Below are positions 1-57,139 of a DNA stretch of 57,139 nt, piece after piece (the stretch's first letter is position 1; each line of letters opens with the position of its first letter). The DNA is taken from positions 1 through 57,139 of the forward strand of contig JACRDK010000022.1 of NCBI GenBank assembly GCA_016218585.1, written 5' to 3'. Source of the stretch: Candidatus Doudnabacteria bacterium. Its GTDB lineage: Bacteria; Patescibacteriota; Doudnabacteria; UBA920. Both the position numbers and the translations under genes were made by a program. Under the pieces are notes generated by a model that worked only from the letters and a program-made list of their open reading frames with translations, was not told the origin of the DNA and did not search any database.

Positions 1-2
1 AT

Positions 3-851
3 TCTAATGTTGCCTCTGCTTACATTTCCGGCAGCTCTCTTTATGTAAATGCTCTAACCAGCGGATCTACTAACATTTATGTCTGCCAAAACAATTCTTC
101 TAACTGCGCTACTTTGTATGTAACGGTGAGCGGGGGGTCTTGTGGCTATTACGGTTGCGGCACCGGCACAGGCAGTTTGTATTTTAACACCGCCAGTTTG
201 CCGGTAATGGTAATTGGCCAGTATTACAGCTACCAGTTGCAGACCACCGGCGGCAGCTATCCATACAACTACTATGTTAGCAGCGGCAGCCTGCCTTATG
301 GCTTGTCATTGTCTTCTTCGGGATTAATTTCCGGCGTGCCAAACAGCACCAATACCTCCACCTTCACTGTAAGAGTCAGCGACAATTATGGACGCAGCGC
401 AACAGCTAACTTTACTATTGGCACTACCGGCGGCGGATTAAACTATCCGGGCGGCGTATTGGGCGCGAGTGCTTACGCCAGCGGCAGACTAATAAAAGAA
501 AACGGTACCGTCTATATAGTTTACAAAAATACCAAAACCGGTTTTATTTCCGCATCCGTCTTTACCGGCTTGGGTTTTAAGTTCAGCAATGTCTCTGACG
601 TTGGTTCGTCTGGTTTAGTTGATTCCGGTTATACAGTTCGCACTGCCGCAGCTAGCCACCCATGGGGAGCTTGGATTAAGAGCGGTTCAACTATTTACTT
701 TGTCCATGAGTCCGGCTTGATTCCGGTAGCCGATTATGCAACCTTCATTAATAATGGCGGGCAAGATGCTTATGTTGTAAACGCTAACACTTACGACTTC
801 CGCCTGCCAATGCTAAGCGTAATGACTTACAGCGATTCAAGGCTTCAATAG
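3..851 (+). CDS. Surface/cell-envelope protein, 5'-truncated by window edge (putative Ig/He_PIG-like repeat, GGVLGAS motif, CPR C-terminal repeat domain)
   Basis: Frame open from position 3; S/T/G/Y-rich; 'SGSLPYGLSLSSSGLISGVP...FTVRVSD' Ig-like repeat; 'GGVLGAS' followed by duplicated 'GRLIKENGTVYIV / GAWIKSGSTIYFV' units. Confidence 0.75.
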   Translation, partial: SNVASAYISGSSLYVNALTSGSTNIYVCQNNSSNCATLYVTVSGGSCGYYGCGTGTGSLYFNTASLPVMVIGQYYSYQLQTTGGSYPYNYYVSSGSLPYGLSLSSSGLISGVPNSTNTSTFTVRVSDNYGRSATANFTIGTTGGGLNYPGGVLGASAYASGRLIKENGTVYIVYKNTKTGFISASVFTGLGFKFSNVSDVGSSGLVDSGYTVRTAAASHPWGAWIKSGSTIYFVHESGLIPVADYATFINNGGQDAYVVNANTYDFRLPMLSVMTYSDSRLQ

Positions 852-948
852 CTTATTAGCTGATAGGTTTTAGCTTATAGCTTTAAAATCCCATCCCGAC
901 TTTGTCGGGATGGGATTTTTGTTTGAACTATAAGCTATAAGCTTGCAA
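849..948. repeat. TATAGCT/AGCTATA tandem-unit palindrome enclosing a bidirectional terminator hairpin (885-920)
   Basis: Left arm tagcttattagct..tagcttatagct, right arm ctataagctataagct; central aaaatcccatcccgac/gtcgggatgggatttt between convergent genes. Confidence 0.7.
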
Positions 949-951
949 GAG

Positions 952-1512
952 TTACTGAGACGCTCTTTCTACATATTCACCGGTGCGGGTGTCGATTCTT
1001 AAAGTATCGCCTTCTTTAATGAACATTGGGGCGTTAACAGTCAGTCCGGTTTCCATAATTACCGGCTTGGTAACATTGCCGCCGCTGTTGCCTTTAGTGT
1101 CAGGCGGAGCCTCGGTAACCTTAAGCTCAATTTTTATAGGCAGTTCAATGGAGACTGGTTTGTTATTGAAGCGTAAAATGGATACTTCCATTCCTTCCTT
1201 CAAAAACTTTTCCTGTTCTTCGGTAACTTCCTTGGCAATGTCCACTGTTTCAAAAGTTTCCTGGTTCATAAAGTGGGTGCCTTCGGCGTCGGCGTAGAGG
1301 AAGCTGGCTTTTTCACGAACTACATCTGCTTCTTCAATGCTTTCTCCGAATTTGAAGGAGTATTCATAAACTTTGCCGGTAATAACGTTGCGCATTTTAG
1401 TCTGCATAACGGGCTTTCTTTGGGCGGTGCGCATGCGGTTGCTCCAGATTACCTGAACCGGCTGGTTCTCCCAAAGAATAATTGTGCCAATTTTTAAATC
1501 GTTTAAATCCAT
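952..1512 (-). CDS. efp: Elongation factor P
   Basis: EF-P motifs 'FLYAD...FMNQETFE', 'IELPIKIELKVTEAPP', 'METGLTVNAPMFIKEGD..RIDTRTGEYVER'. Confidence 0.97.
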   Translation of the reverse strand: MDLNDLKIGTIILWENQPVQVIWSNRMRTAQRKPVMQTKMRNVITGKVYEYSFKFGESIEEADVVREKASFLYADAEGTHFMNQETFETVDIAKEVTEEQEKFLKEGMEVSILRFNNKPVSIELPIKIELKVTEAPPDTKGNSGGNVTKPVIMETGLTVNAPMFIKEGDTLRIDTRTGEYVERASQ

Positions 1513-1516
1513 AATA

Positions 1517-1622
1517 TCGCTGAATGACGCGGAACTTTACGCTGAATGACGCGGAAAGTACAGCATCGTTAATGTTTAGCTTCTGCGTATTTCCGCGTTA
1601 GATTCCGCGTACTTCCGCGTTT
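1517..1622. repeat. CGCGGAA-family tandem-unit palindrome
   Basis: Four cgc(t/g)gaa units then four ttc(t/c)gcg units, between rpsR stop and efp start. Confidence 0.85.
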
Positions 1623-1624
1623 AT

Positions 1625-1855
1625 TTAAGCTGCAACAAACGGCAGCAAAGCCATATGTCTGGCTTGCTTTAAGGCTTTGGTCACCATTCTCTGGTGCTTC
1701 GGGCAGGTGCCGGTGCGGTTGTGATTTAAAATTTTAGCATGGGGGGACATAAAGCGGCGCAAAGTCACCGTGTCTTTGTAGTCCACCGTAGAAATTTTGT
1801 TAGAGCAGAAATAACACTGCTTCTTAACTAGGGGGGTGTTGTTAGTTGGTCTCAT
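1625..1855 (-). CDS. rpsR: 30S ribosomal protein S18 (Zn-binding type)
   Basis: 'CYFC...VDYKD...LRRF...RTGTCPKHQR...ARHMALLPF'; follows rpsF-ssb. Confidence 0.97.
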   Translation of the reverse strand: MRPTNNTPLVKKQCYFCSNKISTVDYKDTVTLRRFMSPHAKILNHNRTGTCPKHQRMVTKALKQARHMALLPFVAA

Positions 1856-1862
1856 AATAAAT

Positions 1863-1946
1863 AAGTTTATAAAGTTTATCAGGTTTGTAAAGTTATAAAG
1901 TTTGGGTTCAACTTGATGAACTTGTAACTTTATAACTTTATGAACT
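1863..1946. repeat. TTATAAAG-family tandem-unit palindrome
   Basis: aagtttataaagtttatcaggtttgtaaagttataaagtt / aacttgatgaacttgtaactttataactttatgaact. Confidence 0.85.
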
Positions 1947-2433
1947 AAAATGGAATGTCTTCTACATTAATGTCTTCGCCTTGGACAATAGTTGGCAATT
2001 CTTCATTTATCACTGGGGCCTGCTGAGAGCTTTGGGCGGGGGCGGAAAAATTTTGGCTCGGAGCGGAAGAAGCGGCTGGGGCATATGGGGCTCCGGTGGC
2101 GCCGCCACCGTCAAGCATAATCATATTTTCCCCGACAATTTCCGTGCGGCTTTTTTTCTGTCCGTCTTTGCCATCCCAGGAACGAGTTTGCAAGCGGCCT
2201 TCAATGTAGACGCGGCGGCCTTTTTTCAAGTATTGGGCGGCAATTTCGCCGAGCTTTCTCCAGAGTACCACGTTGTGATATTCTACTTGCTCAACTTTTT
2301 GGCCGGTGGTCTGGTTGTTATAGACAAAGTTGGTGGCTAAGCCAATTTGGCAGACGCTGGAACCGGATGGCGTTGTGCGCAATTCCGGGTCGCGTGTTAA
2401 TCTGCCAATTATCATAACTTTATTTAAGTCCAT
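1945..2433 (-). CDS. ssb: Single-stranded DNA-binding protein
   Basis: 'MDLNKVMIIGRLTRDPELRTT', 'VYIEGRLQTRSW', C-terminal 'EDIPF'; start placed at ATG 2433. Confidence 0.97.
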   Translation of the reverse strand: MDLNKVMIIGRLTRDPELRTTPSGSSVCQIGLATNFVYNNQTTGQKVEQVEYHNVVLWRKLGEIAAQYLKKGRRVYIEGRLQTRSWDGKDGQKKSRTEIVGENMIMLDGGGATGAPYAPAASSAPSQNFSAPAQSSQQAPVINEELPTIVQGEDINVEDIPF

Positions 2434-2440
2434 AAAATTC

Positions 2441-2515
2441 TCCACTAATTCACTAATTTCACGAATTGCACGAATACCACTTAGTGATATTTGTGTTGAT
2501 TCGTGAATTAGTGGA
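2441..2515. repeat. CACTAAT/CACGAAT-family tandem-unit palindrome
   Basis: Perfect 13-bp terminal inverted repeat TCCACTAATTCAC...GTGAATTAGTGGA with internal cacgaat units. Confidence 0.85.
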
Positions 2516-2522
2516 TAAATAA

Positions 2523-3017
2523 TTATTTTGTTAAATCTTCAGACAAGGCTTCTTCAATTTTTTTATCCAGTTCTTCCTGGTTGATTTCCGTTAAGACCGG
2601 AGTTTCTTTTTTTGCAGCAGGAGCTTTTGCGGCTGGCTTTTCGGCCACAACTGCAACTTCTTCGGCTGGAGGTCCTTTGCGGATAATTTTGGACTGGGCA
2701 ATCTTATCTTTTTCCATTCTCGCCAAGTGTTCGTCCAAATTTACAATCAGGTAGCGAACTATGGTCGAATCCTGAGTGTGGATTTTGGCGTCAAAGGCGT
2801 TAATGTTTTTGCTGTCCATTGCAAAATTTACCACAACATAATGTCCGTTGCGGGTTTTACCAATGGGGTATGCTAATTTTTTCTTACCTAACTGAGTCTC
2901 TCTTATGTCGGTTGCGCCAAAGTCTTCAGCAAACTTTAGTACACCTTGAGCAATTTTAGGTACTTCGTCGTCGGCGACTTGAGCGCCAAGCAAGTACATG
3001 AGCTCATATTGCGGCAT
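2523..3017 (-). CDS. rpsF: 30S ribosomal protein S6 with C-terminal extension
   Basis: 'MPQYELMYLL', 'LGKKKLAYPI...GHY', 'IVRYLI'; ATG 3017 has AAAGGA upstream. Confidence 0.95.
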   Translation of the reverse strand: MPQYELMYLLGAQVADDEVPKIAQGVLKFAEDFGATDIRETQLGKKKLAYPIGKTRNGHYVVVNFAMDSKNINAFDAKIHTQDSTIVRYLIVNLDEHLARMEKDKIAQSKIIRKGPPAEEVAVVAEKPAAKAPAAKKETPVLTEINQEELDKKIEEALSEDLTK

Positions 3018-3202
3018 AGAAAGTATCCTTTCTATCCCCCTAATTGGGGGAATATGAATTATTAAGTTGTTGAAATTATAGCATTTGCTGGGGTTTTTGT
3101 CTATTGACAAAACAATCTAAAAATGCTTTAATATAAAGAATTCTTGGCTTAACCAAGAACTACGCCATTTTGAATTTGGCGTAACCCTTAAGGAGGGTTG
3201 AA

Positions 3203-3661
3203 ATGCCTAACAGACTGAATACATTAAAACACATCGATTCTCTCCACACTTTGAGTGTGTGGACGCCGTTTGGCAGTTTGATGACTGACCTTCATTGCTT
3301 TTTGAACGGTCAGCGTCAGCCTTACGGCAATGGGGAAATCTTCATGATGTCGAATGTGATGCCCTTTACAAACGAGCAGGTTCTTGAATCGCTTGGTTCG
3401 CGGGGCAAAAAAACCCTTCCTCTCTGGCTCGATACGCGGCGGTCGGCTTATCTAAGGTTCAACGCAAGCGTAGCATCTGCATTGCCACTGCCGGGGTCCG
3501 ATACCGCGTGGATTCTGACGCTGGAAGGTGAGGTTAGTTGTCCACGATTCGAGGGTGTTATTACCACTGCAAAGATGGTGGGATTCTACGACTGTAAGAA
3601 CGGTAGGGGCTTCATCTTGATCCCCGAGCTGGCCTTACAACAGTTGTACGTCAATCGGTAA
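3203..3661 (+). CDS. Orphan hypothetical protein (self-contained cassette)
   Basis: TTGACA(3104)-17-TTTAAT promoter, AAGGAGG SD, 152-aa ORF, terminator at 3684-3717. Confidence 0.7.
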   Translation: MPNRLNTLKHIDSLHTLSVWTPFGSLMTDLHCFLNGQRQPYGNGEIFMMSNVMPFTNEQVLESLGSRGKKTLPLWLDTRRSAYLRFNASVASALPLPGSDTAWILTLEGEVSCPRFEGVITTAKMVGFYDCKNGRGFILIPELALQQLYVNR

Positions 3662-3683
3662 TCACATAATGTGTTTTGACAGA

Positions 3684-3717
3684 CAGCGCAGACCTTCGGG
3701 CCTGCGCTGTTTTCTTT
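3684..3717 (+). terminator. Rho-independent terminator
   Basis: acagcgcag-accttcgggc-ctgcgctgt followed by T-rich tract. Confidence 0.8.
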
Positions 3718-3772
3718 ACTCAAAAAACATAGTATGTGTTAAAATAATTTATATCAAATCCCGAACTGGAGG

Positions 3773-4138
3773 ATGAGGATGCAGTTTGCGTGTATTGTTC
3801 TGTTGTTAGTTTTTGCGCCGGCGATGTTTAGTCAGCGTTTCTTTGATAGTCCTGTGGTAATGGGCAATCTTAAGCCTGGCCACAGTATCAACCTCGTTTG
3901 TCCGGAGGCGATGCCGGAGCTCAAGTTCGAGGTTACGGTCAACGCAGCCGGCGAGGTGAAGAAGGCTAAGGCCCTCAAGCCCAGAAGTATGCCAGTAAGG
4001 TATTCAATGGCAGCTTATGGGTTTCTGCGCAATCAGGCCAAGGTTATGGTCTCAAGTTGGACCTTCCGGCCCATGCTATTAAACAACAAGGCGGTTCCAA
4101 TGAGAACCGTAATCACCGTGCCCTGCACCCCGCAATAA
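3773..4138 (+). CDS. Secreted protein with TonB C-terminal-like domain (start may be ATG 3779)
   Basis: Signal-peptide-like N-terminus; 'FEVTVNAAGEVKKAKAL...VSSWTFRPMLLNNKAVP..TVITVP' resembles TonB_C; GGAGG upstream; hairpin about 4168-4197. Confidence 0.6.
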   Translation: MRMQFACIVLLLVFAPAMFSQRFFDSPVVMGNLKPGHSINLVCPEAMPELKFEVTVNAAGEVKKAKALKPRSMPVRYSMAAYGFLRNQAKVMVSSWTFRPMLLNNKAVPMRTVITVPCTPQ

Positions 4139-4264
4139 TCCCGCGCTCTGTTTCGCGCGTATGCAAAAAGGCCTTCCCGCGTTTGGAGGGCCTTTGTCTT
4201 TTTGTCTCACCCCTTCTTCCTTATCTAACTTCGGTGGGCAGGCAGGGGGAGGGAAATTTACAAA

Positions 4265-5341
4265 TTATAGAAAGTGAACCACATCGCCATCTTGAACGAT
4301 ATAATTTTTGCCTTCCGTTCTAATCCAACCTTTGTTTCTGGCTGGACCGTAGCCGCCGGCTTCCAAGAGTTTGTCCCATTGGATAACCTCCGCCCGAATG
4401 AAGCCTTTTTCAAAGTCGCTGTGAATTTTTCCGGCCGCTTGCGGAGCCTTGCTTCCTGCAGTGCAAGTCCAAGCCTTGCTCTCTTTTGGCCCGGCAGTAA
4501 TAAAAGTAATAAGCCCAAGAGTTTTATAAGCTTCTTTGATAATTTTATTTAGGCCGGATTCCGGCAGCCCCAATTCTTTTAAATATTCAGTTCGCTCTTC
4601 GTCGGAAAGTTCCGCCAGCTCGCTTTCAATTTTCGCGTCTATTGGGATGGGATTGGAAATTGGAAATTTGGTTTGAGAAAGTTCGGAAGCGAATTGTTTT
4701 TTCTCCAAATTAAATTCGTCGTTTACTACGTACATTATCGGTTTGTTGGTAAGCAAAATAATATCTTTGCTGTGTTCTCTCTCTTCATCGCTTAACTGTA
4801 CACTGCGAACCATTTCTCCTTTTTCCAGAGCCGTTTTATATTTTTCTAAAACTTGTTTCTTTACAATTGCGTCGCGATCGCCGGACTTTGCCATTTTGTT
4901 TACAGTGGTTAAGCGATTTTCTACATTTTGTAAGTCTGCCAATTGCAGTTCAATGGCAATAGTCTCCATATCGCGGCTTGGGTCAACATTGCCGTTAACG
5001 TGGATAATGTCTTTATTTTCAAACACGCGAACCACTTCCAAAATTGCATCCACTTCACGAATATGGCTTAAAAATTTATTTCCCAGTCCAGCACCTTCGC
5101 TCGCTCCTTTTACAAGCCCGGCGATATCTACAAATTCAATGGTGGTTGGGACAATTTTTTCGCTATTTTCCAGCTTCGCAAGTTTTGCCAAGCGATCATC
5201 CGGTACGGCCACAACACCCACATTGCGGTCAATGGTAGCAAAAGGGTAGTTAGCCGCTTCTACTTTGCTTTTAGTAATGGCGTTGAATAAAGTTGATTTG
5301 CCGACATTAGGCAGGCCGACGATGCCGATTTGAAAGCTCAT
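4265..5341 (-). CDS. ychF: Ribosome-binding ATPase YchF
   Basis: 'GIVGLPNVGKSTLFNA', 'ANYPFATI', 'DIAGLVKGASEGAGLGNKFLSHIRE', TGS 'APQAAGKIHSDFEKGFIRAE'. Confidence 0.98.
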   Translation of the reverse strand: MSFQIGIVGLPNVGKSTLFNAITKSKVEAANYPFATIDRNVGVVAVPDDRLAKLAKLENSEKIVPTTIEFVDIAGLVKGASEGAGLGNKFLSHIREVDAILEVVRVFENKDIIHVNGNVDPSRDMETIAIELQLADLQNVENRLTTVNKMAKSGDRDAIVKKQVLEKYKTALEKGEMVRSVQLSDEEREHSKDIILLTNKPIMYVVNDEFNLEKKQFASELSQTKFPISNPIPIDAKIESELAELSDEERTEYLKELGLPESGLNKIIKEAYKTLGLITFITAGPKESKAWTCTAGSKAPQAAGKIHSDFEKGFIRAEVIQWDKLLEAGGYGPARNKGWIRTEGKNYIVQDGDVVHFL

Positions 5342-5347
5342 AATATG

Positions 5348-5445
5348 ATACTAATATACGGATTAATACAGATGATGCTGATAATACGGATATTTGTGAT
5401 CAGTATTATCGGTAGCATCTGCACGCATCAGTATATCAGTATCTC
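5348..5445. repeat. ATAC(G/A)GAT/ATCAGTAT tandem-unit palindrome upstream of ychF
   Basis: tacggat, tacagat, gctgat, tacggat units then atcagta, atcggta, atctgca, atcagta, atcagta. Confidence 0.7.
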
Positions 5446-5565
5446 GTAAGTTTAGCCAAGGGGAGCATATGGTTTTGACAAAAGGCCGATATAGGAATAT
5501 TATTTGCAGTAGAATTAGGGCGCTTGTACTGGCGCCTTGGTTAAGTAAGTTATGTAAGAGGAACG

Positions 5566-5895
5566 ATGCCAAACAACTATCGGTTGAAGGATTTTGACGG
5601 GACAAATGCGTCCTTTCAGGATGTGGTCAGCTATTTCGAGGCTGTCCATCAGGTTAGTCCTCGTCTTCGTAAGCCGGGTCGACGTCCTCAACTTCTTCAT
5701 GAGCTGAGGCTCGCCGGAGGCCAGCTGAAGGAGATTCGAACCAGTGATCGTCTGAGGGGCGATGGCTTTTCTCTCTCAGAAGCCAAAGCCATCAATCCTG
5801 ACGAAGTCAGGGTGACGCTCGTTCATGAATTCATGGGCGCGCCCCTTCGTACGGCCTCGGTCACGTACCATCGCATTCTTGTTAACCTTGTTTGA
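5566..5895 (+). CDS. Orphan hypothetical protein (self-contained cassette)
   Basis: TTGACA(5475)-17-TATTAT, AAGAGGA SD, GC-rich terminator gggcggc..gccgccc+T tract at about 5934-5972. Confidence 0.65.
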   Translation: MPNNYRLKDFDGTNASFQDVVSYFEAVHQVSPRLRKPGRRPQLLHELRLAGGQLKEIRTSDRLRGDGFSLSEAKAINPDEVRVTLVHEFMGAPLRTASVTYHRILVNLV

Positions 5896-5975
5896 TCACA
5901 TCGATTAGAGCACTCACAACCGTGAGATGCCAAGGGCGGCCCGCAATCACGCGCGGCCGCCCTCTTTCTTTTATA

Positions 5976-6195
5976 TAAAAAAGAGGGGCACGTACTTGTG
6001 CCCCGTGTGAAGGACGCCCGTCAGGTGTCCGTCCTTCAAAGGTTTTTTGGATCACCCCCTTCCGTGGCCAGGCGCCACAACGGCCCTTGCGATTTAGCCC
6101 GGCTATAAGTGTTGGTCTGTTTTGACCGGACTTGAACGAATCGCGTTAACCACGGAAGGGAGGTGTTTTGAGTGTCATCATAGATGCCTCCTTAA
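5976..6195 (-). ncRNA. Candidate structured sRNA / mini-ORF transcript
   Basis: Minus-strand TGCTATAG -10 (about 6201-6208), AAGGAGG + 11-codon ORF MMTLKTPPFRG, long-range stem 6053-6067/6150-6165, hairpin 6009-6037, terminator 5984-6004 + U tract. Confidence 0.4.
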
Positions 6196-6316
6196 TTTCA
6201 CTATAGCACTTTTTTATTATTTTACAATTTATTTGACGAAAATATATTTAGGTAGTACGCTTTGCCTTATGAGCGGCTGTTTAACCGCTCCAAACCAAGC
6301 TCCTAAGGGGGAGTGA

Positions 6317-6787
6317 ATGCAATATTACATTAGAAGCGGAAGGAATGGGGCAGATAATCACGGAAGTCATCCCGACAAAAGAAAGTTTTTGGCGGCTAAT
6401 GATCTTTCCCCAGAGGAGCATCCCGAGACAATCGTACAAATTTGCAAAGCCGTGTTGGCCATTTGCCGCAGGAAGCCGCCCGGTAAAAGAAGTGGTCGAA
6501 TAAAGAGATCCTTTCAGGGGTTTCCGCGAGACCTGACTTCTTTTTCGGCCGCTCTAAGCGGAGTGGGCAAGCAGTTTGGCATAACAGAGGTCTCGAGAGA
6601 AGGAGTCCTGGTTGTTTGCAGGGTCAAGTTTACCGGCGGCTCCATTTGGGTGAGCGGTGACATATATTCTTATGTGTCGCTGCTTAGTAAACTTGAAGAT
6701 GCCAAACAGGCCTTAAGGCGCAGGATTGAAAAACTAGCGCCTGGGGAGAAAATCCTGCATGGCATTTCCGAATTTAACGGCTTCTGA
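6317..6787 (+). CDS. Orphan hypothetical protein (self-contained cassette)
   Basis: TTGACG(6233)-17-TACGCT, AAGGGGGA SD, terminator gccggcatc..gtgccggc at about 6810-6843. Confidence 0.65.
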   Translation: MQYYIRSGRNGADNHGSHPDKRKFLAANDLSPEEHPETIVQICKAVLAICRRKPPGKRSGRIKRSFQGFPRDLTSFSAALSGVGKQFGITEVSREGVLVVCRVKFTGGSIWVSGDIYSYVSLLSKLEDAKQALRRRIEKLAPGEKILHGISEFNGF

Positions 6788-6941
6788 GTTTTCCGTTGGC
6801 AAGCGGCAGCGCCGGCATCCCTTTGTGGTGCCGGCGCATTTTTGTTAAAATAAAGTTGGTCCTGGAGCTTAAGTTCCGAGGTATTCGGCCATACATAATA
6901 AAACTAAAGCAGTTTAAGCGATTTTAGAAAGGAACAAGATT

Positions 6942-7232
6942 ATGTCCGCAGAACGAAGGTCTTCGCCGGAGGAAATAGTTCGCACATTATATGTATCAGA
7001 CTTGGAAGATAAAGATCTTAGAGAGTTGGCCAGTTATATAAGAGCTAACAGAATTAATATTAATCAGGTAATGCTGCAAGAAAAGGGCAGGATATCCGCG
7101 GGATATGAAAAGTTTATTATTGATTTTGGAGACGGGCAAATTGCATTTCGGCCAAATGAAGGGAATATAATTGTTTATGGAACCCCGGAAATTTTTTTAA
7201 AAAAGCTAAGAGAAATAGACCCACATATATGA
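6942..7232 (+). CDS. Hypothetical protein, translationally coupled to phosphomannomutase
   Basis: AGAAAGGA SD; ATGA overlap with next gene. Confidence 0.6.
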   Translation: MSAERRSSPEEIVRTLYVSDLEDKDLRELASYIRANRININQVMLQEKGRISAGYEKFIIDFGDGQIAFRPNEGNIIVYGTPEIFLKKLREIDPHI

Positions 7233-8656
7233 ATATCGACACATCTATATTTAAAGCTTATGACATCCGGGGAATTTACCCAGAGCAAATTAATGCTGAT
7301 CTGGTATATAAAATTATTCAAGGTTATGTCCAGTTAATAACGCGGAAGGACGCGGAAACTAACGCGGAAGGACGCGGAAATTTTTTGGTTGTCGTGGGGC
7401 ATGATATGCGCCTTTCCGGCGAAGAATTCAGCGAGTCGGCAATTAGCGCTTTAACAGATGCCGGAATTAATGTTATAGATATTGGCCTGGTTTCTACCGA
7501 CCAGCTGTACTTTGCCGCGGCAACATTGCCTGTGGCAGGCGGAATTCAAATTACCGCCAGCCATAATCCAAAAGAATTCGGCGGAATGAAATTAGTTCGT
7601 GCTAAGGGAGCGCCAATTTCCGGCGACAGCGGAATATATGAAATAAGGGATATGGTAATTTCCAATTTCCAATTTCCAATTTCCAAAAATAAGGGGAAGG
7701 TGGAGAAGAAAGATATAAAACAAGAATATTTTGACCATGTTTTTAAAACTTTTGACGTTAGCAAAATTAAACCGCTGAAAATTGTTGCCAATACCAATTT
7801 TGGCATGGCGACCCAGGTAATTGATGAGTTGAAAAAAAGGTTGCCCATAGAATTTTTAGAAGTGGTTAATCCGGAATTAGACGGCAATTTTCCTAAAGGG
7901 CCATCCGATCCATTATTGCCCTCTAACCGCGGCGAAACTATTGCTGCAATAGAAAAGTTGCATCCCGATTTCGGCGTTGCCTGGGACGGTGATGCCGACC
8001 GTTGTTTCTTTTTTGACGAAAATGGCAAATTTATTACCCCGGCATATATTAATGCCTTGCTCGCCGGATATTATTTGCAAAAATACCCTGGCGGAAAAGT
8101 CTTGCACGATACGCGCGTGGTAAGAGTGATTGACTATGCCATTGCGCAGAATCACGGCGTGGCCATTATGAACAAAGCAGGGCATTCTTTTATTAAAGAG
8201 AGAATGGCTAAAGAAGATGCGGTGTTTGGCAATGAAACCTCCGGCCATTATTATTTTAAAGATAATTTTTATTTGGATAACGGTTTGTTTCCGCTGCTGG
8301 CTGTCCTGGATATTCTTTCTACAGAAACACAAAAAAATTCACTACAGATGCCTACAGAAGCGAAGCCGATGACGTTTTCGGAGTTGTTAAAGCCGCTGCG
8401 CGAAAAGTTTTATATATCCGAGGAAATTAATTTTGAATTTACAAACACGAATATTTTGGAAGATATAAAAAACAAATATTCAGATGCGGAAATAGATAAT
8501 ACCGACGGATTTAGTTTTAGCTATCCTTCCTGGAGATTTAATGTCAGAAGTTCTAATACCCAAAATTTGCTGCGCTTGAACTTAGAAGCTGACAGCGAAG
8601 AGTTGCTAAAACAAAAAACCGACGAGTTAGTCGGATTCATAAACGAAGTTAAATAG
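7229..8656 (+). CDS. manB: Phosphomannomutase/phosphoglucomutase
   Basis: 'IFKAYDIRG', catalytic 'ITASHNP', metal loop 'DGDADR', 'NETSGHYYF', 'RFNVRSSNTQNLLRLNLEA'. Confidence 0.92.
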   Translation: MNIDTSIFKAYDIRGIYPEQINADLVYKIIQGYVQLITRKDAETNAEGRGNFLVVVGHDMRLSGEEFSESAISALTDAGINVIDIGLVSTDQLYFAAATLPVAGGIQITASHNPKEFGGMKLVRAKGAPISGDSGIYEIRDMVISNFQFPISKNKGKVEKKDIKQEYFDHVFKTFDVSKIKPLKIVANTNFGMATQVIDELKKRLPIEFLEVVNPELDGNFPKGPSDPLLPSNRGETIAAIEKLHPDFGVAWDGDADRCFFFDENGKFITPAYINALLAGYYLQKYPGGKVLHDTRVVRVIDYAIAQNHGVAIMNKAGHSFIKERMAKEDAVFGNETSGHYYFKDNFYLDNGLFPLLAVLDILSTETQKNSLQMPTEAKPMTFSELLKPLREKFYISEEINFEFTNTNILEDIKNKYSDAEIDNTDGFSFSYPSWRFNVRSSNTQNLLRLNLEADSEELLKQKTDELVGFINEVK

Positions 8657-8671
8657 AATTTAGATTTGAGT

Positions 8672-8704
8672 AAGGCCGCCACGACGATTGGTCGCGGCGG
8701 CCTT
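8672..8704. terminator. Bidirectional terminator hairpin
   Basis: aaggccgccacgac-gattg-gtcgcggcggcctt between convergent genes. Confidence 0.75.
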
Positions 8705-8718
8705 TTGGTTTGCGTGGT

Positions 8719-9045
8719 TCAAGCAGCGAGGTTGCTGGGTCGAGCCACTAGTGTCGGTTTGTTTTTAGCCTCTTGCTCTTCTTTTTTGAGCCGTGCCAAA
8801 TTTTCTTCGGGCGTTCCATCAATGGGGCTTGCTCCAGCCTCCATCGGCAGAACAAAGCGCAGAGGCTCTGTTAGCGGCTTTTTGAGGCCACACAAAATCA
8901 GGTTTTTGCCAGAGCCGGTAAAGATTAGAATATGCAGCGGGTCTATTGCAACATTTGTATTCACCTTCACCAGCGGGAGACCTGTGAGGCTGCGGAAAAT
9001 AGACCACATATCCGCGGCAGTGCAAAAGCTGAGCTGAATCGTCAT
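8719..9045 (-). CDS. Orphan hypothetical protein
   Basis: AGAGGG upstream; 4-nt overlap with upstream ORF. Confidence 0.55.
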   Translation of the reverse strand: MTIQLSFCTAADMWSIFRSLTGLPLVKVNTNVAIDPLHILIFTGSGKNLILCGLKKPLTEPLRFVLPMEAGASPIDGTPEENLARLKKEEQEAKNKPTLVARPSNLAA

Positions 9046-9380
9046 GGATGCCCTCTTTCGAATAGTTGTACCAACTTGATCTCGTTGTGGCCGTGGCCGT
9101 TAGTGTTGACCTTGGGCCAAAGTCTGCGTTTAGCGGCGCAGAGGTCTGCGGAACCGGGAAAATAACAAATCTTCTTCACCCATGCTGGTATTTCTACGTA
9201 GTTCAGTGTTCCGCCGCAAGATAAGCAGAGAATTACGTCGTTGTCATGGACTTCTGCATTCCTGTTGACCGGGAACAGTCCGCACCATTTACCCAGGCTT
9301 TGCCAATTTTGAGCCAAGAGGCGTGCTTCGGCATCACCCGTACAAAAAATCACAAAGACGCTTGGCGGTTGAACCGACAT
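9042..9380 (-). CDS. Orphan hypothetical protein (Cys-rich)
   Basis: AAGGAGG SD 9387-9394 supports ATG 9380 (MSVQPP). Confidence 0.6.
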   Translation of the reverse strand: MSVQPPSVFVIFCTGDAEARLLAQNWQSLGKWCGLFPVNRNAEVHDNDVILCLSCGGTLNYVEIPAWVKKICYFPGSADLCAAKRRLWPKVNTNGHGHNEIKLVQLFERGHP

Positions 9381-9475
9381 TGTACTACCTCCTTGGTAAT
9401 ATAAAAAGACAACCAAAAATTAGTTTCCTTTTTATGTTGCCAAATAGTTTTTCATAAGTAAAAAAGACTGCTCAA

Positions 9476-10450
9476 TTAGAGCAGTCCAATTTTTTGTTTC
9501 ACTTCCGTTAAAGTTGCCTGGGCAACCGTGCGGGCACGGTCTGCCCCTTGTCCTAAAATTTTTGCCAGATAATCGGGGCGGGCTAACAGTTCCTGTTTCT
9601 TTTCTCTAAAGTTTTCAAAATAAACAGCAATATCTTTTGCCAAGGTCTCCTTGAGTTCGCTAAATTTTAAGTTGCCCTGTTTTTGTTGATCGTGGAAAAA
9701 AGCTACTTCTTCTTTGCTGCCAAAGTGTTCGAGCAAAGAAAATAAATTCTCAACTCCCGGAGACTTATGTCCGGCCTCAGAAGCGGTTACGGCTTTTTTC
9801 AGTTTGCGGGAAATCTCAGCAGGGGAGTCATCCATTAAAATTGCTTCATCGCCGGTCTTGCTCATTTTTTTTGCCGGGTCGGCCAGAGACATAATCCTTA
9901 GTGGTTTGCGCATAAAAGTATGAGGCTCAGGAAAAACTTTGCCGAAGCGGTTGTTAAATTTTCTGGCCACCACACGAGACAATTCCACATGCTGGGTTTG
10001 GTCTTCGCCAACTGGCACGGCTGATGGTTTGTACATTAAAATATCAGCAGCCATTAATGCTGGGTAAGTTAGCAGGCCGGCATTGATATTCTCTTTATGA
10101 GATTTAGATTTATCTTTAAATTGAGTCATCCTTTCCAGTTCGCTTAGCGGCAGTATACAGTTAAAAATCCATGCCAGTGTGGCGTGCTCTAAGATATGAT
10201 TTTGCAAAAAGAACACTGACTTTTCTGGGTCAATGCCAGCAGCTAAATAAGTGGCCGCAACATCTAAAGTGTTTTGGGAAAGCTCATCAGGCTTAAATGG
10301 GGTAGTAATGCCGTGAAGATCGGCTATAAAAAAATAGCAATTATGGCCTTGGTTTTGTAGCTCTACCCATTGCTGCAGTGCGCCTAAGTAATTGCCTATA
10401 TGTAGTTTGCCCGAAGCCCTAACTCCGGAGACAATAGTTTGTTTTTCCAT
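9476..10450 (-). CDS. trpS: Tryptophan--tRNA ligase
   Basis: 'LHIGNYLGA', 'YPALMAADIL', 'VPVGEDQTQHVEL', 'KMSKT'. Confidence 0.98.
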   Translation of the reverse strand: MEKQTIVSGVRASGKLHIGNYLGALQQWVELQNQGHNCYFFIADLHGITTPFKPDELSQNTLDVAATYLAAGIDPEKSVFFLQNHILEHATLAWIFNCILPLSELERMTQFKDKSKSHKENINAGLLTYPALMAADILMYKPSAVPVGEDQTQHVELSRVVARKFNNRFGKVFPEPHTFMRKPLRIMSLADPAKKMSKTGDEAILMDDSPAEISRKLKKAVTASEAGHKSPGVENLFSLLEHFGSKEEVAFFHDQQKQGNLKFSELKETLAKDIAVYFENFREKKQELLARPDYLAKILGQGADRARTVAQATLTEVKQKIGLL

Positions 10451-10525
10451 AAAATAAGTATAGCAAATAATGGCCGGAAATAAAAAGGTGGCCGCGGAAC
10501 TTGGGGTTCCGCGGCCTTGGAGGGG

Positions 10526-10690
10526 TTAGAAATGTTCCGGGAAGGGGGCTTCAATCTCTGTGACGGATACTATTTCTAGAACCGTCATAGCCGGCTGGGT
10601 GGTTTCCTGTTCGGCGGCGTCGGAGTATACAGCTCCGTCAGTCTCGGAGGGTTTAAAAAAGCTAAACGAATTAAGAATCCACTGGAACAT
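10526..10690 (-). CDS. Small orphan protein, 54 aa (not in ORF track)
   Basis: TGCTATAAT extended -10 (about 10713-10721), AAGGAGG SD, ORF MFQWILNSFSFFKPSETDG...APFPEHF, terminator ggccgcggaac/gttccgcggcc 10489-10516. Confidence 0.6.
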   Translation of the reverse strand: MFQWILNSFSFFKPSETDGAVYSDAAEQETTQPAMTVLEIVSVTEIEAPFPEHF

Positions 10691-10775
10691 TGTGGATCCT
10701 CCTTCGTGGAGGATTATAGCATAAAACCAAAAGCTCCAGCCAGAGCCAGAAATTTGCAGGTTTTTCCTTTGCGAA

Positions 10776-11390
10776 TTAAACTATTTTTCCTATAAAATAT
10801 ATTGTAATGTTGGCCATTACCCAGGCTAAGCCCAATAAAGCAAACATAGTGGCATAATTTTTACTGTTTGGCATTGGCCGCGGCAATGCCGCCAGCTGGT
10901 CTTGAGTCAGCAAGAAGGGGATAGTTGAAAATGAACCATAGACCATAAAAATAAACAGCCAGATTAATGGGTTGAATGCTCCGTATAGCAGAATGCCCTC
11001 AAACAAAACTCCCCACAGGCCGGTTACCCAAAAAACTGCCCAAGAGGAAAAGTCATATTTTTTTAACATATAATACCAGGCAACTACCACCCAGAAGTAT
11101 ATGGTGAGAGCTTGAATAAAATGATGAATTGGGTTTTGGCTGAAACTTTTTTCAAATCCTTCAATTTGCACAAACCATTGGGTTAATCCGCCAAATACAA
11201 CACCCCAAAAAATATAAGCCAGGCCCAATGGCAAGGGAAGTTTGGCTAATGTGAGCCTTAGTCCTGACCAAAGTAAAATTAAAACAAATACGGAAAAAAT
11301 TAAGATAGAAGATATTCCATCCTGCGACCAGCGGATAACGGGCAAGAGAGCGGCAAGAATCAAAAGGGTTTTTAAAATTTTGTTTTTCAT
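10776..11390 (-). CDS. Polytopic membrane protein, unknown function
   Basis: About 7-8 hydrophobic segments; start MKNKILK chosen. Confidence 0.75.
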   Translation of the reverse strand: MKNKILKTLLILAALLPVIRWSQDGISSILIFSVFVLILLWSGLRLTLAKLPLPLGLAYIFWGVVFGGLTQWFVQIEGFEKSFSQNPIHHFIQALTIYFWVVVAWYYMLKKYDFSSWAVFWVTGLWGVLFEGILLYGAFNPLIWLFIFMVYGSFSTIPFLLTQDQLAALPRPMPNSKNYATMFALLGLAWVMANITIYFIGKIV

Positions 11391-11464
11391 ATAGGACGTC
11401 ATCAATTTTAATCAGGATAACAAAAATCCCGCCCCAAGACAATTGGAAGCGGGATTTTTTAAGC

Positions 11465-13315
11465 TTATATTTCAATAACCACTGGAAGCACCATGGGTCT
11501 ACGTTCAGTCTTTTGGTATAAGTATTCGCCGATTTCGTCGCGGACAATGTTGCGCAGGTAGGCATAGTTAGGTTCAAGTTTTTCCTTGCCTTTGCTTTCA
11601 ACTAATTTGCGTACTTCGTGTTTAACTTCGCGAATCAAATCGTCATTGCCTTTCATATAAATGAAACCGCGGGAGATGATGTCGGCTTGGTTAATTAATT
11701 TACCGGTGCGGCGGTCAAGCGTCATAATAATAACGAACATACCGTCTTGGGCCATAACCTGGCGGTCGCGAATAACAACTTCGCCAACATCGCCAATGCC
11801 CAGTCCGTCAATAAAGACATAGCCGCTGGAAATTTTTGAATCTTCGGTAACTTTGGCATCCTGAGCGGATGTTATTTCCAAAATTTGTCCGTTATCTAGG
11901 GCAAAAATTCTGTCGTCGGCAATGCCCATGGTTCTGGCCAAGTCAGCGTGAGCTACAATCATATGGTGCTCACCGTGAATCGGCATAAAGAATTTTGGTT
12001 TAACCAACGCCATCATTAATTTTAATTCTTCCTGGTGGGCGTGTCCGGAAGTGTGGATGTCTAATGTTTTGTTATATATAACGTGGCTGCCTAAGCGGGT
12101 AAGGTTAGACAACATAGCGGAAATAGCGCGTTCGTTGCCTGGAATAGGGGAGGCAGAGACAATGGTGGTGTCGCCTTTTTTAATTTTAACGGTTTTGTGG
12201 TCGCCGCGGGCAATGCGGGCCAAGCCGGCCGCTTCTTCGCCTTGAGCGCCGGTGGTTAAAATTAAAATTTGGCTATCCGGAAATTTTTTGGCAATTTCCG
12301 ACTTTATAATAATCTTTGGCTGGATTTTTAAATAACCCAGGGAAAGAGCGATTTCAATGTTATTAACCAAGCTGCGCCCGGTAACAATAACTTTGCGGTT
12401 GTATTTTGCCGCTGAATCAAACACCTGTTGAATACGGGAAATGTTGGTAGAGAAGTTGGCAAAAATTATGCGTCCCTTTATGTCGGCAAAGGTGCGGTCA
12501 ATGGTTAAGCCAATTTCGCGTTCAGATGCGCAGTAGCCGGGCTTGGTGGCATTGGTCGAGTCGGACATTAACAAAGTTACGCCCTCGGCTCCAAATTTAG
12601 CGATTTTATCAAATTCGGTAGGTTTGCCGTCGGCCGGGGTATGGTCAAACTTCCAGTCAGTGGCATAAACAATTTGCCCGACAGGAGTGGTAATGCATAA
12701 GCCAACAGAATCCGGAATGCTGTGATTTAATCTAAAGAAGCGTACTTTAAAATTACCCAAAGTAAGCACGTCATCTTTAGTTAGGGTGTGAATTTTGGAA
12801 CGGCCTAATAGGCCAAATTCTTCCAAACGCTTTTTAATAAAAGCAGCGGTGAGGCCCATAGTATAAACTGGCGGGTCGCCAATTTTCGGCAAAATGTAAG
12901 GTACGGCGCCAATGTGGTCCAAGTGGCCGTGGGTAATAATTACTCCGCGAATGCGGCGCTTGTTTTCTTCCAGCCATTTTGTGTCCGGAATAATGTAATC
13001 AATTCCGGGCATGGTGTCGTCCGGAAAGGCGAGTCCCATATCAATTACAATTAAGTCGTCGCCGAATTCCAGCACGGTCATATTTTCACCGACTTCTTCC
13101 ACACCACCCATCGGGATAATGCGCAAGTTTTGCCTGGAAGCGGTGTAGCGGCTGGTATTTAAAGCAGTCGCCGGTTTGTTGCCGGAAATTAATCCGGTGG
13201 CCTTGTTAATTAACATATCAAGGCGGTCGGTTTTCTCTGGTTCTTGTTTGGCAAAATTATTCGGCCTATTTTGGTGGGCCGGTTTGTTGTGCCTGTGGTC
13301 TTGTCTTTTTATCAT
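11465..13315 (-). CDS. rnj: Ribonuclease J
   Basis: 'IIPMGGVEEVGENM', MBL motif 'THGHLDHIG', 'NHSIPD', 'HTSGH', 'PIHGE', C-terminal 'RRPMVLPVVIEI'. Confidence 0.97.
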   Translation of the reverse strand: MIKRQDHRHNKPAHQNRPNNFAKQEPEKTDRLDMLINKATGLISGNKPATALNTSRYTASRQNLRIIPMGGVEEVGENMTVLEFGDDLIVIDMGLAFPDDTMPGIDYIIPDTKWLEENKRRIRGVIITHGHLDHIGAVPYILPKIGDPPVYTMGLTAAFIKKRLEEFGLLGRSKIHTLTKDDVLTLGNFKVRFFRLNHSIPDSVGLCITTPVGQIVYATDWKFDHTPADGKPTEFDKIAKFGAEGVTLLMSDSTNATKPGYCASEREIGLTIDRTFADIKGRIIFANFSTNISRIQQVFDSAAKYNRKVIVTGRSLVNNIEIALSLGYLKIQPKIIIKSEIAKKFPDSQILILTTGAQGEEAAGLARIARGDHKTVKIKKGDTTIVSASPIPGNERAISAMLSNLTRLGSHVIYNKTLDIHTSGHAHQEELKLMMALVKPKFFMPIHGEHHMIVAHADLARTMGIADDRIFALDNGQILEITSAQDAKVTEDSKISSGYVFIDGLGIGDVGEVVIRDRQVMAQDGMFVIIMTLDRRTGKLINQADIISRGFIYMKGNDDLIREVKHEVRKLVESKGKEKLEPNYAYLRNIVRDEIGEYLYQKTERRPMVLPVVIEI

Positions 13316-13399
13316 GTGATTTTTGCTCGGCCGTAAATAAAACGGGTAAGCTATATTAATGTGTTCAAACTAAAAAAGGTTTGAACATTACTTATTAGG

Positions 13400-13560
13400 G
13401 AGTCTGTTACCAAATATCATTTTGGCTACAGTTTAAAAATTTTGGTCACTCGGCCAAAAAAATTTATCAGCTTACCTTTGGGTAAACATCAAAATTTATT
13501 TTGACCGATTGCCTCAAAATTTTGAAACCTCGCCTTAAAAGCCTATTTGGCAACAGACTC
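13400..13560. mobile_element. MITE-like element with 17-bp terminal inverted repeats
   Basis: GAGTCTGTTACCAAATA...TATTTGGCAACAGACTC (1 mismatch); interior also self-complementary; no ORF. Confidence 0.65.
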
Positions 13561-13839
13561 ATATTTTGTTTTCCCTTTTAAGTGGAATCTATACCGACCT
13601 AAAACGGATCTTGCGACAGTGCGCAATTAACAAATTGCAAACAAAAAGAAACTTTCTAACTGCAATTTATTAACTGAGAATTTTTTTGATTTCAGGGGGG
13701 AACTAACTATTTCTATAATTATATCATTAACCTGTTTTTTTGTCAATTTTCGGATATCTGCATTTTCCGGTTTAGCATCCATTTTACAATGTCGCCAAAG
13801 CTATTTTGGCCAAAGGCCAGTTGTAGCTTTGGCAAAGGC

Positions 13840-13926
13840 TGGTGCCCAGGAGAGGACTCGAACCTCCACGGGATTTCTCCCACACGTACCTGAAACGTGC
13901 GCGTATACCAATTCCGCCACCTGGGC
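13840..13926 (-). tRNA. tRNA-Leu(CAG)
   Basis: GCCCAGGTGGCGGAATTGGTATACGCGCACGTTTCAGGTACGTG..long variable arm..GGTTCGAGTCC..CTGGGCACCA. Confidence 0.97.
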
Positions 13927-14060
13927 AAAGTAACTTAATTCATTAAAAATTCTCAAAATAATATTACACATTTTTCCTCGAACAATCAAATACAAGAGGG
14001 CAAATTTTGACTCTGGTTTGATATCCGCGCAATCTACTTTTATTCGCGTATCCGCGAATA

Positions 14061-15815
14061 TTATTTCCAAACTCTCTTCTGCTCAATGTACCAGTTGTTT
14101 ATGTCGTAAAAGCGCTGGTATGGTTCATAGAGAATTTTTATGCCCACATTTTTTACCTTCTGATCCAGCGCGTAAATGTATTCTGTTTGGTCCAGGTAGA
14201 TTACAGGAAAAGCAGCGGAAACTATATCTCTAAATTTTGCGTAGTTTTGTTCTCGCAATTCCTTATTGGTTGTGGTGCGAGCTTCCGTTATAAGCTTGTC
14301 GGCTGCGGAATCCTGGAAGCCGGTAAGGTTTACGCCCGGGTCTTTTGTTTGGCTGGAGTGCCAGAACAGGAAAGGGTCCGGGTCGGATCCAAATTTTTGT
14401 GGGAACAATAAAATATCAAAAGTCCGGGGTTTAATTAAAGTATCGGTAAGCTGTTTGCTTGGTAAAATTGTCAGGTTAACCTTAATATTTAAAGCCCGCC
14501 ATTGGTTGGCTAAAAGCTCGGCCGCTTTGGAGTTAACTAAAGAATCATTGGTGGCAATGGTTAGTTCTAATACCGCGCCTTTTTTGTTAAGCCGCAAGTT
14601 GGACTGTTGGTCGACGTTCCATCCGGCAGCGCTTAATAATTCATTGGCCTTGGCAACATCCGCCGGGGGGTTTAATTCTTCGCTATTCTGCTGTTGTTCA
14701 AACAACATTGGAGAAACCGGCAGCAGGGCATTATTTTTAAATACCTGGTCAATTATTTGGCGTTTGTCTGTGGCCAGCGACAGAGCTTGGCGAACATTTT
14801 TATCCGCTAAAATTTTATTATTCAGGTTAAAAAATACAACCTGATACTGCGGCAAGGGAATTTTAAAAACCTGAGCTTCTGTTTGCCCGTCCTGCAAATA
14901 TAAATTGCTGCCCAAAGGAATGAAGCCGAATCCGCTAATCTCTCTGCTGTGGAAAGCGTTGAGAATGTCGTCCTCCGAGTCATAGAACTTTATTACCAGC
15001 TGTTCAATTTGTGGTTTGTTGGCGTAATAATATTGGTTGGCCTGCAAATCTATTTCTTCTACTTTGCCGCTCGGCAGCTTTTTAATTTGCTTTATGGCAT
15101 ATGGCCCGCTGCCAATTGCCTCTAAATTAAATTTAGACAACAGAAAATTTTGGGAATCTACTTTGCTCCAAATGGTTTGCGGCAAAATTGGCAGGGTTAA
15201 ATTTTCCAGAAAAGGGCCGGAAATATCCTTAGTAGTAAACTTTACGCTGTAATCGGATAGTTTTTCCACGGTAGTGGCTTGCCACAGCGGACGGAGAGGG
15301 CTTTTATAAGATGGGTCCTGCAATAGCTGGATAGTGTAGATTACGTCATCGGCGGTAAAGCTTTTTTCATTGTGCCATTTTACGTCGCGCCTTAAGTTGA
15401 TGGTGTATTGTTTCTGGTCGTCGGAAATTACAGGCATTCCATCGGCCAGGTCGGGAGAAAGTTGTCCGTTGGCGTCGTATTTATAGAGGCCGGAAAAAAC
15501 CAGCTGGGTAAGCGACAGGTCCGGCTCTTGCCTGGCTAACAGGGGATTAATGTAAGTAGGCTGTCCCAATAGTCCTTCACTATAGACTCCGCCCGTGGCT
15601 GGCACCGGAGTTGTGTGTCGGTAATAAAAATTTCTTGCGGAAATAATAAAACTCAAAGCGGCAAGTAAAAATAATATTGCCAAGGCTATTTTTTCGTTTT
15701 TTCCCAATAAAGAAAAAACTTTCCGCAATCGGGAAAGGCTTAAGTGCTTCAGCTCTTTTGTTCCTGAAGCCGCGGTTCTGGTGTAGGAGATTAAGTTGTG
15801 AGCAAAACTGTTCAT
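14061..15815 (-). CDS. Membrane-anchored ABC peptide-binding protein (OppA/DppA, SBP family 5)
   Basis: N-terminal TM; 'INPLL', 'LVFSGLYKYD...PDLA', 'KWHNEKSFTADDVIYT', 'IGSGPY', 'VRQALSLATDK'. Confidence 0.9.
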   Translation of the reverse strand: MNSFAHNLISYTRTAASGTKELKHLSLSRLRKVFSLLGKNEKIALAILFLLAALSFIISARNFYYRHTTPVPATGGVYSEGLLGQPTYINPLLARQEPDLSLTQLVFSGLYKYDANGQLSPDLADGMPVISDDQKQYTINLRRDVKWHNEKSFTADDVIYTIQLLQDPSYKSPLRPLWQATTVEKLSDYSVKFTTKDISGPFLENLTLPILPQTIWSKVDSQNFLLSKFNLEAIGSGPYAIKQIKKLPSGKVEEIDLQANQYYYANKPQIEQLVIKFYDSEDDILNAFHSREISGFGFIPLGSNLYLQDGQTEAQVFKIPLPQYQVVFFNLNNKILADKNVRQALSLATDKRQIIDQVFKNNALLPVSPMLFEQQQNSEELNPPADVAKANELLSAAGWNVDQQSNLRLNKKGAVLELTIATNDSLVNSKAAELLANQWRALNIKVNLTILPSKQLTDTLIKPRTFDILLFPQKFGSDPDPFLFWHSSQTKDPGVNLTGFQDSAADKLITEARTTTNKELREQNYAKFRDIVSAAFPVIYLDQTEYIYALDQKVKNVGIKILYEPYQRFYDINNWYIEQKRVWK

Positions 15816-15865
15816 GACTAAAAGCAATAAATGCCCGGGTCTAAGAGGCGCGGGCTTTTAGCGCC

Positions 15866-16093
15866 TTACTTGCTAGTGAACAAGAAACTGATATTAATTG
15901 CTACAAAAAGTATGCCGAGGACAATGGTGGCATAAAATAACCATTTCTCAAAACCTCTTCTGGTCTGGACAATGTTGCCGGCGCCGCCGAAAACATTGGA
16001 CAACCCTGAAGATTTATTTTGCAAAGCAATAGCAATAATTAATAAAATCATTACTAAAATGTTGGAAAACTTGAGAAATGTGCTGAAATTCAT
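15866..16093 (-). CDS. secG: Preprotein translocase subunit SecG
   Basis: Two TMs; 'LQNKSSGLSNVFGG...TRRGFEKWL'. Confidence 0.92.
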   Translation of the reverse strand: MNFSTFLKFSNILVMILLIIAIALQNKSSGLSNVFGGAGNIVQTRRGFEKWLFYATIVLGILFVAINISFLFTSK

Positions 16094-16223
16094 AGAAATT
16101 TTAATGTTTGGGTTAAAGTAATTCGCTCGCCCATTATACAAGAAAAAGGGTTATGGTGTCAACCGGAAGTCCGGAGTCAGAAGTCTGAAGCGTGTGGTTT
16201 TTTTGAGCTATTGGTAATTAATG

Positions 16224-18197
16224 TTACAGGCTTTGTTTAATTGTTTGAGCTAATTTTTTTCCTACTAGCATAGCCAAATCATCTTCACTCGCTTTTTTAA
16301 TTTCCGCGACGGTTCCGAATTTAGTCTTGAGAAGTTTTTTTGTTTTTGGCCCTATTCCCGGGATGTCGTCTAGCGCGGATTTAACGGCCTGCTTACTGCG
16401 TAGATTTCGATGGAAGGTAATGCCAAAGCGATGAGCTTCGTCGCGAAGGCGCTGCAATAGCTGGAGACCCGGCTGGTCGTGGCCTAAAATTATGGGGTGC
16501 TCTTTGTTTGGTAAAAATATTTCCTCTATTCTCTTCGCTAATCCGATAATTGGGATTTGGGTTTTAGAATTTGGGGTTTGTTTAGAAATTAGAAATTTGG
16601 GATTAGAAATTCTTAATGCCGTCAAAGCGGCATTAAGCTGTCCTTTGCCGCCGTCTATTACAATTAAATCCGGTTTTGGCCAATGCGTTTTGTCTGTTTT
16701 GCTTGATTCTTTATTCTTGATTCTTGCCATCCTACGTTTAAGCATTTCGGTCATCATAGCAAAGTCATCCGGGGTGTTTTTGCCGTAAATTTTGAATTTT
16801 CGGTATTCGGATTTAGCCGGCAACCCGTCTTTAAATACCACCATGCTTCCAACAGGATTTGTTCCCTGAATATTGGAAATATCATAACACTCAATGCGCT
16901 TGGGAATGGCTTTGAGTTTTAAAGTTTGCTGAAGCTGGGCCAAGGAAGCATTTATTTTGTCTAAATGGCCGGCTTGGGCTGACATCCAGTTTTTTAAATA
17001 TTCATCGGCATTGGCCGCTCCAAGGCTAATTAACTTTGCCGCCTGGCTTTTTTGCGGGACGGAGATTTTTATTCTTTTCTTGGTATGCTGAAAAATTATT
17101 CCGGCAACATCACTCTCGCCATTAATAGGATATTGCAAAAAAATTTCTTTGGGCAAGCTGCTGGTCTCCAAATAATATTTTTGCAAAAAAGTATTTATTA
17201 TTTCCGAAGCCGCGGCTTCGTGGCCATTTTGCCGCCAGAGGGAGGGGAGTTGATAAATGAAATTTTCTTTGTCGAACAGTTTTCCCCCGCGAACTTTAAA
17301 CAGGTTTATGCAGGCATTGTTTTCCGCGGCAGCCAGGGAAATAACATCCCAGTCAACTTTTTTTGCTAATATGACATTTTGTTTTTCCGTAAGCAATTCC
17401 AGGGCGCGCAATTGGTCGCGCAGCCGGGCGGCTGTTTCAAATTTCTTTTGTTCCGCGGCTTTTTGCATTTCTTTTTTTATTTCGCTGTAAACCCCGGCCG
17501 TGTCGCCCTGCAAGAATTTTATTATTTTTTCCAGGTGGCGATTATATTCATCTAAGCTGATTTTTCCTATACACACTCCAGGGCAGCGGTGCATATAGTA
17601 GTAGAAGCAGGGACGGCTGCTTACTTTGTCATTAGCGCAAAAAGAAAAAACCTTCCGTACCAAATTTAATGTGTTGCGGATTTTATAGGCGGCAGAGTAG
17701 GGACCGAAATAACGCGATCCTAATCTCCGAATGCCATCCCTGCCTACCGAGCAGGCAGGCGAATTATCCGAATTGATCCCTTTCGGGGTATTCGGATGTA
17801 ATTTGTAATATTCGGATCGTGTCTCCACTTTTCTCGCATAACCGATTTGCGGGATTTGGGTGGAGTAGTCAATTTTTATAAAGGCGTAGTTTTTGTCGTC
17901 CTTTAAATCAATATTAAATCTTGGGGAGTATTGTTTAATTAGCGTATTTTCTAAAAATGCGCTCTCTAATTCATTATTAACAACGGTATAATTTATATCC
18001 GCGGCTTCCGCCATTAAAAAAGGAATTTGCGCTCTGGTGTCATCGTGCCCGAAATATTGTCTCACCCGGCTGCGCAAATTTTTTGCTTTGCCCACATACA
18101 AAACCCGTCCCTTAGCATCTAAAAATTGATAAATGCCCGGCTGCTGGGGGAGTTGCGAGGTTTTTGATTTAAGGTTTTTTGAACTGCTTGATTCCAT
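16224..18197 (-). CDS. uvrC: Excinuclease ABC subunit C
   Basis: GIY-YIG 'PGIYQF..VLYVGKAKNLRSRV', 'YFGPY', 'RIECYDISN', 'PDLIVIDGGKGQL', 'LRDEAHRF', HhH. Confidence 0.97.
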   Translation of the reverse strand: MESSSSKNLKSKTSQLPQQPGIYQFLDAKGRVLYVGKAKNLRSRVRQYFGHDDTRAQIPFLMAEAADINYTVVNNELESAFLENTLIKQYSPRFNIDLKDDKNYAFIKIDYSTQIPQIGYARKVETRSEYYKLHPNTPKGINSDNSPACSVGRDGIRRLGSRYFGPYSAAYKIRNTLNLVRKVFSFCANDKVSSRPCFYYYMHRCPGVCIGKISLDEYNRHLEKIIKFLQGDTAGVYSEIKKEMQKAAEQKKFETAARLRDQLRALELLTEKQNVILAKKVDWDVISLAAAENNACINLFKVRGGKLFDKENFIYQLPSLWRQNGHEAAASEIINTFLQKYYLETSSLPKEIFLQYPINGESDVAGIIFQHTKKRIKISVPQKSQAAKLISLGAANADEYLKNWMSAQAGHLDKINASLAQLQQTLKLKAIPKRIECYDISNIQGTNPVGSMVVFKDGLPAKSEYRKFKIYGKNTPDDFAMMTEMLKRRMARIKNKESSKTDKTHWPKPDLIVIDGGKGQLNAALTALRISNPKFLISKQTPNSKTQIPIIGLAKRIEEIFLPNKEHPIILGHDQPGLQLLQRLRDEAHRFGITFHRNLRSKQAVKSALDDIPGIGPKTKKLLKTKFGTVAEIKKASEDDLAMLVGKKLAQTIKQSL

Positions 18198-18267
18198 AAC
18201 AGAATTATATCTGTGGATTGACAGAACTGCAATGTTTGGCTATGTTTTTAATGAAAAGAGGAGTTGA

Positions 18268-18471
18268 ATGGTGAAAGAGGAAAAAAACAACTGCAAGCAA
18301 CTCGCAATTTTGTTCTCGCAGGTCGCATGTCTTTTTGGGCTTGGCTTAATTCTTATTTCGCCATTTTCGCCCTGGCTAGTTTTGGGGGCAGATTGGCTAG
18401 TTAGGATTGAAGCCTGGCTATACAGCAACGGCTGGAGTTACTGGTACTACGGACAAGGAGGCCTGGAATGA
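18268..18471 (+). CDS. Small orphan membrane protein
   Basis: TTGACA at 18218, GAGGAG SD, one hydrophobic helix, W/Y-rich tail. Confidence 0.55.
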   Translation: MVKEEKNNCKQLAILFSQVACLFGLGLILISPFSPWLVLGADWLVRIEAWLYSNGWSYWYYGQGGLE

Positions 18472-18744
18472 TACGATTGATGTCTTTTATGGGGGTGCTG
18501 CCATAGCGCCTTTGTTCAGCTTCTTTTGTAACCGTGTCGTCTCACGGGGGTCGCGTAAAATATGCGCGCCCCCGGTTTTTTGTATCCGCGTTATCTGTTT
18601 TCATCCGCGCATTAGCGATGTGTTAGCCTCTTGCTTGGTCTTGACCCCGGTAGAATCCCGCATAAAATGCCGGGCTCTGCGGGGCGAGAAGTACAATGTT
18701 TAAGGCTGTAATAATGAGTAGCTCTATGATGGGCTTTATAGCTC

Positions 18745-18773
18745 TTGCTTGGTCTTGACATAAGTGGTAGAAT
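18745..18773 (+). promoter_or_regulatory. Probable uvrA promoter
   Basis: TTGCTT-17 nt-TAGAAT with TG extension; 18-nt core duplicated at about 18628-18645. Confidence 0.5.
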
Positions 18774-18793
18774 GATGGCTAGTCTGTTGTTAT

Positions 18794-18891
18794 TTACTAA
18801 ATACGAATTTGTACTAATATACTAATCTTTATTTTATTAAAGATATAAAGGCTTTTGAATTAGTATATTAGTATTTATTAGTACTTAGTAA
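18794..18891. repeat. TACTAAT-family tandem-unit palindrome upstream of uvrA
   Basis: tactaaatacgaat..tactaatatactaat / attagtatattagtatttattagtacttagtaa. Confidence 0.85.
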
Positions 18892-18895
18892 AAAT

Positions 18896-21745
18896 ATGAA
18901 AGATATTATATCTATCCGGGGAGCCCGGCAGCACAATTTAAAGAATTTGGACGTGGATTTGCCCAGGAATAAGCTGGTTGTTTTAACCGGTTTGTCCGGT
19001 AGCGGCAAATCTTCTTTAGCTTTTGATACTATTTATGCCGAAGGCCAAAGGCGTTATGTGGAATCTCTTTCCGCTTACGCCAGGCAATTTATTGGCCTTA
19101 TGGATAAACCGGACGTGGACAAAATTGAAGGATTGTCTCCGGCAATTTCCATTGACCAAAAAAGCGCCAGCCATAACCCTCGTTCTACTGTCGGTACCGT
19201 AACCGAAATTTATGATTATATGAGGCTGCTTTGGGCGCGCATTGGCATTCCGCACTGTCCTGTTTGCGGCAAAAAAATTCAAGGGCAAACTATCCACTCT
19301 ATGGTTGAGCAATTGTTGGCTCTAAAACCGGGAACAAAAATAATTTTATTAGCGCCGTTTATTAAAGATCAAAAAGGGGAACATAAAGTTATTTTTGAAC
19401 AGATTAAAAAAGCCGGCTTTGCCCGCGTGCGCGTGGACGGAACGGTAATGGATTTAAACGAGGCGCAGAATTTAAATTTAGACAAACAGAAAAAGCATAA
19501 AATAGATGTTGTGGTAGACCGTTTGGTTGTATCCGTGGAAGACAAAGGCCGTTTGTCCGAAAGCTTGGAAAAAGCTCTGGATTTGGGCGATGGTTTGGCG
19601 TTTGCTTTAAAAATGGAAGGCGACAAGCCCGGCAGCGAAATTTTGTTGTCGCAAAAATTTGCCTGCCCGGACGGCCATATGCAGTTGTCGGAATTAGACC
19701 CAAGAGATTTTTCTTTCAACAGCCCGCACGGCGCTTGCCCGGAATGTAAAGGTTTGGGCAACAAGCTTACAGTGGAGCCGGATTTGGTAATCCCAAATCC
19801 GCGATTAACTTTGGCCGAAGGCGCGGTGCGCCCCTGGAGCAAAACCACTTCCCGTTTGTCCTGGTATGGCAGAATTATGCAGGCTGTGGCCAAAGAGTAT
19901 GGTTTTTCCATTAACACGCCAATAAAAGATTTACCGAAAAAATATTTGGACGTAATTTTATTCGGCACAGGCGACAAGAAAGTTAAAGTTTCCGGAGAGT
20001 TTGCCAGCCGCGAAGGCGAATTTGAAATGATGACTGTATTTGAAGGGGTTATTCCGAATTTGGAACGCCGCTATAAGGAAACCGATTCTGAATATATGCG
20101 CGGTGAAATAGAAAACTATATGCGCATTCGCCAGTGTCCTTCCTGCAACGGCAAGCGTTTAAAACCGGAAGTTTTAGGCGTAACTGTTGGCGGCAAGGGA
20201 ATTGTTGATATTTCAGGAACTAACATTGAAGCCGCGGAAAAGTTTTTTAAAGATCTTGGAAAAGGCCTAAACGCAAAAGATATGGCTATTGCCAGGCAGG
20301 TGCTAAAGGAAATTAGCGCCAGGTTGCAATTTTTGCTAAATGTCGGGTTGTCCTATTTGTCATTGGACCGCGCTGCCGACACCTTGTCCGGCGGAGAAGC
20401 GCAGCGCATCCGTTTGGCCACGCAAATCGGCAGCGGCCTTACCGGCGTTCTCTATATTTTAGATGAACCGTCTATTGGATTGCATCAGCGCGATAACACC
20501 AGGCTTTTACAGACATTAAAAGATCTGCGCGATTTGGGCAACACTGTAATTGTGGTTGAGCACGATGAAGAAACCATTCGCGAAGCCGACTGGGTGGTGG
20601 ACATCGGTCCCGGAGCAGGGAAGCATGGCGGCGAATTGGTAGCCGAAGGAACCCCGGCGCAAGTGCAAAAAAATCCCAAGAGCTTAACCGGACAATATTT
20701 GTCCGGCAAGGAATTTATTGAAGTTCCCAACAAAAGAAGAAACGGCAACGGCCGAAAAATTTCCATTGTTGGCGCGGAAGAGTTCAATTTAAAAAATGTT
20801 AATGTTGATATCCCGTTGGGTAAATTTGTTTGCGTCACCGGCGTGTCCGGGAGCGGCAAGTCTACGCTTTTTCACGACATTTTGGCCCGTGCTTTATACA
20901 AGTATTTTTATAACAGCAAAGATGAGCCAGGCCAGCACAAGAAAATTTTAGGAATTGAGCATATTGATAAAATTATTAATATTGACCAAAGCCCAATTGG
21001 CCGAACTCCGCGCAGCAATCCGGCAACTTACACCGGATTATTTACCCCGATTCGGGATTTGTTTGCCGAAACCAAAGAAGCTAAAATGCGCGGTTATAAA
21101 GCGGGCAGATTTAGCTTTAACGTTAAAGGCGGCCGTTGTGAAAAATGCGCCGGCGACGGGGTAATTAAAGTAGAAATGAATTTCCTGCCCGATGTCTACA
21201 TTACCTGTGAAGAATGCGGCGGCAAACGCTACAACGCGCAGGCTTTGGAAATCCACTATAAAGACAAAACTATTTCCGATGTTTTGGAAATGACTGTGGA
21301 CGAGGCAAAAACTTTTTTTGCCAGCTTGCCGATGATCTATAAAAAATTGGAAACTTTGAGCCAGGTAGGTTTAGGCTATATGCGCTTAGGGCAAAACGCC
21401 ACTACTCTTTCCGGCGGAGAGGCTCAGCGCATAAAGCTTGCCACGGAATTGTCCCGCGCTTCCACCGGGCGCACTTTATATTTGCTGGATGAACCGACTA
21501 CCGGTTTGCACTTTGCCGATGTAAAGCGTTTAGTTCAGGTTTTAAACAAGCTCGTGGACAAAGGCAATACCGTAGTGGTTATTGAGCATAACCTGGATAT
21601 GATAAAAACCGCCGATTGGATTATTGATTTGGGGCCGGAAGGCGGCGACAAGGGCGGAGAAGTAGTTGCGGTTGGAACCCCGGAAGATGTGGTAAAAGTT
21701 AAAAAGAGCTATACCGGACAATATTTAAAAACAATCTTAAAGTAA
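18896..21745 (+). CDS. uvrA: Excinuclease ABC subunit A
   Basis: 'GARQHNLKN', two ABC cassettes (GLSGSGKSS; GVSGSGKST; LSGGEAQRI), Zn fingers. Confidence 0.99.
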
Positions 21746-21751
21746 ATTCAG

Positions 21752-21906
21752 GCGTGATCCAATAACCCTACTGGTGTCATCCCGGCCTCCGAGCCGGGAT
21801 CCAGTATTTAAGCCAAGTTCTGGATCCCGGATATCCCGACCTGCCTACCGGACAGGCGGGTAAATCGGGATTCCGGGATGACACAGTTAGGTTATTTGAC
21901 TCACGT
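21752..21906. repeat. Nested REP/MITE-like palindromic element
   Basis: Outer gcgtga..aataacc / ggttatt..tcacgt; GTGTCATCCCGG...CCGGGATGACAC; inner TCCCGA..TCGGGA; innermost CCTGCCTACCGGACAGGCGGG. Confidence 0.75.
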
Positions 21907-22054
21907 AACTTCACTGTTGACTAAACCGGCAATTTTTGGTAGAATATCAGCACGCTCAGTTAAGTGTAAATTGGAAAAGTTTCAGAGTTTGCTGCTATGA
22001 AATTTTCCCCGCACTTTAGTACTTAAATCTTAAATCTAAATTTTATATAGCCTT

Positions 22055-22438
22055 ATGTTAACTATTCGTTTGCAGAGAACCGGAAAAAGAAACCAAGCTG
22101 ATTTTAGAATCGTCTTGGCTGAAAAAGAATCTCCGGTACAGAAAAAGTTTGCCGAAATTTTGGGCAGCTATAATCCGCGCAGAAAAACTTTTCAGGTAAA
22201 AGAAGAACGCGTAAAATATTGGCTAAGCCAAAGAGTTGAGCTTAGCGAAACCGTTCATAATTTGTTTGTTACTAAAGGTTTGGTAGACGCTAAGAAGGTT
22301 AAAGCTTTTAACATTCCAAAAAAACCGGTTGAAGCCGCTGCTCCGGCAGCTCCGGCAGCCGCTACTGAAACCCCGGCCGAAGCAGTTGAAGCCCAGGTAG
22401 AGATGGAAGAAAAGATAGAAAATCCTCCGGCAGCCTAA
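22055..22438 (+). CDS. rpsP: 30S ribosomal protein S16
   Basis: 'MLTIRLQRTGKRNQADFRIVLAE...EILGSYNP...YWLSQ...SETV'. Confidence 0.97.
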   Translation: MLTIRLQRTGKRNQADFRIVLAEKESPVQKKFAEILGSYNPRRKTFQVKEERVKYWLSQRVELSETVHNLFVTKGLVDAKKVKAFNIPKKPVEAAAPAAPAAATETPAEAVEAQVEMEEKIENPPAA

Positions 22439-22450
22439 ATTTAGCAGTTA

Positions 22451-22481
22451 AAAAAATCCCGACTAGTAGTCGGGATTTTTT
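22451..22481 (+). terminator. Rho-independent terminator
   Basis: aaaaaatcccgact-agt-agtcgggatttttt. Confidence 0.8.
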
Positions 22482-22580
22482 GTTGACACTCATATATTCA
22501 TAGATTATAATATTCCAAGATAGCAAAGCTAAGTAATGAAAGGTCGAAGCAGAATTACGCTATCCAGAAATAGTACCATT

Positions 22581-22925
22581 ATGGAGCAAGATCAAGAATT
22601 CGTAGAATACATTGTCAAAGCGTTGGTTGATCATCCAGCAGATGTTAAAACCGAACGCGTTGTTGACGAAATGGGAGTATTAATTACTCTTCATTTGAAC
22701 CCGGAAGACATGGGTCAGGTTATTGGCCGCATGGGCCAGACCGCCAAAGCCATCCGCACCCTGCTTAGAGTTGTCGGCGCCAAGCGCAAAGCTCGCGTCA
22801 ACTTGAAAATCTATGAACCAGAAGGTTCTCACCGCAGAACTGAACGCCACGAAAGCGGCGATCACAGCAGCCAAATGGAAATGAGCCACGACTCCGGCGA
22901 TTCCATTGATGAATTCAAACTATAA
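22581..22925 (+). CDS. khpA: KH-domain RNA-binding protein KhpA
   Basis: 'FVEYIVKALVDHP', 'DMGQVIGRMGQTAKAIRTLL'; position after rpsP. Confidence 0.93.
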   Translation: MEQDQEFVEYIVKALVDHPADVKTERVVDEMGVLITLHLNPEDMGQVIGRMGQTAKAIRTLLRVVGAKRKARVNLKIYEPEGSHRRTERHESGDHSSQMEMSHDSGDSIDEFKL

Positions 22926-23032
22926 ACGCGGAACTTGCGCGGACATTAACGCAGGATTCGCCGAACAGTTAAGATTAAAATAACCCCTTTAGCTCTTACG
23001 CTTTTGGGGTTATTTTGTTAGAATAAGAGCGT

Positions 23033-23356
23033 ATGAATGAGAATGAATCAAAATTTAATCCGGGTTATGAATATATGGCAGACTCGGAAATTCGTGCGCT
23101 GCAAATTTGTCTGGATAGCTGTTGGTCCGGAAGGAGCCAAGAAGAAAGAGATGAGGCCAGAGTTAAATTCCCGGAATTAATTAAGAGTGCTGTGAGTTCG
23201 TGTAAAAGCAATCCGGTACGCAAAGAAATGCTCACTCAGTTTTTAGATACTAACATAGCTATAAATTATGCCGGCGGTGTGGGAAAAGATCTAAATAACC
23301 CAATTATAAAAGCGATTGCCCAAGCAAATAATGAGTTAAATAAGAAGAACCTGTAA
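23033..23356 (+). CDS. Orphan hypothetical protein in the slot usually held by rimM
   Basis: 107-aa ORF; TGTTAGAAT -10 just upstream (near-leaderless); no RimM motifs. Confidence 0.6.
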   Translation: MNENESKFNPGYEYMADSEIRALQICLDSCWSGRSQEERDEARVKFPELIKSAVSSCKSNPVRKEMLTQFLDTNIAINYAGGVGKDLNNPIIKAIAQANNELNKKNL

Positions 23357-23366
23357 TTTTGTACAA

Positions 23367-24107
23367 ATGAAAAAACCTAAAAAATTATCTGTAAAAGTTA
23401 TTACATTATTTCCACAATTCATTGAAAATTTTGTGGAAAGTTTTGGTATTTTAAAGCGGGCTATTAAATTAAAGCTGCTAGATTTTAAACCAGTTTATTT
23501 GCGGCAGTTTGGCTTGGGAGAAAGACAGGTTGTAGACGACCGTCCTTACGGCGGGGGAGTTGGAATGGTTTTACGGGCAGATGTCCTATATAAAGCCATT
23601 CTTAGTATTAAGAAGAAAGAATTGAGAATCAAGCAGAAAACAAGGATTATTCTACTCACCCCGCAAGGAAAACAGTTTAAACAAGCTGATGCTCATAGGC
23701 TTTCTAAGTATGACAGCTTAATTTTTGTCTGTGGACGCTATGAGGGTTTTGATGAAAGGGTAAGGGGTTTTGTGGACGAAGAGTTGTCCATTGGCGATTA
23801 TATCCTAATGGGCGGGGAACTGCCGGCTTTAGTAATAAGTGAGGCGGTAATGCGCTTAAGGCCGGGCATTTTGGGCAAAGATGAATCTACAGTTGCGGAA
23901 TCATTTTCGGAGAATTTATTAGAGTATCCTCAGTACACAAAGCCTGAAACTTTAAGAATTAAGAATAATGAATCAAGAATTAAGGTGTTAAAAGTGCCTA
24001 AGGTTTTGTTAACAGGGCATCATAAAAATATTGAGCAGTGGCGCAAGGATGAATCTATAAAACGAACAAAGAAGAGAAGGCCGGACTTATTAATTGACCA
24101 GAATTAA
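23367..24107 (+). CDS. trmD: tRNA (guanine-N1)-methyltransferase
   Basis: 'VDDRPYGGGVGMVL', 'CGRYEGFDERV', 'SIGDYILMGGE', 'LLEYPQYTKP'. Confidence 0.98.
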   Translation: MKKPKKLSVKVITLFPQFIENFVESFGILKRAIKLKLLDFKPVYLRQFGLGERQVVDDRPYGGGVGMVLRADVLYKAILSIKKKELRIKQKTRIILLTPQGKQFKQADAHRLSKYDSLIFVCGRYEGFDERVRGFVDEELSIGDYILMGGELPALVISEAVMRLRPGILGKDESTVAESFSENLLEYPQYTKPETLRIKNNESRIKVLKVPKVLLTGHHKNIEQWRKDESIKRTKKRRPDLLIDQN

Positions 24108-24135
24108 ATAAAATTGATCAACATTGAGCAAAATT

Positions 24136-25086
24136 ATGGAGCATCAATTTAAAGTTGAACAGTTGAAGACCCGTTTGGACAAATATTTGGCCGAGCAGTT
24201 GGCTGGCGTGTCGCGCAGCCAGATTCAGCGCGACATTGAGGCCGGGTTGGTTTTGGTAAACGGCAAAAAAGTTTCGGAGTCAAAGTTTGTTGTAAGGTTA
24301 AATGACATAGTTAAGTATCAAGAATCAGGAATTAAGGATCAGGAAAACATAATTCAGGCAACTAACACGCCGCTTAAGGTTTTATATAACAATCATGGAC
24401 TTATTATTATAGACAAGCCGGCGGGAATGGTGGTTCATCCCGGCGCTGGCTTTAAAGGCGAAACTTTAGCCTCCGCCTTGTTGTATGAGTTTAAAGATAT
24501 TCATTTAGTGGGCGAGGAACATCGTCCAGGAATAGTGCATCGGTTGGACAAAGATACCAGCGGCGTGATTTTGGTTGCCGCTAACAGTGATATGTATGAG
24601 CATTTAAAAAATGCTTTTGCCGAGAGAAAAGTTAAGAAAGAATATATTGCCCTGGTCTGGGGGAGAGTGGAAAAACAACAGGGGGTTATTGATGCGCCCA
24701 TAGGCAAAAGTAAGACTGATTTTAGAAAAATGGCAGCCAAAGAGCCGGTAGATGCTAAAGAGGCTTTGACCGAGTATAAAGTCCTGGAATATCTTAAAAA
24801 CCCCTCTACCCTTGACGAATACACCCTAATTAGGGTAAAATTACACACAGGCAGAACTCATCAGATTCGGGTGCATATGTCTTATATAGGGCATCCGCTT
24901 TTGGGAGACTCGCTTTACGGCGGGAAAAGAGCCAATTTTAAAGGCCTAAACAGGCAATTTTTACACGCAAAGAAGATAGAAGTTCGGCTGCCGGACGGCA
25001 CTTGGATAGAGGCAGAGAGCGAATTAGCCGAAGATTTAAAAGATATATTGATTAATTTAAACAGCAAGGTAGTAACAAGTTTATAA
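24136..25086 (+). CDS. rluD: RluA/RluD-family pseudouridine synthase with S4 domain
   Basis: 'RLDKYL', 'DKPAGMVVHP', 'GIVHRLDKDTSG', 'TGRTHQIRVH', 'GHPLLGDSLYG'. Confidence 0.93.
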   Translation: MEHQFKVEQLKTRLDKYLAEQLAGVSRSQIQRDIEAGLVLVNGKKVSESKFVVRLNDIVKYQESGIKDQENIIQATNTPLKVLYNNHGLIIIDKPAGMVVHPGAGFKGETLASALLYEFKDIHLVGEEHRPGIVHRLDKDTSGVILVAANSDMYEHLKNAFAERKVKKEYIALVWGRVEKQQGVIDAPIGKSKTDFRKMAAKEPVDAKEALTEYKVLEYLKNPSTLDEYTLIRVKLHTGRTHQIRVHMSYIGHPLLGDSLYGGKRANFKGLNRQFLHAKKIEVRLPDGTWIEAESELAEDLKDILINLNSKVVTSL

Positions 25087-25089
25087 ACT

Positions 25090-25163
25090 CAAGAATTAGG
25101 AGTTTAGAATCAAGAATTAGGTTTTAGGCCTTTCATGATTCATAATTCCTGATTCATAATTCA
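25090..25163. repeat. AAGAAT(T/C)-family heptamer palindrome upstream of rplS
   Basis: caagaattaggagtttagaatcaagaattagg / ttcatgattcataattcctgattcataattc. Confidence 0.8.
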
Positions 25164-25169
25164 CGACCT

Positions 25170-25520
25170 ATGAAACTCGTAAAAAATATTAGCCAAGCCC
25201 AAATTAAAGAACTTCCTGAATTTAAAGTTGGGGACACTGTTAAAGTTCACCAGCGCATTAAAGAAGGAAGCAAGGAACGCGTACAGATTTTTGAAGGTTT
25301 GGTTATTGCCCGCAAAGGCGGTACCGGCGTGAATGCCACATTTATGGTTAGAAAAATTTCCTATGGCGTTGGCGTCGAAAGAATTTATCCCATTCATTCC
25401 CCGAACATCGTAAAACTGGAAGTTACTAAGCCGGGAAAAGTCTCCAGAGCAAAACTCTACTATGTCAGAGCCCGCCAGGACAGCCAGCCCCGCTTTAGAA
25501 AAAACAAAGCAAAGAAATAA
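25170..25520 (+). CDS. rplS: 50S ribosomal protein L19
   Basis: '[29 protein letters not shown]', '[12 protein letters not shown]', 'RAKLYY'. Confidence 0.98.
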
Positions 25521-25589
25521 TTTTGTCATTGACCCTTTGGTTAAAAGCCAGAGGGTTTTTTGTAAGAAGCAAAAAAAAGAGGAGGAGCT

Positions 25590-25850
25590 ATGAGCTCAAT
25601 TCAAGACGTACTGAACCAATTGGAATTTACCGCCAAGCTTTATAGAAAAGCTTTGGAAGGCACGCATCCATATAAGCCGGCCATCGAACTTTATCAGGCG
25701 TTTTTGGAGATAAAAGCCAGGGCCGAAAACCAACTTATGTTAGCCGCCGAACGGGGCGAGAGCGTGTTGATGCAGAGGTTGTTGCTCATTAGAATTGCCG
25801 ACGAAGTCGGCGGGCTCGAAAGAGCCGCTCAAATCCGCCAAAGCCCATAA
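25590..25850 (+). CDS. Orphan helical protein
   Basis: GAGGAGGAG SD; hairpin aaagcccataa/ttatgggcttt over the stop. Confidence 0.65.
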   Translation: MSSIQDVLNQLEFTAKLYRKALEGTHPYKPAIELYQAFLEIKARAENQLMLAAERGESVLMQRLLLIRIADEVGGLERAAQIRQSP

Positions 25851-26129
25851 AGATGAGAAATTATGGGCTTTGGCAGGAGAATTAAAATGTGGAAAACTCA
25901 CATTTGACTCAATATAATTATAGGGGTAATATAATCAGGAAAGTTATAATTTAAATGAATCAAAAAGACCGACAAAAATACTTTCAGCCCAAGCAAAACA
26001 ATAATCCTTTTTTGAATTTTTATATTTTCTAAACCTCCCCAGTTGGGGAGGTTTTTTGTAAGCACATTTTTGCGCAAAGCATTTTGCCCAAAAATGTGAG
26101 TGCAAAGTTAAAACATCCGGGAGGATAAT

Positions 26130-26450
26130 ATGGACAAAGACACTTTCAATGCCCTGGAAAAGCATTCAGGTCGTTTGATGACCGATTTTCGCAAGGCCGT
26201 ACAGAATTACAAAGAAGCTTTGCTGCAAGGTTCGCAGACAGAGCAGCTGGAAAGAGAGTACTTAGACAGGTGTAGAGACGCCATGTGCTTTCTCACCACT
26301 CCTAGCCTAAAGGGCAATAAGTATCCGCCGCCAACATCTTTTGGCCCGTTAATAGGATACATCCAGGAGACCCAGAGCACGCTGGCGTCTATCGCCGCCA
26401 AGAAAGCCGAAAACCGCTCTGCGGTTTCACTTCAGCCCCTGCCTGCCTGA
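26130..26450 (+). CDS. Orphan hypothetical protein
   Basis: GGGAGGA SD; terminator gaggccgttccga/tcggaacggcctc 26476-26506. Confidence 0.65.
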   Translation: MDKDTFNALEKHSGRLMTDFRKAVQNYKEALLQGSQTEQLEREYLDRCRDAMCFLTTPSLKGNKYPPPTSFGPLIGYIQETQSTLASIAAKKAENRSAVSLQPLPA

Positions 26451-26520
26451 TGTCTCATCGTGTCTGTCAAACAAAGAGGCCGTTCCGATTCACTCGGAAC
26501 GGCCTCACACATTTACAATT

Positions 26521-27102
26521 TTAAATTAACTTTAAAACTTTCCACCAGGCTTCAATATAATCAGCGCGCTTATTTTGATATTTTAGGTAATAAGCATGTT
26601 CCCAAACATCAAGGCCAATTAGGGGGGTGTGGTTTTGCATTAACGGGCAATCTTGGTTGCCGGTGGAATAAACATCTAAACTGCCATCGTTTTTTCGCAC
26701 CAGCCAGGCCCAGCCTGAGCCAAAACGGGAGACGGCCGCTTCATTAAATTTTTTCTTAAATTCATCCATACTTCCAAAAGCAGCAGTTATATCATCAACG
26801 AGTTTTTGGTCAATGGCTTTTTTCGGCCCCATAATATTCCAGAAAAAGGAGTGGTTCCAGTGCCCGCCACCATGGTTTTTTATAGCGGTTTTATCAGCCT
26901 CGGGAATATCCAGTGCATTTAGGCCCTTTAGCAGTTCTTCTAAGGGCTTCTCAGCCAAGTCCGGATGTTTGTCCAGTACGGCGTTAAGTTTGTCTATATA
27001 AGCCTGGTGATGCTTAGTGTAATGGAGTTCCATTGTTTTGGCATCAATATAGGGTTCCAGATCATTATATGAGTAAGGCAAGACAGGTAATGTATATTTC
27101 AT
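26521..27102 (-). CDS. sodA: Superoxide dismutase (Mn/Fe family, Mn-type signature)
   Basis: 'LEPYIDAKTMELHYTKHHQAY', 'NHGGGHWNHSFFW', 'FGSGWAWL', 'NQD', 'DVWEHAYY'. Confidence 0.95.
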   Translation of the reverse strand: MKYTLPVLPYSYNDLEPYIDAKTMELHYTKHHQAYIDKLNAVLDKHPDLAEKPLEELLKGLNALDIPEADKTAIKNHGGGHWNHSFFWNIMGPKKAIDQKLVDDITAAFGSMDEFKKKFNEAAVSRFGSGWAWLVRKNDGSLDVYSTGNQDCPLMQNHTPLIGLDVWEHAYYLKYQNKRADYIEAWWKVLKLI

Positions 27103-27221
27103 ATTTTTCTCCTTTTGAATCAGACCAGGTCAAAAGCCTTAATTCTTGATTCTTAATTCTTGTTTCAAATTTAATTATAAGTATCTTTGACAGGGAGGGC
27201 AACTTATGGTAAGATTGAGCT

Positions 27222-27420
27222 GCTGAAATTTATTGATTAATCTTCCGTAAAAGAAGGCTGAACTGGAACAAACGGCAGCAAAGAGTGTCTTTTTTAAACT
27301 GATTTTTTCTACACGTGCCTATATTCGTTAGAACCAAATCTAAAAGAAAGATTACAGACTAATTCACAAAAATTAGTCGCTTTTGCCGTTCCCAATTTAG
27401 ACCTTACTTTTTGCGGATGT
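27222..27420 (+). ncRNA. Candidate 6S RNA (ssrS-like)
   Basis: TTGACA(27187)-17-TAAGAT promoter; rod-like fold with closing stem 27244-27285/27378-27417, apical stem and a small 3'-side hairpin; directly upstream of rny. Confidence 0.5.
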
Positions 27421-27430
27421 AAGGTATTTT

Positions 27431-28969
27431 ATGATTGCTTTGTATATATTAATAGGAGTTGCCGCCGGCTTGCTGGTTGGCTATTTTGTGCGCCAGTCTT
27501 TGGCTACAAAAAAAATTGGTTCCGCGGAAAGCCGCGCTGAAAAGATATTGGAGGAAGCGAAAACCAGAGAAAAAGAATTGTTGCTTGAAGCCAAGACCCG
27601 CGGAATGGAAATTATTGACCAGGCTAAAAAGCAGGAAGCGGATTTTCGAAACCAGATTGTTCGTTTTGAAGAACGCATTGACCGCCGCGAAAAAGACTTG
27701 GATCAAAAATCCAACGCCTTAGACAGGCAAAAAGCCGAGCTGGAAAGCAAAGGCGAGCAAATTAAGCAGATTCAGGAAGAGATTAAAGAATTGCGCCAGA
27801 AGCAACTGGACAATTTACAAAAAATTGCCGGAATGACCCGCGAGGAGGCGGCTAAGGTTTTGCTTGATAACGCAGAGAAAACTGTAAAAGAAGAAATGAT
27901 TTCCTTGCACAAGAAGTTGGTTGCCCAGGCGCACGAAGATGCGGACAGAGACGCCCGCAATATTGTGGCCCAGGCAATTGAACGCGTGGCTTCCGAAGTT
28001 ACCGCCGAGGTAACCACTACCACCGTGCAAATTCCAAGCGAAGAAATGAAGGGTAGAATTATTGGTAAGGAAGGGCGCAATATTCGCGCTTTTGAACAGA
28101 TGATGGGCGTGGAAATTTTAATCGACGACAGCCCCGATACAGTTGTTATTTCCGGTTTTAATTCCATTCGCCGCCATATTGCCAAAATGACTTTGGAGAA
28201 ATTATTGGCGGACGGACGCATTCATCCGGCAAGAATTGAAGAAGCTTACGAAAAGAGCAAAGCGGAAATTAATGAACAGATTAAACAGGCAGGGGAGCAG
28301 GCGGTTTATGATTTGGGTATTACCAATTTCCCGCCTAAGCTGGTTCACTTAATCGGCAGAATGATGTTTAGAACTTCTTATGGCCAAAATATTTTGCGCC
28401 ACTCAGTGGAAATGGCTAAACTCGGCGCATTAATGGCCGAAGAACTTGGCGCGGATGTTTTAATAACCAAACAAGGCGCGCTGCTTCATGACATTGGCAA
28501 GGCGCTTGACCAGGACTTGGAAGGCAGCCACGTGGAATTAGGCAAAAAAGTTGCGGAAAAATTCGGCCTCGACGCCAGAGTTGTGGAAGCTATTGCCAGC
28601 CACCATGCCGACACTGACGTTTCCGGCAAAGCTGTAGCCGCGCAAAGCATTGAAGCAATTATTGTTGACGCTTGCGATAACATTTCCGGCGCGCGCCCCG
28701 GAGCCCGCAAAGACACTTTGGAAAACTATATTAAGCGCCTTACCGATTTGGAAAATATGGCCAACAGCTTTGAAGGCGTGGAAAAAACTTACGCTATTCA
28801 AGGCGGCCGCGAAATTCGCGTATTTGTAACTCCTTCCAAATTAGACGACCTGGGCTGCCAAAAGCTAGCCCGCGACATTGCCAATAAACTGGAAGCGGAA
28901 TTAAAGTTCCCGGGTGAAATTAAAGTTCATGTTATTAGAGAGACCCGCGTTATAGAATACGCGAGATAA
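27431..28969 (+). CDS. rny: Ribonuclease Y
   Basis: N-terminal TM, coiled coil, KH 'MKGRIIGKEGRNIR', HD 'RTSYGQN..HS..LLHDIGKA', 'YAIQGGREIRV'. Confidence 0.98.
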   Translation: MIALYILIGVAAGLLVGYFVRQSLATKKIGSAESRAEKILEEAKTREKELLLEAKTRGMEIIDQAKKQEADFRNQIVRFEERIDRREKDLDQKSNALDRQKAELESKGEQIKQIQEEIKELRQKQLDNLQKIAGMTREEAAKVLLDNAEKTVKEEMISLHKKLVAQAHEDADRDARNIVAQAIERVASEVTAEVTTTTVQIPSEEMKGRIIGKEGRNIRAFEQMMGVEILIDDSPDTVVISGFNSIRRHIAKMTLEKLLADGRIHPARIEEAYEKSKAEINEQIKQAGEQAVYDLGITNFPPKLVHLIGRMMFRTSYGQNILRHSVEMAKLGALMAEELGADVLITKQGALLHDIGKALDQDLEGSHVELGKKVAEKFGLDARVVEAIASHHADTDVSGKAVAAQSIEAIIVDACDNISGARPGARKDTLENYIKRLTDLENMANSFEGVEKTYAIQGGREIRVFVTPSKLDDLGCQKLARDIANKLEAELKFPGEIKVHVIRETRVIEYAR

Positions 28970-28973
28970 TTAA

Positions 28974-29067
28974 TCGCGGATACGCAGATCCTAAACCGGA
29001 TAGCGCAGATAACTGCAATTGCAGTACTGCAAATCTGTGTTATCAGCGTCAATCCGCGCATCTGTGA
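28974..29067. repeat. CGC(G/A)GAT-family tandem-unit palindrome
   Basis: cgcggat, cgcagat, ccggat, cgcagat / atctgtg, atcagcg, atccgcg, atctgtg; central actgca..tgcagt. Confidence 0.85.
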
Positions 29068-29070
29068 TTT

Positions 29071-29868
29071 ATGGCGAAGATTTTATTTATCGGTGATGTA
29101 GTAGGGAAGCCGGGGCGCAAAATATTGCGCGAGGTCTTGCCGCAATGGAAAGAAAAGTACCAGCCGGACGCAGTAATTGTTAACGTTGAGAATTTAGCAC
29201 ATGGCAAAGGAGTAACTCCTTCGACTTTGGCTGACATCGATAGCCTTGGCATAGATTGCTTTACCTCGGGTAACCACATCTTTAATAAACACCAACTTTC
29301 CACGGAATGCTTTGAAAAGTATACTAAACTTATCCGCCCGGATAATTTTGGCACGCAGTATCCTGGTTTTGGTTATTACCGTTTTTCCGCCGCCGGCAGG
29401 CAATTTTTGGCTATAAATTTGAACGGGCAAGTCTTTATGGACCACCAGTTCGAAGGCAGCATATCTAATCCATTTTTTGCAGTAGATAAAATATTAGAGC
29501 AGCAGGCGCAAAAAGGTGATATAATATTAGTGGACTTCCATGCAGAGGCTACAAGCGAAAAAGTAGCTATGGGATATTACTTAGACGGCAGAGTTAGTTT
29601 TTTAACAGGAACGCACACACATGTGCCTACTGCCGATGCCAGAATTTTGGCTAAAGGGACCGGCTATATAACCGACACCGGAATGACCGGTGCGCTGAAT
29701 GCGGTTCTGGGCACAAAAAAAGAAAATGCTTTAAAAAAGTTTTTAGAGCAGGGAAAATTTGTAAATGAGTTGGAAGAGGAAGGGCAATTGCAGATTAACG
29801 GAGTGCTGGTAGAAATTGATGATAATCAAAAAGCAATAAAAATAGAAAAGTTGTACCAGGAAATTTAA
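29071..29868 (+). CDS. ymdB: YmdB-family metallophosphoesterase
   Basis: 'ILFIGDVVGKPGR', 'TSGNH', 'VDFHAEATSEK', 'GTHTHVPTAD'; follows rny. Confidence 0.95.
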   Translation: MAKILFIGDVVGKPGRKILREVLPQWKEKYQPDAVIVNVENLAHGKGVTPSTLADIDSLGIDCFTSGNHIFNKHQLSTECFEKYTKLIRPDNFGTQYPGFGYYRFSAAGRQFLAINLNGQVFMDHQFEGSISNPFFAVDKILEQQAQKGDIILVDFHAEATSEKVAMGYYLDGRVSFLTGTHTHVPTADARILAKGTGYITDTGMTGALNAVLGTKKENALKKFLEQGKFVNELEEEGQLQINGVLVEIDDNQKAIKIEKLYQEI

Positions 29869-29946
29869 TAATTCACAAATTCGCGAAATACGCCAATATC
29901 ACAAAATATGAATTCGTGATATTCGCGTTATTAGTGAATTAGTGGA
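29869..29946. repeat. CACTAAT/CACGAAT-family tandem-unit palindrome
   Basis: attcacaaattcgcgaa.. / ..ttcgtg..ttcgcg..attagtgaattagtgga. Confidence 0.8.
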
Positions 29947-29955
29947 CAAAACAAA

Positions 29956-30483
29956 ATGTCAAAATTTTTAAACCCAAGCGAAATAGTAGCTCAGACAGGC
30001 TTAATGCAAGGCCAGGTAGTGGCTGATTTAGGCTGCGGCAATGGGTTTTACGTTTTGCCGGCAGCTCAAATGGTAGGAAATTCCGGCACAGTCATAGCGG
30101 TAGACGTGGTGGAGGAAAAATTAGCAGCCACCATTTCCATTGCTAATCAGTTTGGTTATAAAAATGTTCGAGTGGTGAAAGCGGATTTGGCTAAGCCAAT
30201 TATGGAAATTGCCCCGAACTCCTGCGACTTGGTAATTGTTGGAAATATCCTTCACGAAATAAGCGGCAAAGACCAGCTAATTAAAAATATTTACAGAATT
30301 TTAAAAAGTCCCGGCAGAGTTGTAATAGTTGAATGGAAAAGAACGGCCACGCCGTTTGGGCCGCCTATAGACAAGCGAATAGATCAGGAAAAATTGGAAG
30401 TCCTGTTTATGCAGGCCGGATTTAGAAAAGACAAAGAGCTCCACACCGACGGCTACCATTATTCCATATTGTTTGAAAAATAA
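29956..30483 (+). CDS. Class I SAM-dependent methyltransferase
   Basis: Motif I 'VADLGCGNG', 'VIAVD', 'RILKSPGRVVIVEW', 'PFGPP'. Confidence 0.9.
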   Translation: MSKFLNPSEIVAQTGLMQGQVVADLGCGNGFYVLPAAQMVGNSGTVIAVDVVEEKLAATISIANQFGYKNVRVVKADLAKPIMEIAPNSCDLVIVGNILHEISGKDQLIKNIYRILKSPGRVVIVEWKRTATPFGPPIDKRIDQEKLEVLFMQAGFRKDKELHTDGYHYSILFEK

Positions 30484-30592
30484 ACCTACCGAAACTGCAC
30501 ATATACTGCACTACAGAAGTCTACAGAAGGGTCCAGGTGTTTCGATTCTGTAGTTTTCTGTAGATTAGTATTAATTAGTAATTTTTGTAGGT
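30484..30592. repeat. CTACAGA-family tandem-unit palindrome
   Basis: ctaccga..ctacagaagtctacaga / tctgtagttttctgtag..tttgtagg. Confidence 0.75.
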
Positions 30593-30594
30593 CT

Positions 30595-30987
30595 ATGAAT
30601 TTAAAATCATATTTCTCAACCCAAAATTTGTTGCAGATTAACCCCGTAACCCCGGTAGATAAAATTTTTCTTTTGGGCGGCGTAATCTTGCTGCTTTTGG
30701 GAATTGTTTTAAAAATTTCTTCCGTATTAGCCCCAACCCCGGCGGACAAAAAATATCGCAACAAATTTTATCATCTGCTTTTATCTATTGGCTTATTGGA
30801 AATGTTTTGGTATTTTTGCCGGTATGAGAATGTTAGCCTGTTTGGCAGCTATTTATTAAACTGGGTTATTGCAATTGTTGGTTTGGTTTGGCTGGTTGTA
30901 CTGCTTACTTCGGCAATGAAAAACTACAAGGCAGAAAAAGCCGGCTGGGATAAAGAACAGCAGAAAAAAAAGTACTTGCCCAGCTAA
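30595..30987 (+). CDS. Membrane protein (3 TM), C-terminal KKKYLP
   Basis: Hydrophobic helices; operon position. Confidence 0.75.
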   Translation: MNLKSYFSTQNLLQINPVTPVDKIFLLGGVILLLLGIVLKISSVLAPTPADKKYRNKFYHLLLSIGLLEMFWYFCRYENVSLFGSYLLNWVIAIVGLVWLVVLLTSAMKNYKAEKAGWDKEQQKKKYLPS

Positions 30988-31064
30988 GTATTTAAACTAT
31001 GAAAAATAAATGATGCAAACAACAGCAAATTCTAATGATGGATTTGCTGTTGTTTTTATAAAGT

Positions 31065-31484
31065 ATGTTTAATTTTTTTAAACCAAAACTTATAAAGCCC
31101 GCATCTCTTGGCCAAAGAGGCGAAGAGTTTGCCCAGGAGTTGTATAGAAAAAAGGGTTATAAAATAATCGCGGCCAATTTCTTTAACAGGAAAGGATTGA
31201 GAAAAGGGGAGGTGGATTTTATTGCCGCAAATAAAACAGACATAGTTTTTGTTGAGGTAAAAACCCGCCGCGTAGGCGATAAAAAATTTGGTGGCGGAGC
31301 GGAAGCCGTTAACTTATATAAACAATTAAAACTGCTTAAAGCGGTGAAGATTTTTTTGCAGCAGCATGCAGAGTACGTTGAACTTAAGCCTCAAATTGAT
31401 GTTTGCCTGGTAGACTATAATGAACTTGACAATCCGCAGTTTTGTGCTAAAATATTAATGAATGCGGTAGAAGATTGGAACTAG
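31065..31484 (+). CDS. yraN: YraN-family (UPF0102) nuclease-like protein
   Basis: 'LGQRGEEFA', 'GYKIIAANF', 'GEVDFIA', 'VFVEVKTR', 'EAV'. Confidence 0.92.
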   Translation: MFNFFKPKLIKPASLGQRGEEFAQELYRKKGYKIIAANFFNRKGLRKGEVDFIAANKTDIVFVEVKTRRVGDKKFGGGAEAVNLYKQLKLLKAVKIFLQQHAEYVELKPQIDVCLVDYNELDNPQFCAKILMNAVEDWN

Positions 31485-31546
31485 ATGAGCGGGTCTCATC
31501 TTTTTTTGTCTTCTGGCGCTAAACAACTAAATAACAATTAAATATA

Positions 31547-31625
31547 AATTCACTAATTCACGAATCAACACCAATATCACTAATGGGTGATTTCGTGTCA
31601 TTCGTGCTATTAGTGTATTAGTGGA
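31547..31625. repeat. CACTAAT/CACGAAT-family tandem-unit palindrome upstream of nusA
   Basis: cactaattcacgaat..cactaat / ttcgtg..ttcgtg..attagtgtattagtgga. Confidence 0.85.
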
Positions 31626-31630
31626 CAATT

Positions 31631-32773
31631 ATGAACGAACAATTAGAACAAGCGTTAGACCAGATAGCAGAAGAAAAAGGCATTAGCCGCCAGGAACTTA
31701 TCTCTATGATAGAGGCGTCTTTGGCTGCGGCTTTTAGAAAAGATTACGGCGAAAAAAATCAGAATATTGTGGTTGAGTTTAATCCGGAAAATATGGCCAC
31801 TAAAGTTTTCGATGTAAAGGTTGTGGTGGAAAATGAAAGTGAAGTGGAAGAAGATCCCCAAAAATTTATAATTTTAGAAGAAGCTAAAAAATTAAAAAAA
31901 TCCGCCAAAGTCGGCGATGAAATAAAGACCGACATTACTCCCAAGACAGGAACTTCCTACGGCCGCATTGCCGCGCAAACCGCCAAACAGGTTATTATTC
32001 AAAAACTTCGCGAAGCAGAACGCAATGTCCAGTTTAGCGACTTTAAGGCAAAAGAACGCACTTTGCAAAATGGTTTAGTCCAGAGAATAGAAGGGGATAC
32101 AATCTTGGTTGATATGGGCAAAGCTACCGGCGTATTATTTCCTTCGGAACAGATTCGCGGAGAAAAATATGCCATCGGCCAACGCCTGAAGGTTTTAATT
32201 TTACACGTTGAACCTGCAACAAAGGGCCCAAAAATAACTTTATCCCGCTCCCATCCGGATATGGTGCGTAAATTGTTTGAATTGGAAGTTCCGGAAATTT
32301 TTAATGGCAGCGTGGAAATTAAAGCTGTGGCCAGAGAAGCCGGCTCACGTTCCAAGATTGCTGTTATTTCCACCCAAGACGGCATTGATCCGATTGGTTC
32401 CTGTGTCGGGCAAAAGGGCAGCCGCGTACAGACAGTAATGGCTGAACTTGGCGGTGAAAAAATTGACATTATTGAATATTCCGACGATCCGGTAAAATTT
32501 ATTGCCAATTCCTTGTCCCCGGCAAAAATTTTAAATGTCCAGTTAGACGAAGAAGCTAAAGAAGCCAAAGTTGGCGTGCTGGAAGACCAATTATCTTTGG
32601 CCATTGGCAAAGCCGGACAAAATGTCCGCCTTGCCGCCCGCTTAACCGGTTGGAAAATTGACATCAACGGAGAAAAATTAACAAGCGAAGACCAGCCGCA
32701 GACTGATGCGGACTTATCGCAGACTGATGCGGAAACTAAGCCCGAAGAGGCTAAAGAAGAAACAGCTGAATAA
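31631..32773 (+). CDS. nusA: Transcription termination/antitermination factor NusA
   Basis: 'GRIAAQTAKQVIIQKLREAER', S1, KH 'AREAGSRSKIAV', 'SLAIGKAGQNVRLAARLTGWKIDI'. Confidence 0.98.
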   Translation: MNEQLEQALDQIAEEKGISRQELISMIEASLAAAFRKDYGEKNQNIVVEFNPENMATKVFDVKVVVENESEVEEDPQKFIILEEAKKLKKSAKVGDEIKTDITPKTGTSYGRIAAQTAKQVIIQKLREAERNVQFSDFKAKERTLQNGLVQRIEGDTILVDMGKATGVLFPSEQIRGEKYAIGQRLKVLILHVEPATKGPKITLSRSHPDMVRKLFELEVPEIFNGSVEIKAVAREAGSRSKIAVISTQDGIDPIGSCVGQKGSRVQTVMAELGGEKIDIIEYSDDPVKFIANSLSPAKILNVQLDEEAKEAKVGVLEDQLSLAIGKAGQNVRLAARLTGWKIDINGEKLTSEDQPQTDADLSQTDAETKPEEAKEETAE

Positions 32774-32913
32774 TTAACCTAATTATTCTAATTTCTAATT
32801 GACTTAAGTAAGCCCAAATGAAGAAAATAAAAATTATTAAAGTACCACTTTTTGGGTGCGGCTGAACTTGATTTGTTTAGAAATTAAGAATTAGATATTA
32901 GAAATTATTAACA

Positions 32914-32966
32914 CCCTCACCCGCCCTTCGCTATTGCTTCGGGCACCCTCTCCTAGAGGGCGAGGG
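32914..32966. repeat. REP-like palindrome CCCTCACCC..CCCTCTCC..GGGCGAGGG with nested CCCTTCG..TTCGGG
   Basis: Sequence read directly upstream of clpP. Confidence 0.65.
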
Positions 32967-32985
32967 GATAAGGAATAATCTATAT

Positions 32986-33561
32986 ATGCCTTTAGTACCA
33001 ATGGTAATTGAAAAGTCTCCCATGGGGGAGCGCGGCTATGATATTTACAGCCGTTTGTTAAAAGATCGCGTAATTTTTTTGGGCGAACCAATAGACGACG
33101 CCGTGGTTAATACCGTAATTGCCCAGTTATTGTTTTTAGATGCCGACAATAACAAAGAAGATATAAAACTTTATATTAATTCTCCCGGCGGTTCGGTTAC
33201 TTCCGCAATGGCTTTGTATGACACAATGCAGCACATTAAAGCGGATGTTTCGACCATTTGCATTGGCCAGGCGGCTTCCGCCGCCGCAGTCCTTTTGGCC
33301 TGCGGAGCCAAAGGTAAGCGCTTCTCTCTGCCAAACTCCCGCGTACTTATTCACCAGGTAATGGGTGGGGCGGAAGGCCAGCAAAAAGACGTGGAGATTC
33401 AGGCCCGGGAAATGCTCAGAATAAAGAATCAAATCAATCATATTCTGGCAAAACACACCGGCCAGCCTGTGACTAAAATTGAGAAAGATACCGACCGCGA
33501 TTATTTTATGACTGCGGAAGAAGCAAAAAAATACGGAATTATTGATAAAATCATCCAGTAA
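32986..33561 (+). CDS. clpP: ATP-dependent Clp protease proteolytic subunit
   Basis: '[14 protein letters not shown]', 'YINSPGGSV', 'GQAASAAA', 'IHQ', 'DTDRDYFM'. Confidence 0.98.
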
Positions 33562-33746
33562 TGGGTGATTTTTCTTTAGTTATGGTATAATTAAGTATAC
33601 TAATTTTAAGCAAGCAATGAAACAAACACTACAATTTATTGAAAAATTTCTTGCCAGGCTTCATTATAAAAATAATTTTTTATATTTTTTTTGGGAATTT
33701 AAATATAAATAAAATCGAGGAAATTATTTTTTTATAATTAAAATTA

Positions 33747-34325
33747 ATGGTTATGGATATAAAAGAAGTAAATTTTTTACCAATTTTACAAAATGACAAT
33801 GATTCTGTTTTAAGAGCGACTAGAAGAGCTGCCTATATGATGGCGCAGGCTCCTCAGAGAGGTTTTACCTTAATTGAACTCCTTGTGGTAATTGCGATTA
33901 TTGGATTGTTGGCGTCAGTGGTGTTAGTAGCATTAAACGGCGCCAGACAAAAATCCAGGGATTCAAAAAGAGTGGCCGATTTAAGCCAGCTAGCTAAAGC
34001 ATTTGAGCTTTATTATAACGAACATAACAGTTACCCAACCAGAACCACGGCTGCTGGCGGTGTTGTTTTGAGCTCCTCATTAACTCTCGGTTCTCCCTCC
34101 ATCTCCCCAAATTATTTAAGCCAACTACCCACGGCGCCCACTCCCGCAGACGGGAGTTGTACTTCCGGAACCGCTAACGGCAAGAATGACTATTATATGT
34201 ACCCAAACAGCACCGGAGTCACTCAGTTGCTTACAAGCGCTTATACGATTACTTTTTGCTTAGGCCAAAAAACCGGTAGTTTAACGCCGGGTCCCCACAC
34301 CCTTACCCAGGCAGGGTTCCAATAG
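33747..34325 (+). CDS. Type IV pilin / pseudopilin (start may be MMAQ at 33837)
   Basis: Class III signal 'RG|FTLIELLVVIAIIGLLASVVL', 'ARQKSRDSKR', two C-terminal Cys. Confidence 0.9.
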   Translation: MVMDIKEVNFLPILQNDNDSVLRATRRAAYMMAQAPQRGFTLIELLVVIAIIGLLASVVLVALNGARQKSRDSKRVADLSQLAKAFELYYNEHNSYPTRTTAAGGVVLSSSLTLGSPSISPNYLSQLPTAPTPADGSCTSGTANGKNDYYMYPNSTGVTQLLTSAYTITFCLGQKTGSLTPGPHTLTQAGFQ

Positions 34326-34527
34326 AGCCTGCTTCCGCGTTTTTTCTAGTAACTTGACTTAATTTAAAACCTAATTAATTTATATGGTATAATTAAGCAT
34401 AGTTACTTTGAGTGCTTAAAGCGCCGCTTACGTTAATATTTCCGGAGAACTTTACTTTAAAAACTCAATTAATTATATAATTATGTTATAATTAATTTAT
34501 AAAAAGTTTATATTTAACCGGATAAAT

Positions 34528-35004
34528 ATGAGAAACAAAAATCAACTCAATAAAGGTTTTACCTTAATTGAACTTTTGGTTGTTATAGCCATTATTGGGC
34601 TGTTAGCATCCGTTGTCTTGGTAGCCTTAAACAGCGCCAGGCAAAAATCAAGAGACGCGAAAAGAATTGCCGACTTAAACCAGCTGGCCAAAGCTTTTGA
34701 GCTATATTTTAATGAGAATAATAGCTACCCTACCAAAACTGCCGGGGGAACTGTGGCAGCTCCGCTTGGTAGTCCGTCAATTACCCCGAATTACTTAAGC
34801 CAACTTCCAACAGCCCCTTCCCCGGCTGATGGCAGTTGCACTTCAGGTACGGGTAACGGCAGGAATGATTACTATATGTATGCTAATAGCACCGGAGGAA
34901 CGCAGTTAATTACTGGGGCCTACGTAATTACTTTTTGTTTAGGAGACAAAACCGGCGGGCTCGGGGCCGGCGCGCACACTCTTACTCAGGCTGGTTTCCA
35001 ATAA
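34528..35004 (+). CDS. Type IV pilin / pseudopilin, paralog of upstream gene
   Basis: 'KG|FTLIELLVVIAIIGLLASVVL'; ends HTLTQAGFQ like the paralog. Confidence 0.92.
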   Translation: MRNKNQLNKGFTLIELLVVIAIIGLLASVVLVALNSARQKSRDAKRIADLNQLAKAFELYFNENNSYPTKTAGGTVAAPLGSPSITPNYLSQLPTAPSPADGSCTSGTGNGRNDYYMYANSTGGTQLITGAYVITFCLGDKTGGLGAGAHTLTQAGFQ

Positions 35005-35011
35005 AATATAT

Positions 35012-35041
35012 AAAAAACCCTCCGGCAACGGAGGGTTTTTT
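35012..35041 (+). terminator. Rho-independent terminator
   Basis: aaaaaaccctccg-gcaa-cggagggtttttt. Confidence 0.85.
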
Positions 35042-35093
35042 AATTTTAGGCATAAATAAAAGTCCTAGTTTTTGAGTAGGATTATTCCTAAAA

Positions 35094-35130
35094 TTATCAC
35101 TTGACACCCTAGAGTGCTAAATGCTACTAT
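35094..35130 (+). promoter_or_regulatory. CIRCE operator overlapping the hrcA promoter
   Basis: TTATCACTT-N9-GAGTGCTAA (consensus TTAGCACTC-N9-GAGTGCTAA, 2 mismatches); TTGACA 35101 and TGcTACTAT 35122-35130. Confidence 0.85.
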
Positions 35131-35160
35131 GCATTTAGTACTATTTTTTTAGTTAAACTT

Positions 35161-35913
35161 ATGGAAAATAAAAGCGAAATTACTCCAAGACAAGCCAAAA
35201 TTTTGGCGGCAATTGTTAAGGAGAATTGCGACAATTGCCAGCCGGTAGCAAGCGGTGATTTAGCGGAGAAATATAATTTTGGCGTATCCGCCCCAACTAT
35301 TCGCAATGAGATGCAGGAACTGGAGAAACAGGGGTTTATAAAACAACCTCACACTTCAGCTGGCCGCGTGCCTACCGACAAGGGTTTTCGTTACTTTGTT
35401 AACGAATTAATGGACAGGGTAAAGCTAACTTTAAAAGAACAGGATACTTTAAAACGGGAATTAATGAAGCTGCAGATGGCTCATATGGAAATGGGCCGCC
35501 GTTTAACCAAACTTTTATCCGAACATAGCCAGTCTGCCAGTTTTGCCTTGTTCGATAACGAGGTTTCCACGATGGGCCTGTCTAATATTTTAAGCAATCC
35601 GGGACTGCAGGCGGAAGACGCCAGAGAAATTGCCAAGTTTTTTGATGACATTGACCAGCATGCTGAAAAGATGATGCAGGACTATTCAGGCATGGGGCCA
35701 AAAGCAATGATTGGCAAGGAAATTGAACTTTCTAAAACCAGCGATTATTCTATGATTGTTTCCGGCTTGCAATTGCCGTCCGGTAAAAAAGGAATTATTG
35801 GTTTGGTAGGCCCGAAGTCGATGAAGTACGAAAAAAATATGAGTTTGATGGAATACATAGCGAAATTACTTGGCGGAGGAGCGGGAGTTATACTATTGAC
35901 CATAATTAAATAA
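35161..35913 (+). CDS. hrcA: Heat-inducible transcription repressor HrcA (short form)
   Basis: 'RQAKILAAIV', 'SAPTIRNEM..LE..GF..QPHTSAGRVPTDKGFRYFV', 'IGLVGPKSMKY'. Confidence 0.93.
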   Translation: MENKSEITPRQAKILAAIVKENCDNCQPVASGDLAEKYNFGVSAPTIRNEMQELEKQGFIKQPHTSAGRVPTDKGFRYFVNELMDRVKLTLKEQDTLKRELMKLQMAHMEMGRRLTKLLSEHSQSASFALFDNEVSTMGLSNILSNPGLQAEDAREIAKFFDDIDQHAEKMMQDYSGMGPKAMIGKEIELSKTSDYSMIVSGLQLPSGKKGIIGLVGPKSMKYEKNMSLMEYIAKLLGGGAGVILLTIIK

Positions 35914-35923
35914 TTAACTGTTT

Positions 35924-36004
35924 TTACTAAATTCTAATATGTACTAATATACCAATCTTAAACAGCGCGCATTAGTATATTGGTAAATAATTAGTATTTA
36001 GTAA
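35924..36004. repeat. TACTAAT-family tandem-unit palindrome
   Basis: tactaaattctaat..tactaatataccaat / attagtatattggta..attagtatttagta. Confidence 0.85.
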
Positions 36005-36013
36005 AGAAAATTT

Positions 36014-36538
36014 ATGCCTGAAGACAATCAACCAGAAGAACAATCAAATATAGAATTGCTGCAGCAAGACCTGGATGCTGTGACCAATAATTGGAAGCGG
36101 GCCCTGGCAGATTTTGAAAATTATAAAAAGCGGAAAGAAGCGGAAAATAAAGAATTGGTGGAATTTGCCCGTGAAGTTGCCGTGGTAAAATTATTGCCAG
36201 CGCTCGACAGCCTCGAACAAGCGCTAAAGCATATGCCTAACGAGGAGAATCAAGAATTAAGAATTAAGAATCAAGAGTTTTTTAAGAAGTACGATAACTG
36301 GCAGACGGGAGTAAATGGGATAGTAATGCAGCTGGATAAGGCCTTAGGGGAACTTGGAGTTAAAAAGATTGAGGCGGTTGGAAAAAAGTTTGACCCGAAT
36401 TTCCACGAAGCTGTCCGCGAAGTAGAAGGCGAGCAGGACCATGTGGTCGTGGATGAATTGCAAACCGGCTTTGAATTAAATGGCAAACTTATTCGTCCTT
36501 CGCAGGTGGTCATCAGTAAAAGTAAATCAGCTAATTAA
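36014..36538 (+). CDS. grpE: Nucleotide exchange factor GrpE
   Basis: 'RALADFENYKKR', 'LLPALDSLEQAL', 'FDPNFHEAV', 'GFELNGKLIRPSQV'. Confidence 0.97.
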   Translation: MPEDNQPEEQSNIELLQQDLDAVTNNWKRALADFENYKKRKEAENKELVEFAREVAVVKLLPALDSLEQALKHMPNEENQELRIKNQEFFKKYDNWQTGVNGIVMQLDKALGELGVKKIEAVGKKFDPNFHEAVREVEGEQDHVVVDELQTGFELNGKLIRPSQVVISKSKSAN

Positions 36539-36621
36539 AAATTCAAGATAACTTGGTAGCAATAATAATATTCCGCCAAAAAAGACCAAAACGGCCCACA
36601 AGACGGACAAAAAAGGACTTT

Positions 36622-36915
36622 ATGAAAATATCAGAAATGTTTACAGTTCGGGAAATAATGGAGATGGATGATAAAGCCAAGAGCATAAAACCCCTTGACG
36701 ACAACGATTGTGTAATTACCGGCAAGGCGTTAAATAAAAATAAAATTATTTTGCGCTTAAAGCGGGAAGTAGACGGCAGCGAAGGAAATGTGTTTGTATA
36801 TTTGAAAGATGATAATCGCGAGCATTTCCCAATTTCCAAGAAACTGTTTGCCAGTAAAAAGGTGATTGGTTTAACACTCGGCGAATTTAAAAAATTTGAT
36901 ATTGAAGAGCTTTAA
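36622..36915 (+). CDS. Hypothetical protein inside the heat-shock operon
   Basis: AAGGA SD supports ATG 36622. Confidence 0.55.
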   Translation: MKISEMFTVREIMEMDDKAKSIKPLDDNDCVITGKALNKNKIILRLKREVDGSEGNVFVYLKDDNREHFPISKKLFASKKVIGLTLGEFKKFDIEEL

Positions 36916-36980
36916 GCTACAGAACTGCTGGCATTAGGACACTACAGAAAACTACAGAATCTAAATATGTCATTCTGTCT
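36916..36980. repeat. CTACAGA-family repeat arm
   Basis: ctacagaa x3; complementary units at about 36973-36978 and 37186-37199. Confidence 0.6.
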
Positions 36981-37048
36981 ATGGTATATAGAATTTAGAA
37001 AATAATTGTAATAGAGCTATTTTTATTTAATATGTTTTAATTTAATTG

Positions 37049-37195
37049 AGATCTGGCGGAAATAGAATCCCCGCCTGCCAAGACTGCCTGGATAAATAAG
37101 AAATAGATATTTATCAAGAATTTAATAAGGTTAAACAAATACATTTAACCTAGGGCATGTCGGGCAGGTGTAGATTCGCATTCATCCGTAGATCT
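37049..37195 (+). other. Large structured element in dnaK 5' region
   Basis: Long basal stem (AGATCT..GCGGA..GAATC..CGCCTGCC / GGCAGGTG..GATTC..TCCGT.AGATCT) topped by two hairpins. Confidence 0.55.
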
Positions 37196-37209
37196 GTAGG
37201 AGAATTCGT

Positions 37210-39096
37210 ATGTCAAAAATTATAGGTATCGACTTAGGAACATCTAACTCTGCCGCTTCCGTTATGGAAGGCGGTAAGCCGGTAATTATTCCGGCGGCAG
37301 AAGGCGCCAGTTTAGGCGGCAAGGCTTTCCCGTCTTATGTGGCATTTACTAAAGAAGGCCAGCTGTTAGTTGGCGAGCCGGCCAGGCGCCAAGCGGTAAC
37401 CAATCCGGAAGGAACGATTTTTGAAGCCAAGCGCAAGATGGGCCAGAAATTTAACTTTAATGTTAACGGCAAAGATTACACCCCGGAACAAATTTCCGCT
37501 TTCATTTTACAAAAAATTAAAAAAGACGCGGAAACTTTTTTGGGCCAACCGGTCGCTAAAGCTGTTGTTACAGTTCCCGCTTATTTTGACGACGCTCAAA
37601 GACAGGCGACTAAAAACGCCGGGGAAATTGCGGGTTTAGAAGTTGTTCGCGTAATAAACGAACCGACCGCCGCGGCTTTTGCGTATGGCCTGGATAAGAC
37701 TTCTTCCAAAGACCAAAAGATTTTAGTGTTTGACTTGGGCGGCGGAACTTTGGATGTGACCATTATGGATTTTTCCGAGGCCGATGGCCAGGCGACTTTT
37801 GAAGTGCTCTCCACCTCCGGCGACACAGCTTTGGGCGGCAAGGATATGGACAAAGCGTTGATTGATTATTTGGTGGCGGCTTTTAAAACCGAAAGCGGCG
37901 TTGATATTTCGGCCGACAAAATGGCTATGAACCGCGTAAGAGAAGCGGCAGAAAAAGCTAAAATTGAGCTTTCCACAACAATGGAAACGGACATTAATTT
38001 GCCGTTTATTACCGCTGACGCCAACGGGCCAAAGCATTTCCAGTTAAAGATTACCAGAACAAAGCTGGAAGAATTAATTAAGCCGCTCGTGGAAAGAATG
38101 CGCCATCCGGTTGAACAGGCAATTAATGACGTGGCAAAGAAATTAAATATTTCCTTTACCCCGCAGAATATAGACAAGATTATTTTAATTGGCGGACCGA
38201 CCAGAATGCCTGCTGTTAAAAAATTTGTGGAAGACTATATTGGCAAGCAGGTAGAAGGCGGCATTGACCCAATGGAAGCCGTAGCCAAGGGCGCGGCAAT
38301 CCAGGCCGGTATTTTAGGCGGCGATGTCCAGGGCAAAGAAATTTTGCTTCTCGATGTTACCCCCCTCACTTTGGGTTTGGAAACTTTAGGCGGCGTCCGC
38401 ACTCCATTAATTGAGCGCAATACCACTATTCCAACATCTAAGTCTCAAACTTTCTCAACAGCGGCCGACAATCAGACATCCGTTGAAATTCACGTACTGC
38501 AGGGCGAACGCGAGTTTGCTAAAGACAACAAATCTTTAGGCCATTTTATTTTAGACGGCATCCCGCCGGCGCCTCGCGGCATTCCTCAGGTGGAAGTTAC
38601 TTTTGATATTGATGCCAATGGCATTTTGACGGTTAAAGCAAAAGATAAAGCTACCAACAAGGAAAATAAAATTACCATTCAAGGTTCGTCCAACTTAAAT
38701 AAGGATGAAATTGAAAGAATGAAAAAAGAGGCTGAAGCCCACGCCGAGGAAGACCGCAAGCGCAAAGAAACCGTGGATATGAGAAACCAGGCGGACACTT
38801 TAATTAGCGTTTCGGAAAAGACCTTAAAAGACGCTGGCGACAAGGCCAAAGCGGAAGACAAAACTTTGGTTGAAGAAAAAATTAAAGCGCTAAAAGAAGT
38901 TAAAGATAAAGACAATCTGGAAGATTTAAAGAAAGCTATGGACGCCTTGTCTGAAGCGGTGCAAAAAGTTGGCGCTGCTATGTACGAGCAAGAATCAAGC
39001 AGCAAGAATCAAGAATCAAGCGGGGGAGCAGGAAGTGAAAAGCCGGAAGACAAGGGGCCGGTAGACGCTGAGTACAAAGAAGTTCCTAAGCAATAA
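37210..39096 (+). CDS. dnaK: Chaperone DnaK
   Basis: '[11 protein letters not shown]', 'AVVTVPAYF', 'INEPTAAA', '[11 protein letters not shown]', '[21 protein letters not shown]'. Confidence 0.99.
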
Positions 39097-39257
39097 ATAT
39101 AGCTTCAGGTTAATTAACTTTTTAACTGAACAGTAGATAAATTATTAATTATTATTGCCTGTCCAAGCCGGTTTGGCAGGCGGAGAAATGAATTAATTTT
39201 GAACATATGAATTTTAGCAATTTTGTTCAATCTTAGTCATTTTTGGTCAATTAATAT

Positions 39258-39998
39258 ATGTCTTGGAAAGCATTTTTCCTTCTGGTTATTATTATTCTGT
39301 GCGGAATCTTCATTTATTTGAAAGTTCAAATTTTGGGCGACCCGCAGAGCAAATTTAATCAAACAACCAGATATGACTTGGGAAGATATCAGTTTGCCCG
39401 CAGCCTGCTTGGTATGCATAGTTACGGCGACGCCAGAGAATGGTATTTAAAACCGGGAAGCCCCATTGTAATTGAAGCAGTTACGGCAACCGGAGCCGGG
39501 ATGGACGACAAAGCCTTTAATAATTTTGTTCAGGACGTAAAAGAATATACCGGCAGAGAAGTTTCCGTTTTTAACACTGAAAAAATTCCGGGCGGAGTTT
39601 TGTCAGACGCTGATTTAGGGGAAATTGCTTCCAAATATCGCCGGCATGTTTTATCCGGCCAAGCCAACCTGTTTGTAATTTATGCCCAGGATTTTAAGCG
39701 CAGCGGTACGGAAATAGGCAAGACATTTCAGGAATATGGAATAGTGCTTTCCGACAAGCGTTTAAGGGAAGTGACAGCGGATTTTCCGCAGGCCATGGCT
39801 CAATATGTGGAATCAACTCTGCTTCATGAATTTGGCCATCAAATTGGCCTGGATCACAATTCAGAACCCGACTGCATTATGAATGAAAGAGTGGAAAAAC
39901 CGGAAAAATTGAATTTTTTTAGCAGTGAGTATACAAATACGAAATTCTGTAATTTTGAGCTCGGGCAATTAAGTAAAATTAAAGCAACTATTAAATAA
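39258..39998 (+). CDS. Membrane-anchored metzincin-type zinc metalloprotease
   Basis: N-terminal TM; HEFGHQIGLDH and Met-turn 'CIM'. Confidence 0.85.
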   Translation: MSWKAFFLLVIIILCGIFIYLKVQILGDPQSKFNQTTRYDLGRYQFARSLLGMHSYGDAREWYLKPGSPIVIEAVTATGAGMDDKAFNNFVQDVKEYTGREVSVFNTEKIPGGVLSDADLGEIASKYRRHVLSGQANLFVIYAQDFKRSGTEIGKTFQEYGIVLSDKRLREVTADFPQAMAQYVESTLLHEFGHQIGLDHNSEPDCIMNERVEKPEKLNFFSSEYTNTKFCNFELGQLSKIKATIK

Positions 39999-40001
39999 GG
40001 T

Positions 40002-40304
40002 ATGTCACAATCACAGGAACAAAATCAACAATTGCAGGTAAAAATTTCCGATGATGTCTTAAAGGGTTTTTATGCCAACTTGGTTCAGGTTGGTTATGGC
40101 TCCGCCGGTGAGGAATTTATTTTGGACTTTATGAATGTTGTTCCTCCCAGCGGGATTGTTGGTTCAAGAATTATTGTTTCCCCGCAACACATGAAAAGAG
40201 TTGCCGCGGTTTTGGCCGACAACATTAAGCGATATGAAGAGCAATTTGGGCAGATAAAAATATCCGACACGCCCAGCCATAAAATCGGTTTTCGAACTGA
40301 ATAA
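40002..40304 (+). CDS. DUF3467-like protein
   Basis: 'GFYAN...EEFILDF...SRIIVSPQHMKRV...LADNIKRYEEQFGQI'. Confidence 0.85.
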   Translation: MSQSQEQNQQLQVKISDDVLKGFYANLVQVGYGSAGEEFILDFMNVVPPSGIVGSRIIVSPQHMKRVAAVLADNIKRYEEQFGQIKISDTPSHKIGFRTE

Positions 40305-40307
40305 TTA

Positions 40308-40400
40308 AACGCAGAAAATGCTGAAATTAACGCCGAAATACGCGGAAAATAACTGCAGTATTCTGCGTTATTCAGCGTAAAATTCCGCGACAGTCCGCGA
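40308..40400. repeat. CGCGGAA-family tandem-unit palindrome upstream of dnaJ
   Basis: Four units, central ACTGCAGT, four inverted units ending 3 nt before ATG. Confidence 0.88.
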
Positions 40401-40403
40401 ATT

Positions 40404-41543
40404 ATGAATAAAGATTACTATGAAATTTTAGGAGTTTCCAAAAATTCATCCGCTGATGAAATAAAAAAAGCTTTTCGCAAAAAAGCTCACGAGCACCATC
40501 CAGATAAGGGAAATGGAAACGCGGAAAAATTTAAGGAAATTAACGAGGCATACCAGGTCCTTTCCGACGAAAGCAAGCGCCAGCGCTATGACCAGTTCGG
40601 CTCAAACTTTGAGCAGGCTGGCGGATTTGGCGGGGGAGCTCAGGGAAATCCTTTCGGTGGTTTTGACTTTAACGGCGGCGGGTTTGATTTTGGGTCTGAC
40701 TTTGGCGACATTTTTGGCGACATTTTTGGCCGCAACCAGACTCACGCTAGCCGGCGAAATCGCGGGATAGATTTAGAAATGGGAATCTCTATTACATTTG
40801 AGGAAGCGGTTTTTGGAGTTGAAAAAAATATTAGCCTGGAAAAACAGGATACCTGCAAAACTTGTAAAGGAACCGGAGCGGAAGGCGATTCAAAAATAGT
40901 TACCTGTCCTAAGTGCCATGGACAGGGGCAAATTCGCACCACCAGGCAGACAATTTTTGGAGCCGTGGCTTCTTCGGTTGCTTGCGACCGCTGCAGCGGT
41001 ATGGGAAAAATTCCCGAAGTTGCTTGCAAAACTTGCGGCGGTACCGGAGCATTAAGGCAGGAAAAAACTATTGCCGTAAAAATTCCGGCCGGTATAGACA
41101 ATGGCCAGAAAATTAGAATTTCCGGAGAAGGAGAGGCCGGTTATCGAGGTTCGACCCCCGGAGATTTATATTTGGCGGTAAAAGTTTCGGCTTCAAAAGA
41201 TTATGCCCGCGACGGATTTACTTTGCATAAAGAATTGCCCATTAGTTTTACCCAAGCCGCTTTGGGCGCAAAAATTATTGTAAAAACATTAGACGGAGAT
41301 ATTGAATTAAAAGTTCCTTCCGGCACGCAAAGCGCGACAGTGTTCAGAATAAAGGGCAAAGGCGTTCCGCATTTAAATGACCCGGGCAGAAGAGGGGATT
41401 TAATGATTACCGTGCACGTAGTAACCCCAAAAAAGCTTTCCAAGAAAGAAAAAGAGCTGTTAAAAGAAATTGCCCAGGAACGAGGTGAAGCCGTGCAAAT
41501 AGACGACAGTTTATGGGACAGCATAAAAGAAAGTTTTAAATAA
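40404..41543 (+). CDS. dnaJ: Chaperone DnaJ
   Basis: J domain HPD, G/F region, four CxxCxGxG repeats. Confidence 0.99.
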
Positions 41544-41643
41544 AATATCTTGAGGGGGTTAAAAAGCACCGCTATTAGGCGGAGCTTTTTTATTTGGTAA
41601 GTTTGTGGTATAATAAAAGAAATTACAAGATCTAGAAACAAAA

Positions 41644-42189
41644 ATGATTTCCACTAACGAAGCTAATCAGCTTATTCAAAATTTCAACTGGCATACGCCC
41701 AGCTGGGATTTATTTATTATATTGTTCTGGGGTGTGGCCTCGGTTTTTTATGCCTTTGCCGCAGGCCGCGGGCGAATTATTAGTTTGTTAATGAGTTTGT
41801 ATATTGCCAAGTTATTGGTGCTCGAAGCCCCCTGGCTTACCAGCGCTATAAATCAAAAATTGCCCAGTTCATTCGCGTCGTTGCAGCAACTGGTGAGTTT
41901 TTTAATTATTTTTGTTGCTTTATTTATTTTGCTATCACGCTATGCCTTTAGGACTTCCGCAGACGGCAGGCATTTCGGCTCAATTCCATTTGCTTTGGTT
42001 TTTGCGGTATTGCAGGTTGGTTTGTTAATTAATACAATTTTAGGTTTTTTAGCGGTTTCCGGAAAAACTTTTTCGCCGCTTGTTAGTTTTTTATTTTTAT
42101 CTAATTCCTCAGGTTTTATTTGGCTATTGCTTCCCCTGGTATTCTTAATAGTGCTTGGCCGTTCTATTGCCGACCCTAACGAGATATAG
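41644..42189 (+). CDS. Polytopic membrane protein
   Basis: About 5 TM helices; own TGGTATAAT promoter. Confidence 0.75.
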   Translation: MISTNEANQLIQNFNWHTPSWDLFIILFWGVASVFYAFAAGRGRIISLLMSLYIAKLLVLEAPWLTSAINQKLPSSFASLQQLVSFLIIFVALFILLSRYAFRTSADGRHFGSIPFALVFAVLQVGLLINTILGFLAVSGKTFSPLVSFLFLSNSSGFIWLLLPLVFLIVLGRSIADPNEI

Positions 42190-42232
42190 GCAGCTTTCTA
42201 TAATCTAAAATCTTCAATCTAATTCCTAACGT

Positions 42233-42613
42233 ATGAAGCATATAATTTTAATGGTAGACGACGACACGCTAATTTTGAACACTTTAAAAAAGCGTTTCGA
42301 AAACTGGGATACGCAAGTTTACGCCGCCGATACCCCGGAACAGGCGAAAAAAATTTTAAAAGACGTGACCCCGGAAATTATTATTTTAGATTTATTGTTG
42401 ACCAAAGATGACGGTTCAACCGGCGTGCTGGATTATTTACGCACAGAACCTCGGCTGCAGAATATTCCGGTGCTGGTTCTAACCAACTTAGACAAGCCAG
42501 AGCTAAAACAAATGCTGCTTTCGCAGGGCGTAAAGGAATATTTAATTAAAGGCAGTATGACCCTGGATGACTTATATAACAAAGTAATAAGTTATTTAGA
42601 GCCAAAAAATTAA
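42233..42613 (+). CDS. Single-domain response regulator (receiver)
   Basis: 'ILMVDDD', 'PEIIILDLLL', 'IPVLVLTN', 'YLIK'. Confidence 0.92.
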   Translation: MKHIILMVDDDTLILNTLKKRFENWDTQVYAADTPEQAKKILKDVTPEIIILDLLLTKDDGSTGVLDYLRTEPRLQNIPVLVLTNLDKPELKQMLLSQGVKEYLIKGSMTLDDLYNKVISYLEPKN

Positions 42614-42625
42614 TAATAAATTTTC

Positions 42626-43348
42626 ATGGAAAATTTTTCAATAGAGCCGCCAAAACCGGCGGCTGCTGTTTCAAAAGAAGGGTTCCAATGGACAAAAATT
42701 ATTTTAGCTTTTACTCTCGGCGCTCTTTTAATGGGGGCTTTGGTTTATTTTTATCAGCAGCAAAAAATAGACAAAATGCAGATTGCTTTTGCCAACAGGG
42801 GTTTAACAAATATGCAGAATTCTGGCCAAAACTTGGTCCCATCGGCCAGCGCTTTGTATGGGATGGATAACGTGCCTCTGCCGGTGAGTGTTAAAAAACA
42901 GGATTTTGCAGAAGCGTCTTTGGTGAAATGGCTAAGTAACGATAATGCCTTTGCTTTAACAGGCCTTGAATGGGGAACTTACGAGGTAACTCCGGAAATG
43001 GCAATGAAGGGTAACTGGACTAAACAATATAGCCAAAAGAAGCAGGTTAATTTGATTGTTTTGAAATTAAAAGTTACCACTGGTGAAAGCGCAAGTAGCT
43101 GTGTGGACCAAACAATTAGAATGGAGCTTAATGGCGATAAATTTCAGCCTTTAAACAGGCAATTTATATTTCCTGATTCGCATGGCTGCGTTGCCGCGCC
43201 AAATTCTACATATAAAGATATGCTTTTATATTTTGAAAGTCCGGCTCAGGAAGACGCTTTTACTTTTACCGATGGGAAACCAAGATTTACAATTTATAAA
43301 AATTCTTCCGGTGGTTACGACGTTATCTTATTAGGCGGACAACAATAG
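42626..43348 (+). CDS. Membrane-anchored extracellular protein
   Basis: Single N-terminal TM, beta-rich domain with 2 Cys. Confidence 0.7.
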   Translation: MENFSIEPPKPAAAVSKEGFQWTKIILAFTLGALLMGALVYFYQQQKIDKMQIAFANRGLTNMQNSGQNLVPSASALYGMDNVPLPVSVKKQDFAEASLVKWLSNDNAFALTGLEWGTYEVTPEMAMKGNWTKQYSQKKQVNLIVLKLKVTTGESASSCVDQTIRMELNGDKFQPLNRQFIFPDSHGCVAAPNSTYKDMLLYFESPAQEDAFTFTDGKPRFTIYKNSSGGYDVILLGGQQ

Positions 43349-43372
43349 TTTCAGGATATTTGTATCGTTAAA

Positions 43373-43409
43373 AAATTGACCATAATTGAATTCAATTATG
43401 GTCAATTTT
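43373..43409. terminator. Perfect palindrome between convergent genes
   Basis: aaaattgaccataattgaattcaattatggtcaatttt. Confidence 0.7.
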
Positions 43410-43434
43410 ATTTAATTTAAAAATTTTACTTAAT

Positions 43435-44376
43435 TTATTTGCTCCATCTGGTGAAAATTCCGGTAGAGATTGTTCTGCCGGATTTTTGTTTTAGGCAGAG
43501 TTCACCGAATTCAATTTTTCCGGGAAGATTTTTGGTTTTGCTTTCAAGCAGGTTGTTTAAGGACAGCGCTGATGAATTGGTGGCATAACCGTTTATTAGC
43601 AAAAATTTTGCATTTGGCGAAAGAAGTTTGATGCAAGTTTCTAATAGTCCAGGCAAGTCGTCATTAAACCTCCAGGTTTTACCCGTGGGGGAATGGCCAA
43701 AAGCCGGCGGATCCATAATAATGCCGTCATACTTGGCTCCCCGTTTTAATTCCCGGGTGGCGAATTTTACCGCATCATCAAAAATCCAGCGAACAGATTC
43801 TTTGGGGAGTTTATTTAATTTATGGTTTTCATTTGCCCAGGTAATGGTTGGCTTGGAAGCGTCGACATGGGTAACAACTGCGCCCGCTTTAGCCAAAACC
43901 ATTGTCGCACCTCCGGTATACGCAAATAAATTTAAAACTTTAAATTTATTTGTAAGTTGCAAGTTATCAGGTTCCAAGTTTATCAAGTCCCGATCTTTTC
44001 TGTTTTGCTTTATAACTTTATCACCTGACGGACTTGATAACTTGTCTAGCATCCATTCCCAGTTTGCAGCTTGTTCCGCAAAAATGCCGGTGTGTTTAAA
44101 AGGGGAGAGTTTGAGTAAAAATTTGCAGTTTTGAAAATCTATAGTCCAACTTTTAGGAATGGGCTTATTTATTTTCCAACTTCCTTTATCTTCGCCGCCG
44201 CCAGCTTTAAAAACGGCATTGGCGCTTTGCCAAAGTTCGGGTGCTTCGCTTTTTTCCCAGATAATTTGCGGATCGGGGCGCGCCAAAACAATATTGCCCC
44301 AGCGTTCTAAACGCTGTCCGTCGCCGGTGTCTAATAACTCATAACCGGTAAATTTTTTAAATGATTCAAGTAACAT
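43435..44376 (-). CDS. RlmI/RlmK-like SAM-dependent methyltransferase
   Basis: 'YELLDTGDGQRLERWG', 'FKHTGIFAEQAANW', 'VLNLFAYTGG', 'YDGIIMDPPAFG'. Confidence 0.9.
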   Translation of the reverse strand: MLLESFKKFTGYELLDTGDGQRLERWGNIVLARPDPQIIWEKSEAPELWQSANAVFKAGGGEDKGSWKINKPIPKSWTIDFQNCKFLLKLSPFKHTGIFAEQAANWEWMLDKLSSPSGDKVIKQNRKDRDLINLEPDNLQLTNKFKVLNLFAYTGGATMVLAKAGAVVTHVDASKPTITWANENHKLNKLPKESVRWIFDDAVKFATRELKRGAKYDGIIMDPPAFGHSPTGKTWRFNDDLPGLLETCIKLLSPNAKFLLINGYATNSSALSLNNLLESKTKNLPGKIEFGELCLKQKSGRTISTGIFTRWSK

Positions 44377-44381
44377 AGAGA

Positions 44382-44470
44382 TTACTAATACGCGATACAA
44401 ATATACTAATTTACTAATGTTAACGAAATAAAGACATTAGTTATCATTAGTCTTCATTAGTATATTGGTA
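44382..44470. repeat. TACTAAT-family tandem-unit palindrome
   Basis: tactaat..tactaatttactaat / attagt..attagt..attagtatattggta. Confidence 0.8.
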
Positions 44471-44480
44471 TCTTTTATTA

Positions 44481-44852
44481 TTATTCCTGTTCCGATAAAG
44501 TTATATCGCCCAGAACAAAATTTTGCCAGGTTCCTTCATAAGAAACCCTGACTTTTTTGCCGATTAGAGAACTGAAGTCCCGGTTGCTGCGAATATAAAT
44601 ATTTCGTTCGCTGGTTACCAATAATAAATTTCCTTTGGCCGCGTTGTCAGATTTCTGCAAAGTGCCGGTCCAAACATCTGATTTAGCGGAAGGAGTGCTG
44701 TCGGTTGGTTGAACTGTCTGCTGTTGGTTTTGGTTTTGTTGCTGCTGCGCCGGCTGCTTATCTGCTTTTTTGCTTAGGGAAAGCCAAAGAGCGGCTATGA
44801 CTATTACAGCTACCCCGATCCAGCCGTATAGTTGTTGATTCTTAATATTCAT
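44481..44852 (-). CDS. Membrane-anchored protein with Q-rich linker and small beta domain
   Basis: TM, QQQQNQNQQQ linker, OB-fold-like C-terminus. Confidence 0.7.
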   Translation of the reverse strand: MNIKNQQLYGWIGVAVIVIAALWLSLSKKADKQPAQQQQNQNQQQTVQPTDSTPSAKSDVWTGTLQKSDNAAKGNLLLVTSERNIYIRSNRDFSSLIGKKVRVSYEGTWQNFVLGDITLSEQE

Positions 44853-44955
44853 ATTTGTATATGATTAATTCTTTCTGCTGTTAGTTTCGCCCTTTTTTCA
44901 AGTTTTGTAAAGAGCTTCTTGAAATTATAAAACCTCCAAATCTTTGGAGGTTTTT

Positions 44956-45031
44956 TGGTGGGTCCGGTGGGGATCGAACCCACGACAAACGGCTTAAAAG
45001 GCCGCTGCTCTACCAACTGAGCTACAGACCC
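44956..45031 (-). tRNA. tRNA-Lys(TTT)
   Basis: GGGTCTGTAGCTCAGTTGGTAGAGCAGCGGCCTTTTAAGCCGTTTGTCGTGGGTTCGATCCCCACCGGACCCACCA (76 nt). Confidence 0.98.
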
Positions 45032-45169
45032 ACAATAGTTGGAAGAAAATGTATTTCTATGATATTTTACAATATTTCCCGGATTTTATCAAGGGGCTCG
45101 TATTTGTTGAAAGTTTATCCACATTGTTTTTTTAACCGCGTAGTTATATAATAAATATAGAAAAAAATC

Positions 45170-45661
45170 ATGCGAAATAAAAAACAATTTAAAAATGAGG
45201 GTTTTACACTGATAGAATTGCTCGTAGTTATCGCGATTATAGCTTTATTGTCTTCTGTTGCGTTAATTGCTTTTATGTCAGCCAGACAAAAATCCCGCGA
45301 CACCAAGCGCTTGGGTGATATGACCCAAATGAACACAGCCTTGGAGTTATATTTTTCTACTTATAAAGGATATCCTTCTTCTCCCATTCCAGGCATACCG
45401 GCAGGGATGGCGCCGGAAGTCTTGTCCAGCTTGCCGGTAGCCCCAAAGCCGACCGACGGTTCTTGCGACTCCATTGTTTATCCGTCTCCCGTTCCTGGCG
45501 GACATACCGGAGCCGACTACTATTATTATCCAAGCGGGACTTCTTTTTTGAGCAACGGCATTTTGGTTTATAATGATTACGCTTATTATTTCTGCCTTGG
45601 CGACAAAACCGGAGATTATGCCGGCGGCATGAGAATTCTTACCCCAAAAGGTTTAAGATAA
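45170..45661 (+). CDS. Type IV pilin / pseudopilin (third paralog)
   Basis: 'EG|FTLIELLVVIAIIALLSSVAL', 'ARQKSRDTKR', 'DGSC...FCLGDKTG'. Confidence 0.9.
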   Translation: MRNKKQFKNEGFTLIELLVVIAIIALLSSVALIAFMSARQKSRDTKRLGDMTQMNTALELYFSTYKGYPSSPIPGIPAGMAPEVLSSLPVAPKPTDGSCDSIVYPSPVPGGHTGADYYYYPSGTSFLSNGILVYNDYAYYFCLGDKTGDYAGGMRILTPKGLR

Positions 45662-45671
45662 TTTAGTTTAC

Positions 45672-45696
45672 AAAACCCCCGAATTCGGGGGTTTTT
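45672..45696 (+). terminator. Rho-independent terminator
   Basis: aaaacccccg-aatt-cgggggtttt. Confidence 0.8.
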
Positions 45697-45727
45697 AAAT
45701 TTCCGCCCAGGCGGTATAATTAAGCCT

Positions 45728-47125
45728 ATGGAGAATTTGGAACAATTAAAATCCGCGGTGCTCAACAAGCAAAAAACCCTCGCTGCCATTTATCATAATA
45801 GCGGGGGGTTAACTTTGGCCGACTACGTTTTAAGCTGGCGACTTTCAAAAAAAGAGCCCGAGGCGAATTTCGCAAAAATTATTAAGTTTTTGCTCGCGGA
45901 TATTTATGGCCAGGATGAGGCTGAAAAAATTTCCGGCCAAATTCAAAAATTTCCATTAGTTTCCACGATTGACCACCATGGAATCTTTGGCCACCCGTTT
46001 TTTTTGAATGCTAACTTGCTGTTTTCCTTAAGGAACGATTTAAAATTTTTGCCCGTTTTAACGACCAGCGGAGTTTCTTTAAATAATTCTTCCTGGCCGG
46101 CGTGTTTAGTTTTGTCTGATAAATTTGGAAAACAAATAAGATTGTCTTTTTTCCACGATGGCCATAAAACAAAAACTGCCTTTGCGGCACAAAAAATAGA
46201 AAAGCGGGATGTGGAAAATATTCGCAAACAAATAAAAGGGCTAAAATTTTTGGATGGCTTAAAGCAGAAAAAACTGGACGAGTTGGTTAAAAAAGTTTTT
46301 TTGTCTCCTGAGGTTTTGGAAAGAAAAATTTTTTCCGACCAGGCTTGTATTATAAGCCGGATGCTTTGGGCTGAAGTTTTTCCCGAAGCCCCAAAATTAG
46401 CATATTTGCCTTTGGAAGATTTGGTGGGGGAGTTAATTGTTAAAGACATCGCGAATAATAAAAATCATTTTTTATGCCAATTGCTTTTTACTTCTTCTGG
46501 CTTTGATCTGGCTGAAAAGTATTTTACCGGGTTAAAAGGCGCATTTGGGTTTGGAAAAGGGAGCTTTTTATTTTGGGAGGTTGACGGCTTTGGCAGGCGC
46601 CGGGCTTTAAGCAGGCAAGATTTAGAAACAAAATATCGGGATTTAGCGGAAGGAATAAGCAATGACTTAAAAGACAGAAAAATTTATCCAACCAGTTTAG
46701 TTTGTTTTTTGGTAAGTTTATTTTATGGCTTAAACTGTCTTGGCGGATTTAATCAAACCAGTTGGCTTACGGATATAAAAGAAAAGTTTGTCGCCTTGCT
46801 TTCGGAAAGGGGGGAGACGGAACTTGCGGCTAGGATTTCCCAGGTTGTTACAGATAATTTTGCGGAAACCCCCGTGGCTTTTTCTTTAGCCAATAATGTT
46901 TTACTTAAACCTTCGTTGTTAGACTTGTATTTAAATAACGCGAGTTATTCCTCTATAATTAACAATGCCCGCAAAATCACGCTAGCCCAAAGCCTGGAAA
47001 CTGAGCTGCCGGAGATTTATAAGATTGTTATGCCGGAGCTTGATCGTTTGCCTGAGTTGTCTGCCATAACTTCCGGCCAAATTGCCCAAAATAACGGTTT
47101 GACAAAGAAATTGGATTTGATATAA
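45728..47125 (+). CDS. Uncharacterised soluble protein, 465 aa
   Basis: Long ORF with host-like codon usage; motif-like 'STIDHHG..GHPFF', 'SLNNSSWP', 'GGFNQTSWL'. Confidence 0.8.
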   Translation: MENLEQLKSAVLNKQKTLAAIYHNSGGLTLADYVLSWRLSKKEPEANFAKIIKFLLADIYGQDEAEKISGQIQKFPLVSTIDHHGIFGHPFFLNANLLFSLRNDLKFLPVLTTSGVSLNNSSWPACLVLSDKFGKQIRLSFFHDGHKTKTAFAAQKIEKRDVENIRKQIKGLKFLDGLKQKKLDELVKKVFLSPEVLERKIFSDQACIISRMLWAEVFPEAPKLAYLPLEDLVGELIVKDIANNKNHFLCQLLFTSSGFDLAEKYFTGLKGAFGFGKGSFLFWEVDGFGRRRALSRQDLETKYRDLAEGISNDLKDRKIYPTSLVCFLVSLFYGLNCLGGFNQTSWLTDIKEKFVALLSERGETELAARISQVVTDNFAETPVAFSLANNVLLKPSLLDLYLNNASYSSIINNARKITLAQSLETELPEIYKIVMPELDRLPELSAITSGQIAQNNGLTKKLDLI

Positions 47126-47131
47126 TTAAAT

Positions 47132-47264
47132 AACTTATGAAACGCATTACTCAAAATTTTTGGTTTTATTTTACCCCGATCGTTGAGACCGGAAATTTTG
47201 AGTTGAAAAAATCCTAAACCTTTCGACTTCTAATTCCCGAGCTCAACTGAGCGTCGGGATTTTT
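47132..47264 (+). ncRNA. Candidate sRNA / 26-aa peptide gene (ORF 47137-47217)
   Basis: TTGACA(47099)-16-TATAAT; 20-bp stem 47149-47168/47184-47203 with G-U pairs; terminator tcccga..tcggga+T tract. Confidence 0.45.
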
Positions 47265-47332
47265 TATTTGTCTTTCGACTTATCGACGGCCAAATAAATA
47301 TAAATTGTTTGAAAAACCCTTAGGAGGGAAAG

Positions 47333-47539
47333 ATGGAAGGTAAACCAGTAATTAGACCAGTATGTGAATGTGGTTGGGAGCTTGATTTGCCGTCCGGCAC
47401 ATGTTCTAACCCGAAGTGTTATGTGCAGTTTGTTCCTGTGCCGCCTGAATCGAAACCTAAAGCCAAGCGCCCGGCTTTTGCCACCGATGAAGAATTTCAA
47501 CGCTGGAAAAACGGACGGCCTAATGAAGTTCGTTTTTAG
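47333..47539 (+). CDS. Small orphan protein with CxC...CxxxxC (possible Zn ribbon)
   Basis: AGGAGGGA SD; 'CECG...CSNPKC'. Confidence 0.55.
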   Translation: MEGKPVIRPVCECGWELDLPSGTCSNPKCYVQFVPVPPESKPKAKRPAFATDEEFQRWKNGRPNEVRF

Positions 47540-47892
47540 GACTGTTGCCCATGAGGGCGAGGAATTTATGTCCCGGCCCCGGGAACATTTTCCTGGCCCT
47601 CTTTGGGCCAAAACAAACGCTGCTGAAAGGAGAAAAGCATGAATGAAGTCTGGTTTTGATTACCGAGCCGAAGCGGGTTTCTTTGGCAGCCGGGGGAGAG
47701 TTTCCTTCTCCCCCGCAAAATTTATTTTTTTATATATTTATGAACAATTTAAATAATTCATTTTCAGTCTCGTGGTATACATTGCCGGGTGTTTGAATTT
47801 GGCAATTTTGAGCTGCAAGATTATTGGCTCCAGTTTGCCGGATTCAACAAGGTCCGGCTTTTTTGTTTGGCAGAAAATTTTAAGGAGCGAAT

Positions 47893-48159
47893 ATGAACAA
47901 CCGTTTAAAGAGAGTCCTGATTACAAAGCTGCAGGCATTCAAGAATCAGCACAAGCATTGGAACGGGCCGCAACAGCAACTTTTCAGTGCCTTGAGCGGA
48001 AAACGCGGGCTGTGGAGTGTCCGTTGCTGTGCGAAATGCCTGGAAGAGGTAATCGGGTCCAAAGATCAACTCAATCATCACTGCGGCGAGCTGATTGTTG
48101 AAGTTCAGATCAAGGAGCCCAAAAAAGTTCCGGGCGACTATGTCTCAGCTTGGGAGTAG
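47893..48159 (+). CDS. Orphan hypothetical protein
   Basis: AAGGAG SD; 'CCAKC..HHC'; terminator atccgttcccctt/aaggggaacggat 48186-48215. Confidence 0.6.
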   Translation: MNNRLKRVLITKLQAFKNQHKHWNGPQQQLFSALSGKRGLWSVRCCAKCLEEVIGSKDQLNHHCGELIVEVQIKEPKKVPGDYVSAWE

Positions 48160-48226
48160 TAAAGGGCTTTGCCAAACCGCCATCTATCCGTTCCCCTTAT
48201 TTAAGGGGAACGGATAAACTTTTTTC

Positions 48227-48275
48227 TTGACAAAGTGCCAAAAATAGTGTATGATAAGTATGTAATGACATACTT
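48227..48275 (+). promoter_or_regulatory. Promoter with adjacent inverted-repeat operator
   Basis: TTGACA-17-TATGAT followed by AAGTATGT-AATG-ACATACTT. Confidence 0.7.
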
Positions 48276-48295
48276 TAATTTTTTGGAGGCAAATA

Positions 48296-48592
48296 ATGGC
48301 TAAAATAGTTATGGATTCAAAAATCCACCAGCAGGATAAAATGTATGGGACCACAACCATAGGAGCGCGCGGCCAGGTGGTTATTCCGGCTCAGGCCAGA
48401 AAAGATTTAAAACTTAAGCCGGGTGATCAATTTATAGTAATGGGTAAGTTTGGCAAAGTGGTGGCTTTAGTTAAAACAGACCAACTCTCCGAACTAATAG
48501 AAACAATTATGTCTAATATTAGCAATCCTTCATGGAAAAAAGGAATTAAAAAACATATGCAAGGAGTGCTAGGAAGCCAATTTATTAAATAA
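48296..48592 (+). CDS. AbrB/MazE/SpoVT-family DNA-binding protein
   Basis: 'TIGARGQVVIPAQARKDLKLKPGD'. Confidence 0.9.
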   Translation: MAKIVMDSKIHQQDKMYGTTTIGARGQVVIPAQARKDLKLKPGDQFIVMGKFGKVVALVKTDQLSELIETIMSNISNPSWKKGIKKHMQGVLGSQFIK

Positions 48593-48615
48593 ATTATTTA
48601 TAATTATAAACACGT

Positions 48616-50142
48616 ATGAACATTAGGGGATTTTTCACAAAAAAGAAAATAATTTGGACAGTAATAATTTTACTGGTCGTTTTGCCAATCGCGTATAATA
48701 TTTTAAAACCAAAAGACAACAGCGCCAACATTGTTACAGATGTTGTAAAAAAACAAGACATAAAATATACCGTTTTAGCTACCGGACAGGTTGTTTCCGA
48801 AACCGACTTGAACTTGAGTTTTAAAACCAGCGGCATTGTCCAGCAGGTTAGAGTTAAAGAAGGGGACAAGGTTAAAGCCGGACAAATTTTGGCCAGCTTG
48901 GATCAAAAGGACCAGTTAGCCAGCCTTACCTCCGCCCGCGGCGCGCTTTCTTCCGCCCAGGCCAACTACAATAAAGTTTTGTCCGGAGCCAGCAACGAAG
49001 AAATTTCCGTAGCTCAGGTGACTTTAGACAATGCCAAGAGCTCATTGGATAATACTATTAAGCAACAGCAAGTATTGGTAGACAGCGCTTATAAAGCTTT
49101 AATGAACTCAGGTCTTTCCGCTATTGCCGGTTCAGGCAATACCGGTTCGGTAACTTCTACTGTTTCCGGTACATATACCGGCAAAGACCAGGGCGTTTAC
49201 AAAATTTCTATTTATTCCACCGGAAATGGTTTGCGTTTTCAGGTTAATGGTTTAGAAACCGGCGATGGTTTGGTGGATGTAACTCCGCAGCCAATTGGCA
49301 CCAAGGGTTTGTTTATCCAATTTTCCTCCACCAGCGTGCCAACAAACAACTCTTGGACAATAACAATTCCAAATACTCAATCTTCTTCTTACGTTACGGC
49401 ATACAATGCTTATAACTCTGCTTTAGAAACTCAGAGAAGCGCCGTGTCTGCCGCTCAGAATGCTGTTTCTTCCGCTCAGGCATCTTTGGATTTGAAAAAA
49501 GCCCAAGCCCGCCCGGCAGACTTAGAAGCCGCCCAGGCGCAGATTTTAAGCGCGCAGGGACAAGTTTTGGCTGCTCAGTCGGCTTTCGATAATACTATGA
49601 TAAAAGCTCCGGCCGATGGCACCATTACTTCGGTAGACGTTAAAGTTGGCGAACTCGCCTCAGCTTTAAAAGAAGTAGTGATTTTACAGGATGTTGGCAA
49701 TTTGCACGTTGAAGCCAATATTAGCGAGGCCAACATTGCTTCTTTAAAGCCTGATCAATCGGTAGATATTACTTTGGATGCTTTGGGGCCGGACAGACAT
49801 TTTACCGGCAAGGTTCAAACTGTAAATCCGGGGGCAACTGTCGTCTCAGGCGTAGTAAACTATAAAGTTACCGCCAGTGTCGACAATATTCCCGAAGTAA
49901 AACCGGGGATGACAGCCAATATGACTGTTTTGGTAGCGGAAAAGAAAAATGTTTTGGCTATGCCGCTCCGCGGTATTATTTCCAAAGACGGAAAAAAATA
50001 TGTCCGCGTAATTACCGACAGCAAAAAGAAAACCTATAACGAAGTAGAAGTTACAACCGGCCTGGAAGCAGATGAAGGCTTGGTGGAAATCCTCTCCGGC
50101 TTAAATGACGGACAAGAAGTTGTGACATATATAAAACAATAA
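48616..50142 (+). CDS. MacA/HlyD-like membrane fusion (adaptor) protein
   Basis: TM; lipoyl halves 'VRVKEGDKVKAGQILASLD' and 'IKAPADGTIT'; 'VKPGMTANM'. Confidence 0.92.
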   Translation: MNIRGFFTKKKIIWTVIILLVVLPIAYNILKPKDNSANIVTDVVKKQDIKYTVLATGQVVSETDLNLSFKTSGIVQQVRVKEGDKVKAGQILASLDQKDQLASLTSARGALSSAQANYNKVLSGASNEEISVAQVTLDNAKSSLDNTIKQQQVLVDSAYKALMNSGLSAIAGSGNTGSVTSTVSGTYTGKDQGVYKISIYSTGNGLRFQVNGLETGDGLVDVTPQPIGTKGLFIQFSSTSVPTNNSWTITIPNTQSSSYVTAYNAYNSALETQRSAVSAAQNAVSSAQASLDLKKAQARPADLEAAQAQILSAQGQVLAAQSAFDNTMIKAPADGTITSVDVKVGELASALKEVVILQDVGNLHVEANISEANIASLKPDQSVDITLDALGPDRHFTGKVQTVNPGATVVSGVVNYKVTASVDNIPEVKPGMTANMTVLVAEKKNVLAMPLRGIISKDGKKYVRVITDSKKKTYNEVEVTTGLEADEGLVEILSGLNDGQEVVTYIKQ

Positions 50143-50144
50143 TT

Positions 50145-50236
50145 AACGCGGAAAAGCGCGGAATTTCACGCAGAAAGACGCAGAAATACTGCAGTCTTCC
50201 GCGTTAGTCCGCGTTAAATTCCGCATCATTCTGCGA
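50145..50236. repeat. CGCGGAA-family tandem-unit palindrome
   Basis: Four units, central ACTGCAGT, four inverted units ending 2 nt before ATG. Confidence 0.88.
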
Positions 50237-50238
50237 AT

Positions 50239-50955
50239 ATGAGTTTAATCAAAGTAGAAAATTTACAAAAAGATTATATAAATGAAGAAGTCGTGACTTC
50301 GGTTTTGCACGGCCTGACTTTTGCCATTGAGCAAGGAGAGTTTGTGGCAATTATGGGGCCGTCCGGCAGCGGTAAATCTACCTTAATGCACATATTAAGT
50401 TTTTTGGATCGCCCGACCGGGGGATTGTATGAGTTTAAGGGAAAAGATATTAAAGGATTTGACGACGATTATTTGGCGGCTTTGCGCAACGAAGAAATTG
50501 GTTTTGTTTTCCAATCTTTTAACCTGTTGTCGAGAACCTCGGTGCTTGATAACGTTAAGCTGCCTTTAATTTACAGCAAGAAAAAGAACCACGATGAGCT
50601 TGCAAAAAAAGCTTTGGACAGCGTTGGTCTTTCGCATCGTTTGAATTTTTTTACTAACCAAATTTCCGGTGGAGAAAAACAGCGCGTGGCAATTGCCCGG
50701 GCTTTGGTTAATGATCCGGCGGTTATTTTTGCGGACGAGCCGACGGGAAACTTAGACAGCAAGAGCGGTAATACCGTTATGCAAATTTTGCAAAAATTAA
50801 ATGACGACGGCAGAACAATTATTTTGGTGACCCACGAAATGGATACCGCCAACCATGCCAAGAGAATTATTCGCGTTAAAGACGGAAATATTATCGGCGA
50901 CGAAAAAGTGCTTAAGAGAACAATTGCTTCCCCGGATAAAGAACTGGTTAAATAA
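50239..50955 (+). CDS. MacB/LolD-type ABC ATP-binding protein
   Basis: Walker A GPSGSGKS, '[11 protein letters not shown]', '[15 protein letters not shown]', 'ADEPTGNLD'. Confidence 0.96.
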
Positions 50956-51029
50956 GAATTAAGAATCTGGAATTATGAATCAAGAATGGGCCCATTGCCT
51001 TAATTCTTAATTCATCATTCATAATTCTA
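50953..51029. repeat. AAGAAT(T/C)-family heptamer palindrome
   Basis: taagaattaagaatctggaattatgaatcaagaat / cttaattcttaattcatcattcataattct. Confidence 0.85.
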
Positions 51030-51032
51030 AAA

Positions 51033-52304
51033 ATGAATTTCATTTCTACCATCAAACTTGTTTTTAGAACGCTTCTGGCTAGAAAAGGCCGGTCGTTTTT
51101 GACAATTCTGGGTATTGTTATTGGCGTTGCCGGAGTAATTATAATAATTGCCCTTGGCGCCGGCGCGCAAAGCTTGGTGCTTGGGCAGGTTACCAAATTA
51201 GGAACTAATTTGCTTTCTGTCCAACCGGGCAAGAGCAATGAAAAAGGGCCGCCAGCCCAAATTTTTGGCATTGTTATTACCAGCTTAATCCAGGAAGACG
51301 CGGACGCCCTAAGGGATACCGCTCAAGTTCCTCATGCCACGGCTGTTGCTTCGGGTGTGCGCGGCGGCGGCACGGTTGTATGGCAGAGCAAGGAAGTAGA
51401 CACAAACTTTGTCGGCACCGATTATACCTATCCGGAAGTTGTTACTATAACCATGCAAGAGGGTCGCTTTATGAGCCAACAGGAAGAGCAGGGGAACGCC
51501 AATGTGGTTGTGTTAGGTTCAGCTGTTGCCGACGAATTGTTTACAGAGAGCGGCACCGACCCATTAGGCCAGGTTATTAAAGTTAAGAGCTCATCTCAGA
51601 CTGAGGCCGGCGGCATTCCTTTAAGAGTTATTGGCGTGGTCTCTCCGCGCGGCAGCGCTTTTTTCCAAAATCAGGACGACCAAATTTTTATTCCGTTAAC
51701 CATTGCTCAAAAGCAATTGTTGGGCATACACTACTTGCAGTCAATCAATGTTAAAGTTGACTCGGCGGATAATGTTGACCAGACAATTGCCGATGTAAAA
51801 GCAGTATTAATGCAGCGTCATCACATTAAAAAAGAAGTTGATACAGATTTTACCGTCCGCAATATTGCCGATGCGGTTAGCGCGCTTAATACAATTACCA
51901 ATGCTTTGCGCTTGTTTTTAACAGCTATGGCTGCCATTGCTTTGGTTGTCGGCGGTATTGGAATTTTAAATATTATGATGGTGACTGTGGCGGAGCGAAC
52001 CAGAGAAATTGGTTTGCGTAAAGCCGTGGGCGCTAACAATTCCGCGGTGCGAAATCAGTTTTTGCTGGAAGCCGGAACTCTTACTTCCGTCGGCGGGGTA
52101 ATTGGCATTATTTGTGGAATTATAGTTTCATATTTGGTTTCTTTATTAATGAAATATTTGGGTTACGATTGGGCCTTTGTTGTTTCTTTAACTTCCGTGG
52201 TCTTGGCGGTCGGTGTCTCAATTTTAACCGGAGTTATTTTTGGGCTGTATCCTGCTTTTAAAGCGTCAAAGCTTAATCCGATAGACGCGCTACGCTACGA
52301 ATAA
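51033..52304 (+). CDS. MacB/FtsX-type ABC permease
   Basis: 'RSFLTILGIVIGVAGV', 'VGGIGILNIMMVTVAERTREIGLRKAVGA', 'LNPIDALRYE'. Confidence 0.95.
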   Translation: MNFISTIKLVFRTLLARKGRSFLTILGIVIGVAGVIIIIALGAGAQSLVLGQVTKLGTNLLSVQPGKSNEKGPPAQIFGIVITSLIQEDADALRDTAQVPHATAVASGVRGGGTVVWQSKEVDTNFVGTDYTYPEVVTITMQEGRFMSQQEEQGNANVVVLGSAVADELFTESGTDPLGQVIKVKSSSQTEAGGIPLRVIGVVSPRGSAFFQNQDDQIFIPLTIAQKQLLGIHYLQSINVKVDSADNVDQTIADVKAVLMQRHHIKKEVDTDFTVRNIADAVSALNTITNALRLFLTAMAAIALVVGGIGILNIMMVTVAERTREIGLRKAVGANNSAVRNQFLLEAGTLTSVGGVIGIICGIIVSYLVSLLMKYLGYDWAFVVSLTSVVLAVGVSILTGVIFGLYPAFKASKLNPIDALRYE

Positions 52305-52316
52305 CGAAAAAAGCCG

Positions 52317-52385
52317 CAAGTTAATAAAGTTATCAAGTTCTTCGAGTCCTTATAACTTTACAAACTTGATAGACTTGATAACTTG
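52317..52385. repeat. TTATAAAG-family tandem-unit palindrome
   Basis: caagttaataaagttatcaag / cttataactttacaaacttgatagacttgataacttg. Confidence 0.8.
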
Positions 52386-52395
52386 AAAAACTACT

Positions 52396-53652
52396 ATGCT
52401 TAACGCATTCAAACAATCTACCAAAGCTTTATTTGCCAACCCGGCCAGGACCGGGCTGACAACCTTAGGCATTGTTATCGGTATTGCCACCGTAATTTTA
52501 GTGCTGTCTGCCGGGGAAGGTTTTAGAAGTTTAATTAACGCCCAGGTTCAGGCTTTTGGCACTAATACTTTATTTGTGGAAACTAAAGTTCCGCCTACCA
52601 CAAAAAATCGCGCTAACTCCAGCGCCGCTTCGGCGGATACCGGCCGCGCCGGCTCTGCTGTTGCCATTACCACTTTAAAAAATCGTGATTTGGAAGACAT
52701 AAAGCGTTTGCCAAATGTGGTAAATGATTATGGCGTTGTGGTTGGATTAAAAGTTGTAAGTTTTCAGGACGTAGCAAAGAGCATTATGTTTTATGGCGCT
52801 TCTCCTGAACGTTTTGATATTGATAAAGGAACTTTAAAATCAGGAAGGTTTTATACAACAGGGGAGAATCTTGGCGCGGCGCAGGTTGTGGTTTTGGGCA
52901 GCCAATTAGCGGAAGATTTATTTTTGCAAAACGATCCAATAGGCAAATATATTCGCGTCGGGGATTTAAACTTTGAAGTCATTGGTGTTTATAATTCCCG
53001 CGGCGGCCTTGGCGGCGACGAGGACAACGCTTTGTATATGCCGCTTAATACCGCTCAAAAGAAAATTTTAGGTATTGATTATTTGCTGTACTCGGTGGTA
53101 CAAATTGAAAACACCAAATTGGGAGATGCTACCTCGGAAGACATTAGAACTGTTCTTAGAAGAAATCACAATATTGATGATCCATTTAAAGATGATTTTT
53201 TGGTACAGACCCAGGCGCAAACTTTGGAAACTTTTAACACCATTTTTAATGGGATAACAATTTTGTTAATTGCCATTGCCGCAATTTCTTTAATTGTCGG
53301 CGGCGTTGGGATTATGAATATTATGTATGTGGTGGTGACCGAGAGAACTTCTGAAATCGGATTAAAAAAAGCTTTGGGCGCAACCGGCAGCGATATTTTA
53401 ACTGAATTTTTAATTGAGTCTGTGTTGGTTACAGTGATTGGCGGAATTTTTGGTATTTTGGCCGGAGCCGCTATGGGTTGGCTAATTTCAGTAATTGCCA
53501 CTGCCAGCGGTTTGGCTTGGACCTTCACCGTGCCCCTTTATGCAATAGGCATTGGATTTGGCGTTTCCGCCACCATTGGTATTCTGTTCGGCGTGTTGCC
53601 TGCCCGCCAGGCCTCAAAACTTGATCCAATACAAGCACTGCAATACGAGTAG
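52396..53652 (+). CDS. MacB/FtsX-type ABC permease (second)
   Basis: 'RTGLTTLGIVIGIATV', 'VGGVGIMNIMYVVVTERTSEIGLKKALGA', 'LDPIQALQYE'. Confidence 0.95.
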   Translation: MLNAFKQSTKALFANPARTGLTTLGIVIGIATVILVLSAGEGFRSLINAQVQAFGTNTLFVETKVPPTTKNRANSSAASADTGRAGSAVAITTLKNRDLEDIKRLPNVVNDYGVVVGLKVVSFQDVAKSIMFYGASPERFDIDKGTLKSGRFYTTGENLGAAQVVVLGSQLAEDLFLQNDPIGKYIRVGDLNFEVIGVYNSRGGLGGDEDNALYMPLNTAQKKILGIDYLLYSVVQIENTKLGDATSEDIRTVLRRNHNIDDPFKDDFLVQTQAQTLETFNTIFNGITILLIAIAAISLIVGGVGIMNIMYVVVTERTSEIGLKKALGATGSDILTEFLIESVLVTVIGGIFGILAGAAMGWLISVIATASGLAWTFTVPLYAIGIGFGVSATIGILFGVLPARQASKLDPIQALQYE

Positions 53653-53690
53653 CACTCTATTATATAAACATTTTAACATTCTATCATTCT

Positions 53691-53727
53691 AACAACAGGC
53701 CTGTCCTTAACGGACAGGCCTGTTGTT
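53691..53727. terminator. Terminator hairpin
   Basis: aacaacaggcctgtcc-ttaac-ggacaggcctgttgtt. Confidence 0.75.
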
Positions 53728-53793
53728 TATGGTATAATTAAGGCAGAAAATATTTGAGTATAAGAGTATTTTGATACATAAATAAAATCACCT

Positions 53794-56700
53794 ATGAATA
53801 GATTTAAACAAGGCTTAATTGTTTTTACAATCTTAACTTTAAGTCTAATTCAAACCTCTCAAGCTCTTACCTTGCAGGAAATTATTAGTGGCCAGCAGGG
53901 GCAGGTTTTGGGGGCGAGCACTCCTGTTAGAATTGGCTCAACCCAAACCTCAAGTTATGGAAAAACTTTAACTTTCACGGCTTCCGGCGGTGTTGCGCAA
54001 GGCCATACCATTGTGGTTTCGGTAGTTACGACTGGCATTGATCCAACCGCAAGCGGTTGGACTTCCTGTTCTGATTCAGCCGGCAATACTTATTCTCGCG
54101 ACGCTGCTGTTTTTAATGGCATTGGAGCGGTAATTTGTAGCGCATATGTTACAACTGCTCTGTCGGCAGGAGCAACTATAACAATAACTTTTTCCAGCAA
54201 TGATGGTTTGTCCGGAGCTGCTTATGATTTGAGCCCAACCATTTCAACAGGAAGAATCAATGTTACCGGAACTGCTAGCAATGGGTATGGCAGTGCTATG
54301 ACGGTGGCTGCTTCTACCGCTGTAACCTCAGCAAGTATTGTGCTTGGGGTTTTTGCAACCGGAGCAACTCAATCTTCTTTTACTAATTGCACTGGTTTAG
54401 ACGCAAATGTCGCAAATGGACAGGGTAGAAATTTAAATACCTGCTGGGCAGAAGCATCCAGCGGAACTCCCAGCTTAACCATGAATCTTGCTTCCGCAAC
54501 TTCAGGTGCTTCTTTGCTTGTTGGATATACGGAATCAGCAGGCACACCGCCGCCCGCCGACACAACCGCCCCCACAGTCCCAACTAATCTTTCAGCCACA
54601 GCTGTTTCTGCGTCTGGCATCAACCTTTCCTGGACCGCCTCAACAGACGCTGTTGGAGTAGCGGGATACAAAATTTATCGCAATGGTTCTTTACTAGCTA
54701 CTAGCAACTCACAACTCACAACTTTTAGCGACTCTGGTCTTTCTGCGTCAACAAATTATTCGTATACAGTAGCGGCATACGATGCAGCAGGAAATAATTC
54801 TTCCCAAAGTTCTTCAGCTTCTGCTACTACCCAGGCAGCAGCTGCTCCAGACACAACAGCGCCCACAGTCCCAACCGGCCTTTCCGCCACAGCCATATCA
54901 TCATCCGCTATAAATCTGTCCTGGACAGCCTCAACCGATGCTGTTGGAGTAGCAGGCTACAAAATATATAGAAATGGTTCTCTTCTAACAACTACAAACT
55001 CACAACTCACAACTTACTCCGACACCGGTCTTGCCGCCTCCACATCTTACAGCTACACCGTGGCTGCTTATGATGCTGCAGGAAATAACTCTTCCCAAAG
55101 TTCTTCTGCTTCTGCTACAACACAAGCTCAAGCTTCTGGTAATTGTTCAGCAGCAAATATTCGCTGTGTTGGCAGCGGCCAGGAATATACCACTATATCC
55201 GCAGCTGCTGCAGCTACGGTAGCAGGGGACACAGTCGTGGTTTATCCGGGGACGTATAATGAAAGCGTAACCATTAGCAGAAGCGGAAGCTCCGGAAATA
55301 AAATTACCTATCAAGGTTTTCTTCCCGGGTCTTCATGTCCAAGCACAACTTACTCCGATATTAACTCTCGCGGATTTAGGCCGGCGCCTACTGTTATTAT
55401 GAATGGCTTTACTGTTAGCGCCAGCTATATTCGAATAGATTGTTTTAATACCAACGGCAACGGGGTTTTAGACATTACTCAGCCAAATATTCACGACGTC
55501 GAGTCTGTAAATAATTACTCAGCGGCCGGAGCCGGTGGTTCCGTTGGCGTAAGTTTAAATGACCAATTAACATTGGCTACATCCGCGCAGAATATTTACG
55601 TTGGATATAATTTTATTAGCGGCGGAGGATATGGAGTCTTGCAAAAATGCCGAAACTGTAAATATGAGTATAATGAATTTTATCAAATGAATCCCGGTAG
55701 CAGCGGAGCGGATGGAGACTATGCCCGTATTTTTGGCAACGACATAACTTTCTATAAAAATTATATGCACGGCAACGACCGCAATCTTTGCGGCGGTACG
55801 GATTGCCATATTGACTGTTTTCAAACTTTTGCTTACACAGCGGACTTCCCAGCTTACAATATTACCATAGACAGCAATGTTTGCTTTAATGCCAGCGAGG
55901 GAGTAATAGCGACGAATGAATCAAAACTTTCGGTCTTTCATGATTGGACGATTAAAAACAATTTAATTGCTCATGCGCCATTAAATTATTATGGCGCGCA
56001 ATGTATGATTATTAGCGACATTACAAATGTTACTGTTATTAATAATACTTGTTCCGACGCGGGCGTTACAACTTATGCCAACACTACAACCGGGATTCAC
56101 AGGAATAATATTCATGAGCGGGTCGGGACATACTTGGCTTATAGGATGATTGGCGGGGCAAATGTTACCGCTGACCACAACTTACTTTACGACACTGGAT
56201 ATACTTACACCAGCAGCGGGGATGTTGTAAATAAGAGCCCGTTATTTGTTAACTCATCAATTGACGATTATCATTTGCAGTCTACCAGTCCAGCTGTAAA
56301 TGCCGGAGCCAATATCGGGCTGTCGGTTGATATTTCCGGCGCCTCCCGTCCCCAAGGAGCAGGTTATGATATTGGCGCTTATGAATATGCGTCTGGAGGT
56401 TCTAACCCTCCCCCAGATACCACCGCCCCCACCGTCCCAACCGGTCTTTCCGCCACAGCCATATCATCATCCGCTATAAATCTGTCTTGGACAGCTTCAA
56501 CAGACGCTGTCGGAGTAACCGGATACAAAATCTATCGTAATGGTTCTCTTTTAGCAACTAACAATTCTACCGCAACAACCTATTCCAACACAGGATTAAC
56601 ATCATCTACCAGTTATTCTTACACCGTAGCCGCCTTTGATGCTGCAGGTAATACCTCTGCTCAAAGCTCTTCCGCCTCTGCAACCACTCAAGCCCCGCCT

Positions 56701-57139
56701 CTAACTCCGGACGTAACCGCTCCAACTGTATCTTTAACCTCTCCATCTTCCGGCACGGTAAGCGGCAGTGTCACTGTCTCTGCCACAGCCTCAGACCCTA
56801 GCATAGGAGGGGCTATTACTTCCGGCCTGTCTTTGCTTACCATAACAATAGACGGTACTGTATATGCCACTTCTTCTTTGGGTAGTTTAAGTAAAACCTT
56901 AGACACCACCAGTCTGACTAACGCTAGTCATAGCATTGTAGCTACAGCTAAAGACAGTGCCGGTAACCAAGCTTCTTCTAACACAACAACTATTACCATA
57001 AACAACGCCCCGGCTGCTAAATATCCAAGACTAATAACCCTAACCTCACTAGAAGGACTGTCTGCCATCCCAAGCAATCAAAGCATAACAGTAACTATTC
57101 TCTCAGGAAGCACAGTCCTGGAAACCCAAACCCTAACCC
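53794..57139 (+). CDS. Large secreted surface protein, 3'-truncated (3 Fn3 repeats, right-handed beta-helix, Ig-like domain); absent from ORF track
   Basis: No stop seen from ATG 53794 (MNRFKQGL..signal..GQVLGAS) to window end; 'DTTAPTVPT.LSATA' x3; 'EYTTIS..AGDTVVVYPGTYNE'; 'DYHLQSTSPAVNAG..RPQGAGYDIGAYEY'; 'DVTAPTVSLTSP'. Confidence 0.88.
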   Translation, partial: MNRFKQGLIVFTILTLSLIQTSQALTLQEIISGQQGQVLGASTPVRIGSTQTSSYGKTLTFTASGGVAQGHTIVVSVVTTGIDPTASGWTSCSDSAGNTYSRDAAVFNGIGAVICSAYVTTALSAGATITITFSSNDGLSGAAYDLSPTISTGRINVTGTASNGYGSAMTVAASTAVTSASIVLGVFATGATQSSFTNCTGLDANVANGQGRNLNTCWAEASSGTPSLTMNLASATSGASLLVGYTESAGTPPPADTTAPTVPTNLSATAVSASGINLSWTASTDAVGVAGYKIYRNGSLLATSNSQLTTFSDSGLSASTNYSYTVAAYDAAGNNSSQSSSASATTQAAAAPDTTAPTVPTGLSATAISSSAINLSWTASTDAVGVAGYKIYRNGSLLTTTNSQLTTYSDTGLAASTSYSYTVAAYDAAGNNSSQSSSASATTQAQASGNCSAANIRCVGSGQEYTTISAAAAATVAGDTVVVYPGTYNESVTISRSGSSGNKITYQGFLPGSSCPSTTYSDINSRGFRPAPTVIMNGFTVSASYIRIDCFNTNGNGVLDITQPNIHDVESVNNYSAAGAGGSVGVSLNDQLTLATSAQNIYVGYNFISGGGYGVLQKCRNCKYEYNEFYQMNPGSSGADGDYARIFGNDITFYKNYMHGNDRNLCGGTDCHIDCFQTFAYTADFPAYNITIDSNVCFNASEGVIATNESKLSVFHDWTIKNNLIAHAPLNYYGAQCMIISDITNVTVINNTCSDAGVTTYANTTTGIHRNNIHERVGTYLAYRMIGGANVTADHNLLYDTGYTYTSSGDVVNKSPLFVNSSIDDYHLQSTSPAVNAGANIGLSVDISGASRPQGAGYDIGAYEYASGGSNPPPDTTAPTVPTGLSATAISSSAINLSWTASTDAVGVTGYKIYRNGSLLATNNSTATTYSNTGLTSSTSYSYTVAAFDAAGNTSAQSSSASATTQAPPLTPDVTAPTVSLTSPSSGTVSGSVTVSATASDPSIGGAITSGLSLLTITIDGTVYATSSLGSLSKTLDTTSLTNASHSIVATAKDSAGNQASSNTTTITINNAPAAKYPRLITLTSLEGLSAIPSNQSITVTILSGSTVLETQTLT

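Follow-up and report, generated by a model that had tools for sequence, protein, structure and literature searches.

Tandem-unit palindromes at gene junctions of a Doudnabacteria genome are probably the empty form of small insertion cassettes

The junctions between housekeeping genes in the 57,139-nucleotide stretch of Candidatus Doudnabacteria contig JACRDK010000022.1 analyzed here (hereafter, the window) are repeatedly occupied by palindromes built of short tandem units, which raises the question of what these elements are and how they came to lie there. The original prediction offered two readings: that the elements are small mobile cassettes in an empty, non-autonomous form, aimed at start-codon regions, or that they are mRNA hairpins tuning processing or translation. 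The first, taken as a statement on origin, is supported by ORF-carrying copies, by a window element with a deleted ORF, and by presence/absence and family swaps at orthologous junctions. The palindromes are probably what a class of small insertion cassettes, found in this genus and in other Patescibacteria, looks like without its ORF, and the evidence supports regarding the hairpins as leftover arms of mobile cassettes that elsewhere bear a tiny nuclease or helix-bundle gene.

The palindrome system in the window is real. All 19 sites proposed at the outset are tandem-unit arrays, and 17 of the 19 have the palindrome architecture, in which 2-5 units form the left arm and inverted units follow after a short centre (Table 1). 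The site at 22925 is indeed a half copy, that at 36916 is degenerate, and the central ACTGCA(G)T is present and common to three CGCGGA copies. Three window elements had been missed, namely 32778-32908 and the solo arrays at 27138-27162 and, less certainly, 42190-42232. When the whole 1.19-Mb genome was scanned, palindromes far exceeded shuffled controls by three detectors: 105 with exact 6-mers, where three block-shuffled controls gave 1, 4 and 2, 95 against 2 (ungapped palindromes matching at 22 of 28 positions), and 178 against 16, 12 and 18 (7-mers with at most one mismatch, in 890 intergenic regions). The 122 elements with at least two seeds, used for element statistics, have a median length of 86.5 nt, a median of 28 predicted pairs and a median folding z-score of -5.6, with values below -3 in 106 of them.

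Table 1. Tandem-unit elements of the window, with the cassettes of the same genome whose arms they resemble (arm score vs null maximum).
Positions	Strand	Element	Location or basis	Related cassette arms
849..944		TAGCTTA-unit arms around terminator-like GC hairpin (~884-919)	between convergent genes	four-helix-bundle, C5:73338; marginal, 45 vs 40
1518..1620		CGCGGAA/CGCTGAA palindrome	entire efp / rpsR gap	none found above null in own genome
1863..1941		AAAGTT-unit palindrome	entire rpsR / ssb gap	four-helix-bundle, C22:118890; 83 vs 47
2441..2517		CACTAAT/CACGAAT palindrome	entire ssb / rpsF gap	
5347..5443		ACGGAT/ACTGAT palindrome	immediately upstream of ychF	GxxExxY, C31:6385; 72 vs 38
18793..18892		TACTAAT palindrome	ends 3 nt from uvrA ATG; promoter-like TGGTAGAAT box upstream	GxxExxY, C8:60551; 101 vs 49
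22926..22968	+	solo left arm, CGCGGAA-type units, then terminator-like hairpin	kept at junction in 4 relatives	
25090..25163		GAATTA/AAGAAT palindrome	between convergent genes	four-helix-bundle, C5:75048; 62 vs 39
27138..27162		solo right-arm-type array, AATTCTT units	in divergent gap	
28974..29065		CGCGGAT/CGCAGAT palindrome	entire RNase Y / TIGR00282 phosphoesterase gap	GxxExxY, C29:126678; 69 vs 38
29871..29947		CACAAAT/CGCGAAA palindrome	entire phosphoesterase / methyltransferase gap	
30484..30594		CTACAGAA palindrome, core 30503-30571, outer remnants of other arms	gap-filling	
31549..31625		CACTAAT/CACGAAT palindrome	ends 5 nt from nusA ATG	
32778..32908		CTAATT-family element, 130 nt, longer centre	downstream of nusA	four-helix-bundle, C22:5359; 84 vs 45
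35924..36003		TACTAAT palindrome	entire hrcA / grpE gap	C8:60551; 85 vs 39
36916..36984		CTACAGA element, left arm clear, right arm decayed	long gap before dnaK	
40308..40398		CGCAGAA/CGCGGAA palindrome, ACTGCAGT centre	ends 5 nt from dnaJ ATG	C29:126678; weak, 49 vs 39
42190..42232		possible solo array, AATCTAA units, without inverted partner	by eye only; weakest row	
44377..44490		TACTAAT/ACAAAT palindrome, a GxxExxY cassette minus ORF interior	alignment to C27 cassette	C27:1815-2294; 126 vs 44
50145..50235		CGCGGAA/CGCAGAA palindrome, ACTGCAGT centre	fills gap 5' of ABC ATPase gene	
50953..51031		AAGAATT palindrome	entire ABC ATPase / permease gap	four-helix-bundle, C5:75048; 76 vs 42
52317..52392		AAGTT-unit palindrome	entire permease / permease gap	four-helix-bundle, C22:118890; 82 vs 43

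The unit sequences had been described as unrelated between families, but CGCGGA, CACTAAT, TACTAAT, CTACAGA and ATACGGAT all vary a single heptamer theme, YRCNRAW. This motif points inward at least three times in 41 of the 122 elements and outward in none, and the 5' arm holds more A than T in 91 elements against 20 with the opposite bias. Such intrinsic polarity fits transposon-like ends. Against the cassette reading, neither target-site duplications nor sharp element ends were seen at the elements. The centres of most TACTAAT copies differ from one another and therefore not all copies have spread as empty units. A-rich 5' arms with T-rich 3' arms are also a property of bidirectional terminators, and some arms do flank true terminator-like hairpins (849-944 in the window and C30:43254), which qualifies the earlier statement that the elements are not terminators. 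That the elements themselves are unusual intrinsic terminators or attenuators is nevertheless extremely unlikely: they have no U-tract, as had been noted, most of them sit between co-directional genes of ribosomal-protein and chaperone operons, 0-10 nt from the next ATG, and canonical terminators with a GC hairpin and T-run are present separately in the window.

If the palindromes are empty cassettes, full copies should carry a gene between the same arms, and the original prediction mentioned such arms around Avd-like and GxxExxY genes in other genomes. This proved correct both here and in other Patescibacteria. The genome has 11 loci for GxxExxY proteins (PF13366; small PD-(D/E)XK nucleases), one of them frameshifted, and nine for four-helix-bundle proteins (PF05635; "23S rRNA IVS protein"); about 18 of these 20 cargo genes lie between arms of the unit families found in empty elements, tandem units and their inverse bracketing 9/11 and 9/9 genes, respectively, by eye. 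An unbiased search for distant arm pairs yielded six, 367-406 nt apart, five of which enclose a GxxExxY gene (one frameshifted). A full cassette measures about 0.5 kb: units of 7-12 nt, repeated 2-5 times in tandem, precede a single gene of about 115-135 codons, and the units then recur inverted. Among 42 GxxExxY loci examined across Patescibacteria lineages (records named Doudnabacteria, Moranbacteria, Komeilibacteria, Falkowbacteria, Magasanikbacteria, Zambryskibacteria, Parcubacteria and others), the two flanks have at least five inverted 6-mers in common in 39, and YRCNRAW heptamers point inward at least four times in 37 and outward never more than twice. For the genus without our own genome, whose test loci were looked at after the motif had been recorded, the median number of YRCNRAW units is about 2.5 in GxxExxY arms (n = 20) and 0 in four-helix-bundle arms (n = 25). 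The cargo gene and its arms move together, as a single unit, across Patescibacteria. The cargo almost always reads in the direction of the host operon, being co-oriented with both neighbours at 19/30, 33/44 and 20/30 loci and opposed to both at 1, 0 and 1.

The GxxExxY nuclease looks intact from its residues and modelled fold: in 46 sequences D75, E88 (in at least 90%) and K90, in a D..ExK pattern, are invariant or nearly so, as are G31, E36 and Y39, and the structure model (pLDDT 94.9) has Cas4, MGME1, lambda exonuclease and Hjc resolvases as its best folds. A search of the searchable literature found no reported activity for any GxxExxY protein.

These arm-cargo associations also bear on whether the palindromes are REP/REPIN-type elements moved by the single RAYT-like Y1 transposase of the genome (C29:54244-54657, PF01797; score 77.4 against NF047646, whose cut-off is 80). 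REPINs are described in PMC3116915 and PMC3337134 as long intergenic hairpins in many copies, a description that suits our elements as well. The transposase gene is, however, flanked by a canonical GTAG-headed REP of its own (GTAGTyTGCCGATTTATCGGC type), which occurs in only 8 copies and lacks tandem units; moreover, at least 15 unrelated arm families would all depend on a single transposase, and the arms are tied to two other gene families instead. We consider this explanation highly improbable.

Returning to the cassette reading, the clearest case within the window is the element at 44377-44490. Its left 48 nt are identical at 41 positions to C27:1815-1863, including the ATGTTAAC of the cargo, and its right 44 nt at 41 positions to C27:2251-2294; about 390 nt of ORF are gone while the first 8 nt of the ORF are kept. 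By this alignment, internal deletion of the ORF from a cassette gave rise to at least one of the window elements. Cognate cassette arms were found in the same genome for 11 of 18 window elements, above each of 15 shuffles, and by this comparison the remaining 7 had no cognate cassette there. Arm families are common to full and empty forms, and in the relative G010 the junction that corresponds to 28974..29065 holds an ORF-bearing cassette (L067) with a GxxExxY gene and CACTAAT arms, the unit found here at 2441..2517.

Comparison of orthologous junctions revealed both presence/absence and family swaps. The nusA element is absent in G008 and G018, G017 is empty at g42/g43, G007 is nearly empty at g48/g49, and the hrcA / grpE gap of G007 measures only 25 nt. 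Within the genus the junctions are mostly occupied, by different families. Before nusA an element is present at 12 of 18 genus loci by detector and 16 by eye (own genome included), with at least eight unit types; G007 has the same family as our genome, most of the genus has others, and of 12 genomes from the order's other families a single one has an element there. All six genomes compared at g41/g42 are occupied, by five families, and the CTACAGAA element is orthologous and alignable in G017 while four other relatives have four other unit families. Elements also recur elsewhere: a 90-nt CCGAAT..GGGCCC element is 84/90 (93%) identical between our infC / rpmI junction and a non-orthologous methyltransferase / hypothetical junction of G015, whereas the window proteins compared with that genome are 38-97% identical. 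Of 62 contig ends, 16 have an array within 300 nt, against 8.6% of random windows. Families thus seem to turn over at fixed junctions and to appear at new ones in other species. Because this turnover is drawn from comparisons between species, the closest relative being 88% identical in NusA, independent decay and replacement would look the same as concerted drift in situ. Arm type tends to be constant per junction, all of the YRCNRAW type before nusA and, by eye, all of other types at g33/g34, and this tendency fits in-situ evolution as well.

In situ evolution is what would be expected if the elements were host-selected mRNA hairpins of operon junctions (processing sites, decay barriers or insulators that would hold starts without Shine-Dalgarno sequences free of structure), with stems kept by selection while units and arms change in concert and with the small ORFs as later lodgers in the loop. 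The continued occupancy of junctions and the conserved arm type speak for it, as do the well conserved arms of the CTACAGAA element in G017, where neighbouring proteins are 58-80% identical, the abutment of elements on stop and start codons, the scarcity of Shine-Dalgarno sequences in the genome, and its genes for RNase III and RNase Y. Against it, and weighing on the RNA side of the cassette reading too, is the folding of both strands of the 88 co-directional elements, which gave no sign of selection on the sense RNA: the sense strand is more stable in 34 and less stable in 54, and G.U pairs show no sense-strand excess (144 sense, 183 antisense). Divergent and convergent gaps hold 25 and 16 of 178 elements, roughly in proportion to the abundance of such gaps. 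Copies that are nearly identical turn up at unrelated junctions and in other species, a window element retains the start of a deleted cargo ORF, and the inward polarity of the arms is fixed and tied to the cargo family across Patescibacteria, which a need for a hairpin of any sequence does not predict. All of these points count against the mRNA reading, which we regard as unlikely; the hairpins may serve the host in this way as an added role.

A preference for start codons, as first proposed, is not borne out. Stop and start codon are both within 20 nt for 50 of the 88 co-directional elements; another 11 are near the start alone and 14 near the stop alone, the elements being as near to stop codons as to start codons (distances to starts are approximate because genes were called with a crude ORF picker of our own). 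The downstream ATGs do lack Shine-Dalgarno sequences, as had been stated, but this is the norm of the genome rather than a special feature: an SD-like 4-mer precedes 15-18% of all genes and 8% of genes behind an element, against a background of 6.6%. Full and empty forms both lodge between a stop codon and the ATG of the next gene, and further sites include leaders, the surroundings of terminators, a probable group I intron and the 23S rRNA gene.

Under the cassette reading, the cassettes would spread as DNA, probably with the cargo nuclease working on its own heptamer arrays or by way of them. Exchange of families at a single junction may run through recombination in the conserved flanking genes, for which the intron-less homing of free-standing phage endonuclease genes offers a parallel. 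In RNA, pairing of the arms would give a stem of about 25-40 bp that folds the insert out of the operon transcript, and this stem would be a likely substrate of RNase III, as in classical rRNA intervening sequences; with such a stem and excision, insertion between cistrons or in rRNA would be tolerable. Decay of the ORF with persistence of the paired arms would then leave the palindromes of the window. Both the RNA processing and the role of the nuclease in mobility are what we infer from these features.

In the 23S rRNA gene itself, an 82-nt tandem-unit palindrome stands in place of 3 nt of a hairpin tip, and the probable group I intron in this gene contains two more. The 23S intervening sequence of Coxiella, as described in PMC4990558, encodes a protein of the same four-helix-bundle family, has terminal inverted repeats forming a 28-bp stem, carries tandem GACAGAT heptamers and is cleaved within the stem by RNase III, an enzyme that our genome also encodes. 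Among known kinds, an RNase III-excised 23S rRNA intervening sequence comes closest to these cassettes.

Short head-to-tail units with an inverted partner also recall iteron- or operator-like arrays bound by a protein for regulation or nucleoid organisation, without any mobility, and one protein family has a constant unit motif. The solo left arm at 22926 also agrees with binding arrays: G007, G013, G015 and G017 likewise have a CGCGrA-type array with the same hairpin behind it, and the conservation of similar units in five genomes suggests that arrays alone may have a role. Unit spacing, however, ranges over 7-12 nt and shows no helical phasing, a 1.2-Mb genome would have to supply many binders for the many unrelated unit families, different families replace one another at a given junction, and some elements lie inside rRNA and the probable intron. 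We regard this account as very unlikely.

Here we examined the tandem-unit palindromes of the genome to which the window belongs (1.19 Mb in 31 contigs, from groundwater; the window is contig C18). Among the matches listed, the nearest named genomes are Candidatus Doudnabacteria MAGs. The original prediction had placed such palindromes at a series of positions in the window, and short tandem units were found at every one of them, 17 being palindromes in which the units recur inverted past a short centre. Three independent detectors gave counts far above the chance expectation, with 95 elements against 2 by chance for the first, 105 against 1-4 for the second and, in the 890 intergenic regions covered by the third, 178 against 12-18. 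This amounts to about 180 palindromes per 1.2 Mb, which fall into at least 15 arm families and are in their majority devoid of an ORF. The 122 best-supported elements had a median length of 86.5 nt and a median of 28 predicted pairs, and the folding z-score relative to shuffles was below -3 in 106 of them. The unit families are real, the order of the units being common to copies over their full length, but five of the eight families originally described as unrelated in sequence are variants of a single heptamer theme, YRCNRAW. Scanning the window with Rfam at the gathering threshold returned two tRNAs only. A gapped hairpin score was dropped as a detector, as it did not separate elements from terminators, and helical phasing of the units was rejected, their periods being 7-12 nt.

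The neighbours of the window elements are, as anticipated, housekeeping genes (efp, rpsR, ssb, rpsF, ychF, uvrA, nusA, hrcA, grpE, dnaJ, the genes for RNase Y, the TIGR00282 phosphoesterase and YraN, and parts of ABC transporters). Gap types are occupied roughly in proportion to their frequency (129 of the 178 elements lie in co-directional gaps, which make up 594 of 860 gaps, with 25 elements in divergent and 16 in convergent ones). The proposal that the elements target start codons was not supported: of 88 co-directional elements, 50 had the stop and the start codon alike no more than 20 nt away, 11 the start only, 14 the stop only and 13 neither. The lack of a Shine-Dalgarno sequence before the downstream ATG is true of the elements (an SD-like 4-mer precedes 8% of the genes behind one) but is not specific to them, the corresponding values being 18% for genes with a long element-free gap and 15% for those with a gap below 30 nt, on a background of 6.6%. 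Displacement of the Shine-Dalgarno sequence, or its repositioning by the hairpin, was rejected, since none occurs upstream of the left arms and its use is low genome-wide. In agreement with the view that the elements are not terminators, they show no T-run, and 50 of the 88 co-directional ones are located 20 nt or less from the next ATG, within operons. Extended -10 promoter-like boxes (TGGTATAAT / TGGTAGAAT) were seen in several long gaps, and a conserved AT-rich box, ACAATTAAATA, has in many genomes of the genus a terminator-like hairpin on one side and the element next to nusA on the other, being also retained in both genomes that have no such element.

A search for more distant arm pairs yielded six pairs from different unit families, 367-406 nt apart, and between the arms of five of these pairs lie homologous ORFs, each about 126-133 codons long (frameshifted in one case). 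Profile matches identify this ORF as a GxxExxY protein (TIGR04256, PF13366 PDDEXK_3). Next to an array nearby, the encoded product is a weakly bAvd-like four-helix-bundle protein (TIGR02436, PF05635 '23S rRNA intervening sequence protein'), of a family that has the fold of DGR Avd. The genome has 11 GxxExxY and 9 four-helix-bundle loci, and inspection by eye showed 9 of the former and all 9 of the latter to be bracketed by tandem units and their inverse, in agreement with the expectation that copies of the arms would be found enclosing an ORF. The two remaining GxxExxY loci are a domain within an 835-codon ORF and a locus with unclear arms. Cassette arms are drawn from the same unit families as the empty palindromes, and each cassette occupies the whole stop-to-ATG space between two genes. 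Across the genus, both flanks of 23 of the 29 scored PF05635 loci (30 in all) have at least five inverted 6-mers in common. The cargo is co-oriented with both neighbours in 19 of 30, 33 of 44 and 20 of 30 loci and opposed to both in 1, 0 and 1, respectively, which suggests that it relies on transcription of the operon. In several relatives the two kinds of cargo gene lie 1-3 kb apart, and in the focal genome a GxxExxY cassette comes immediately after the RNase III gene. In the focal genome and three relatives, the GxxExxY/PDDEXK_3 domain was also seen as part of a conserved ORF that spans about 700-850 codons and lacks tandem-unit arms, apparently a fused, non-cassette form.

Comparison of their sequences with those of the cassettes indicates that the empty elements are shells of cassettes. 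One window shell aligns with a cassette on contig C27, with 41 matches over the left 48 nt, the initial eight bases of the cargo ORF among them, and 41 over the right 44 nt, the interior of the ORF being absent from the shell. When each of 18 window elements was scored against the flanks of 19 cassettes, with 15 shuffles as the null, 11 elements had one cassette whose arms outscored every shuffle (six with GxxExxY and five with four-helix-bundle cassettes). The CACTAAT family has no cassette in the focal genome and has one in the relative G010, at the junction where the window carries a CGCGGAT shell.

Examination of 42 GxxExxY loci from many Patescibacteria lineages showed at least five inverted 6-mers common to the flanks in 39, with YRCNRAW directed inward at least four times in 37 and outward more than twice in none. 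Of the 122 shells, 41 had the motif at least three times inward and 0 outward, and the 5' arm was the A-rich one in 91 against 20 of the 122. Within the genus, leaving out the focal genome, YRCNRAW marks the arms of GxxExxY cassettes (n = 20) and not those of four-helix-bundle cassettes (n = 25), a comparison that is descriptive because related genomes are not independent. The GxxExxY cargo scored 58.3-101.6 bits with TIGR04256 (cut-off 35) and 61.7-100.2 bits with PF13366 (cut-off 22), and in 46 sequences G31, E36, Y39, D75, E88 and K90 are invariant or nearly so (G..E..Y and D..ExK). Its predicted model (pLDDT 94.9) resembles Cas4, MGME1, lambda exonuclease and Hjc, the Foldseek matches covering the generic PD-(D/E)XK core with TM of about 0.36-0.58, so that the modelled likeness points to a nuclease fold and nothing more, that to Hjc giving no inference as to substrate. 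Searching the sequences of the PDB with the GxxExxY profile returned nothing below E = 0.05. The GxxExxY nuclease may read its own heptamers.

Orthologous junctions were compared along syntenic stretches in five relatives, and the turnover that the original prediction implied was indeed observed. The junction between window genes g41 and g42 is occupied in six of six genomes by elements of five families, whereas relative G017 is empty between g42 and g43 and G007 is nearly empty between g48 and g49. A nusA query found its match in 31 of 31 genomes, the focal one included. Before nusA, the detector found an element in 12 of 18 genus loci, again with the focal one included, and inspection by eye in 16 of 18, the difference arising because four have degenerate units; in other families of the order 1 of 12 genomes has one. 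The unit at this junction varies with the genome (CACTAAT, TACGAA, ACGCAGAT, ACACGGAT, CACAAAT, TACAGA, CGCTGA or CGCGGAT). In G007 neighbouring junctions carry near-identical copies of one family, and a 90-nt element between infC and rpmI of the focal genome is identical at 84 of 90 positions to one at a different junction of G015. Arrays are also enriched at contig ends (16 of 62, against 8.6% of random windows), as recently copied repeats would produce. In metagenomes scanned with NusA, a near-identical strain was not found, the best matches being 87-88% identical, and an element occupied 6 of 48 gaps in close and 22 of 414 in distant relatives, against 0 and 4 in shuffles.

As to how the cassettes move, we infer that the exchange of occupants at a fixed junction would follow from recombination within the conserved flanks, in the manner of intron-less homing, and that a different route would be needed to reach new junctions. 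A hairpin selected in situ by the host is possible as an added role of these elements, and is favoured by the observations that junctions stay occupied, that the type of arm is conserved per junction and that a solo array in the window is conserved. The arms may pair in RNA, with RNase III cutting the stem; a sense-strand G.U test for selection on the RNA was negative. A look-up of sequencing runs that cover window 27400-37300 gave one groundwater DNA run, which may be the source sample, and no RNA run.

Placing the shells among known repeats requires taking both their architecture and their cargo into account. Like MITEs, they are short, multi-copy, intergenic and foldable ORF-less derivatives that keep both ends of an ORF-bearing element and have lost the interior, as in the shell aligned with the C27 cassette and in the 11 of 18 window elements with cassette-like arms. 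They differ in that the parent has no known transposase, its cargo being a GxxExxY PD-(D/E)XK or a four-helix-bundle protein, neither a recognised transposase family, and in that their ends are short tandem-unit arrays instead of one terminal inverted repeat. In 25 copies of three families inspected with their flanks, target-site duplications were not observed, a weak negative given the fuzzy ends. The centres of many copies differ, which suggests repeated loss of the ORF in place and not amplification of one deleted copy. The free-standing homing endonucleases of T-even phages (seg and mob) are small nuclease genes of the GIY-YIG and HNH families, wedged between conserved genes in the same orientation, patchy in presence, replaced by different genes at the same junction in relatives, and not known to have inverted tandem-unit arms or hairpin shells. 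By analogy, the cassettes would resemble them in their co-oriented nuclease gene between conserved genes, their patchiness and their differing occupants, and would depart from them in the GxxExxY family of the nuclease, the arms and the shells. Integron cassettes have one attC each and are arrayed next to the integrase; this identity was rejected on architecture alone, since here every ORF has an arm on either side and the cassettes occur one at a time, scattered over operon junctions.

REP and REPIN sequences are likewise abundant intergenic hairpins in families that are long-lived at their positions, as far as they are described in the portions consulted of PMC3116915 and PMC3337134. The focal palindromes differ from them in having no GTAG/CGTC head and GC-stem design and in being tied to other genes. 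Spread driven by a RAYT is unlikely: the single RAYT-like Y1 transposase gene of the genome, outside the window (PF01797; NF047646 77.4 bits, cut-off 80), has on either side inverted REPs of its own, of the type GTAGTyTGCCGATTTATCGGC, a hairpin with 8 copies in the genome, some in REPIN-like doublets, and a RAYT link was rejected on this ground. The nearest repeat-only analogue is the TAACTGA repeat of Beggiatoaceae, cyanobacteria and Bacteroidetes, which according to the sections consulted of PMC4679880 consists of 2-6 tandem heptamers a few nt upstream of starts, in gaps without ribosome-binding sites and also before essential genes, with function unknown. In those same sections it appears as one heptamer, in direct orientation only (one indirect among 170 sets), with no inverted partner and no reported cargo, whereas the units of the window palindromes have both an inverted partner and cargo-bearing forms.

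The 23S rRNA gene of the focal genome exceeds the Rfam model by about 900 nt and contains an 82-nt palindrome of GTAG-type tandem units at a hairpin tip, together with two tandem-unit palindromes within a probable group I intron (a weak Rfam match of 26 bits, short of the gathering threshold). Classical 23S intervening sequences (IVSs) are presented in the parts consulted of PMC4990558 as selfish inserts bordered by a hairpin, with an optional four-helix-bundle (S23p) ORF and RNase III cutting in the stem, the 5' arm of the Coxiella IVS containing tandem GACAGAT heptamers whose number varies between strains, and PF05635 ORFs are reported within insertions of CPR rRNA genes in the corresponding part of PMC11270868. 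The window palindromes share with the IVSs of Coxiella, Leptospira, Salmonella and others the character of selfish inserts whose complementary ends form a long stem (in predicted folds for the elements, and in the cassette flanks), and an optional cargo of the same family, S23p being the PF05635 four-helix bundle carried between the arms. An RNase III gene (rnc) is encoded in the focal genome. Taken together, these features lead us to read the window palindromes as the operon-junction counterpart of IVSs. The differences are that every window element, and almost every one elsewhere in the genome, is located between protein-coding genes and not in rRNA helices, that a second cargo, GxxExxY, comes with its own heptamer theme, that the focal elements are numerous, of many arm families and mostly ORF-less, and that cutting by RNase III is here only putative.

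Full-text searches of open-access papers and bioRxiv returned no account of cassettes or palindromes of this kind. To our knowledge, the GxxExxY (TIGR04256/PF13366) and four-helix-bundle (TIGR02436/PF05635) families are widespread without a known role, and where rRNA intervening sequences come from has been an open question since 1990; the locus gives a testable frame for both. In this frame, both families are the cargo of small cassettes with inverted heptamer-array arms, which in reduced genomes settle in the stop-to-start gaps within housekeeping operons and degenerate into hairpin shells. If the nuclease reads the heptamers it would be a new, very small DNA enzyme specific for sequence arrays, and should the arms prove to be RNase III sites, selfish DNA would shape how mRNAs are organised in Patescibacteria, where initiation is mostly not led by a Shine-Dalgarno sequence. 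For annotation, the cassettes would account for hundreds of the 'structured intergenic repeats' found in CPR metagenome-assembled genomes and for some of the contig breaks there. A joint reading, which we put forward tentatively and consider rather doubtful as a whole, is that GxxExxY nucleases recognise their own inward YRCNRAW arrays and drive hitherto unrecognised 'junction cassettes' across Patescibacteria, with four-helix-bundle cassettes as a sister class and rRNA IVSs as merely the branch lodged in rRNA. Under the same doubtful reading, at least one in ten operon junctions of some ultra-small genomes would have its cut site dictated by selfish DNA, through arms that double as RNase III stems, and the host might depend on cuts so placed.

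Positions of the features discussed (Cn, contig of the focal genome G000 unless a relative, G002 to G018, is named; L, extracted locus)
Feature	Position	Remarks
Shell aligned with a cassette	window 44377-44490	
Cassette aligned with that shell	C27:1815-2294	
CACTAAT cassette	G010, L067	
Solo array	window 22926	
RNase III gene and GxxExxY cassette	C23:6442-7557 (L151)	ACAAAT-type arms
Long ORF with GxxExxY/PDDEXK_3 domain	G000 C5:84095-86602; G009:C17; G002:C67; G018:C1	
23S rRNA gene	C14:14157-17980 (L041)	82-nt palindrome near model position 2855
RAYT-like gene	C29:54244-54657	
Promoter-like boxes	window near 18770, 33585, 34390, 41600, 53720	examples
AT-rich box	window ~31520-31545; L002-L014	
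GC-rich nested palindrome	window 21753-21905; C27:3539-3575; C30:23087-23123	
Perfect 20-nt palindrome	C5:129957; C8:26852; C13:10261; C29:34746; C29:45823; C30:6972; C30:54884	7 copies
Perfect 19+19-nt palindrome	window 43372-43409	between convergent genes
Repeat-dense small contigs	C1, C4, C6, C7, C9, C10, C15, C19, C21, C24, C26	

Other repeats were seen alongside these elements. A GC-rich nested palindrome of a different type (GATCCCGGATATCCCG ... CGGGATTCCGGGATG) lies, in its window copy, inside an inverted repeat of about 150 nt that has a CCTGCCTACCGG-type palindrome at its centre. The perfect 20-nt palindrome CCTGCCTACCGGCAGGCAGG, present also in G007, often stands in the centre or arm of tandem-unit palindromes, as if inserting there. 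The perfect 19+19-nt palindrome of the window is built of AATTGACCAT-type units, and two direct copies of a unit of this type occupy the gap between hrcA and grpE in G007. Eleven small contigs carry dense, long arrays of ATAGGG, GAAACTT, AAAGTC and AAAGTT units, with up to 10 units per arm and centres in common, and may represent a replicon of their own or a region so rich in repeats that the assembly broke there.
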